IMG/VR virus record: IMGVR_UViG_3300031420_000495
Span: 1 to 64,000 of that record
Source of the DNA: a virus
Taxonomy: Duplodnaviria > Caudoviricetes
Reading direction: 5' to 3' (one strand)
DNA: 64,000 bases
Shown: positions 1-64,000 of the stretch, in pieces
How the letters are laid out: each line of letters starts with the position of its first letter
How positions within the stretch are numbered: the first letter of the stretch is position 1
Made by a program: the position numbers and the translations under genes
The notes under the pieces: generated by a model
The model's input: the letters and a program-made list of their open reading frames with translations, nothing else
Database searches by the model: none
Told to the model about the DNA's origin: nothing

Positions 1-513
1 TTCACGAGCATAGCTCTTCAGCACGTGTGCTTCGCCCATGAACAGGATCAGCTTGAGTGGATCGAGTTTTTGTTTGAGACCTGGGATCGAGAGGTTAATG
101 TGAATGCCGGTGCTGGAGTTTGTTTCCAGATCGTTCTTTTCCATCCAGCGGAAGCACGACTTCAAATCGTCGAGTGCATCTGCAACAGGCAGCGGTGGCG
201 ATACGACTTCGATGCCGACGCCATTGTCTGGGCCCTGAACAGAACCGTCTGGAACGATTTTCCATTTGTCATCAGAGTTACCAACGACAACGTCCACGCC
301 AAGATAATCTTCAAGTGAGGCTTTCGCTTCTTCAGCCGTCTTCTTGAAGTCACCAATGTATTCTTCGTCCTTCACGATCAGGAACCCAGAAGTTTCTGGA
401 ACCCACATTTCGAGTTCGTAACCCAGCTTCGCGTCACCCAGTCGTTCGATCGCGCTGCTGAAGACACTCTTGGTCATGCGCGCTTCGTCAAGGAATTGTT
501 TGAATGTAATCAT
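1..513 (-). CDS. Putative amidoligase (Amidoligase_2 / COOH-NH2 ligase type), C-terminus cut by window edge; has capsid-targeting leader
   Basis: Not in ORF track. Hand translation from ATG at 513: MITFKQFLDEA...GYELEMW...WKIVPDGSVQGPDNGVGIEVVSPPL...TNSSTGIHINLS, matching DGS / E-V-V-S-P / S-x-G-x-H amidoligase motifs. ATG overlaps the TGA of the 510..1199 ORF. Confidence 0.75.
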   Translation of the reverse strand, partial: MITFKQFLDEARMTKSVFSSAIERLGDAKLGYELEMWVPETSGFLIVKDEEYIGDFKKTAEEAKASLEDYLGVDVVVGNSDDKWKIVPDGSVQGPDNGVGIEVVSPPLPVADALDDLKSCFRWMEKNDLETNSSTGIHINLSIPGLKQKLDPLKLILFMGEAHVLKSYARE

Positions 514-1199
514 GCGTGTACAAACGCCTTCTTTAAAATGTTCAGGAACTTTTCCCTGTTGTCATAATCGTTTGGCATTGGGATGACGTAGTAGTCATCG
601 CAATCGATCATGATTTCTACTGCGTCAGCCACAGCCTTATCCAGCCCGTTGATGGTGTAGCCGAGTTCATCCAGCTCTGCGTAGATCACGTCTTCATCTG
701 GCTTGCCATCAGAACCAATGTATTCTTTCTTGATGTTCCGTCCATCCTGCATTTTGTTCATGATGACATCATTGAACAGGTCACTTACTTTTGGCGACCA
801 AACATAGGTGAACTTTCCGATTGGCAATACAACACAAACCTGTCCATAAGTGTATGCAGTTTCACGGGCCGCTTCGCCGAAGCAGAAGACGGCTTCAGAA
901 CGAGCGCGAATGCCCATGTGATCCTCAAACCAATCATCGATGATCTTGTGCAACGGTCCAACAGTGTCCATTGGTTTACGATCCTTGCGAACTGTCTTAC
1001 GGAACACCGTGAACTTCTGATCGTTGCCTTCCACAGACATCTCACCAACAAGCTGGCCATACCCACTCATGCCACGAACGAGCAAACCATTCTGCTTGGA
1101 TTGTTTGAAGAAGTTGACGCAAGGCCCGTGAAGGAGTTCTTCGAATGTGAGCGGCTTAACTTCTTCCAGGAACTGCCTGAACGTTTTATTTTTTGTCAT
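510..1199 (-). CDS. Putative internal head protein, ART-like paralog 1
   Basis: Leader KTFRQFLEE; LVRG...RKDRKP..D...RARSEAVF...YG...VWSP...EIMI shared with 2514..3140 and 5061..5903. Confidence 0.55.
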   Translation of the reverse strand: MTKNKTFRQFLEEVKPLTFEELLHGPCVNFFKQSKQNGLLVRGMSGYGQLVGEMSVEGNDQKFTVFRKTVRKDRKPMDTVGPLHKIIDDWFEDHMGIRARSEAVFCFGEAARETAYTYGQVCVVLPIGKFTYVWSPKVSDLFNDVIMNKMQDGRNIKKEYIGSDGKPDEDVIYAELDELGYTINGLDKAVADAVEIMIDCDDYYVIPMPNDYDNREKFLNILKKAFVHA

Positions 1200-1698
1200 C
1201 TTTGGTCACGTACATTTCGCGACGCAGGTCACGTGGCGAAGTACCTTTTTTCTTTTGCGTACGCTTCGGAAGATCGAAGATGTACTCCGGGATGGAACCA
1301 ACGAAGTGCTTATCAGTCCGCTTGATGGCGTACGTCTCTGCACGGGTTGCTGCGTTCTCGAGGTAGCGCATGTCGACCAGCTCAACGTCCGAGAACTGGG
1401 CACGAACTTTCTGAATGTTGTCGATGGTGAAATCACGCATTTCCGAACGACGCTTGCCTGTCTTCGGATCAATGTCCGTCCAGACTTTCAGCTTGATCGT
1501 CATTGGCTTGCCGTCATACAGCTTGTCCAGCTTCGCCTGTTTCTCTGCCTTGAGACGATCACTTGCCGCCTGCAAAGCTTTCTGGTCTTCAGCTTTCTTC
1601 GCAGCGCGCTTCGCATCCTTCTCGGCACGCGTCATGTTCTTGCTGGTTTTGTTTTCGGCAAGATAGACCTGCTCGACAATTTCTTGAATCAGTTTCAT
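1186..1698 (-). CDS. Basic hypothetical protein with capsid-targeting-like leader (MKLIQEIVE)
   Basis: ATG at 1698 overlaps the gp15 stop (ATGA); the ORF-track start at 1923 lies inside gp15. Confidence 0.6.
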   Translation of the reverse strand: MKLIQEIVEQVYLAENKTSKNMTRAEKDAKRAAKKAEDQKALQAASDRLKAEKQAKLDKLYDGKPMTIKLKVWTDIDPKTGKRRSEMRDFTIDNIQKVRAQFSDVELVDMRYLENAATRAETYAIKRTDKHFVGSIPEYIFDLPKRTQKKKGTSPRDLRREMYVTKDDKK

Positions 1699-2483
1699 GG
1701 CATCTCGTTTGGTTGGGGTGGAATAGGTCCCGCTGGATCGCGGTCGGTAATTTCGATGGTACCGTACGCGTCGCCGAATGGCTGGAGGTTTCCGTCCTCC
1801 CCGACTTCGAGCGTTCCCATCGTGCTGAGGTCGCCAAGCTGAATGATAACCTTGCGGACCAAGTCGTCTTTGACACCCATCGGGATTCCAAGATAGATTG
1901 GCATGATGAAGGACAAAGTCCAAACGATCATGCGACGTTCAGTGCCTGATGGATAGTTCTCTTCGTTGCCGATGTCGGTCAACGTAATGTTGGTGATACG
2001 AGTCCAGTCAAACGGTCCATCCGACTTTTGAATCTGAATGTCCGGGTTGAAGAGAACGAGAATCTGTTCAAGAATTTGATGCATCTGCTGGGTGTTCGAC
2101 GCCCAGATCGAAAGCTCAAGTGTCATATCATACGGCACAGGCATGACGCGTTTGACAACGGTCAAGTCATCCGGAAATATTCCGCCCGTCTTCATTGTAA
2201 CATCTTGACGGACGAATCCCGAGGCACGACGACGTTCATCGTTTGGTGCAAGGCCTGTCATGTACGCAGACATAGTTGGCAGAGAGAAAACGCGGTTCTG
2301 TGTGTTGCCGGACATGATGCCTGCGACGACACGGTCCTTGTTACCGACGACAGTAGGCACGCTGATAAATTCAGGATCGCCGCATTCGCCTACACCGGTC
2401 TGTACTTGCAGTCCGTGGAAAAGCGAAACGAATTGCAGAATGTACGCACGCAGCTGGCCGTGATAAAAGTAATGGTTTATAAT
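1695..2483 (-). CDS. gp15: Tail terminator / tail sheath stabilizer (T4 gp15-like), probable ATT start
   Basis: (M)INHYFYHGQLRAYILQFVSLF...PYDMTLELSIWASN..Q..QILEQIL..FNP...ERRMIVWTLSF..PIYL; GAGGAG at 2497-2492, 8 nt before ATT; in-frame TGA at 2498-2496. Confidence 0.85.
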   Translation of the reverse strand: MINHYFYHGQLRAYILQFVSLFHGLQVQTGVGECGDPEFISVPTVVGNKDRVVAGIMSGNTQNRVFSLPTMSAYMTGLAPNDERRRASGFVRQDVTMKTGGIFPDDLTVVKRVMPVPYDMTLELSIWASNTQQMHQILEQILVLFNPDIQIQKSDGPFDWTRITNITLTDIGNEENYPSGTERRMIVWTLSFIMPIYLGIPMGVKDDLVRKVIIQLGDLSTMGTLEVGEDGNLQPFGDAYGTIEITDRDPAGPIPPQPNEMP

Positions 2484-2507
2484 TTTAGTTTCTCCTCAGA
2501 ATCCAGC

Positions 2508-2513
2508 TATTTA
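2508..2513 (-). promoter_or_regulatory. Late promoter TAAATA upstream of gp15
   Basis: TAAATA 25 nt upstream of the start; same hexamer precedes most structural genes in the window; gp55 homolog present. Confidence 0.7.
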
Positions 2514-3140
2514 TTAGGCAAAGCCGAGTGCTTGCTTCATTTGTTCCTGGTATTCGATTGGGAACGCGTAATAACGATCGCACTTAATCATGATTTCGTT
2601 GTTGGTCTTGACAGCCTGTGCCAGACCATCTGTCTGATAATGCTGTTTGTCAAGCCATGCACGTGCTTCTTCTGTCCATTGCTCTGAGGTCTTATCACCC
2701 CATGGAATATTCATCTTGCCGTACAGGTCACCAACTTCTGGCGACCACACATACTTGAATGCACCGATTGGGAAGACAACGCACGGAGTTCCGTAGTGTT
2801 TCAGTTCCGCAGTCGTTATCCTGTTGCCGCCAGCAAACATGCACTGCGAGCGTGCACGAATGCCGAACTTATCGTTGAACCATTCATCCAGAATTTCAGA
2901 ACGTAGGAGCGTGAAGTCAAGAGGCTTACGATCCTGGCGAACAGTTTTGATTCCATATTCCATCTCATTGCCTTCCGCATCGAGCGCAGTATGCGATTCA
3001 ATATCAGACAGGCCTTTCACACCACGGAGAATGAATCCTCCGTACTCTGATTCTTCGAGGAATTGTTTGCAGTCCCTGCGAATGAGGACTGCAAACGATA
3101 ATGCTTCTTGTTCACTGAGAAATTGCTTAAATGTAATCAT
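2514..3140 (-). CDS. Putative internal head protein, ART-like paralog 2
   Basis: Leader MITFKQFLSE; ILRG...RQDRKPLD...RARSQCMF...YG...VWSP...NEIMI. Confidence 0.55.
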   Translation of the reverse strand: MITFKQFLSEQEALSFAVLIRRDCKQFLEESEYGGFILRGVKGLSDIESHTALDAEGNEMEYGIKTVRQDRKPLDFTLLRSEILDEWFNDKFGIRARSQCMFAGGNRITTAELKHYGTPCVVFPIGAFKYVWSPEVGDLYGKMNIPWGDKTSEQWTEEARAWLDKQHYQTDGLAQAVKTNNEIMIKCDRYYAFPIEYQEQMKQALGFA

Positions 3141-5071
3141 GGAATCTTTTTGCTTCCTGGTGGTAATGTGGTATCCAGATTCAGGATGGCCAGCTGGCTT
3201 GGTCGGTGTGCTGAACGTTGAGCACGACGATCTGTTTCAACATACTGCCATGCATTCTTCACAATCGAGAACTTGTAAAGGCGTGCAGCGATATTTTGCT
3301 GTGGTGGATACTCGAGACGGAAAAACTCACCATCTTTACGTCCGGCAACGTCAGGCAGTTTGAATCCAGATTCGTACGGTGCACCATCTGGTGGCAGGCC
3401 GTCCTCAACGTACAGGCCGACCCCGTCATAGGACCCAGGCTGGTTGAAGCGGTTAGTGCCGGATGCTTGCTCACGAATGTTGGTTCCTTTTTCTGGAACA
3501 GCGCGAACTGCTTCGGCTTCGTTCGCTTCAGTGACAGTGAGCGGAGCGGTTTGAATCTGTTCAGTGCCTTCAAAGAATCGGAAGTCGTCAGTGATGTATT
3601 TCTGCGTGTCAACGGTTCCGAGCAGATCACGGTGCTCTTGACCAGGAATCAGCTGCTGTGCCTGGAAGCGGAAGATGACAGGTTGCCAGCCAGATGTGAA
3701 TCCGTCTGCTGCCCAACCGGTATCGATGACCTCAAGAAACTTACGAACCGGACGCAGGTTCTGGTCCCATTGCATTTCTGATGGAACTTCGAGGACGTCA
3801 CCAATTACGATTGGACGGCCAAGTGCGCGAACCATGTCAGCGAACGAGACCGTGAACGAATAGATGTCGGCCATCTGGAATCCGAACTTGGACAGATCGG
3901 ACACAGCGTCGAACGGTGTATATGCGGCACGAATCTGGATCGATGCTTTTGCGTAGTCGCGATCGCGATTTTCCATGAACAGCGGGTCCTGGATGTCATC
4001 CAGCCTCGTTGCCTGGAAGTCAAACAGCTCGAGCTTGTCGACGACCCATGGCTGATCTTTTGCGGCACCAGCAAACGACGTTGGCACAATCCTCCAGTAG
4101 CGCGAAGCAGCAGACTGTTTGATGCGGATCAGAGCCGGTGCATCGATGTTTGGCAGATTGACGACGTCAACCCGTTTCCATTCCATGTCGACCGGCACCA
4201 TGAACGAGTCACCTGGTTTGTACGGGACAGAGCTTGGGTTAATCGTGAATGAACCTTCAGGCGAGTTGAACTGTACGCCAACCGTTGCTTCGCCAAGAAT
4301 CGTGGATGTGCTGCTCCCAGCAAACATAACGGTAAACTTGGTTGCGGATTCAGCGAATAGCATAAAGGCACCGTGACGCGAGTTTATGCCCTGATGGAAC
4401 CCGCCGACACCGCCACTGGTGCGAGGAGGATTCGCAATGATCTTCAGTGGATCGACGCTGAAGTTACCATCGGAACGATCGACACGAACCTGCAGAGCGC
4501 GAGTGTTCGGGTCCGAACCCTGTTTGATTCGGAAACTCGTGATGTGCTGCGCGTCCGGCGCGCCTGGTGCATTCTCTGGTTGACCGAACGAGGTCATGCG
4601 AATGCCAAAGTCGTAACCAATGAACGCAGGCTTCTGAAGAACCTCAAGGCCCTTGAAGCTACTCGTCCAGCCTTCGGCCAGTTCGTCGAAGATGTTTGCG
4701 ACGCCAATACTCGAACCGATTGCACGACCAGCGCCAACCAAGTCGATCAGCTTGCCTTGTTCGTGGTTGCCGAGCAGCTTGAACACGTTGAGCGGTGCGC
4801 CAGAGATATTCAGGGACTCAGAGGCCAGTGCATCCTGATAAACGTTTTCGATTCCGAAGCAAGCATCCTGCGTGATGCGGAATGTACCACCACAGAATTC
4901 CGGAGGCACGTACGTTCCACCGCCTTGAGGCGGATTGGTAATTGTACCAGGATTCAGCGGCGGAATGTACGGTAAGCCAGAGTTCGGCGTGATTGGGCTG
5001 TTGAATGAACCTGCCGCGTCAACACATTCTGCAATGGTCGTGCGTGGTTGTGGGAGTTTATCAGTAGTCAT
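3137..5071 (-). CDS. gp14: Neck / head-completion protein (T4 gp14-like) with inserted extra domains
   Basis: ESLNISGAPLNVFKLLG N-terminal part and DLSKFGFQMAD..FTVSF...GRPIVIGDVLEVP C-terminal part; 644 aa, much longer than T4 gp14; located next to gp13 and gp15. Confidence 0.7.
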   Translation of the reverse strand: MTTDKLPQPRTTIAECVDAAGSFNSPITPNSGLPYIPPLNPGTITNPPQGGGTYVPPEFCGGTFRITQDACFGIENVYQDALASESLNISGAPLNVFKLLGNHEQGKLIDLVGAGRAIGSSIGVANIFDELAEGWTSSFKGLEVLQKPAFIGYDFGIRMTSFGQPENAPGAPDAQHITSFRIKQGSDPNTRALQVRVDRSDGNFSVDPLKIIANPPRTSGGVGGFHQGINSRHGAFMLFAESATKFTVMFAGSSTSTILGEATVGVQFNSPEGSFTINPSSVPYKPGDSFMVPVDMEWKRVDVVNLPNIDAPALIRIKQSAASRYWRIVPTSFAGAAKDQPWVVDKLELFDFQATRLDDIQDPLFMENRDRDYAKASIQIRAAYTPFDAVSDLSKFGFQMADIYSFTVSFADMVRALGRPIVIGDVLEVPSEMQWDQNLRPVRKFLEVIDTGWAADGFTSGWQPVIFRFQAQQLIPGQEHRDLLGTVDTQKYITDDFRFFEGTEQIQTAPLTVTEANEAEAVRAVPEKGTNIREQASGTNRFNQPGSYDGVGLYVEDGLPPDGAPYESGFKLPDVAGRKDGEFFRLEYPPQQNIAARLYKFSIVKNAWQYVETDRRAQRSAHRPSQLAILNLDTTLPPGSKKIP

Positions 5072-5903
5072 ACGCGTCCTGTCCCCAGTGATGCTCGATT
5101 TCTTCTGGGAAATTATCGAACTGTTCAGCCCATTCCATCAGGCGTTTCTTATCGTCTTCAGAAAGCCGGCTGCCGTGAGGAATGAATCCCACTTCGCCTT
5201 GAATCCAGACTTCGCCGTTTGCGTGTTGTTTACTTGCGTCAGCACCACGCGATTGACCGGCAAAGATGTCAGGCTTGACAAGGAATTCCCATACGTCATA
5301 CAGCGTTTCAAGACCGCGCTTGTGCATTGTTTCAACCAGCTCTTCGCCGCCATGCCAGTCACTGACTTCGGCACGAACGTCGTCAAGGTCATATTGCTTC
5401 ATGGTATCAACCAGTTCGTCATACGTCTTGATTCGCTTGTCAATGATGCTCTGCGTCATGCCGTTGAGTTCTTCGATCGTGATACCAATCGGAGCCAGTT
5501 CAGTTTCCCACAGATCGTTCACACCGCAGTAACCAACCTTTGCGTTATCGGAAAGAACCAACAGCGCTGCACCGCCAAAACCATCAGCAACGTCGCGGTC
5601 GTCTGTTCCGATGAAAGACAGGGAGCGTTTAGGCCAACCATCAAATGATGGATGATTGTCAATCCACAATGTATAGTTGTTGTGGGTGTTCGCGCTCTCG
5701 CGAGGTGTGATGCCCTCGCCTGCAGCGTTACCCAGACGCAAGCCTCTTGCTGCATCACCCGATCCGCCGCGATACAGGAATTGTTTGCCCGACAAATATC
5801 GGAGCGAGTTTTTGGTTGCCCACTTGATGAACGTATCGACGTCAACTACCTGCGTACGAGATTTGCGAGTGTCGTCAAGAAGGAATTGTTTGAATGTTTG
5901 CAT
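5061..5903 (-). CDS. Putative internal head protein, ART-like paralog 3 (divergent)
   Basis: Leader MQTFKQFLLD; FLYRG...PRES...PKRSLSFIGT...FG...NGEVWI. Confidence 0.5.
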   Translation of the reverse strand: MQTFKQFLLDDTRKSRTQVVDVDTFIKWATKNSLRYLSGKQFLYRGGSGDAARGLRLGNAAGEGITPRESANTHNNYTLWIDNHPSFDGWPKRSLSFIGTDDRDVADGFGGAALLVLSDNAKVGYCGVNDLWETELAPIGITIEELNGMTQSIIDKRIKTYDELVDTMKQYDLDDVRAEVSDWHGGEELVETMHKRGLETLYDVWEFLVKPDIFAGQSRGADASKQHANGEVWIQGEVGFIPHGSRLSEDDKKRLMEWAEQFDNFPEEIEHHWGQDAYDY

Positions 5904-5904
5904 G

Positions 5905-7833
5905 TTATCCGATCAGGAACGACACGTTGCCATGTCCAATGTGTCCACCATATTCGTAGTTCAAAAGCGATTCCGTCAGTTCAGCCATGTCTTGGCGTGC
6001 TTCGGAAACCAGGAGTTCGCCGTTCAGGTTGATCGAGCCAGCAGGTCCTGGAGTACCAGACGAGAACTTCGAGCGGATGAGGCCAAGCATCATCTTGAGT
6101 TCAGCCAGTGCCCAGTTCTGAATGTACTGTTCGCACCAACGGTCATTGAGGATTTCCTGCTCGTTGCGTTCAAGCATTGCTTCGATGACAACGGTTTCGT
6201 ATCCACGGATTGCGCGGAGGATCAGGAGTTCGTGCGATGCTTCATCCCACTGGAATGCCAGATCACCAGCAAAGAGTCGATTGAGTTCTTCACCGTATGC
6301 TGCGACCAGGTGCGTGCTGAGCAAGTCACCAGCTCCACCAACCAGGCTGTAGTATTGCTGTGCGAATGCTTGCGCCCAGACATCATTCGGCCCACCGCCA
6401 TAGACGCCAAGTGGTCCCATGCGGTGAATCTTGTGAATGTCGACGATGTGGTCCGTCTTGTCGATCGGCGAGTTCAGGTAATACTTCTGCTGTCCTGGGA
6501 TTAGCTTGAAGAGCACGAAGCCGCGTTTGTAAGCACCACTTGACATCTGACGATAGTTCTGCAGCGCATTGTCGATCGCCACATTAAATTGTTCTTCTTG
6601 CAGCTCTACGCACATCTGTGGCCATCCGAGCTGTGCGTTCAACACCTTGATGAGCTTGATGCGGCTGTCGTACGATCCGTCAGTTCCGATTGAAACCTTG
6701 TCAGTCGACGGCGAACCCATCTGGTCGTCGTTGACTTTGTTCCACGATTTCCCGTTCCACGCGTTCAGGTTCTGAGTCGTCGTGTTGTAGAACAGTTGGC
6801 CGATGTACGGATTACGCAGTAGTTCTGTTTCGACAGTGATCGGGGCAACAAACGCAGGAATGAAGGATGTGCCGAGATTGAACAGCGTGTTCGTTGCATT
6901 CGGGACGACCCAGGCGTTTCCGTCGTAGTAGTACATGCGGCCGAGCGTGAAGTCGTAGTACATACGACCAGCGACTGGTGCTTCGTTTGGTGTATAGATT
7001 TCCGTCGTGAAGATTCCCATCTGAACCCATGGTTCACCAATTGATGTACGCAGCTTCAGATTTGTTGGCAGCAGATCAACCCAGCGAACACCGTCGAAAA
7101 TACGGAGCTGTCCGCCCATCAGATAGACTTGACCCTGAATGCCAGGATTGTATGGACCTGAAAGAATCGAGTTCGCTTCGGTCGGAATCCACGAGCCAGA
7201 GCTTGCGTCAAAGTACTGGACGATGTTCAACACCTGGTCATAGTAGACCATGCCTGGAGTCGGCGCTGTTGGAGCAGTTGGGTACGAAGGAATGTTGCCG
7301 GTGTATGTCGAACCACTGACTGGGCCAGACACAACACCGATCAGCGGATACGATTGAACACCGATCGGATAGTACTGCATGATGTTCGACGAAGCGTGAA
7401 CGGATGCGTAGTAGATTTTCTTCGGATCAGTGTTGCTCACAGTGATCGTGAAGTCTTTGATGGTGCTTGGGAATCCGGTCGTCGTTGCATTCACTTCCAG
7501 CGCTTCAGTGCTTGGAAATGGTTTGGACAGTGCAGCGTAAAAAGCGCCAACAACTTGTGCGTCACCAATCTTCTGTATTGGGCTGTTCCAATCAGGATTG
7601 ATGTCAGCCGCATAGGCCGTACCGTCTTCCGGATAATTTGTTGGGCCGATTGGCTTGTCACTGAGAAGTACGACTGCACCATCAGTCACAGACAGCGAAG
7701 CAGGACGCTTGACTGTCAGGATGAGGTTCGTTGGTACTTGTGGGTCGCGTGTTACTTCGATCGTAAACTGACGGGCGTCAATCCATAGATCGTGGGTTGT
7801 TTTTGCTGAAATGTCTGTAGGTGTGCTCGTCAT
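5905..7833 (-). CDS. gp13: Neck protein (T4 gp13-like) with long N-terminal extension
   Basis: C-terminal LGWPQMCVELQEEQFNVAIDNAL...WCEQYIQNWALAELKMMLGLIRSKF..PGPAGSINLNG; start MTSTPT chosen downstream of TAAATA at 7865-7860. Confidence 0.8.
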   Translation of the reverse strand: MTSTPTDISAKTTHDLWIDARQFTIEVTRDPQVPTNLILTVKRPASLSVTDGAVVLLSDKPIGPTNYPEDGTAYAADINPDWNSPIQKIGDAQVVGAFYAALSKPFPSTEALEVNATTTGFPSTIKDFTITVSNTDPKKIYYASVHASSNIMQYYPIGVQSYPLIGVVSGPVSGSTYTGNIPSYPTAPTAPTPGMVYYDQVLNIVQYFDASSGSWIPTEANSILSGPYNPGIQGQVYLMGGQLRIFDGVRWVDLLPTNLKLRTSIGEPWVQMGIFTTEIYTPNEAPVAGRMYYDFTLGRMYYYDGNAWVVPNATNTLFNLGTSFIPAFVAPITVETELLRNPYIGQLFYNTTTQNLNAWNGKSWNKVNDDQMGSPSTDKVSIGTDGSYDSRIKLIKVLNAQLGWPQMCVELQEEQFNVAIDNALQNYRQMSSGAYKRGFVLFKLIPGQQKYYLNSPIDKTDHIVDIHKIHRMGPLGVYGGGPNDVWAQAFAQQYYSLVGGAGDLLSTHLVAAYGEELNRLFAGDLAFQWDEASHELLILRAIRGYETVVIEAMLERNEQEILNDRWCEQYIQNWALAELKMMLGLIRSKFSSGTPGPAGSINLNGELLVSEARQDMAELTESLLNYEYGGHIGHGNVSFLIG

Positions 7834-7883
7834 ATCGTTTTCCACGTAAGCTATCGAGCTATTTATGGAGATGGACAACCTGA

Positions 7884-7918
7884 TTCTTATTTGTCAGCTA
7901 ATGCTCTAATATTGCGTT
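7884..7918 (+). repeat. Dispersed AT-rich element, copy 1
   Basis: ttcttatttgtcagctaatgctctaatattgcgtt; near-identical copy at 60894-60929 and related copy at 41069-41105. Confidence 0.9.
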
Positions 7919-7939
7919 CGTGTTCAGGTAAATAGTTGC

Positions 7940-8272
7940 ATGAACTATATCCTCCACACATTCCGCCCGTCGGAAACAATTGATGCTGTGATCCGCCTGA
8001 AAGGCAGGCACAACTATACCCGCGAAGAAATCATTGTTCTTCGGCAACGCTTTAATGAGATGAACGGATTGATTGTCCCAAGGCCGGGACAAGTTTTCAA
8101 GATACCGCTGGAAGAGTCAATCCTCTTCCCCACGATAGTAGATGGCCCAGTAGTATCGGACCCAGAAGGAAATGGTCAGCAGCCAACCGATGACCAAGAA
8201 GCAGGCAATCCAGACGATCCACGGGAAGAACTCCCATCCTTGCCAGAATCCGGCGATCGCCCAGAAGATTGA
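7940..8272 (+). CDS. Small late protein, LysM-like N-terminal domain plus acidic tail
   Basis: HTFRPSETIDAVI...FNEMNG...PRPGQVFKIP resembles LysM; TAAATA at 7929-7934. Confidence 0.55.
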   Translation: MNYILHTFRPSETIDAVIRLKGRHNYTREEIIVLRQRFNEMNGLIVPRPGQVFKIPLEESILFPTIVDGPVVSDPEGNGQQPTDDQEAGNPDDPREELPSLPESGDRPED

Positions 8273-8362
8273 ACCGAGGAGCGTGGGTATCAGCATGTGA
8301 CCCCACGCTTTGGTCACGAGAATGCAGATGATGTCAAAAAAGCTAGGCAACTTCATCAGCAT
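8117..8362 (-). CDS. Possible Trp-rich membrane protein overlapping the previous gene in antisense
   Basis: Starts 10 nt after the 8372 gene stop in the same operon; two hydrophobic stretches; could be a shadow of the acidic tail. Confidence 0.4.
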   Translation of the reverse strand: MLMKLPSFFDIICILVTKAWGHMLIPTLLGSIFWAIAGFWQGWEFFPWIVWIACFLVIGWLLTISFWVRYYWAIYYRGEED

Positions 8363-8371
8363 AATTTTTGA

Positions 8372-8731
8372 TCAGCGGATACGCATACCCGGTGTTGCGC
8401 CATCGACCGGCTGCAGAATGTAGATGCCAGGATTTTCGGCACGATCAGCTGCGGACGCGGCCATAATCATTCCGTTGGAAACGCCGAACTTCATCTTGCG
8501 CGGGGCAAGGTTGGCCACGACAACGGTCAGCTTGCCGACCAAATCTTCCGGGTTGTAGGCGGATTTGATGCCGGCCAGGACGTTGCGCGGTTCTGCTTCG
8601 CCGATGTCGACGGTCAGCTGAATCATCTTGTCGGCACCTTCGACGTGCGATGCAGCGATGATCTTGCCGATGCGCAGGTCGATCTTTGCCAGGTCGTCGA
8701 TGGTGATTTGTGGTGCGATTTCTTCGATCAT
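8372..8731 (-). CDS. Stand-alone tRNA-binding OB domain (MetRS C-terminal / Trbp111 / CsaA family)
   Basis: [16 protein letters not shown]...[15 protein letters not shown]...[36 protein letters not shown]. Confidence 0.9.
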
Positions 8732-8743
8732 AAAATTTCCTAG

Positions 8744-28877: not shown

Positions 28878-29756
28878 TTATTTCAGGCCGGCGAGCTTGC
28901 GCATCTCGGCGAGCTGGTTGTTCTCAGCTGGCTTTGCTGCTGGTGCTGGCTTGTCGTCACCTGTGACCAGTTTATTGGCCGGGGTAGTCGACTCGGACAG
29001 AGGCTTCGCAACCGGAGCTGCGTCGTCTTCTTTCAGGATACGACCGATGAAGAATTTGTAGCTTTCTTCGAGACGTGCGGTGTCAACGTTCTTCAGAACC
29101 ATTGCCATCTGTTCACGCTTTTTGCCGGTAAGCGGCGACAGAACTTGTTCCATCTTTGCTTCACGGATCATTGTGTTGCGCTCTTCTTCGAGCTTTGCCA
29201 GTTGCGCTTCTGCATCTGCCAGTTTGCTTTCAGCTACGACGAGCTGGGACTGGACTGCATCTTCGTCAACATAGTGTGCCGCATACGTCGAAGCGAATGC
29301 TTCAAACATCTTGCGACCGAAATCGTTTTCGCGTACAACTGCGATGTCTTCTTTGAGTTCATCGAGCTCTGCAGCCAGGCGCATTTCAAAGAATGCGTCG
29401 ATCTTGTCAACGAGCGAATCGAGTTCTTCAGCGACAGTGCCTGCGAGTTTGTGCTTCTCTTCAACAAGCTTTTCAGCGTATTCGGCTTCGAGGTCACGGA
29501 AACGTTCGATGTCTCCCTTGAGTTCTTCAATCTCTTCGGACAGGGCCTTCGCTACAAAACCATCAACCTTGCTGATGAGTTCGTCGCGTTCGGTAATCCA
29601 TTGTCCAGCAAGCTCTGAACGTACTTCGCCCGAAACTTCTTCGCGCACTTGCGCTTTGAAAGCCTCAACGGAAGTATTCCATTGCTCAGAGATTTCAGCC
29701 TTGGTTTCTTCGCTGAGTAGCTCGGACTGAAGCAACTTTTTCAGAATTTCATCCAT
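28878..29756 (-). CDS. gp22: Prohead core scaffold protein
   Basis: Acidic coiled-coil (MDEILKKLL.SELLSEE) directly upstream of gp23. Confidence 0.88.
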   Translation of the reverse strand: MDEILKKLLQSELLSEETKAEISEQWNTSVEAFKAQVREEVSGEVRSELAGQWITERDELISKVDGFVAKALSEEIEELKGDIERFRDLEAEYAEKLVEEKHKLAGTVAEELDSLVDKIDAFFEMRLAAELDELKEDIAVVRENDFGRKMFEAFASTYAAHYVDEDAVQSQLVVAESKLADAEAQLAKLEEERNTMIREAKMEQVLSPLTGKKREQMAMVLKNVDTARLEESYKFFIGRILKEDDAAPVAKPLSESTTPANKLVTGDDKPAPAAKPAENNQLAEMRKLAGLK

Positions 29757-29934
29757 GCATTTCTCCTTTTGGTTGATGGGTATAACAGCGCTACTGGGAG
29801 CGTGTCACTGGAATTTTGTGGCAGATGTAAATTCCACATCGTGAACTCTATACATCATTAAGATATATAGGGCCGTTGCGTAAAAAAGCGGCGAAAAATC
29901 GTATGATTTTCACCGCTTCGGGTCTGTTAGAACC

Positions 29935-30123
29935 TTATTCGTCGTTGTTCTGGTCTTCGTCATCATCGTTGCCAAAATTCGGGGCAACTTCAGGTTGAGC
30001 CAAGCCTGACACTTCACGTGTTTTCGAAACGAAGTAGTCGTGCATGGTAACCGTGGCATTTTCCTGGCGGTCGTTGATGATGTCTTGCAACATGCTCTTG
30101 AGCAGTTCTGTATGATCGGCCAT
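29935..30123 (-). CDS. Small prohead core protein (gp67/68-like position)
   Basis: Late promoter 30162-30157, SD TAAGGAG; acidic tail. Confidence 0.6.
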   Translation of the reverse strand: MADHTELLKSMLQDIINDRQENATVTMHDYFVSKTREVSGLAQPEVAPNFGNDDDEDQNNDE

Positions 30124-30197
30124 TTGAGTCTCCTTATGTTCTGTTGATGATGGGATTATTTATTGCATTTTGAATTGCAATTTTTCACAATCCAACA

Positions 30198-30470
30198 TCA
30201 ATCTTTTTCAAACAGCTCGTTGATTTCATCCGAGTCTGCATCGAGGTTCCAAAGCTTTGCCAGATACTTGCGAATCGACTTTTCTTCGCCTGACAGCGTC
30301 ACGCTGTCGTTACCGCCACCGCCTTTACCTGGGTTGCTGAGTTTGATGCCAGCCTTTTCGAGGTTTGCAAGTTCTGACTTGTAGCCATTGAACTGCACAG
30401 TGACTTTCACTTCGTCAAGTTTACGTTGTGGCAGCCCTGCTGCCTTGAGTGCTTCATTCAGTGTCAGCAT
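30198..30470 (-). CDS. Small putative internal head protein, shared leader MLTLNEALKAAGLP
   Basis: Start at 30470 by leader identity with the two neighbours. Confidence 0.75.
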   Translation of the reverse strand: MLTLNEALKAAGLPQRKLDEVKVTVQFNGYKSELANLEKAGIKLSNPGKGGGGNDSVTLSGEEKSIRKYLAKLWNLDADSDEINELFEKD

Positions 30471-30795
30471 TTTGTCCTCGTTTGTTTGGTAGGTCACTCT
30501 TGAAGCGGGCGATGAACAACATCTTGCTGCGCTCGTCATACTGCATAAAGCCGGAACGGATTTTGATTGCGAGGCCATCCATCGGTACGCCCATAGCTTC
30601 AAGCATGAACGCAACGATTGGGTTATCATTCTTGATACCGAAGACTTCGCCCTTGAGTTCAATGCCGCTGTCAGATGTCAGTTTGACAACTGTTGCCTTC
30701 GACATATTCAACTTGCTGGATGCTTCCAGAAGTTTGTCGAAGCTGCCAGACGTTGTGAGTCCGGCATATTTGAGGGCTTCATTGAGTGAAAGCAT
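30454..30795 (-). CDS. Small putative internal head protein, shared leader MLSLNEALKYAGL
   Basis: Leader repeat; coupled to neighbours. Confidence 0.75.
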   Translation of the reverse strand: MLSLNEALKYAGLTTSGSFDKLLEASSKLNMSKATVVKLTSDSGIELKGEVFGIKNDNPIVAFMLEAMGVPMDGLAIKIRSGFMQYDERSKMLFIARFKSDLPNKRGQNADTE

Positions 30796-31052
30796 TACTC
30801 TTCTCCGCGGTCCATTGAACGTTGGAGTTCGCCGATGTCGTCCTCGATTTTATTCAGACTCTTGACGATGTCATCAACGTAAGAAGCGTCACCGCCTTCA
30901 CGTTCAATTGCATCGCGCAAATTGCCAGTGAAAACCTTTTGCAGGGTTTCGATTTTGCCCATTGCTTCGCGAACACGTGACACAGCACTGGCTTCGTTGA
31001 GTTGTTGCGTTGGCAGACCTGCTGCCTTGAGGGCTTCGTTGAGTGAGAGCAT
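30795..31052 (-). CDS. Small putative internal head protein, shared leader MLSLNEALKAAGLP
   Basis: Leader repeat; start overlaps gp21 stop. Confidence 0.75.
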   Translation of the reverse strand: MLSLNEALKAAGLPTQQLNEASAVSRVREAMGKIETLQKVFTGNLRDAIEREGGDASYVDDIVKSLNKIEDDIGELQRSMDRGEE

Positions 31053-31678
31053 TATTTCTGTTTCCCTTTAGATGCGAGCACGTCCAAGAACGCCTTCATT
31101 TCTTTCTTGAAGTATTCCTGCGCTTTCGGATCGTGGACCATTGCTTCGGCCAGGGTCAGAACCTTGTTATTGTTCATTGCTTCTTGAACAACGTTTGGAT
31201 ACGCGTCAGGAGCCGATGGCTGCGAGACGATGTCGACCGTGACGAAAGCGAAGTCAGCAACCTTGCCCGACTCGTTGACGTTACCGGTACCGCGGGACGA
31301 AACACCGAGACGGACACCGCCTTCGATCAGACCCTTCGCGATGTTGCCTGATGGCGTGTTGAGGAGTTTCATCTTGCCGATTGCATTGTTGCCATCCATG
31401 CGAACTTCAGTAATCGCGTGGGACACGTTTGCCAGGTTGATCGACAGGACGTCCGGGTGATTCAGCTCGCCCAGAATGTAGTGACCTGAAGCGATACGCT
31501 TTGCAGCCTCGTCAACAGCTTTCGAGATTTCGGAAAGTGGATATGAACGGCCGTTGCCGTTCACAAGTTCAGCCTGCATCATGATACCGTTGAGATAAAG
31601 ATCGCCGCTGGCGGTCTTCATCTCTGTCAGGTGGGATTGAGCTGGGCTAAGGTGTTCAGAGAGAAGTTGGAACTTCAT
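31052..31678 (-). CDS. gp21: Prohead core protease
   Basis: YLNGIMMQAE..N.NGRSYP...GELNHP...LLNTPSG.IAK.L...GV.LGVSSRG.G; TATAAATA at 31719-31712. Confidence 0.95.
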   Translation of the reverse strand: MKFQLLSEHLSPAQSHLTEMKTASGDLYLNGIMMQAELVNGNGRSYPLSEISKAVDEAAKRIASGHYILGELNHPDVLSINLANVSHAITEVRMDGNNAIGKMKLLNTPSGNIAKGLIEGGVRLGVSSRGTGNVNESGKVADFAFVTVDIVSQPSAPDAYPNVVQEAMNNNKVLTLAEAMVHDPKAQEYFKKEMKAFLDVLASKGKQK

Positions 31679-31719
31679 GTTTATGATCCTTTTGTTAGAG
31701 GCTTTGTCCCATATTTATA

Positions 31720-33420
31720 TCAAGTTGCTGCTGGAGCTGGCGTTTCTGGCGCTGGAGTTGCCGTAGGCGATACGTCATCATCCGCTGCTGCCGGAGCAGT
31801 ATCACCTGCTCCACCAAAGAATCCGCCACCGGTATCAGCCGTGTCGCCCATATCGTCATCGCCTCCCATGTCGTCCATACCACCGCCACTATCCGTGCCG
31901 CTAGCAGTTCCGCCATCAACCGTGATTGCTTCACGGTTGTCGTAAACAGCAGGGTCATACATCTGTTGCAGTGGTGGAACGTTGGCGTTCTCGAGGATGC
32001 CGCGTTCTTCTTTGAGCATGACTTCGTTCATCTGGATTTCGTCGTCGGTCAGGCCGAGGTAACGTTTCTGGATGAAGCGACGGGACAGAGTTTTCTCTGC
32101 AGCAATGTTGTTGTACGAGCTGATCAGGTCGGCGTCAAGCGCTGCCTGACGATACAGTGCGAAGTTAGCTGGGTCAGGAAGTTTGATCTTGAAGATTTCG
32201 TCATCGATCTTCAGGCCAACAACCTTCAAATAAATCTTGAACTCTTCGTCGAAGATTTCGTCCAGGCGATCCTGGAGACGACGAATGAACTGCGCGAAGC
32301 GAAGTTCTTCGATGTACGCGATACCAACCTTGCCGTCGTTGTACTGTGCACCGGCTCCGTCTGTACCTGTCATGTACGAGGTCGGGATACGAAGACCGCG
32401 GAAGATTTTGTCCTGGAACAGTTTGATAAGGCCAGTACCGAAGTCCTCAGTACCGCCCGGCAGAGTTTCTACACGGGAACCGCGACCAGCAGCCGTTACC
32501 GGGAAGAACAGGTCTTCCTGGATTGAGGTTGCATCGTATTGGCCGTCGACAATTTCCTTGCCGTTGTTCTGTCCTGGCGTACGCTTCTGGCGCATCTCAT
32601 TCTTGATCTGCTCCAGGTATTGCTTGACACGCTGTGGTGGCATGTTACCAACGTCGACGTAGAAGACGCGACGTTCAGGTGCACGGACGATACGGTAAAT
32701 GATGACAGCGTCTTCCAGCATAGCCAGCTGGCGGTAGACGCGGTGGATTGGACGCAGGACAGAGTTACCGAACGGAGCCGAGTCGCCCATGTCGTCCGAC
32801 AGCGTGAAGTGAATCATCGCTGCGGCCGGGACGATTTCCAACGTTTCAGTCTTCATGCCGTATCCGCTCGAAGCATTGCCTGGGCGTTTCAAGTGATACG
32901 CAATCTTGTTGCCGAGCTGGTCGATTTCGATACCGTGAACGAGCGACGGGTCGACAGCAGTCCATTGCTTCGTGTCCGACAGCTTGCGGAAGAAACAGTC
33001 GCCGTACTTAATCATCTGGCGCGCGATCGAGAAGATGCGCTTGTTGAATTGCTGGGTGTTCGACCACTGACGAACAGCCTGACGAAGCGTCACGGCAGTT
33101 GTGTCACTGATTTCCTGGTTGTCTTCTTTCTGGTATACAATCTCGAATGGCAGTCCTGTCTTCTCGTCCTTGCCTGACATTTCTTCTGCGATGATGTCAA
33201 GCGAACGGAAAATATCGATGTCCGCGTCCATTGCGTCGTATTGTTTGTACGAAGCCTGACGCGAACCGAGACCACGAAGAACTTGTGAGTACCACTGGAC
33301 TGATGTCATCGATGACAAGTCGGTGGTGCGGGGATCGTATGCATCAATCGACAGCGTCGTGTAAAGTTGCTTACGCGACGCCGGAGTGATGATCCTCCAC
33401 CAATTTGTTAGTTGTGCGAT
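31720..33420 (-). CDS. gp20: Portal vertex protein, probable ATC start
   Basis: YDAMDAD.DI...LDIIAEE...MLEDAVIIYRIVRAPERRVFYVDVGNMP...EDLFFP...GRGSRVETLPGG; reading frame open to 33432 with AAGGAG at 33433-33428. Confidence 0.95.
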   Translation of the reverse strand: MAQLTNWWRIITPASRKQLYTTLSIDAYDPRTTDLSSMTSVQWYSQVLRGLGSRQASYKQYDAMDADIDIFRSLDIIAEEMSGKDEKTGLPFEIVYQKEDNQEISDTTAVTLRQAVRQWSNTQQFNKRIFSIARQMIKYGDCFFRKLSDTKQWTAVDPSLVHGIEIDQLGNKIAYHLKRPGNASSGYGMKTETLEIVPAAAMIHFTLSDDMGDSAPFGNSVLRPIHRVYRQLAMLEDAVIIYRIVRAPERRVFYVDVGNMPPQRVKQYLEQIKNEMRQKRTPGQNNGKEIVDGQYDATSIQEDLFFPVTAAGRGSRVETLPGGTEDFGTGLIKLFQDKIFRGLRIPTSYMTGTDGAGAQYNDGKVGIAYIEELRFAQFIRRLQDRLDEIFDEEFKIYLKVVGLKIDDEIFKIKLPDPANFALYRQAALDADLISSYNNIAAEKTLSRRFIQKRYLGLTDDEIQMNEVMLKEERGILENANVPPLQQMYDPAVYDNREAITVDGGTASGTDSGGGMDDMGGDDDMGDTADTGGGFFGGAGDTAPAAADDDVSPTATPAPETPAPAAT

Positions 33421-33438
33421 GATCGCTCTCCTTTAGCT

Positions 33439-36400
33439 TTATCCTGTATATCGACCGCCTTGGAGCAAATCGAATTTCACTTCATTATTCAATGGAAACA
33501 CTGGACGTCCAGATGCAGCAGCGATGGCAGCAATGCCAACAGCTTGAGCTTGTTCCGATGTCAGCATGCTTGTAAGCACTTGATTCATCGCAACGAGTTG
33601 CGCGATAATCGCGTCATTGCCTGTGGTTGTAGCCGCAGTGGTTGCCGCAGTATTTGCAGCAGCTGCTTGGGTTGCAGCTTGCGTTTCTGGACTATTTACA
33701 GTTGGTTGAGTGACGTTTTTTACAGGAGATGGTGCAGGAGCTGCAATTGTTTGCGCAGTTGAAAGAATATTCGTCGCAATGCCTTGTGTGCTGCTGAGGA
33801 TGCCTGCGTTTGCCGTGTTGATTGTTTGTTGAGCAGCAACAGTCTTATCAGCCTGCGCTTTGGATGCGTTGGCAACTTCTGTCTTCTTGTCGATTTCCTC
33901 TTTGCTCTTCGCACCGATCGAAGCGACGGTCGCTTTGTTGTCGGACAAGAGTTTATCCAGCACACCGTTGCTATCACCTGCAGCCTTTTCGAAATACTCT
34001 GTCGTCTTCTTGCTGAAGCCAGGAATCCAGTCGGTTGCCCAGGCAAACATTTTCAGCAGGCCAGTCTTCAGCATAACGCCAACAACGTTCAGCGCGTTCT
34101 CAACGTGGAGTCCATCGTTAGAGAAGAAGCTGAACAGCCAGTCGACTGCTTTACCAACACCGCCGATGAATCCGTTGAAGATCGCGAACGCAGCGTTACC
34201 AATCATTTCGCCCCAGGTCGCATTGCCACTCGGGTTGAATGCAGCTGTGATTGTGCCTGTGAACAGTTCGCTGACAGCATCCCATATCGCCATCAGAACC
34301 GGAATACGACGGAGCAATCCGCCGATGATGCCACTACCCATTGCGTTGAAGAAACCACCGAATGTGTTGCCAAGAGAACTCAGCCATCCACCGACAGTCG
34401 AGCCGACCGATCCGAAGATGCGGCTAACACCACCCAGTGCTCCAGAGATACTTGGGACAGCTCCGCGAATTGTTGGGATGAGGTTCGAGAACCATCCACC
34501 GACTGTGCTGATTGCGTTCATGACAGTTGGCGCAATGCCTCGCATTGTGGTTGCGAAGTTGCTAAGACCAATGCTGATCCTGTCGAAGATTGACAATGGA
34601 CCAGAGAAGAATCCGCGAACAGTTGCAGCCGCGTTTGAGATGAATGCAGGAACGCCTCGCATCGTAGTTGCGAAGTTGCTGAATGCAATGCTGATTCGGT
34701 CAAAGAGCGAAAGCGTTCCGCTCAACGGTCCGCCGCCGCGGATGAATGCGGACAGACGACTAATTCCGCTTGTCAACATTCCAACTGTACCGGAAATGAT
34801 TCGGCTGAATGTTGGGAAGAGACGCGACAACACACCACCGGCTGCTCCGCCAGCACCGGCACCAGGAACAGCCGCAGGGATGACACGACGAATAACCGCC
34901 GCAGTCAATTCACCGATCAGCCCACCAATTGCGCCAACACCAAGAGCCTTGATGATTGTATTCTTTTCCAGACCTTCAAGCCATGCATTTAGGCGACCCG
35001 TTGCTTTCAGCAGGTCACTTGTGCCTTTTGCAAAGTCTCGATTAACGCCGGCTGGACCAGAGTCAGCGGTCAGTGCAACATTACCTGCCTTCTTTAGAAC
35101 ATCACCGATGCCAGACGAATCAAGTGCAGCCTGCATTTGCTCTGCGATGTTTTCCTGGGCGATGTTGCCAGATTGCATGGCACGCTGCATCGCGGCTTGA
35201 AGTGGGCCTGCAAGTGCTACGACTTCTCGATCCTCGTCAGCAGTGCGAATCTTCCGGCGAGACAGATCAGCAAGACGCGATGTAGCTGCTGGGTCCATGC
35301 CAAACAATGCACCAGCCTGATTGATACGGCCTGCGGCTTCGAAACGTTTCGGTGCGGTAAGGTTACGGGTTGCGATCAGCGCATCGCCAAGAGCATCGGA
35401 CGCAGCTTTCGTCGAACCCATCGAGAGACCGATGGACTTTGTTTGAACCAGTTCATTCAGGCGAGCAGCACGCTGTGCTGGCGCCATACCCAACAGCTGG
35501 GATTGAACGGTCTGATTGGTTGCCAGACTTTCTGTCAGTGCCTGGAATTGTCCAGCAGTCAGCAGCGACGTTTTACGCAGACGTTCGAATGTATCGATCT
35601 GCGCGTTCGTTGCGTCGGTCAGGCGTTCTTGCGGAATGCCGAGTGCAGTTGTTGAACTTGCAAGCGACGCCGAAAGCTTCGTGGCTTCAGCACCGAAGAT
35701 GCCGAGGTTTTCCAGACGATCACGAGAAACCTGAAGCGTCTTATTGAATTCAGCCATCGACCCGGAACGGGTTACGGCAACGCTCGATGCTTGAAGAACG
35801 GCAGTATATTCCCTCAGCGACATGCCGGAGCGAGCAGCATCGATGTACAGCCCACCCAAAGCAGACGATGCTTGAATACCAGCAGATTGCAGGTAAAGAA
35901 TATCTTGTACAACTGGAACGATCGCAGTTGAAAGCGCAACGGTGAAACCGATCAGCGCTTTCGATGCACCACCAAGACGATTTGTCAGGTCGGAGACCGC
36001 ATTGGCCAAACGACCACGCTGTGGCCTTGGACCGAAGTCTGCTGGCCCGTTGATACGCGCATCGGGTCCTCCAACACCGCCACCAATTGGACGAGCAGCT
36101 TCACGTGCATCGCGAATTGCCTGGCCAATCGTTCCAGTGAGTCCTGGTCCCAGGTCACGAAGGAACTTCGGCAGTGCAGCCCATGGATCAGTGTTGTAAC
36201 GTGGACGCGGAGGAGTCGGTGTACGAGGCGGTGTCGGTGGAGCTGGCGGAGCAGCCGGACGCGCTGGCGGTACTGGTGCAGGCGGTGGAGTTGGCGTAGG
36301 TGCAGGCAGTGTCCGTGGCATCGAACGCATGGTTCGATTCATCGAGACGAAGTGACCACGCGTCGAGAAAATCGTTTTGTTCAGGTCATTGAAACCACGG

Positions 36401-36660
36401 TTCAACGTCTGTGTTGAGTTCGTGATTTCCTTCAGCGCAGCAGTTGCCGCACGGAATACTTTCTTTTGGTCGCTCGCATCACGGTCAATTGGTCCACGCG
36501 AACCTCCACGCCGACCGCTTCCGCTGCCAGCGTTTGCTCCACCCGCAACGGTCGGTGCACGGCCAAGACCAGAGGTCACGCTTCCGTTTGCCAGTGCCTT
36601 CTCGATCCGTTTGAGGGTAGCGAGGATGTCGTCTTCAACTGCCATTTTTCGGCTTTCCAT
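33439..36660 (-). CDS. Tape measure protein (gp29-like)
   Basis: 1073 aa Ala/Gly-rich amphipathic helical protein, divergent from gp26/gp51-like genes; start at 36660 or 36645. Confidence 0.75.
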   Translation of the reverse strand: MESRKMAVEDDILATLKRIEKALANGSVTSGLGRAPTVAGGANAGSGSGRRGGSRGPIDRDASDQKKVFRAATAALKEITNSTQTLNRGFNDLNKTIFSTRGHFVSMNRTMRSMPRTLPAPTPTPPPAPVPPARPAAPPAPPTPPRTPTPPRPRYNTDPWAALPKFLRDLGPGLTGTIGQAIRDAREAARPIGGGVGGPDARINGPADFGPRPQRGRLANAVSDLTNRLGGASKALIGFTVALSTAIVPVVQDILYLQSAGIQASSALGGLYIDAARSGMSLREYTAVLQASSVAVTRSGSMAEFNKTLQVSRDRLENLGIFGAEATKLSASLASSTTALGIPQERLTDATNAQIDTFERLRKTSLLTAGQFQALTESLATNQTVQSQLLGMAPAQRAARLNELVQTKSIGLSMGSTKAASDALGDALIATRNLTAPKRFEAAGRINQAGALFGMDPAATSRLADLSRRKIRTADEDREVVALAGPLQAAMQRAMQSGNIAQENIAEQMQAALDSSGIGDVLKKAGNVALTADSGPAGVNRDFAKGTSDLLKATGRLNAWLEGLEKNTIIKALGVGAIGGLIGELTAAVIRRVIPAAVPGAGAGGAAGGVLSRLFPTFSRIISGTVGMLTSGISRLSAFIRGGGPLSGTLSLFDRISIAFSNFATTMRGVPAFISNAAATVRGFFSGPLSIFDRISIGLSNFATTMRGIAPTVMNAISTVGGWFSNLIPTIRGAVPSISGALGGVSRIFGSVGSTVGGWLSSLGNTFGGFFNAMGSGIIGGLLRRIPVLMAIWDAVSELFTGTITAAFNPSGNATWGEMIGNAAFAIFNGFIGGVGKAVDWLFSFFSNDGLHVENALNVVGVMLKTGLLKMFAWATDWIPGFSKKTTEYFEKAAGDSNGVLDKLLSDNKATVASIGAKSKEEIDKKTEVANASKAQADKTVAAQQTINTANAGILSSTQGIATNILSTAQTIAAPAPSPVKNVTQPTVNSPETQAATQAAAANTAATTAATTTGNDAIIAQLVAMNQVLTSMLTSEQAQAVGIAAIAAASGRPVFPLNNEVKFDLLQGGRYTG
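34538..34704. repeat. Internal 117-bp-period (39 aa) duplication in the tape measure gene
   Basis: FDRISIAFSNFATTMRG / FDRISIGLSNFATTMRG; DNA copies begin at 34538 and 34655. Confidence 0.8.
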
Positions 36661-36666
36661 AATATG

Positions 36667-36689
36667 ATAAATACTGATGTATATTTATC
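36667..36689. promoter_or_regulatory. Overlapping divergent late promoters
   Basis: TAAATA on + at 36668-36673 and on - at 36687-36682. Confidence 0.75.
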
Positions 36690-36702
36690 GCATGGAGAAA
36701 AT

Positions 36703-37539
36703 ATGGAAAACCAAACAAATCCGTTGCTTGCCAAGATCAAACTTCCTGGCCGCACGTTCCAACTGCCATCACGTGGCGCACTGTATCAAAATGGTGAAGT
36801 GGCAAGCGCTGAAGGTGAAGTGCACGTTCACCCGATGTCAGCACTGGCAGAAATTTCTCTGAAGAATCCAGACTTGCTGTTCAACGGCAAAGCACTGAAT
36901 TCAGTATTCGCTGAATGCATTCCAGAAATCAAGAAGCCAACAGAACTGTACGGCCGTGACATCGACGCGATCATGTTCTATCTGCGCTTGGTTACATACG
37001 GCCCAGAGTTCGAGATTCGTGTTCGCCACGATTGCGAAGAATCAAAACTGCTCGATGATGCTGGTCAACCACGTGTTGACAAAGAAGGTGAACCAATTCA
37101 CCGTGAGCATTCGTACATCGTGAACATTGAAGAAATGGTGCAACGCATTCGTTTCCTCGACCCAACACAAACTGAAGAGTTTCAATGCACCATGCCGAAC
37201 GGCCAGGTTGTGAAGGTTCACCCGGTGAAGTTCGAGCACATGATTAAGCTGTTCCAGATGAACATGGGCAAACAGGAATTCACGGCTGATGACATCAAGC
37301 GCAACGTGGTGTTCAACCTCGTCAACCTGATTGAATCGGTTGATGGCATCACTGACAAGAAGTTGATTAGTGAGTGGGTGTCTAGCATCACGACCCCGTA
37401 TCAGAATCGAATCACCGAAGTGATTGAGAAAACAAATGACTGGGGCCCAGAACAGACCACGAACCTCATTTGCAAGGATTGCAAGCACGAAATGCCTGTT
37501 GAACTGCCGCTCAACCCAATCTCTTTTTTCACAGAGTGA
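36703..37539 (+). CDS. gp26: Baseplate hub assembly protein (T4 gp26-like)
   Basis: LPSRG..Y...V..MSAL.EI.LK...C.......L...DIDAI...LR..TYG...C..C.HE..V.LPL..I.FF. Confidence 0.7.
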   Translation: MENQTNPLLAKIKLPGRTFQLPSRGALYQNGEVASAEGEVHVHPMSALAEISLKNPDLLFNGKALNSVFAECIPEIKKPTELYGRDIDAIMFYLRLVTYGPEFEIRVRHDCEESKLLDDAGQPRVDKEGEPIHREHSYIVNIEEMVQRIRFLDPTQTEEFQCTMPNGQVVKVHPVKFEHMIKLFQMNMGKQEFTADDIKRNVVFNLVNLIESVDGITDKKLISEWVSSITTPYQNRITEVIEKTNDWGPEQTTNLICKDCKHEMPVELPLNPISFFTE

Positions 37540-37760
37540 TCTTGTCCGGCGACGTGCGTAGGCGCGACGAAATGATCAACTCCCTTGCATTGGACACAAG
37601 AAATCTGCTCAAAGCTGCATTGGAGATTTCGTACTTCTCCCGAGGAGGATGGCAGTACGAAACCGTATTGAACATGTCCCCGATTGAACGGGACCTCGCC
37701 GTTGAGTTCATCAACAAACGCCTTGAGGCTGCGTCAAAATCTATGTACCCGGTGTACTGA
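37536..37760 (+). CDS. Baseplate hub assembly catalyst (gp51-like)
   Basis: GWQYETVLNMSPIERDL.VEFI; coupled to gp26-like gene. Confidence 0.6.
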   Translation: MILSGDVRRRDEMINSLALDTRNLLKAALEISYFSRGGWQYETVLNMSPIERDLAVEFINKRLEAASKSMYPVY

Positions 37761-37808
37761 TGATAAATATGCTGGTACAATTAGAAACCCTCACAGCGAG
37801 AACAACAA

Positions 37809-38360
37809 ATGAAAGTAACTGAACTACTCGAAGCAACCAGTCGCATTGTCGACCTGCGCGACCCAGACGATGCGCCTGGAGCTGTTGATCGTGAAGCCGC
37901 AGCGCGTGCAAAAGGCAAGAGCGATCAAGAAGCCGCAGTCGAGAATCTGAACAAACTCGTGTCGAAATACAAACTCGGTGGCGGCTGGAAAGTCGGAACG
38001 AGTTCGTCGATCGTCGGCACGTTCATCATGCCGGATCACAAGGGTGGAGCAGCGAAGGCCAAGTTCAAGACGAATGCTGGTGCAGCTGAAGCAACGTTGT
38101 GGGTGGCCGGTCGTTACGACGATCTTGTCCTCTCGCTGTATGATGTCGACATGTCGCGCGACCAGAAGAATGCAGCACTGGCGAAAATGAAAGAACTGTT
38201 GCCGGGCGTCTACTTCATGAAAGTACAATCCGACGATCGTCGCGATTTCAAATCCGTGTCATTCCACTTCGGTTATCCGTCGACATTCTCTGACAGCAAG
38301 AAATTTGCTGGCTTGAAGAAGTTCTTCGATTACCTGAAGAAAGAAGCGCAGTTCTCATGA
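37809..38360 (+). CDS. Putative internal head protein (leader MKVTELLE)
   Basis: Late TAAATA at 37764-37769; capsid-targeting-like leader. Confidence 0.6.
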   Translation: MKVTELLEATSRIVDLRDPDDAPGAVDREAAARAKGKSDQEAAVENLNKLVSKYKLGGGWKVGTSSSIVGTFIMPDHKGGAAKAKFKTNAGAAEATLWVAGRYDDLVLSLYDVDMSRDQKNAALAKMKELLPGVYFMKVQSDDRRDFKSVSFHFGYPSTFSDSKKFAGLKKFFDYLKKEAQFS

Positions 38361-38701
38361 AGGCCTTGCTTCTATCGTTGATGCTCATGTCTTCAGCCGC
38401 AATGGCTCAGGACATGATTACCTGCAAATATGATGGGAGTCAGATCGAGATGAATGCGTGCGCTGTGTGGGATTACAACGCAGCAGATTCGGTGCTCAAC
38501 CAGGAATATCAGAAAACGTTGGAACGTCTTGATGATCCTGGTCGAGATAAGCTTCGCGCAGAACAGCGCGAGTGGATAAAGCGTCGTGATGCTCGTTGCA
38601 AACCGAAGCGCATTGGCAACGGATCGAACTCCACGATCGAGTACTACACCTGCATGCAGAACTTCACGGAAATCCGTTCGCTGCAGCTTAAGACTTGGTA
38701 A
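38357..38701 (+). CDS. Secreted lysozyme-inhibitor LprI (DUF1311) family protein
   Basis: Signal peptide; C....Q.EMN.CA......AD..LN..YQ.....L.....LR.EQR.WI..RD..C........C......R...L. Confidence 0.85.
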   Translation: MKALLLSLMLMSSAAMAQDMITCKYDGSQIEMNACAVWDYNAADSVLNQEYQKTLERLDDPGRDKLRAEQREWIKRRDARCKPKRIGNGSNSTIEYYTCMQNFTEIRSLQLKTW

Positions 38702-39932
38702 GTCTCAGATTCAAACTCTTAATCAGCCCTGGAATATCCTGCAGGTACTCTGCAGGGATTCCGTCAATACCGTCGTGAACCATTACACCATGGCGATCGA
38801 CAGCCTCCCAGATTTTATACCTCGCCTCACGTTCCCATTCGAAATACGACGAGAACACTTGCTTCTGGTTCGCCCGTGACGGGTTGAATCCAAGTTCGCT
38901 CATGCACACGATCTTGCGAGCACGTGCATACTGCTTTGCGATCGCTGACAACCGTTCACCAATGCGAATCAGATTCGATGGTGTAATGTCCTCAGCTGCT
39001 TTGATGATGATGTCTCGTGTGATTGAGTAGCTGCTCGGCCCAACCAGAATGCCCGGAGAAATCTTCGATCCATTGGCAAGGCTCATGCAGATTTTCTTCA
39101 CAACCCCGATATTTTCGTCGTTGTATTCCAGACCGAGGATGTCCATGCAGATTTCTTTCCGCCATTGTTTCTTGTCGCTCAACGAGCGAAGCAAGTCCGG
39201 GAATAGAAGCTGCACCATGTCTACTTGACGGCCGTATGCTTCGTGCACATGCTCCATCAAGTATTGGGTATACGCTGATTCAATATCGATGCCTTCACCG
39301 AACAAAGCTTCACGCAGCCATGATGGCCACGTTTCAACTGCGGCAACAGGCCACACTGACGTGTCGCGGAGTTGAAGCTTTCCTGCCGGAACGAAATAGA
39401 AGTTGACCTCCGGGCTTGGACGATTCAACAACCATTCTACTGGAGCAAGCAGATCGAGCCGACCAGACTTTGTCAGCCTTGCGAGGATTGCGGCTTTGTT
39501 CTGCTGCTGGACGTAAACCTTCGACACGGTTCCTTCCGCCGGCAAAGGCGGAGGAACGTATACGAGTTTTCGAGCAACGATTGGTGCAATGACTTCGGTT
39601 GGAAGTTTGCGTGGGATGACGGTACTGATTTCGTGACGATCGCCTACATGAAAGCCGGTCTGGACGATTTCGAAGAAATAGTCGAAGACGGTTTTGTAAT
39701 CATAGACCCATTCCCGCAGAGACATCAGACGCAAAGGAATTCGGCAGAATCCCAGTGGGTGACCAGACCTGATTGCCGCACGATGAATGTTTGCGAGATA
39801 CAAGATCAGGTCTTGCCTGTCTCGCATCATTCGTGGATGACGGCGGTCAATGTCGGGATAAAAGTTGTTGACGTTCAACGGGTCAAGTGCGTGCAGCTGC
39901 TCAGGGCTGCTCACACGATAGATGATCGTCAT
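38688..39932 (-). CDS. Family A polymerase-fold-like protein (motifs A/B/C), function unknown
   Basis: GIDIESAY (A), VKKICMSLANG (B), VMVHDGI (C) in the correct order. Confidence 0.5.
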   Translation of the reverse strand: MTIIYRVSSPEQLHALDPLNVNNFYPDIDRRHPRMMRDRQDLILYLANIHRAAIRSGHPLGFCRIPLRLMSLREWVYDYKTVFDYFFEIVQTGFHVGDRHEISTVIPRKLPTEVIAPIVARKLVYVPPPLPAEGTVSKVYVQQQNKAAILARLTKSGRLDLLAPVEWLLNRPSPEVNFYFVPAGKLQLRDTSVWPVAAVETWPSWLREALFGEGIDIESAYTQYLMEHVHEAYGRQVDMVQLLFPDLLRSLSDKKQWRKEICMDILGLEYNDENIGVVKKICMSLANGSKISPGILVGPSSYSITRDIIIKAAEDITPSNLIRIGERLSAIAKQYARARKIVCMSELGFNPSRANQKQVFSSYFEWEREARYKIWEAVDRHGVMVHDGIDGIPAEYLQDIPGLIKSLNLRLTKS

Positions 39933-39938
39933 GTCGAA

Positions 39939-40142
39939 TTACTTCACCGAGGTTTGGCGTTCGTGTTTCTTCAGGTGACGGTAGATACCGCGCAGCGAAT
40001 CCGGACGATTGATGATCGTGCTGGACAGATGCGATTGCGGTGCGTAGACGCGGTCGAGGGAAACCGAGCGACCGGCATCGATCATGTATGCAGCCATCTT
40101 GACTGCTTCGCGGCGAAGTTGTTTTGCGTGTTTTGCGTTCAT
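39939..40142 (-). CDS. Small basic hypothetical protein
   Basis: RBS ACGGAG; extended -10 TGCTACAAT at 40186-40178. Confidence 0.7.
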   Translation of the reverse strand: MNAKHAKQLRREAVKMAAYMIDAGRSVSLDRVYAPQSHLSSTIINRPDSLRGIYRHLKKHERQTSVK

Positions 40143-40189
40143 AAAAGCTCCGTGGTTATTGAAAGGACGACGGAGCTATTGTAGCACGT

Positions 40190-41044
40190 TTAGATACCGA
40201 GAACGTCGAAAATTTCGTCCGCGTCGATTCCTTCTACTTTGGCTTTCTTGACGAGGGCTTTCAAGTCTGCCTTCGTAAGTTCACCACTGTATTCTTTGCC
40301 GGTGGTTTGGATCGCGTTCACGACAGCTTGAGGCAGTGTGCTGGCGTTCAGCTTCTTGACGATGTTGGCCACAGTCAGTGCATTCGCATTACGCTGGCGA
40401 GACTTCTCGTCATAGTGAGCGATGGTAGCTTCGTTGACCATGCCGGCCATCTTCTTGATCTTGTCAAGCTTGCTGTCGAAACGGGTTGCCCAGGACATGA
40501 TTGACTTGAAGAAAGCTTTCGCACGTTCAATGATACCTTCTTCGAGAACTTCCTCGTTGACTTCTTTCGAAACAGTCAGGCGTTTGATCGGCGGCTTCGG
40601 TGGTACGATCGTCGTATACTTTTCAGTAATCATGTCGACGCGGCTTTGCAGCTCGTCTGGAATGAGTGCTGACAAAGCAGCGATGACTTTCTCATAGTCA
40701 ATCTGTTTTGTCGGTTCACCCTTCTGGACTTCCTTGGCCATCGTCAGCGTGAACTGCGCTGTTTCAACGACACGTGTAAGTACAACGTCTTCGGCATTGA
40801 AGTAGTCTTGGATGTCGCCCTTCAGACGAGTGTTGAGCGCATCGTGCTCTTCCTTCATCTTCTTGATGCTGGCGTCCAGGCGAGCGTAACGCCGGGCGAG
40901 CTTTGTCATGCTGGCGGATTCGGTTCCGCTCAGCTTTGCGGTCACACGGTCAAGTGCGCCTTTGACTTGCTTCTCAGTGTACTTCGCGCTGTCTTTGCGA
41001 GCCTCGAGTAAGACGAGATGTTCTTTGAATGTCGGATAGTTCAT
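40190..41044 (-). CDS. Putative internal head (poly)protein (leader MNYPTFKEHLVLLE)
   Basis: Late TAAATA at 41078-41073; internal V/L-x-E sites (VNEEVLEE, MVNEA). Confidence 0.65.
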   Translation of the reverse strand: MNYPTFKEHLVLLEARKDSAKYTEKQVKGALDRVTAKLSGTESASMTKLARRYARLDASIKKMKEEHDALNTRLKGDIQDYFNAEDVVLTRVVETAQFTLTMAKEVQKGEPTKQIDYEKVIAALSALIPDELQSRVDMITEKYTTIVPPKPPIKRLTVSKEVNEEVLEEGIIERAKAFFKSIMSWATRFDSKLDKIKKMAGMVNEATIAHYDEKSRQRNANALTVANIVKKLNASTLPQAVVNAIQTTGKEYSGELTKADLKALVKKAKVEGIDADEIFDVLGI

Positions 41045-41068
41045 GGAATTCCAGGGTGATAGAGCAAT

Positions 41069-41105
41069 TTCTTATTTAGCAGCTAATGCTATAATTTTCT
41101 GCGTT
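41069..41105 (+). repeat. Dispersed AT-rich element, copy 2
   Basis: ttcttatttagcagctaatgctataattttctgcgtt. Confidence 0.85.
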
Positions 41106-41310
41106 ATCCGTTTAGTTGCTGCTTACCCGCTGTCCTCGATTGATTTTCCCACATGCGTTGTGCGGAAATCAGTTCTGACATCTTGAATGTTTTGCCATTG
41201 AAAACCCAATGGCTTCCACGTCCTTCGAGTGTGAGTCCGCGCACGGATGCCTTCAGCGCTTCGAGTTCGCCTGGTGTCAGGGACGAGATTGGTGTGTATT
41301 CTACGAGCAT
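41104..41310 (-). CDS. Small hypothetical protein (MLVEYTPISS...)
   Basis: ATG at 41310 directly after tail-tube-like stop; ORF-track 41104..41607 is over-extended. Confidence 0.6.
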   Translation of the reverse strand: MLVEYTPISSLTPGELEALKASVRGLTLEGRGSHWVFNGKTFKMSELISAQRMWENQSRTAGKQQLNG

Positions 41311-41311
41311 G

Positions 41312-41791
41312 TTATTTCCTTTCAGTTGACGCTGATATGTCTGAAAATTGATATGATCCTGGCGGCAGCGCAGGTTGTGACGACTTGATTGCAAGATGCT
41401 TATATCCCACAACGACCTTGTGGGATGCAGCGCGACTCGGTGATGCGTAGTCAAGTGAGAACAGATGCGACTTGGTTTCCAGACAGGTAAATTGCATCTG
41501 AGAAATGACGCCTTCGCCACCATCCATTGCCTGAATGATAATCGCTGTAGGGCGTTGAACCAGGGACTGCAACAGTTCCAGGACTTCACCTGTGGCTGGT
41601 TGTTCAATCGTGAATGCCAGTTGCTTGTTCTTGAAATCAGTATCGATGCTGACGATTTGTGCCGTCAACTCAAGATTGTCTTCGATCCCGAAATCAGACG
41701 AACTGAATAGAACACGAAACTTGTTTTCAAGCAATGGCATCAAGATGCCTGCTGCTGTGCCTGGAATACCAAAATTTGATATAGATGCCAT
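41312..41791 (-). CDS. Tail tube protein-like (gp19-family paralog)
   Basis: ILMP...NKFRV.F...MDGG...I......C......LDYAS......V...Y. Confidence 0.6.
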   Translation of the reverse strand: MASISNFGIPGTAAGILMPLLENKFRVLFSSSDFGIEDNLELTAQIVSIDTDFKNKQLAFTIEQPATGEVLELLQSLVQRPTAIIIQAMDGGEGVISQMQFTCLETKSHLFSLDYASPSRAASHKVVVGYKHLAIKSSQPALPPGSYQFSDISASTERK

Positions 41792-41800
41792 AGTGTTTCC

Positions 41801-42397
41801 TTATTGAATTATGCCTGAGTATCGTGGATTCAACTGCGAGTCGGCCCACTCAGGAATAAAGCCGAGATTGGATCGGAAGAACAGAACTTCCCAGTTCGAT
41901 GCTGATGCGGTTCCGAGCTTGCTCAGCTTCGGGCGGACGATGATGAACTTGACCGTTTCAGGATCATTCAAACCCTTCACGATGATCGGCATGTCGAGCC
42001 CGATGATCCGAACTTCGGTCTCCGGTCCAAACTGCTTCAGTTCAAAGGCCGGAGCAGGTAACTGGATCGAATGGATCGTGGACGGGTGCGGAGCTGGCAA
42101 CGACCGTTGGCCCTTGTGCGTCTCGCAGAATCTCATGACCGCATGCAACATCGCGTTGTACGAGAAATCATTCATTCCGCCTTGCTTGACGAGCTGTTTG
42201 ATAGTTTCACGGTCTGGCACATGATAGCCATTGCCCGCGTTTCGTTGCCTGGCGTTGTACGGACCCAGGAAATTGTCGAGTGCTTGATGAACCCTGAAGT
42301 GTGCTGCGACCATGCTTTCCAGGTCGCTGTAATCTTTGGAATTGGCTGGACGGCGCGCGTCGAGGCGCACACTCCAGCGTGGTAGTGTGTCAGTCAT
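41801..42397 (-). CDS. Hypothetical protein; pattern resembles the TnpB/Cas12f N-terminal lobe without RuvC
   Basis: Start MTDTLPRW 4 nt after resolvase stop; see findings. Confidence 0.35.
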   Translation of the reverse strand: MTDTLPRWSVRLDARRPANSKDYSDLESMVAAHFRVHQALDNFLGPYNARQRNAGNGYHVPDRETIKQLVKQGGMNDFSYNAMLHAVMRFCETHKGQRSLPAPHPSTIHSIQLPAPAFELKQFGPETEVRIIGLDMPIIVKGLNDPETVKFIIVRPKLSKLGTASASNWEVLFFRSNLGFIPEWADSQLNPRYSGIIQ

Positions 42398-42401
42398 GAT
42401 T

Positions 42402-42953
42402 TTATTTCGGTGATACCCAGAACTCTGGATGCTTGATAAGTTCTTCGAACTCGTAGATGTCAATGTGCCTGCCAGGTTTGCAGAGCGTCAATGACGGCTG
42501 TGCGATGCCTTCCATGGTGCGAGCCAGGACTGCAACGAAGATTGGTGTGTGGTTCCACTTGAAGATGAGGACAGGTTCGCGACCGATCTTTGCCGAGTCG
42601 ACGACTGATTCTTCGAACCATTTGAATACGTTTGCCGCACCCGATACGAGGGACGTGAAGTTGTCCGTGGTCGCATACGATTTGCACTCGATCGAGTAAT
42701 GGAAACGATAGCCGACCACGTTCTCATTGACTGGAACGACGTCGGCATTGAATAGCTTGAGCGCTTCTTCGCCCATCATGGCACCGATGGTCGCCATGTT
42801 CTTCCCGCCGACACGAGCGCCGGAACCTGGGGAACGAATGAAGTTGATTGGGAGTGCTGCTGAGAGTTTCTTCGCGATCAGGGATTCGAATGCGTTACCC
42901 TTGCTCTTACCCATTCCTGGTTTGAGCGTGCGTTTTGGTTTTGCGTCTGGCAT
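42402..42953 (-). CDS. Holliday junction resolvase-like PD-(D/E)xK nuclease
   Basis: KSKGNAFE..IAK.L...RSPGSG...DVV...SIECKSY...WF.E....S......PVLIFK.N; late promoter 42988-42981. Confidence 0.8.
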   Translation of the reverse strand: MPDAKPKRTLKPGMGKSKGNAFESLIAKKLSAALPINFIRSPGSGARVGGKNMATIGAMMGEEALKLFNADVVPVNENVVGYRFHYSIECKSYATTDNFTSLVSGAANVFKWFEESVVDSAKIGREPVLIFKWNHTPIFVAVLARTMEGIAQPSLTLCKPGRHIDIYEFEELIKHPEFWVSPK

Positions 42954-42972
42954 ATAAAGGACCTCCGTATGG

Positions 42973-42988
42973 TGATCCTCTATTTACT
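42973..42988. repeat. 16-bp direct repeat containing late promoter, copy 1
   Basis: tgatcctctatttact, identical to 44851-44866. Confidence 0.85.
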
Positions 42989-43030
42989 GTTGTCAGATTG
43001 TCAGTCGTCTAGGCCCTACACGTTCATTGC

Positions 43031-43846
43031 TTAGATTGCTCCGGTAATTTCAACAATTCCAGGCGATCCAGAAGCAGCACTTGTCACAGACACTGCGTTG
43101 AATGCATCAGACGCTGAATAATTGTATCCAGGTCCACCACCAGGCGAAACTGCATCATCCGCCGCAAGACCACCAGGCCAACCGCCATACACGTTTTTAC
43201 CAACCCTTGTAAAACTTGTGGTTGCGATGCCGGTGTTATTTTGAAATCCTGTTGTCAGCCATCCTTCAATACCAGATGGCGATGTGCTTCGTGGCGCATA
43301 GGTTGTAGAATATGTGGTACCTGTTGTCTTTTTACCTTGATAAATCGAGTCATTACCACCGCCACTACCGTTTGCAAGAGCCAGCACTGTCCATTTACGG
43401 CTGTTCCATGTGACCTTGCCCGCCGCGTCTGCATACATCACAAGCGAAAATCCTCCGCCACCGCCAGCTGTTCCGTCGCCGGCAACTGTTGTATAATCGA
43501 TGTATCCGCCATTTCCGGCATAGAATACAACGTCAGTTCCTGCTGGCAAGGCTGGTGAGACAACATTGCTTAACTCTGTTGGCACACCTGGCAAAGAGCC
43601 ACCGTTACCTGTTGTGCCACAACCACCGCGAACTCGTACTGTAATTGGACCCGCAGCTTTTGTAGTAACCAGCATTAGATTTGGGGTTCCAGTGAGAACA
43701 CCCGAACTTTGAATCGGCGTAGTGTTCACGCGTTGATTTTGTACTGGTGAAGCAACGCGGCTGCTTCCCGAAGCGCCCTGCCAAGAAGCAGTTACAACAT
43801 TCCCAGTTGATTTTATAGCATTGGATTGAACACAAATAAGAGGCAT
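43031..43846 (-). CDS. Gly-rich putative fibre/decoration protein
   Basis: GAGGGG-type glycine-rich domain (VRVRGGCG...GGGGGFS...GGWPGG..PGGGPG). Confidence 0.6.
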   Translation of the reverse strand: MPLICVQSNAIKSTGNVVTASWQGASGSSRVASPVQNQRVNTTPIQSSGVLTGTPNLMLVTTKAAGPITVRVRGGCGTTGNGGSLPGVPTELSNVVSPALPAGTDVVFYAGNGGYIDYTTVAGDGTAGGGGGFSLVMYADAAGKVTWNSRKWTVLALANGSGGGNDSIYQGKKTTGTTYSTTYAPRSTSPSGIEGWLTTGFQNNTGIATTSFTRVGKNVYGGWPGGLAADDAVSPGGGPGYNYSASDAFNAVSVTSAASGSPGIVEITGAI

Positions 43847-43847
43847 A

Positions 43848-44339
43848 TCATGATCCAGTCTTTTTCACATACTGATTCGCGAAGTAGTTTGCCTTCTCGA
43901 CTGTGTACGTAAATTCGTCGCCATTGTCCTGACGGAGCATGAAGTCGCCTTTGGACAACTTGACAGTTTGTCCACCGGCTGCATCAGGGTCAGCTGTTGC
44001 GCTCAGCGTAACTTTGACAGGATCGCCATTGTACCGGAACGCATCGTAGACGTCGCCAGAACGGTATGTCACAAAACCTTCGGCATCAGGCTGCTGATTC
44101 GGACGCATCGGAGCGAAAGACGCATCAAGGTCTTCTTGACTCATTGTACCATAAGTCTTGCGTTTCCCTCGATCATCATACAACACCTCGTACGTTCCAC
44201 GCTTGCCTTCGATCGGGCGAACGTAGTAGACGGTTGTCGTGATGAACTGTGCAGAATCGCCTTCGTTCTCAGACCACAGTTCTTCTGCGGTCCGAGTCGG
44301 AATGGGTTCTTCAAACAGCTTGATTTCGGATAATTTCAT
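43848..44339 (-). CDS. Putative internal head protein (leader MKLSEIKLFE)
   Basis: Leader; late cassette. Confidence 0.6.
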   Translation of the reverse strand: MKLSEIKLFEEPIPTRTAEELWSENEGDSAQFITTTVYYVRPIEGKRGTYEVLYDDRGKRKTYGTMSQEDLDASFAPMRPNQQPDAEGFVTYRSGDVYDAFRYNGDPVKVTLSATADPDAAGGQTVKLSKGDFMLRQDNGDEFTYTVEKANYFANQYVKKTGS

Positions 44340-44833
44340 TCGTGGTATTTCCTGCCTTCACGACGAGCAGCATTCTTTTCACGCCAAGCTTCGCCTGCGT
44401 CCTTGTTGTCGAAAATGTCTCGCGCTTCTTTGTATGCATCCATGTACGGCTTGACGCTGTCCTTGCCGAACGACTTTTCGATCTGTGCTTTGGACAATGC
44501 TGGATGTCCCTTTGAACCTGCCGACTTCGCCAGCTTGATCGCAGCACGATCAGCACCACCGGCTTCGTTCAGGTCTTGATCTTCTTTCATCGCGGCCGTT
44601 TTCTGGGCAATGCGGGAACGACGATCATCGCCTTCTGCATCTTTGCCATCGAACTCGCGCTTGCCTTCTTTGTAGCCTTCGGAATATGGACCCCATGCTT
44701 GAGGGCCCAGATTCTTTTCGATGGTCTCACGTTTCGCGATTGGCTTACCAGCACGGCCGGTAGAACGGCCAAGGTCCATTGCTTTGCGTTCTTGGCCGCT
44801 CAGTGCTTCGAGAAGTTCTTGTAACAGTTTCAT
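44336..44833 (-). CDS. Putative internal head protein with two tandem ~65-aa repeats (leader MKLLQELLE)
   Basis: Repeats separated by DLNEA. Confidence 0.7.
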   Translation of the reverse strand: MKLLQELLEALSGQERKAMDLGRSTGRAGKPIAKRETIEKNLGPQAWGPYSEGYKEGKREFDGKDAEGDDRRSRIAQKTAAMKEDQDLNEAGGADRAAIKLAKSAGSKGHPALSKAQIEKSFGKDSVKPYMDAYKEARDIFDNKDAGEAWREKNAARREGRKYHE

Positions 44834-44850
44834 ATTGTTCCTCCAGTAAA

Positions 44851-44866
44851 TGATCCTCTATTTACT
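44851..44866. repeat. 16-bp direct repeat containing late promoter, copy 2
   Basis: tgatcctctatttact overlapping the gp46 stop. Confidence 0.85.
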
Positions 44867-46598
44867 CGGAAACTACAGAACTAAATCCATTCTCTTTGAC
44901 GATCTTCAAATCGTGGTCCAAACGGCCCTGAATCGATGGGCTGTGTGAGATAACGAACACCGACATGTTTTCTGTTCTGGACTTGTCCTTCAGGATTTTC
45001 ACGATCGATTCGATGCCCTGAACGTCAAGTGCGCCGTCCAGCTCGTCGATCATGAGCAGGTTCGTTTTGGCGTGCAAGTGGTGGAGGACGTCTCGGAAAG
45101 CCAGAGCCATCGCCGTATTGACACGTTTCTTCTCACCAGCCGACAGGTTTCCGAAGTCGAGTTCTCGACCGAATTCAGCAACCGTACATGACATATCAGC
45201 ATCGAATTTTACCACGTGGGGAAGACCCAAAGCATTCGTGTAATAATTGAGCCGTTCGTTCAGGAACGGAATCGACATGTTGATGATGCGTCGACGCACA
45301 AACGAGTGCTTGTCTGTGAGCAACTTCAGCAGGAATTGCTGGTGATCCAGACGGCGACGCAGCTTATCGACTTTCGTCGTATCAACGTTGTCACAACCTT
45401 CTGCGATCAGTTTCTCATGGGCTTCGGTGTGCGGATTGCTGGCGAGCGATAGCTCTTCGGCTTTCTTGCGGAGCACGGTCGAATTGGTGCGCGCATCGAT
45501 CAGTTCGTTCAGGTCAGTGTGCTTGATGAGCTTATTGACCTCGCCCAGACGATTCTTCCGAATATCTTCTTCAGCTTCCAGTGTCGAGATGTTCTCTTCA
45601 ACTTCAGCAAGTCGCGAGGACTTTTCTTCAAGAGCGGATACAATCCCGATCAGTTTGGCCGGAGCATCGACGAAAGGCTGCGTGCAGTACGGACACTGGG
45701 CATCTTCCAGATGAATCTTTTCCTTTGTCAGACGAGCAACATCGGAAGTCAGGATTGAACGATCCTTGCGAGCCGGCAACAGTTTCGCCGCGAGGTAAGC
45801 ACCACGCTGACTCAGCTGATTCTTCTCGTCATGCAGAGCTTGTTCGCCTTCGAAATCCACCTCGGCAATCTTCGCCAGGGTTTCATTGATGTCTGCGATT
45901 TCCTGAAGTCGATTCTCTTCCCAGCGTTTGACGCGTGCCGCAGCTTCGCGAACATGCTTCTTGTGCAGGTCGAGTGCAACCTCTTGTTGCTTGACGACAG
46001 CTTCGGCGATCTTGATGTCGGCTTCGGTTGTCTTGATCTTTTCTTTCAGGTTCTTCGCTTTGTCCGACAGCATGGTGATCTTGAACAACTCTTCGATCTG
46101 TGAACGTTGTGCTGCAATTGGGAGCTGAAGAAAAGCCGGGGAGTTACCTGAGAAAATAATGGTTTTGGTAAACAGTTCGTACGAAATCCCGATGATGTCC
46201 AGGATCATGTCGTCTGTTTCGTAGACTCCTTTGCCAGGTGTGATGTCTTCGCCATCGCGCCGAACTTCGATGCGGTATTCTTCACCGCGTGCGCGATAGA
46301 TGTCATACTCGACCCCGTCCTTTTCGAATATCAGACGGACTTCCATCTGCGTATTCTTTGTGGCATTGGTCGAGTTAATCAGTCTTTGCAGGGAGATATT
46401 GTCGAACGGCTTGTTGTATAATGCATAGCAAAGCGCGTTGATGATCGTGGTCTTGCCAGCTCCGTTGGAGCCACCTTTGTCCAGATTCTGGCCGGTGACT
46501 TCAACGGTTCCCTGGCCGTCCAGTTCGATAACGCTTTCGACGTTACCGAAGGACAGCATGTTCCTGATTGAAATACTTTTGAAGATGAGTGGTGTCAT
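44862..46598 (-). CDS. gp46: Recombination endonuclease subunit, SbcC/Rad50-like
   Basis: I.IRNMLSFGN, G.NGAGKTT, CPYC zinc hook, LSAGEKKR, LMIDELDG, VISH. Confidence 0.95.
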   Translation of the reverse strand: MTPLIFKSISIRNMLSFGNVESVIELDGQGTVEVTGQNLDKGGSNGAGKTTIINALCYALYNKPFDNISLQRLINSTNATKNTQMEVRLIFEKDGVEYDIYRARGEEYRIEVRRDGEDITPGKGVYETDDMILDIIGISYELFTKTIIFSGNSPAFLQLPIAAQRSQIEELFKITMLSDKAKNLKEKIKTTEADIKIAEAVVKQQEVALDLHKKHVREAAARVKRWEENRLQEIADINETLAKIAEVDFEGEQALHDEKNQLSQRGAYLAAKLLPARKDRSILTSDVARLTKEKIHLEDAQCPYCTQPFVDAPAKLIGIVSALEEKSSRLAEVEENISTLEAEEDIRKNRLGEVNKLIKHTDLNELIDARTNSTVLRKKAEELSLASNPHTEAHEKLIAEGCDNVDTTKVDKLRRRLDHQQFLLKLLTDKHSFVRRRIINMSIPFLNERLNYYTNALGLPHVVKFDADMSCTVAEFGRELDFGNLSAGEKKRVNTAMALAFRDVLHHLHAKTNLLMIDELDGALDVQGIESIVKILKDKSRTENMSVFVISHSPSIQGRLDHDLKIVKENGFSSVVSE

Positions 46599-47083
46599 TT
46601 ATGAACGTAGGGAGCAACGACCAAGTCTTTTGTCATTTCATCCGCCAAGCGATTGACGATTTCTTTTGACAGCAACTGGTCGTAAAATTGACTATGAGCA
46701 ATTATACCACGTTGCACTAGCTCAACAGTTTGTCTTATTTCAACGTCAGAAAGAGGCGCTGCTGGTGGAAAGTTCTCTGCACTGATTGGATACACGTCTT
46801 TGAAATAGTCGATGTCCATCTTGACATGATTGACGCATACTGGTTCATCGTACACGCCTTCATCGCAGCATGCATCTTCGCCCCAGTCGCCATCATCTTC
46901 TGGCCACTCGTCACCTGATGCAACGATTTCCGGGCCGTCATCCGATTCAGAATCGCAGCTGTCTTCACCATAGCCATAATAGCTGTACAGGGTATTGACG
47001 GCTTCGTCGAATGGTACGCCATTGAAGTCGAAGACTCCTTCGTCTCCGACTTTGCGTTCTGTTTTACGTGATGTGATTTTCAT
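46595..47083 (-). CDS. Acidic hypothetical protein between gp47 and gp46
   Basis: Coupled overlaps at both ends. Confidence 0.65.
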   Translation of the reverse strand: MKITSRKTERKVGDEGVFDFNGVPFDEAVNTLYSYYGYGEDSCDSESDDGPEIVASGDEWPEDDGDWGEDACCDEGVYDEPVCVNHVKMDIDYFKDVYPISAENFPPAAPLSDVEIRQTVELVQRGIIAHSQFYDQLLSKEIVNRLADEMTKDLVVAPYVHK

Positions 47084-57500: not shown

Positions 57501-58071
57501 CATCGACCCGTCCGTCACCAATATCCACGATGTGTATGTAATGACACGTGGTTACTATGACAACGTAATCAACTTTGTCCGTGGTCTCTCCCCGTATGCC
57601 CCGACTGCACCTACTCCGCTGGAACTCCGCAATGCGTACGGATACTTGCTGAACAACAAGATGCTGTCCGACACGGTCGTCCTGCATCCTGGCAAGATTC
57701 GTCTGCTCTTCGGTGGATTGGCTGAACCGCAACTCCGTGCAAGGTTCAAGGTTGTGCGTAGCCAGACCGGTACGCTCACCAATGAACGGATCAAGGAAGA
57801 AGTGTTGAACGTTATCAACACGTTCTTCGACATCGATGGTTGGGACTTCGGAGATACCTTCTATGCTACGAAACTGATTTCGTTGATTCACCAGCGTTTG
57901 CCAGCGGACATTGCATCCGTTGTGCTCGTGCCGGTATACTCGACGAACTCTTTCGGTTCATTGTTCACGGTGGAATCCGGCTTCGACGAGATTCTTCAGT
58001 CAGCTGCAGAACTGTCCGACATTGAAGTGGTCGAAGCATTGACCTCCAACGTTCTTCGCCAGTCGAAATAA
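54523..58071 (+). CDS. gp6: Baseplate wedge gp6-like
   Basis: SYDFDSIK..L..Y....YPE.FNDYIESSE...LE.FAYI...LAYR.D....ENF..TA.R..SI.RLA.LISY; ETIEHIR..AP..YY.QNRMV..QDY; TAAATA at 54492-54497. Confidence 0.9.
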   Translation: MALRTTYSAETWEKIYQAFSEVSFVSYDFDSIKQSLIDYTRTYYPEVFNDYIESSEYIAMLEMFAYIAEQLAYRVDMVAHENFITTAQRKQSILRLAKLISYKATRNIPVRGLVKINSVTTSERVLDSRGTDLAGLTIVWNDPNNVNWKEQFILVMNRVLNNRFGQPSKTFQIGDVVMDLYSLKNSPASARNGVFPFTAAAGQDTYPMEIVPADLDANGPFEREPDLTSPMSLIYANDGIGDGSDYTGFLGYVKQGSLTRIDYNIEDRLPDRRIDFDPLNINHTDVWVQKIENDRIAERWTQVDTISEQNLVFNELRDTRKKFEVDTRESDAITVIFGDGDFSDMPQGLFRFWMRQSANRSIVIQKNKVQGQTFGFTYTSTAGNTESCSMTFSLTTTLQNGSGTETIEHIRRSAPATYYAQNRMVNGQDYNTYLLKDPSIIREKAINRTFAGQPKHIDWNDASGTYENIKLFGDDASMRYSLGLESQTTSVSGQALIDSVIEPLLSSSGVINMMLHISASDPLMQGVVSSPRRKFIEDNRGGKYNAYGGSFVSTILGSTADGSLKEKTTIQGLIDRHWYGEPLEYVLDANGQVMARIPDPDLNPKDDSRIYAATVPRTIDGVNKFPPGDIGSGLQPIAEQDDFALRYHRYTAMIGDGNIVINTNPAFATILPNEVWTIEVAADGRTLYVRSNLRGTLPTGSIGDAYQLKSSTSSDSTLFFTVTSTSLEAGDSFILETNGTATYPKLRCKVNLNGWWEVLGTGKLKYYEGGQLKEGDELLFTTDDSSDDLRQHGWIIFVHKLRQAPSNNIIGYEVHNRTLKLSVTSPNTKFWYNSVNQILDNDTKNRVYDNIRILGSNFNASGELLKQAQKYDVIGAVKDKDGIVDLHSLEVVPTDLLQEDESGDLVPDRLLQYETFSGGATPSYEYFRLDNPTYIFKATDTALIGQAKAASWTPGSFVDRSLTYGRRQRMPAVGSADTGLDFMWQHFSPYTNIIDPSVTNIHDVYVMTRGYYDNVINFVRGLSPYAPTAPTPLELRNAYGYLLNNKMLSDTVVLHPGKIRLLFGGLAEPQLRARFKVVRSQTGTLTNERIKEEVLNVINTFFDIDGWDFGDTFYATKLISLIHQRLPADIASVVLVPVYSTNSFGSLFTVESGFDEILQSAAELSDIEVVEALTSNVLRQSK

Positions 58072-58074
58072 TGG

Positions 58075-58129
58075 CATGCAATTCTCGGGTTGGTGCGTAG
58101 AATACACACATCTAACCCAACCCGAGAAT
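58075..58129 (+). promoter_or_regulatory. Early-type promoter variant CATGCA-N17-TAGAAT-N5-CATCT within a perfect 13-bp inverted repeat
   Basis: Arms 58081-58093 and 58117-58129. Confidence 0.7.
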
Positions 58130-58132
58130 AAA

Positions 58133-58471
58133 ATGAACGATCTGCACGTTGTCTTCAGCCGTAATTGCATGGTTGAGAAAAATCCCCAGCTGTTCTCCCT
58201 CGAAACCAAGACCTTCATCCCACTGCCGGAAGCGCTCGCCGAGTTCGACAACGGCACCGTTCTGAAGAAGAACGCAGACGGTACCTATGTCGAGAATCCG
58301 CTCACGGACGACGAGCGCGACGACTTCTCGGCTGACGAATCGATTCATGATGCTATGAACGATTACATCGTCAAGTCCTGCACCGGCGGCACGAACTACG
58401 ATGCCGCATGGTTCGCCTGCGACTTCAACCCGTTCATGGAAGCATTCACCACGTTCCACTTCGAGGTATAA
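58133..58471 (+). CDS. Hypothetical protein
   Basis: First gene of the island inside the baseplate cluster. Confidence 0.7.
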   Translation: MNDLHVVFSRNCMVEKNPQLFSLETKTFIPLPEALAEFDNGTVLKKNADGTYVENPLTDDERDDFSADESIHDAMNDYIVKSCTGGTNYDAAWFACDFNPFMEAFTTFHFEV

Positions 58472-58476
58472 AACCC

Positions 58477-58524
58477 TGTACAAACTCCGTAGTTGCCGGT
58501 ATAATGCATCCATCAACTACGGAG
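58477..58524 (+). promoter_or_regulatory. Early promoter TGTACA-N17-TATAAT-N5-CATCAAC with perfect 11-bp inverted repeat covering the RBS
   Basis: Arms 58485-58495 and 58514-58524 (ends in ACGGAG). Confidence 0.85.
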
Positions 58525-58532
58525 CAGTCAAC

Positions 58533-58718
58533 ATGGAAGATACGCACAAGGATGTGATCGAGCTGCATGAAGCAGCAACGAAGCTGCTGAACCATCTCGA
58601 AGATGTGCTGGACGAAAAGAACTTCGACGCCATCTCCGCGAAGCTGTGGAACGATGTCAGCATGTTCCTCGTGATGCGCGGCATCAAGGTGGAAACTCCG
58701 AACATCAAGGAGGCGTGA
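58533..58718 (+). CDS. Small hypothetical protein
   Basis: RBS ACGGAG; stop overlaps HNH start. Confidence 0.7.
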   Translation: MEDTHKDVIELHEAATKLLNHLEDVLDEKNFDAISAKLWNDVSMFLVMRGIKVETPNIKEA

Positions 58719-59140
58719 TGGGCCGTCGTAAAGGTTTGTACGTACACTACCAATACATCTCGCTGGAAGAGGGTCTTGCTGCAGTCAATGCAACCCTTCA
58801 CGAGAAGCCGAAAGCGAAACGTCACCGTGTTGGCGATTACGAGGTTCACACCACCGGTCTACGCCTTCGTGTCTTCGCCATCAAAGGCATCTGTTGCTAT
58901 CTCTGTGGGCTGGAAGCCACACAGTTCTCGATCGATGACATGCCGAACGGCCGTCAACCTCACATGAACCTGTGGGGCGAGAAGGATGGTAAACCAATGT
59001 TATTCACGCACGATCACGTCATCGACCGTGCCAAAGGTGGTGCAGATGCCATCGAGAATGCAGAACCTTGTTGCACGAATTGCAACTGGGAAAAGAATCT
59101 TCGCGAGAACTTCAGCCACGCATACAAGGGAAAAGCTTAA
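58718..59140 (+). CDS. HNH endonuclease
   Basis: CCYLCG...FTHDHVIDRAKGG.D...N..PCC..CN..K. Confidence 0.88.
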   Translation: MGRRKGLYVHYQYISLEEGLAAVNATLHEKPKAKRHRVGDYEVHTTGLRLRVFAIKGICCYLCGLEATQFSIDDMPNGRQPHMNLWGEKDGKPMLFTHDHVIDRAKGGADAIENAEPCCTNCNWEKNLRENFSHAYKGKA

Positions 59141-59682
59141 CGCTGGCGGTGTCTCAAAACTTCGGTGGAGGCAATGACTTCCCCATGGTCGGCAAGACCG
59201 TGGGTAAGAACAACCTTGGTTCCCTTTGGCAGATTGAACACATGCTTTTCGCGGGCGCCATTGTTACTGTAGGACGATTCGTTTTCGTCACCTTTGGTGG
59301 TCATTGACATCCATTTGAATCGCGTGTCAGAACGCGGGTAAGGTTCGTTCGTGAAACGGTAAAGGGTAGTATCTTTTTCCAATGGTGTTTCGCAGCTGTG
59401 CAGCACGGAATCGATTGTGTCACAGTTGAGACGGTATTTTCCATCAGGGCCTTTCATGCCATCGGAAACCCATTCGTCAAGTTCTTCTTCCCGTTCCTCT
59501 TCACTGGCGTTCATGTACCGTTTCACGCCTTCAAGAAACACTGGATCATCTGACCAGTCCTTCATACCGATCTGGAGGTATTCATAATTTAAGTACAGAA
59601 GTCTGCCCCATGCTTGGATCACAAACCTCTGAACCATGTTATAATTACCACCAGCCTCGTTGAGGATTTCATACAGTTTCAT
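59137..59682 (-). CDS. ADP-ribosyltransferase (Alt/ModB/VIP2-like, R-S-E) with capsid-targeting-like leader MKLYEILNE
   Basis: TTLYRF, WMSMTT, VFNLPKGTK, DHGEVI; late TAAATA at 59711-59706, SD AAGGAA. Confidence 0.75.
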   Translation of the reverse strand: MKLYEILNEAGGNYNMVQRFVIQAWGRLLYLNYEYLQIGMKDWSDDPVFLEGVKRYMNASEEEREEELDEWVSDGMKGPDGKYRLNCDTIDSVLHSCETPLEKDTTLYRFTNEPYPRSDTRFKWMSMTTKGDENESSYSNNGAREKHVFNLPKGTKVVLTHGLADHGEVIASTEVLRHRQR

Positions 59683-59710
59683 AACGTTCCTTTTTAAGAA
59701 TCCAGTATTT

Positions 59711-60088
59711 ATGAAGAACATCTATCCAATCTATCTGCCGGACCGTACGGCTCGTGATCTTGTGCAACGGTTTGCACACGCGGAATACGAAGAAAATACC
59801 CGTTACCATTCTCACAGTTACCGGTACGAGTTCTCCGCCAATGTACTCGAATCCGGCGACGTCGAACTCCGTGTGTGGTATTCCTTCGACGAAGGTTACG
59901 TGATGGGCTCCGGCAATGCGTTCACCAAGACCGTCCGCCCGTACAACGATGCAGACCTGTTGGCCATCAAGCGCAACAAGATGATGCATCTCGCCGCTGC
60001 AGCTTACGAGGAATCGGAAGAGCAGAAGCGCATGAAGGCGATTCTCGCCACCGCAAAACAAATGTTTCCAAACGAGGAATTTCAATGA
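59711..60088 (+). CDS. Hypothetical protein
   Basis: Start overlaps the ART late promoter on the opposite strand. Confidence 0.6.
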   Translation: MKNIYPIYLPDRTARDLVQRFAHAEYEENTRYHSHSYRYEFSANVLESGDVELRVWYSFDEGYVMGSGNAFTKTVRPYNDADLLAIKRNKMMHLAAAAYEESEEQKRMKAILATAKQMFPNEEFQ

Positions 60089-60441
60089 GCATCAATGAAC
60101 CAACCCAAGAAGAACTTCGCCTCCGTGCCGCCAATGGTGTGGATTCCTACAAGACCGGCTACCGTCACGGGCTTGCCGAAAGCGAGCAAGAACTGGGTCT
60201 CGCCAGACTGACGATCGAACAGCTGAAGCAACGCATCAGCAATCAAGACGAGCACATCGCGCTGCTCGAAGCGACGGTCCTCCGTATCGGCGCCACCGTC
60301 GAAGAAGAAATTACCGACGAAAATGCACTGGGCTATCGTCCGCCGTGTTGCGACCATGGCAAGAGCGACAAGTGCTGCAACTACAACGAGGGCGAATGCG
60401 CGGCCGACGCTGAACTGCGTGCAATGGGACGCAGCAAATGA
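60085..60441 (+). CDS. Hypothetical coiled-coil protein with Cys-rich C-terminus
   Basis: ATGA coupling; SD GAGG. Confidence 0.6.
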   Translation: MSINEPTQEELRLRAANGVDSYKTGYRHGLAESEQELGLARLTIEQLKQRISNQDEHIALLEATVLRIGATVEEEITDENALGYRPPCCDHGKSDKCCNYNEGECAADAELRAMGRSK

Positions 60442-60648
60442 ACGTGCCACCAGTTCGCGGACTCCAAGTCTTCAAGCTCGTTGGCAAAGACGGCACACAA
60501 GACGTCTACGCCACCGTCATCGCAGAAAACCTCGAGCAGGCCGAAAAGCTTGTTACCCAGCAATGCTGGGGTTTCCGCCGCACACAAGGCGGACCAATCA
60601 CCAGCGCATGTTCGCCGCATGTGGTTTCAATTCACAAGCATTAAACGC

Positions 60649-60699
60649 TGTGCATTCTCAGTGGTGTTGGGTATAATGAACCCATCAACCACGGAGAAT
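60649..60699 (+). promoter_or_regulatory. Early promoter TGTGCA-N17-TATAAT-N5-CATCAAC with 12-bp inverted repeat covering the RBS
   Basis: Arms 60654-60665 and 60688-60699 (11/12). Confidence 0.85.
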
Positions 60700-60703
60700 A
60701 CAA

Positions 60704-60892
60704 ATGTTCGCGATCCAAATCCACGGTGGCTTCATGATTAAAGATTTCATGCCTCAGTTCCGTAACTGCAGCGTCACCAACAACATCGCTGAAGCGAAGA
60801 AGTTCCCGACCGCCGGCGAAGCCAAGCAGTTCATCATCGACCACCACATGGAAGGCACGAACAAGAAAACGAACAAGGTCATTCCCGCGTAA
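60704..60892 (+). CDS. Small early hypothetical protein
   Basis: Own promoter and ACGGAG RBS. Confidence 0.7.
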   Translation: MFAIQIHGGFMIKDFMPQFRNCSVTNNIAEAKKFPTAGEAKQFIIDHHMEGTNKKTNKVIPA

Positions 60893-60893
60893 T

Positions 60894-60929
60894 TTCTTAT
60901 TTGTCAGCTAATGCTATAATAATTGCGTT
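60894..60929 (+). repeat. Dispersed AT-rich element, copy 3
   Basis: ttcttatttgtcagctaatgctataataattgcgtt. Confidence 0.9.
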
Positions 60930-61001
60930 TGCTGCTGAGTAACGCCAAAACGCGGAAACCTGCAATGTCATAAATAGCTGATCCACCGATTAGCTAAGAT
61001 T

Positions 61002-64000
61002 ATGACAAAGAACACAGACTTCCGCTTGCCTTTCAATGACCTGACAAACTACGTTCCGCAGAATTTGCGGAACCCTGTCATTTCGTCTTTGATCGATAAC
61101 CTTTTCAATCGGTTCATGACTCATGACGAGAGTGTGCCGCTGTACGGTTATGTTGGCCGCAAGCCTGCCTCACCTGACGATCGTTCACCACGCGTTCCGC
61201 AACCAAGCGTTGAGCGCGACATCAATTCCATCGTGCCTGTGCTCAACTTCAAGTTGGGTCCAGATCGTTACGCATTCACAATCGAAGACCTGATCGCGAA
61301 GGCAGAAGCCATCGGCATCTCGCCTGGCTCATTGTCTTGGATGTATTCCCAGGGTAACAACTATCTGCCGCCGATCGACCTGGACAAGTTCACGAACTTC
61401 TTCAACTATTACTGGGTTGCCAAAGCATTGCCGGCTGTTCCATCATTGTCCTGGAATCCTACACTCGCGCCGGAATACTACACGATCGCTGCACCACTTC
61501 CAGCAGACCTGAACAAGCTGAACGTTGTTGCAGCATCAACAAAGAACACTGTGCTGACTGGTACTGGTTTCGGTAAGCTGTCGTTCCGTATCACATTCAC
61601 GTCGCCAACTGCGTTCACCATTACACCGATCGGTACGCTGGGCGCATATACGCCTATCGCGTCGTCATTCAACCTGACAACGAACAACGATCACTTCGCA
61701 TACCGTGTACAACAAGGCACAGATGTGAAAACTCTTCTGGAGTTCGACATCACCCGTGATGAAGTGTTTGACCAGTTCGGCAACAGCATTGGACTTTCCG
61801 GATTCGAAACCGGAGATGAATTCTACATCGATGTGCAGTTCCTCACCCGCAACTACACGCTGACCTTCAATGGTGCGCCTGGTGTCAAGGGCAAGTTGAC
61901 CCACATCAAGACGCTGAACGAATACCAGATCATCGACAATGTTCGCGTATCTGCTGGCGACCGTGTACTCATCAAGAGCAATTCGGTCACTGAAGACGGT
62001 ATCTACATTGTTTCCGCTGGTGAATGGAAACGTGCACCAGACTTCGATGGCGAAACCCGCGTTGCTGGCGCTCGTGTGTTCGACAAGAACCGTAACACGA
62101 TGTACGTCTCGATCGTCGGTGGCGGTGGGCTTGGTTTCAAAGTCGAAGGTACCGCTGGTGAAGCTGTGTCAAATACGAATCAATGGCAAGAAGGCAACTA
62201 CTGGGTTTCCGGTGAGAAGCTGGCTGACATGGGCCTTGCACGCTCGGACGTGGTCCAGGCGGTGCGCCCAATCATCGAATACGCTGGTGACCTTCAGCTG
62301 AACAGCTACGTGAAGAACGGTGTACCATCGGATTCCGGTTCGTCTTACAAACAAATCAAGACTGAATTCAACCAGCTTCCGATGTTCGACCTGTTCCGTT
62401 ACGATGGTTCGCACTCGGGTCTCGTCTCTTCTGTATTCTACTACGAAGAAGACCTGACTGCGGAACTCGATTTGAAACTGCAGAAGCGTGTCAAGAAGTC
62501 CACAAACGATTCCGCAGACTTCATCTTCAACCACGGTATGGCCGATGCTGATGGACAGTTGCTGTTCGTCAAACGTTCTGGCAAACTGAAAACTATCTGG
62601 CATGCTGGTTACTATGAGCCAACAATCGTTGATGTAACGTATGGTGGCGCTGGTAACGGAACTCTCGATGGCTTGAAAGCAATCGGGTTTGCTCAGCAAC
62701 AAGTCTGGACAATGGTTGCTGAAACACCAACTACATTCACAATCTCCGGCTCGAAGATGCCTGTGCTGCCATCGCCTTACAACAAGGTAACTGTTGGCAC
62801 ACTCTACAAGAACGGCGAACTCGAATTCACCATTCAGCCTGGTAACATTGCATTCACGCCTGGTGACAGCTTTGTGATCCGTGTTGCCAATATGGAATCT
62901 CCTCGCTACGTATACCGTGACGAGAACGATGGCATCTACGACCGTCTCGGTGGACCTGCAATGGACCCGAACGGCGAAGGCGCATGGCAGATTCCACGCA
63001 CATTCTACAACAACCCGTACAACGATTCCCGTTCGCCTGCACCAGAAGGTTCACTGTACTCCCACTTCCGTGGTATCCTGACGAACCAGGTTGAAGGTCA
63101 ACCTATCGATTATGCATTCGGCGGCAGCATCAAGCTCTGGAGCGAACAGCAAACTCTGTTGGCTTCGTTGTTGATGCAACGCGACATGACGCCTGTCTCT
63201 GTGATCGATTTGGCACAGCGCCAGTACGAAACCGCTCTGAACACCGTCAAAGACATTTACAACCAGCAGAAAGCCAAGTTCGGACCTGTCAAAACGTACG
63301 ATGATCTGGTGAAACTCTTTGACCTGATCCAGAGCATCCGTGCAAAGGACAATGATGTCCGCTCGGTCCTGTACGATTCGACCTCGCCTTTGGTTGGTTT
63401 CCCAGCAACGCTGCCGCAGCTGGGACTGGCTGAACTCGTTCAACCGACATTGGACTTCGATACTGTCCTTGGCCGCATGGTCCTGGTGCATCACGATGGC
63501 CACAAATCCCTGGTTGAAACCGATGACACCCTGAATTCCCTGATGCTCCTGGTCGAAACCCGACTCTATGAAGGCATCAACCCGAATGCTCGCAAGTACG
63601 ACTTCACTCAGCTGAAGAACGATCCGGAATACCAGGATCAGCTGAAGAAAGAACTGTTTGCGTTTGCAGCAATGAACGGCCTTGATCCACTGGGTTCGGA
63701 CTATGTTGCGACCGATCCATTCACCTGGAACTATTCGAAAGCGACTGGACTCCCGGCTGCAATGCCTGAAAAGATTCCAGGTCGTTGGCACGAACTCCTG
63801 AAGTCACATCAGGCAATGATTCAAGGCGTGATTCCGACAGAACGTCCGAACCTGGAACCGTGGAAGCTGATGGGTTATCCAACGTACGATGCATGGTGGG
63901 CAACTGTTCCTGCTGAGAAACGTGCGGCATACGTTGGCACGAAGTTCGATAATTCCTGGGTATCTGCTGGCGCTGTCAAGGCTGTGGATACCACGCCAGG
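61002..64000 (+). CDS. Very large baseplate/structural protein (gp7-like position), runs off the window end; not in ORF track
   Basis: MTKNTDFRLPFNDLTNYVPQNLRNP...YLPPIDLDKFTNFFNYYW...GDRVLIK......GIY.V..G.W.RA.D; the segments translated by hand and the window end are in one frame; TAAATA at 60971-60976. Confidence 0.8.
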   Translation, partial: MTKNTDFRLPFNDLTNYVPQNLRNPVISSLIDNLFNRFMTHDESVPLYGYVGRKPASPDDRSPRVPQPSVERDINSIVPVLNFKLGPDRYAFTIEDLIAKAEAIGISPGSLSWMYSQGNNYLPPIDLDKFTNFFNYYWVAKALPAVPSLSWNPTLAPEYYTIAAPLPADLNKLNVVAASTKNTVLTGTGFGKLSFRITFTSPTAFTITPIGTLGAYTPIASSFNLTTNNDHFAYRVQQGTDVKTLLEFDITRDEVFDQFGNSIGLSGFETGDEFYIDVQFLTRNYTLTFNGAPGVKGKLTHIKTLNEYQIIDNVRVSAGDRVLIKSNSVTEDGIYIVSAGEWKRAPDFDGETRVAGARVFDKNRNTMYVSIVGGGGLGFKVEGTAGEAVSNTNQWQEGNYWVSGEKLADMGLARSDVVQAVRPIIEYAGDLQLNSYVKNGVPSDSGSSYKQIKTEFNQLPMFDLFRYDGSHSGLVSSVFYYEEDLTAELDLKLQKRVKKSTNDSADFIFNHGMADADGQLLFVKRSGKLKTIWHAGYYEPTIVDVTYGGAGNGTLDGLKAIGFAQQQVWTMVAETPTTFTISGSKMPVLPSPYNKVTVGTLYKNGELEFTIQPGNIAFTPGDSFVIRVANMESPRYVYRDENDGIYDRLGGPAMDPNGEGAWQIPRTFYNNPYNDSRSPAPEGSLYSHFRGILTNQVEGQPIDYAFGGSIKLWSEQQTLLASLLMQRDMTPVSVIDLAQRQYETALNTVKDIYNQQKAKFGPVKTYDDLVKLFDLIQSIRAKDNDVRSVLYDSTSPLVGFPATLPQLGLAELVQPTLDFDTVLGRMVLVHHDGHKSLVETDDTLNSLMLLVETRLYEGINPNARKYDFTQLKNDPEYQDQLKKELFAFAAMNGLDPLGSDYVATDPFTWNYSKATGLPAAMPEKIPGRWHELLKSHQAMIQGVIPTERPNLEPWKLMGYPTYDAWWATVPAEKRAAYVGTKFDNSWVSAGAVKAVDTTP

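Follow-up and report, generated by a model that had tools for sequence, protein, structure and literature searches.

About 12 unrelated late genes in the window analysed here (64,000 nucleotides, positions 1 to 64,000 of the IMG/VR virus record IMGVR_UViG_3300031420_000495), and about 20 in the whole 257-kb contig, begin with a T4-like tag, so that an unusually large protein cargo is probably packed by this phage. The tag is confined to the N-terminus, is common to unrelated proteins, is conserved at the protein level and resembles the capsid targeting sequence (CTS) of T4. We regard it as likely that these leaders are T4-type capsid targeting sequences carried by head cargo and cut by a gp21-type protease, the cargo probably being ejected with the DNA. 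Judged by its major capsid protein (MCP), portal and protease sequences, the phage falls within the T4 superfamily.

Two classes of N-terminal leader

The initial annotation listed 15 genes with a short leader ending in L/I/V-x-E/D, and each of these N-terminal sequences was found at the position and on the strand assigned to it, with a few extra residues preceding the motif in MTKNKTFRQFLEE (1199) and MNYPTFKEHLVLLE (41044). Sites of the same kind were also present, as proposed, in the head genes (gp23, MLKE39; gp22, PLSE255; gp21, QLLSE8). The loose rule itself was not discriminating and gene starts were not above chance, with 52 of 359 genes (14.5%) having [LIVFM][LIVF]x[ED] among their first 14 residues compared to 9.3% of any internal windows and 12.6% of windows at an internal Met.

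Two tighter leader types were defined, class A (M-x-TFKQFL-x-E) and class B (MK-[LIV]-x-E-[LI]-L-x-E, searched as MK[LIV]x(1,2)[EQ][LIV][LIVT]x?[ED]), and looked for in all six reading frames of the full 257-kb contig, at the 359 gene N-termini and at 1531 internal Met controls. The window contains 5 copies of class A and the contig 7, two of them looser; for class B the counts are 6 and about 13, respectively. The pattern TF[KR][QE][FH]L gave five six-frame matches in 257 kb, all five at predicted gene starts and all in the window, and 11 of 12 six-frame matches to class B were at gene starts. Class A was found at 7 of 359 N-termini compared to 0 of 1531 internal Met (column-shuffle mean 0.01) and class B at 11 of 359 compared to 0 of 1531 (Fisher P = 1e-8; shuffle mean 0.1), p-values for both classes being optimistic because the patterns were written after the data had been seen. 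The class B leader is short and of low complexity.

The class A members in the window are 513, 1199, 3140, 5903 and 41044, and those of class B are 1698, 11205, 37809, 44339 (loose), 44833 and 59682; indirect evidence gives good support to a CTS-type tag on these 11 of the 15 genes to which it had been attributed. The other four fall outside both classes and are weak or not independent. The MLSLNE trio (30470, 30795, 31052), previously counted as separate cargo, instead consists of paralogous small head-core proteins, and the singleton 48780 (MEQISE) is a single Alt-like case rather than an ordinary member. As suggested, the leader is absent from early-region genes, none of the 36 at 12.1-27.4 kb carrying it compared to 11 of the 58 located elsewhere (Fisher P = 0.006). 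Two leaders, 5903 and 11205, end in Asp; in the T4 CTS, Asp at the final position allows targeting and blocks cutting (PMC9026906).

Tagged genes and their predicted cargo

The cargo encoded in the window is predicted to include at least three ART-like-fold proteins, one amidoligase and about six proteins of no assigned function. The tagged genes are as follows:

1..513, minus strand: Amidoligase_2 protein (PF12224, E 1.3e-8), class A leader MITFKQFLDE
510..1199, minus strand: candidate ART-like-fold paralogue of family A2 (motif scan, trimmed BLAST), class A leader MTKNKTFRQFLEE
1186..1698, minus strand: protein of no assigned function (motif scan), class B leader MKLIQEIVE
2514..3140, minus strand: candidate ART-like-fold protein, reference member of family A2 (homologues, predicted structure), class A leader MITFKQFLSE
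5061..5903, minus strand: distant relative of the putative ART-like family (hhalign 98.2%), class A leader MQTFKQFLLD with Asp at position 10
10468..11205, minus strand: protein of no assigned function (motif scan), class B leader MKLDELLD with Asp end
37809..38360, plus strand: class B leader MKVTELLE (motif scan), own late-type promoter motif
40190..41044, minus strand: protein of no assigned function (motif scan), class A variant MNYPTFKEHLVLLE
43848..44339, minus strand: looser class B leader MKLSEIKLFE, coupled pair with 44336..44833
44336..44833, minus strand: class B leader MKLLQELLE, coupled pair with 43848..44339
48780..49481, plus strand: weak member MEQISE, cytidylyltransferase-like protein (PF01467 at its cut-off)
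59137..59682, minus strand: class B leader MKLYEILNE (motif scan; homologues class A or B), own late-type promoter motif

The gene at 1..513 is truncated by the contig start, the version in relatives being 392-405 aa long. The MEQISE gene is the sole gene of its type, and its leader resembles MELITE of T4 Alt. A search for relatives of 40190..41044 gave none that were informative.

Most of these genes lie behind late-type promoter motifs:

7860..7866, minus strand: ATAAATA late-type motif heading the operon that runs from 7833 down to 1
12093-12099, 30157-30163, 31712-31718 and 59706-59712, minus strand: further ATAAATA motifs
37763-37769 and 48750-48756, plus strand: further ATAAATA motifs

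Of the 58 ATAAATA copies in the contig, 47 are correctly oriented and within 80 nt of the gene start that they precede, and 12 of the 15 listed genes lie downstream of the motif, singly or as part of an operon. The promoter motifs of 44339, 44833 and 41044 are near-consensus only, GTAAATA being the sole upstream motif of the pair 43848..44833. No ATAAATA was found upstream of any gene in the 12.1-27.4 kb stretch. Several tagged genes are in a neck and tail operon with gp13, gp15 and sheath genes, outside the head module, and the coupled pair 43848..44833 follows gp46/gp47-like genes. The gp46 and gp47 genes of T4 are not of the late class.

An ART fold is weakly suggested by modelling for the proteins of 510-1199, 2514-3140 and 5061-5903, which belong to a putative ART-like family with three members in the window and five in the contig. 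AlphaFold models of the 2514..3140 and 5061..5903 proteins had pLDDT values of 92 and 88, with leader residues 1-10/12 at 36-47 and outside the fold in both. Among solved structures, both models matched 2aua best (Z 5.7 and 5.2), whose function is unknown, and many further ART-fold matches at Z 2.6-4.8 included Arr, DarT, diphtheria and cholix toxins, PARPs and CopC/OspC3. A Foldseek search gave no significant match, and Pfam and PDB sequence searches gave no match for the ART-like families. Both families have an invariant Arg (YRG) and Glu, Ser (RS) at least 90% conserved, in the order Arg-Ser-Glu. The catalytic residues of the ART superfamily are R-S-E or H-Y-E.

The prohead protease and the distribution of [LI]xE sites

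The leader would act as a short N-terminal propeptide by which late proteins, once synthesised, dock onto the prohead core. It would then be removed by the gp21-type protease, which would cut after Glu in [L/I]-x-E, leaving the mature cargo in the head alongside the DNA, with which it would probably exit at infection. Core binding, the exact cut site, a location in the head rather than the tail and ejection into the host are what we infer for the tagged proteins, and it is by analogy with T4 that they may be called injected, as first suggested. The head module contains the following genes:

27529..28845, minus strand: major capsid protein, 4 of 4 [LI]xE sites within residues 1-39
28878..29756, minus strand: gp22-like scaffold, 14 [LI]xE sites in 292 aa
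30198-30470, 30454-30795 and 30795-31052, minus strand: head-core paralogue trio with ML[ST]LNEALK starts
31052..31678, minus strand: gp21-type prohead protease (Peptidase_S77, E 2.4e-28)

The ELNHP and GVSSRG motifs of the protease (catalytic His and Ser) are invariant compared to T4 gp21, and its N-terminus MKFQLLSE aligns with T4 MNEPQLLIE, the N-terminal LxE being kept. The trio lies between the protease and scaffold genes in a position matching T4 gp67/gp68, and no gp24 paralogue was found in the contig. The mature part of the MCP has no [LI]xE site in 399 residues. Of 19 leaders, 9 are followed by Ala (at P1'), compared to a background of 8.8%. Internal [LI]xE sites were present at 0.57 per 100 residues in 21 cargo candidates compared to 1.17, a density as low as this occurring in only 0.18% of random gene sets, and [LI]xD, [VM]xE and [FYW]xE were not depleted in the candidates. 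The depletion of [LI]xE suggests that the candidates share a compartment with the prohead protease, and the overall distribution of sites in these sequences fits exposure to a gp21-type enzyme.

Tagged proteins in virions of cultured relatives

Tagged proteins are virion components in two cultured relatives. All seven TFK[QE][FY] matches in RsoM2USA are N-terminal, and two of the ten abundant virion bands assigned by LC-MS/MS are leader-bearing products, ORF89 (28.56 kDa) and ORF132 (76.62 kDa) (PMC8504454; hypergeometric P = 0.008). In Atu_ph07, gp53-gp63 have N-termini of the form M[RK]WxQLxE and include homologues of the ART-like family of the window, and purified virions were found to contain each of these proteins (PMC6102473 Table S5). 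Both proteomes are of whole virions, head and tail together, with N-termini unmapped.

The two proteomes, demonstrating virion association only, would also suit a different reading, in which the leaders belong to structural or assembly parts (core, neck, whisker, tail) as propeptides trimmed by the head protease or some other enzyme, and the proteins, rather than being delivered as effectors, serve in assembly alone or remain with the particle. The many tagged genes among gp13, gp15 and sheath genes and the MLSLNE trio in the head-core module also point this way. However, enzyme-like folds (ART-like, amidoligase) are atypical of structural parts, the tagged cargo changes between relatives with the tag retained, as for T4 internal proteins, and the depletion of [LI]xE implies a compartment shared with the prohead protease. 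We consider a purely structural role unlikely.

Modularity and conservation of the leader

All-against-all BLAST of 30 candidates with the first 15 residues trimmed recovered a single four-member paralogue family, in which two members have a class A and two a class B leader. Homologues of the class B gene 59137..59682 likewise bear class A or class B leaders. Most of the 36 homologues of 2514..3140 retain MITFKQF[LI]xE, down to 27% identity, and the leader is also kept across the 5061..5903 family. Orthologous N-termini were MITFKQFLSE and MITFKQYLDE for 1..513, MKTFKQFLEE and MTKTFRQFLED for 510..1199, MKISELLINE for 1186..1698 and MKLDEILD for 10468..11205, and a homologue of 37809..38360 at 49% identity begins MKISDILSE. 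The syntenic operons of two metagenomic relatives hold 6 and 7 genes with a class A leader, and the gp13, gp15 and sheath genes interspersed among them have no leader. No gene with an N-terminal TFK[QE][FY] occurs in XacN1, which is closely related by MCP, indicating that members of the clade do not all use the TFK form of the tag.

These data bear on whether class A alone is a real family, class B and the weaker members being products of chance or of N-terminal composition (MK, amphipathic helices). The loose motif was without enrichment, and unbiased N-terminal clustering at moderate thresholds yielded many noise pairs, both as such an account would have it. At a BLOSUM score of at least 28, however, clustering gave 12 pairs compared to 0 control pairs, classes A and B alternate inside two protein families, and the class B matches sit at gene starts and at none of the internal Met controls, making chance a very improbable explanation. 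It is least probable that the shared start is selected as nucleic acid, as a translation-initiation enhancer or cassette-swap DNA box with no targeting role: AAA second codons are common, A-rich and favourable to initiation, and conserved CTS DNA flanking variable IP genes was reportedly discussed for T-even phages by Repoila et al. in 1994, but copies differ at synonymous codons with the residues kept, the conserved residues are the ones to which function has been mapped in the T4 CTS, both the preference for a Glu-Ala junction and the internal-site depletion are protein-level features, and leader versions vary by phage yet always end in LxE.

Implications

Phage proteins that travel with the DNA are active ahead of any phage gene expression; in T4, IPI* inhibits a restriction enzyme and Alt modifies host RNA polymerase. 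Whether T4-superfamily jumbo phages in general load at least 20 head proteins per genome via a lineage-specific N-terminal code, including ART-like enzymes and an amidoligase, is to our mind evenly balanced. If so, sequence alone could suffice to list the injected effectors of thousands of uncultured phages, and the lists could be mined for host-takeover and anti-defence functions. A reliable tag would place many of the 'hypothetical proteins' that giant phages encode on a defined list of candidates for first-strike effectors, and would also offer a route for loading foreign proteins into non-coli phages. As RsoM2USA bears the same tag on abundant virion proteins, the prediction is directly testable. 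A literature search found, within the library that it covered, no paper describing the expanded leader set.

Comparison with known systems

In phiKZ-like giant phages (phiKZ gp175, SPN3US gp245), sets of head proteins are cut after Glu and many are ejected (PMC9026906, PMC7411985). The likeness lies in a gp21-related protease and a large head-protein set with Glu cleavage, which is predicted here, whereas cleavage of the phiKZ-like proteins is at S/A-x-E, in many cases distant from the N-terminus, and no 10-residue leader is common to them.

The ADP-ribosyltransferase Alt of T4, which is packaged and bears a short propeptide (MELITE) cleaved by gp21, parallels the ART-like-fold candidates with their predicted cleavable head-targeting leader. 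The candidates, however, have no detectable sequence homology to Alt, are about 200-280 aa in length compared to 682 aa, and match the ART fold weakly (Z 2.6-5.7).

In the T4 record, IPII and IPIII begin MKTYQEFIAE, IPI MKTFKEF, gp24 MAKINELLRE and Alt MELITE. Class B fits the T4 CTS positions only with a one-residue shift and is nearer to T4 gp24, sharing the K-[IV]-x-E-L-L core and terminal LxE with the gp24 and gp21 propeptides (MAKINELLRE, MNEPQLLIE), although here it is found on non-shell proteins.

Mutagenesis of the T4 CTS placed targeting at residues 4 and 7 and processing at 8 and 10 (PMC9026906). Class A (F4, F7, L8, E10) corresponds to T4 IPI, IPII and IPIII at each functionally mapped position (T4 Y4, F7, I8, E10). 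In both systems unrelated proteins share an N-terminal tag some 10 residues long, in which positions 4 and 7 are aromatic, 8 is aliphatic and 10 is Glu, often followed by Ala, and a gp21-type protease and a T4-like late motif are present as well. They differ in that T4 has three tagged genes plus the uncharacterised 61.1, compared to about 20 per 257 kb here, where the tagged genes extend across neck, tail and other late operons, much of the cargo is enzyme-looking and two interchangeable tag forms occur. The CTS principle is already established for T4, and here it would apply on a larger scale.

The phage and its head module

The window covers the first 64 kb of a 257,406-bp contig from an uncultured phage, with 358 genes called on the contig by a codon-usage and ribosome-binding-site script, and the window proteins are recorded on a 375,534-bp contig as well. 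Its head module is of the T4 type:

27529-28845, minus strand, T4-type major capsid protein (Pfam Gp23, E 6e-85)
31052-31678, gp21-type prohead protease (Peptidase_S77, E 2e-28)
31720-33309, T4-type portal

By capsid, the closest cultured relatives were Ralstonia phage RsoM2USA, at 48% identity, and Xanthomonas phage XacN1, at 46%; the Rak2-like jumbo phages came next. A megablast search with the head module had no match among GenBank phages. For the homologue of gp15, the tail sheath stabiliser, at 1695-2483 (minus strand), the alignment with relatives begins at an ATT codon at 2483 that has an AGGAG site 8 nt upstream and takes the place of an ATG in the relatives (IINHYFYHGQ here, MINHYYYDGQ in the relatives). 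This ATT is the probable start codon, and callers limited to ATG, GTG and TTG lose the first 41 residues.

Leader sequences at gene starts

All 15 N-termini listed in the initial annotation were confirmed in the sequence. The loose rule by which they had been recognized as capsid-targeting leaders was uninformative, a hydrophobic-x-acid site occurring in the first 14 residues of 14.5% of genes vs 9-13% of internal windows. Stricter patterns were defined for two classes, class A (M-x-TFKQFL-x-E) and class B (MK-[LIV]-x-E-[LI]-L-x-E). The class A core TF[KR][QE][FH]L had five six-frame matches in the 257-kb contig, all five being gene starts in the window (513, 1199, 3140, 5903, 41044), with two looser copies at the gene starts 116401 and 227810. 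The class B pattern MK[LIV]x(1,2)[EQ][LIV][LIVT]x?[ED] matched 12 times in six frames, 11 times at gene starts and once elsewhere:

26663-26698, minus strand, sole class B match off a called gene start, a stub of 11 codons (MKLLNELLEMK) ending at a stop

The stub may be the remnant of a tagged gene or a chance match. Both classes, although their patterns were defined post hoc, were highly significant when compared to internal Met (0/1531) and to column-shuffled N-termini (means 0.01 and 0.1). An unbiased all-against-all comparison of N-termini gave 12 pairs at a BLOSUM score of at least 28 (none in the internal control) and recovered both classes together with the MLSLNE trio; clustering at 22 was too noisy, as N-termini separated from controls only at 26 or above.

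After trimming of the leader (15 residues), BLAST among 30 candidates identified a single paralogue family (510-1199, 2514-3140, 87579-88148, 88148-88756), with class A on two members and class B on the other two. Because both classes occur within one paralogue family, we consider them two forms of one signal. The codons of the leader copies in this genome vary synonymously, and selection therefore acts on the peptide.

Late-type promoter motif

Dropping the first base of the T4 late promoter TATAAATA gives the heptamer ATAAATA. It occurs 58 times in the contig, with 47 copies sitting 12-69 nt upstream (80-nt limit) of a correctly oriented gene start, a placement in which it behaves as a putative late promoter core. 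The copies in the window are:

7860-7866, minus strand, ATAAATA
12093-12099, minus strand, ATAAATA
30157-30163, minus strand, ATAAATA
31712-31718, minus strand, ATAAATA
36682-36688, minus strand, ATAAATA
59706-59712, minus strand, ATAAATA
36667-36673, plus strand, ATAAATA
37763-37769, plus strand, ATAAATA
48750-48756, plus strand, ATAAATA
60970-60976, plus strand, ATAAATA

The motif heads the operon running from 7833 down to 1, which contains five tagged genes, as well as the 12065-10468 unit and the protease/core unit, and it lies immediately before 37809, 48780 and 59682. Upstream of 41044 and 44833 only xTAAATA was found. The early region had been described as largely free of the leader, and its 36 small genes (12.1-27.4 kb) indeed have neither a tag nor a preceding ATAAATA.

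Identity of the tagged proteins

For most of the cargo genes, searches with Pfam, PHROGs and PADLOC returned no function. Apart from an amidoligase and the putative ADP-ribosyltransferase (ART)-like families, the cargo genes belong to no recognisable family. The amidoligase gene is cut by the contig end:

1-513, Amidoligase_2 protein, gene interrupted by the contig start

Continuing this ORF across the contig ends was also tried; because the reading opens into an unrelated, helicase-like frame, the junction was taken as an assembly break and not as a real gene.

The confident model of the 2514-3140 family (pLDDT 92) had 2aua as its best match (Z 5.7), and many chains of the ADP-ribosyltransferase fold came next at Z 2.6-3.7. 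Distantly related to this family is that of 5061-5903 (hhalign 98%), for which the model matched 2aua (Z 5.2), Arr (Z 4.8), diphtheria toxin, PARPs and DarT. Both families retain Arg (YRG), Ser and Glu in that order, in the 2514-3140 family as Arg39, Ser98 and Glu182, and in both predicted models the leader is disordered and outside the fold. The two families are likely, if unproven, ART-like enzymes. Foldseek of the ART-like model against the PDB gave nothing significant, a profile search of PDB sequences gave matches at chance level only, and no sequence link to T4 Alt was found for either family. In the ESM Atlas the ART-like model hit unnamed viral clusters only and 40190-41044 hit nothing informative.

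Some of the proposed cargo was not counted as independent, the Asp-ending 5903 and 11205 (see below) among it. The members of the MLSLNE trio are small ML[ST]LNEALK paralogues at 30198-31052, in the protease-scaffold interval that is the gp67/gp68 site in T4, and are most likely core proteins. The start MEQISE of the cytidylyltransferase-like 48780 resembles MELITE of T4 Alt, but it is the only gene of its kind and was not counted.

Distribution of predicted protease sites

Both ELNHP and GVSSRG are retained as motifs in the gp21-type protease (31052-31678), whose QLL[IS]E at the N-terminus aligns with the start of T4 gp21. The four [LI]xE sites of the capsid protein all fall within residues 1-39, the last (MLKE39) directly preceding the conserved mature domain. 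The mature part (residues 40-438, 399 residues) has none, when about two would be expected from its own composition and about five from the contig-wide density, as if sites for self-cleavage had been selected against. In the scaffold, 292 residues long, there are 14 such motifs. Ala directly follows the Glu of the leader in 9 of 19 cases, compared to a background of 8.8%. The mature parts of 21 tagged proteins contain 0.57 [LI]xE per 100 residues vs a usual 1.17. Random draws of 21 genes of similar size were as low in only 0.18% of cases, and no depletion was seen for [LI]xD, [VM]xE and [FYW]xE, which served as control motifs. This internal depletion fits proteins that would have to survive beside a protease cutting at L/I-x-E.

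Conservation of the leader

Among 36 database homologues of 2514-3140, reaching down to 27% identity, most start with MITFKQ[FY][LI]xE, and the leader is their best-conserved segment. The 5061-5903 family also retains it, most relatives having FL[ASK]E followed by SRT vs LLDD in this phage. Homologues of the class B protein 59137-59682 carry either form (MKVSDLFE, MKFSDFLNE, MITFKTFLKE, MNITFKEYLTE, VSFKQFLLE and others), and the single homologue of 37809-38360 starts MKISDILSE. The same late operon (gp13, a 644-aa protein, gp15 and sheath) is present in two metagenomic relatives, interspersed with six class A genes in one and seven in the other, and its structural genes are untagged in both.

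Leaders and virion proteins of cultured relatives

All seven TFK[QE][FY] occurrences in RsoM2USA are at gene starts, among them ORF89 (MKTFKQFLSE, 28.56 kDa) and ORF132 (MKTFKQFLNTLME, 76.62 kDa). LC-MS/MS of ten abundant virion bands identified both of them, given as 28.57 and 76.64 kDa (PMC8504454); the chance of both falling among the ten is ~0.008. Separately, leader-like starts (MKLSEASD, MKLHEISE, MSFKTFLE, MTTFKEYLLE, MKFSDYILE and MRLKQFLME) are also present on ORF87, 88, 90, 254, 256 and 258, which adjoin ORF89 and ORF257, both detected by MS; one of these starts is on a P-loop NTPase. The sole TFKEF match in XacN1 is internal, with none N-terminal.

Atu_ph07 has a tandem array of eleven genes (gp53-gp63, 39.5-50.6 kb), ten starting M[RK]WxQLxE and one MRLFQLLE, that includes homologues of the ART-like family of the window. 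Their calculated masses fit gp53-gp64 of Table S5 (PMC6102473) within 0.01 kDa, and all the array proteins were found in purified virions with 3-31 peptides each (PMC6102473 Table S5). The Atu_ph07 leader is of the same kind, in a distinct form specific to its lineage. Both proteomes are of whole virions, heads and tails together, with N-termini unmapped.

Comparison with T4 leaders

In the T4 record the N-termini are MKTYQEFIAE (IPII and IPIII), MKTFKEF (IPI), MAKINELLRE (gp24), MNEPQLLIE (gp21), MEGLIE (gp67) and MELITE (Alt). The first 10 residues of IPIII are enough for packaging, targeting depends mainly on residues 4 and 7, processing on residues 8 and 10, and gp21 cleaves after L/I-x-E (PMC9026906). 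Class A has F4, F7, L8 and E10 at these mapped positions of the T4 capsid targeting sequence (CTS), and the K-[IV]-x-E-L-L stretch of class B recurs in the propeptide of gp24; a search of the contig for a paralogue of gp24 (vertex), for comparison with class B, found none. Asp at position 10 stops cutting and not targeting (PMC9026906). The leaders of 5903 and 11205 end in Asp, as does that of the 11205 orthologue, and their products may be targeted yet uncut.

As a control, the same DNA pattern run on T4 recovered ipI, ipII, ipIII, the small ORF 61.1 and one internal site in alt. The product of ORF 61.1 (AF158101 18966-19130; uncharacterised, 54 residues) starts MKTFKEFIKE, a full CTS-like leader ending in I-K-E, and its gene lies in an early-gene neighbourhood adjoining the primase gene.

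Both the principle of the CTS and the diversity among internal proteins of T-even phages are already established (PMC3012670, PMC9026906). The literature searched contained neither these leader sequences nor any account of an expanded CTS set in jumbo phages related to T4. That the leaders are a real case of the known CTS mechanism, at a larger scale than in T4, is well supported, with cleavage, head location and injection as its predictions.

What the first reader, a model, noticed from the sequence alone, without database searches (positions are those of the whole stretch)
33318..33435. Portal gene appears to start at a near-cognate ATC codon
Seen: the portal frame is open 38 codons upstream of the ORF-track TTG, bounded by TAA (33435-33433), with no ATG or GTG in that stretch. 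A perfect AAGGAG (33433-33428) sits 7 nt before ATC-GCA-CAA (33420), giving (M)AQLTNWWRIITPASRKQLY. Known: AUC/AUU starts are weak and IF3-discriminated (E. coli infC and pcnB use AUU); the portal is needed at only 12 copies per head. Inference: deliberate translational down-tuning of a low-copy assembly nucleator. The same pattern at gp15 makes a shared mechanism more plausible than chance.
Basis: partly seen in the sequence, partly recalled or inferred. Interest (0 to 1): 0.8.

Follow-up and report, generated by a model that had tools for sequence, protein, structure and literature searches.

The report
Phage portal gene starts at ATC
The portal gene of this uncultured giant phage really does begin at the weak start codon ATC behind a strong ribosome-binding site. 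ATC or ATT recurs at the same spot in about a dozen related phages, where gene finders cut 37 residues off the protein. This is a known kind of translational quirk, not a new mechanism.

Summary
Observation confirmed. The T4-gp20-type portal ORF (minus strand) is open from TAA 33435-33433. It has no ATG/GTG/TTG before TTG 33318, and AAGGAG (33433-33428) lies 7 nt before ATC 33420.

- **Alignment:** the start codon of about 100 homologues, including the ATG of Ralstonia phage RsoM2USA, aligns exactly with this ATC.
- **Not an error:** Logan contigs at 45-50x depth are identical. Two partial contigs from other studies and three related assemblies also carry ATC.
- **The skipped leader is translated:** the 36 codons after the ATC have pN/pS 0.02-0.05 among ATC carriers.
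- **Recurrence:** 12 of 65 distinct relatives carry ATC or ATT here (at least 7 state changes on the tree), all inside one subclade. Two neighbouring genes start almost always at ATG.
- **SD strength:** ATC/ATT carriers have stronger SDs (10/12 versus 7/53). This suggests a balanced, modest initiation rate rather than simple down-tuning.
- **Other genes:** gp15 (ATT 2483-2481) is a second verified case in this genome. An ATA-start lipoprotein is a probable third.
- **Phage factors:** no phage IF3 or IF1 and no initiator-like tRNA(GAU) were found.

The kind is known (infC, pcnB), and this scan has noted similar starts in other phages. "Deliberate down-tuning" is plausible but not shown.

The parts
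33418..33420 (-). ATC initiation codon of the portal gene
   Evidence: Aligns with the start codon of homologues (ATG in RsoM2USA). At this position 65 IMG/VR relatives have ATG 44, GTG 8, TTG 7, ATT 4, ATC 2. It is retained in L006, L147, L148 and in contigs X1-X4.
33428..33433 (-). Shine-Dalgarno AAGGAG, 7 nt before the ATC
   Evidence: Read. Duplex energy with the anti-SD is -8.7 kcal/mol. The median at first canonical starts in this genome is -4.0, and only 13% reach -7 or lower.
33421..33423 (-). Second in-frame ATC, 4 nt after the SD; a possible minor alternative start, not conserved
   Evidence: relatives have CTC, ACC or AAA here.
33433..33435 (-). In-frame TAA that closes the portal frame upstream; it overlaps the SD
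31720..33420 (-). Portal protein CDS (T4 gp20 family), 566 codons plus stop
   Evidence: PF07230 E 1.2e-85; tblastn to jumbo-phage portals starting at query residue 1.
33310..33417 (-). 36-codon N-terminal segment that is lost when the gene is called from TTG 33318 or ATG 33309
   Evidence: Conserved in about 100 homologues. pN/pS is 0.02-0.05 among ATC carriers at pS 0.38-0.74. Variants in X3 and X4 are synonymous.
33439..36660 (-). Upstream 1073-aa ORF (tape-measure-like, phrog_58). Its stop is 18 nt before the ATC, so it is probably co-transcribed and possibly translationally coupled.
   Evidence: No terminator-like site on the minus strand between the genes.
31052..31678 (-). Prohead protease (Peptidase_S77) downstream of the portal; used as the control gene with an ATG start
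   Evidence: The start is ATG in about 59 of 61 relatives.
1695..2483 (-). gp15 tail sheath stabiliser CDS starting at ATT 2483-2481; second near-cognate start in the genome
   Evidence: PF16724 E 1.3e-38 from residue 5. The RsoM2USA ATG aligns with the ATT. 50 of 56 relatives have ATG at that codon, and the closest (L088) has ATC. Leader pN/pS is 0.09.
2491..2497 (-). Shine-Dalgarno GAGGAGA, 7 nt before the gp15 ATT
   Evidence: duplex energy -9.2 kcal/mol.

Best explanation
The portal protein is translated from ATC 33420-33418. I infer the following mechanism. The host 30S subunit is held by a strong, optimally spaced SD (AAGGAG, 7-nt spacer). The host initiator fMet-tRNA pairs with AUC through a third-position mismatch, so the protein begins Met-Ala-Gln-Leu like its homologues.

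The gene follows the upstream 1073-aa ORF by 18 nt with no terminator between them. Some initiation may therefore come from ribosomes that have just terminated there.

Across this subclade of jumbo phages the portal start site varies between ATG, GTG, TTG, ATT and ATC, and the weak codons travel with strong SDs. The most likely function is to hold portal synthesis at a modest level suited to a 12-copy assembly initiator. Codon and SD act as two interchangeable dials.

Shown: the start position, the genuineness of the ATC, translation of the leader, recurrence in relatives, specificity to the portal among its neighbours, and the SD association. Inferred: decoding as Met, low output, coupling, and any adaptive value.

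Sub-confidences: about 0.9 that ATC 33420 is the start; about 0.5 that the arrangement is selected for expression level rather than merely tolerated.
For: - **Homology fixes the start.** RsoM2USA begins MGTLTNYYRIV.. with its ATG on the window's ATC. About 100 metagenomic homologues begin M[AS]Q[LF].N[YFW]W[RK]IITPASRKQLY.
- **No other start is available.** Between TAA 33435 and the conserved residues only AGG AGA GCG ATC ATC exist.
- **Not an error.** Logan contigs of two runs at depth 45-50 are identical. Two partial contigs from other studies differ at 5 sites each, but not at 33418-33420. Assemblies L006, L147 and L148 carry ATC in diverged contexts.
- **The leader is translated.** pN/pS is 0.02-0.05 among ATC carriers, for example 17 synonymous and 0 non-synonymous differences between L006 and L147.
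- **Recurrence.** 12 of 65 distinct relatives have ATC or ATT, with at least 7 state changes on the tree, all within one subclade.
- **SD association.** SD dG is -7 or lower in 10/12 ATC/ATT carriers versus 7/53 others. Means are -8.2 versus -5.2 kcal/mol, Mann-Whitney p 2.5e-4.
- **Gene specificity.** The neighbouring protease and the 292-aa ORF start almost always at ATG.
- **Second case.** gp15 behaves the same way.
- **Literature.** AUC, AUU, AUA and CUG initiate at 1-2% of AUG in E. coli, and AUC gives N-terminal Met (bioRxiv 10.1101/063800). AUU is 6-8x weaker than AUG, and with a 20-nt gap about 40% of second-cistron initiation is reinitiation (PMC3592434).
Against: - There is no protein, ribosome-profiling or transcript evidence. 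The phage is uncultured and its host unknown.
- The SD association is not significant once phylogeny is respected: 5 independent pairs, none in the opposite direction, median sign-test p 0.125.
- Most relatives use ATG, so a weak codon is not required for a working portal gene.
- Persistence of ATC over pS 0.4-0.7 in four taxa is also what a neutral third base would often give.
- The distance to the upstream stop varies among ATC/ATT carriers (1-18 nt), so coupling is not a conserved feature.
- The neighbouring ATC 33423 cannot be excluded as an additional start in this one genome.
Confidence: 0.8

Rival explanations
1. The ATC start is real but has no adaptive role. Portal expression is under loose constraint in this subclade, so ATG drifts to GTG, TTG, ATT or ATC. 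Only variants that already have, or soon gain, a strong SD survive.
For: 20 start-codon changes on a 63-row tree. Near-identical portal proteins L015, L016 and L022 carry ATT, GTG and ATG behind unrelated upstream sequence. ATG remains the majority state. The SD association is weak under independent contrasts.
Against: The lability is specific to the portal; the neighbouring protease and 292-aa ORF stay ATG. ATC and its SD persist across pS 0.4-0.7. The second verified case, gp15, is also a low-copy virion protein (about 6 per virion, from general T4 knowledge).
Confidence: 0.35
2. The weak codons make portal and gp15 translation sensitive to IF3 availability. The genes are held back until late infection, when IF3 becomes limiting, as in infC autoregulation. 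This would be a timing device rather than a level setter.
For: Only by analogy: IF3 discriminates against AUU and AUC, and infC uses this (literature cited). Both verified genes are late structural genes.
Against: No data on IF3 during infection. No phage IF3 or IF1 homologue in the 257 kb held. Most relatives manage with ATG.
Confidence: 0.1
3. Translation starts downstream at TTG 33318 or ATG 33309. The 5' stretch would then be an untranslated leader, and the portal would be N-terminally shorter than in relatives.
For: These are the first canonical codons, and public gene calls of close relatives start at the corresponding ATG (P0003, P0008, P0019, P0023).
Against: There is no SD before either codon (dG +0.3). 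The skipped 36 codons are conserved in about 100 homologues and under strong purifying selection in the ATC carriers themselves. The truncated calls are explained by callers that do not allow ATC or ATT and sometimes miss TTG.
Confidence: 0.03
4. Sequencing or assembly error: the true codon is ATG.
For: ATC is one base from ATG, and the record is a metagenome assembly.
Against: An independent assembler gives the same base at word depth 45-50 in two runs. Two other studies' contigs and assemblies L006, L147 and L148 carry ATC amid many synonymous differences. X1 and X2 may be the source samples, but the others are not.
Confidence: 0.01
5. A phage-encoded initiator-like tRNA with anticodon GAU reads AUC and AUU as a private start codon.
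For: The genome carries two tRNA-Ile(GAT) genes and 29 tRNAs in all. This scan has noted private-start-codon tRNAs in other phages (unchecked notes).
Against: Neither tRNA-Ile nor the tRNA-Met(CAT) has initiator hallmarks. Position 1:72 is paired, and no GGG/CCC run closes the anticodon stem. The third candidate start in this genome is ATA, which GAU would not read. The record is only about 71% complete, so absence is not proven.
Confidence: 0.02
6. The portal is made as a read-through fusion with the upstream 1073-aa ORF, which lies in the same frame.
For: The two ORFs are in frame, separated only by TAA AGC TAA. L006 has the same arrangement.
Against: Two TAA stops lie in tandem. Other ATC/ATT carriers have gaps of 1 or 11 nt, so their frames differ. 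A well-placed SD would be pointless for read-through.
Confidence: 0.01

Closest known systems
E. coli pcnB (poly(A) polymerase I), AUU start that limits translation (Binns and Masters 2002, cited in PMC3592434)
   Same: A near-cognate AUH codon is the sole start of a protein needed in small amounts. The codon is a constitutive limiter rather than a switch.
   Different: This is a phage structural gene with AUC rather than AUU. It sits behind a much stronger SD and shows repeated gains and losses among relatives. Nothing has been measured here.
E. coli infC (IF3), AUU start with IF3 autoregulation; also ATT in Xanthomonas infC (PMC5559785)
   Same: A conserved near-cognate start close behind the preceding cistron's stop. 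IF3 discrimination is the presumed reason the codon is weak.
   Different: infC is a feedback loop on the discriminating factor itself. No such logic is evident for a portal protein, and IF3 dependence is untested here.
Other phage genes with AUU, AUC or AUA starts noted by this scan (terminase, portal and holin of a 64-kb phage; tail genes; a capsid gene; phAPEC8 RNase H)
   Same: A strong SD plus an AUH codon where homologues have ATG. The pattern recurs in relatives, and gene callers truncate the protein.
   Different: Those are other phage groups, and the notes are AI notes that I did not check. This case adds the SD-strength association and the neighbouring-gene controls in a T4-like jumbo-phage clade.
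T4 gp20 portal and its jumbo-phage homologues (RsoM2USA, XacN1, RAS14, PA5oct)
   Same: Same protein family and head-module order: large upstream ORF, portal, prohead protease, scaffold-like ORF, gp23 capsid. The N-terminus is conserved.
   Different: All cultured homologues that I inspected start at ATG.

Membership tests
T4-like portal protein (gp20, PF07230) | Profile match above the curated cut-off over the whole domain | tested here: met
   PF07230 E 1.2e-85, 288 bits against a cut-off of 22.9; residues 55-472 on profile positions 2-433 of 433.
T4-like portal protein (gp20, PF07230) | Position in a T4-type head module next to the prohead protease and the gp23 capsid gene | tested here: met
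   Peptidase_S77 lies at 31052-31678 and Gp23 at 27532-28845 on the same strand.
Near-cognate (AUH) bacterial initiation codon, infC/pcnB type | Conserved, selected coding sequence extends upstream of every canonical start codon, up to an in-frame stop | tested here: met
   36 conserved codons with pN/pS 0.02-0.05 and no ATG/GTG/TTG back to TAA 33435.
Near-cognate (AUH) bacterial initiation codon, infC/pcnB type | The AUH codon aligns with the start codon of homologues and has an SD at working distance | tested here: met
   for the alignment; AAGGAG with a 7-nt spacer, dG -8.7 kcal/mol.
Near-cognate (AUH) bacterial initiation codon, infC/pcnB type | The protein N-terminus maps to the codon and carries (f)Met | not testable with these tools
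   Uncultured phage with no proteomics. PA5oct has virion MS data, but its portal starts at ATG.
Near-cognate (AUH) bacterial initiation codon, infC/pcnB type | Reduced, IF3-sensitive initiation relative to AUG | not testable with these tools
   Only literature values for E. coli are available.
Phage-encoded private initiator tRNA | A tRNA whose anticodon matches the odd start codon | tested here: met
   Two tRNA-Ile(GAT) genes in the phage tRNA array.
Phage-encoded private initiator tRNA | Initiator hallmarks: unpaired 1:72 and three G:C pairs closing the anticodon stem | tested here: not met
   Both tRNA-Ile and the tRNA-Met have a paired C1:G72. Their anticodon stems are CTCGC/GCGAG, CTGGA/TCCAG and CCACC/GGTGT.
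T4 gp15 tail sheath stabiliser (PF16724), the companion case | Profile match above the cut-off that includes the segment upstream of the first canonical start | tested here: met
   PF16724 E 1.3e-38; the match starts at residue 5 of the ATT-initiated protein, whereas the first canonical start (GTG 2360) is codon 42.

The most novel reading that the evidence does not exclude
In this jumbo-phage subclade, start-codon identity and SD strength at the portal gene, and at gp15 in this lineage, form a co-evolving two-dial rheostat. It sets the dose, and possibly through IF3 sensitivity the timing, of low-copy assembly initiators. Weak AUH starts in phage structural genes would then be a selected stoichiometry device rather than annotation noise.
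Probability: 0.3. Interest if true: 0.6.

Novelty: new member of a known kind. Interest (0 to 1): 0.4.

Why it matters
**Annotation.** Gene callers that allow only ATG, GTG and TTG cut 37 conserved N-terminal residues off this portal protein. They also cut 41 residues off gp15, and the same happens in many relatives already in public protein collections. Six of the seven distinct truncated calls whose DNA I could read lack an ATG at the true start. Structure prediction, family profiles and assembly models built on such calls are wrong at the N-terminus.

**Biology.** The case adds a well-controlled example of near-cognate starts in phages: independent assemblies, purifying selection on the leader, neighbouring-gene controls, and an association with SD strength. 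It shows such starts can be stable and gene-specific.

**What it enables.** It gives a concrete system for asking whether virion stoichiometry is set partly at initiation. It does not reveal a new mechanism.

Tried and rejected
- **Assembly error:** rejected from the laid contigs and independent assemblies.
- **Downstream TTG or ATG start:** rejected by conservation and pN/pS of the leader and by the missing SD.
- **Read-through fusion with the in-frame upstream ORF:** rejected because of tandem TAA stops and a non-conserved frame.
- **Phage initiator-like tRNA(GAU):** the tRNAs lack initiator features.
- **Phage-encoded IF3, IF1 or peptide deformylase:** none found in the 257 kb held, which is about 71% complete.
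- **RNA structure around the start:** a 100-nt fold is no more stable than shuffles, z -0.65. No promoter or terminator of note lies between the upstream ORF and the portal on the minus strand.
- **Genome-wide habit:** a crude scan of 319 ORFs found only the portal, gp15 and one ATA candidate with a strong SD plus AUH upstream of an SD-less canonical start. This is not a general feature of the genome.
- **Phylogeny-corrected test of the SD association:** underpowered, with 5 independent pairs and p about 0.125.
- **Relatives of the ATA-start lipoprotein:** only 4 distant hits that do not cover the N-terminus.
- **Literature:** searches for near-cognate starts in phage portal or structural genes found nothing specific. 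The T4 genome review (PMC150520) is not held.
- **Protease control:** direct extrapolation of residue 1 failed because N-terminal lengths vary. I read the ATG by eye from the printed flanks, so the figure of about 59 of 61 is approximate.

Full report
**What is in the sequence.** All coordinates are on the minus strand.
- A 1073-aa ORF ends at TAA 33441-33439.
- In the same frame follow AGC, then TAA 33435-33433, then AGG AGA GCG ATC(33423) ATC(33420) GCA CAA CTA.
- The frame stays open into a 532-codon ORF whose first canonical start is TTG 33318, followed by ATG 33309.
- AAGGAG occupies 33433-33428, 7 nt before ATC 33420.
- From the ATC, the protein is 566 residues and matches Portal_T4 (PF07230) at E 1.2e-85.
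- The surroundings form a T4-type head module: a tape-measure-like ORF (phrog_58), the portal, prohead protease S77, small ORFs, a 292-aa ORF and the gp23 capsid gene.
- The window is the first 64 kb of a 257-kb IMG/VR record that is about 71% complete and has 29 tRNA genes. Its relatives are jumbo phages of 290-380 kb.

**Where the protein starts.**
- tblastn against phage genomes aligns from query residue 1, the ATC codon, in RsoM2USA, RAS14, CM1 and the PA5oct group.
- In RsoM2USA the annotated ATG lies exactly on the window's ATC. The sequences that follow are clearly homologous: MGTLTNYYRIVQPASPKQAYTT against (I)AQLTNWWRIITPASRKQLYTT.
- Most of the 120 best metagenomic homologues begin M[AS]Q[LF].N[YFW]W[RK]IITPASRKQLY, with the first residue on that codon.
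- Between the in-frame TAA and these conserved residues there are only five codons, and none is canonical. The start must therefore be one of the two ATC codons. Only 33420 is conserved; relatives have CTC, ACC or AAA at the other.

**Not an error, and the leader is translated.**
- Logan contigs of two phyllosphere runs cover the region at word depth 45-50 without a difference. These runs may be the source samples.
- Short contigs from two other studies cover 33303-33569 with five differences each, none at 33418-33420. Those inside the leader are synonymous: CCG to CCA, and CTT to TTG.
- Independent assemblies L006, L147 and L148 (96% protein identity) carry ATC in diverged contexts.
- Over the 36 codons after the start, ATC carriers differ by 10-20 synonymous and 0-3 non-synonymous changes. 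This gives pS 0.38-0.74 and pN/pS 0.02-0.05.

The segment is therefore translated in the very lineages that lack a canonical start, and the ATC has persisted for a long time.

**Recurrence and specificity.**
- In 65 IMG/VR relatives the homologous codon is ATG 44, GTG 8, TTG 7, ATT 4 and ATC 2.
- Eight database proteins of close relatives that begin 37 residues late were traced to their contigs; DNA was returned for seven. These gave ATC in 3, ATT in 2 and TTG in 2.
- On a tree of 65 rows, 12 carry ATC or ATT, with at least 7 state changes. All sit in one subclade in which the start codon changes often: 20 codon changes on the 63-row tree.
- As controls, the neighbouring prohead protease starts at ATG in about 59 of 61 distinct relatives (2 GTG), and the 292-aa ORF in 30 of 30.

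The lability belongs to the portal gene among the genes I tested, not to the region.

**Association with the ribosome-binding site.**
- Every ATC/ATT carrier has a GGAG-core SD ((A/C)GGAGA in most) 6-7 nt before the start.
- Duplex energy with the anti-SD averages -8.2 kcal/mol in ATC/ATT carriers. It is -5.2 for ATG and -6.2 for GTG/TTG (Mann-Whitney p 2.5e-4, not corrected for relatedness).
- With the added contigs, 10/12 ATC/ATT carriers against 7/53 others reach -7 or lower. In 5 phylogenetically independent pairs the SD is stronger in the ATC/ATT member in about 4 and never weaker, but so few pairs cannot reach significance (p about 0.125).

I read this as compensation. A weak codon with a strong SD and a strong codon with a weak SD are alternative ways to reach a similar, modest initiation rate.

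**The rest of the genome.**
- A crude scan of 319 ORFs for a strong SD plus ATT, ATC, ATA or CTG upstream of an SD-less first canonical start singled out three genes.
- The second is gp15, the T4 tail sheath stabiliser (PF16724, E 1.3e-38). It has ATT 2483-2481, with GAGGAGA 7 nt upstream and 41 codons before the first canonical GTG.
  - The RsoM2USA ATG aligns with the ATT, and 50 of 56 relatives have ATG at that codon (three more have it one codon upstream).
  - The closest relative, L088, comes from the same metagenome as L006 and has ATC.
  - The gp15 leader has pN/pS 0.09.
- The third lies outside the window at G000 150633-150631. It is an ATA 6 nt after AAGGAGA. It would give MRTYIAAVALAAATLTGC, a lipoprotein signal with a lipobox, on a glycine-zipper protein (PF05433). 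The first TTG would remove the signal peptide. No relatives cover the N-terminus, so this one is inferred only.

Near-cognate starts therefore make up roughly 1% of genes here, and each sits behind AGGAGA.

**Mechanism.**
- I found no phage IF3, IF1 or deformylase.
- The phage tRNA-Met(CAT) and the two tRNA-Ile(GAT) lack initiator hallmarks.
- The start region has no unusual RNA structure (z -0.65), and no terminator separates it from the upstream ORF.
- The simplest mechanism is therefore ordinary 30S initiation with the host initiator tRNA mispaired at the third codon base. It is made possible by the strong SD and perhaps helped by ribosomes terminating 18 nt upstream.
- In E. coli, AUC, AUU, AUA and CUG give 1-2% of AUG output, and AUC yields N-terminal Met (bioRxiv 10.1101/063800). 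In another system AUU is 6-8 times weaker than AUG, and about 40% of initiation on a cistron 20 nt downstream comes from reinitiation (PMC3592434).
- Whether output is low in this host is not known.

**Interpretation and novelty.**
- The functional claim, deliberate down-tuning of a 12-copy nucleator, is plausible. The weak starts are specific to the portal among its neighbours, and the second verified case is another low-copy virion protein.
- That claim is not demonstrated. Most relatives use ATG, the SD evidence points to balancing rather than reduction, and neutral tolerance remains a serious rival.
- The kind is known. E. coli infC and pcnB use AUU, pcnB explicitly to limit translation (references). 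Xanthomonas infC uses ATT (PMC5559785).
- This scan has already noted AUH starts in several other phages (AI notes that I did not check).
- I found no paper describing near-cognate starts of phage portal genes.
- I therefore file it as a new member of a known kind. It has practical value for annotation and moderate biological interest.

Noticed in passing
G000 150361-150633, minus strand (outside the window; held as L155:165-434): A probable third near-cognate start: ATA 6 nt after AAGGAGA. It would give a lipoprotein signal peptide with lipobox LTGC on a 90-aa glycine-zipper protein (PF05433). The first canonical TTG would delete the signal peptide.
   Followed up: partly
Proteins P0003, P0008, P0019, P0023, P0024, P0026, P0028, P0031; loci L147-L154: Public gene calls of close relatives start 37 residues late, at MT[ST]V.WY. 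Of the 8 calls traced to contigs, 7 returned DNA: ATC in 3, ATT in 2 and TTG in 2 at the true start. This is systematic N-terminal truncation of portal proteins in databases.
   Followed up: yes
L015, L016, L022 (portal loci, start near position 3001 or 357): Nearly identical portal proteins (branch lengths 0-0.03) start with ATT, GTG and ATG behind unrelated upstream sequences. This suggests recombination breakpoints right at the gene junction.
   Followed up: no
Proteins P0081, P0082, P0097, P0105, P0109, P0118: Several portal homologues are 936-950 aa and carry an intein-splicing domain (PF14890), so some relatives have intein-interrupted portal genes. The window's portal has none.
   Followed up: no
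G000 220397-220481, minus strand: An 85-nt tRNA called Ile(GAT) has a long variable arm and C at position 33 of the anticodon loop, beside a normal 74-nt tRNA-Ile(GAT). It is odd, but it lacks initiator features. The tRNA array is the subject of other notes of this scan.
   Followed up: partly
window 33433-33441, minus strand; L006 near 2975-3000: The upstream 1073-aa ORF and the portal are in the same frame, separated by TAA AGC TAA. The same arrangement occurs in L006. The second TAA overlaps the SD.
   Followed up: partly
window 2505-2516, minus strand: AATAAATA, resembling the T4 late-promoter motif TATAAATA, overlaps the stop of the preceding ORF about 24 nt before the gp15 ATT. No such motif precedes the portal start.
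   Followed up: no
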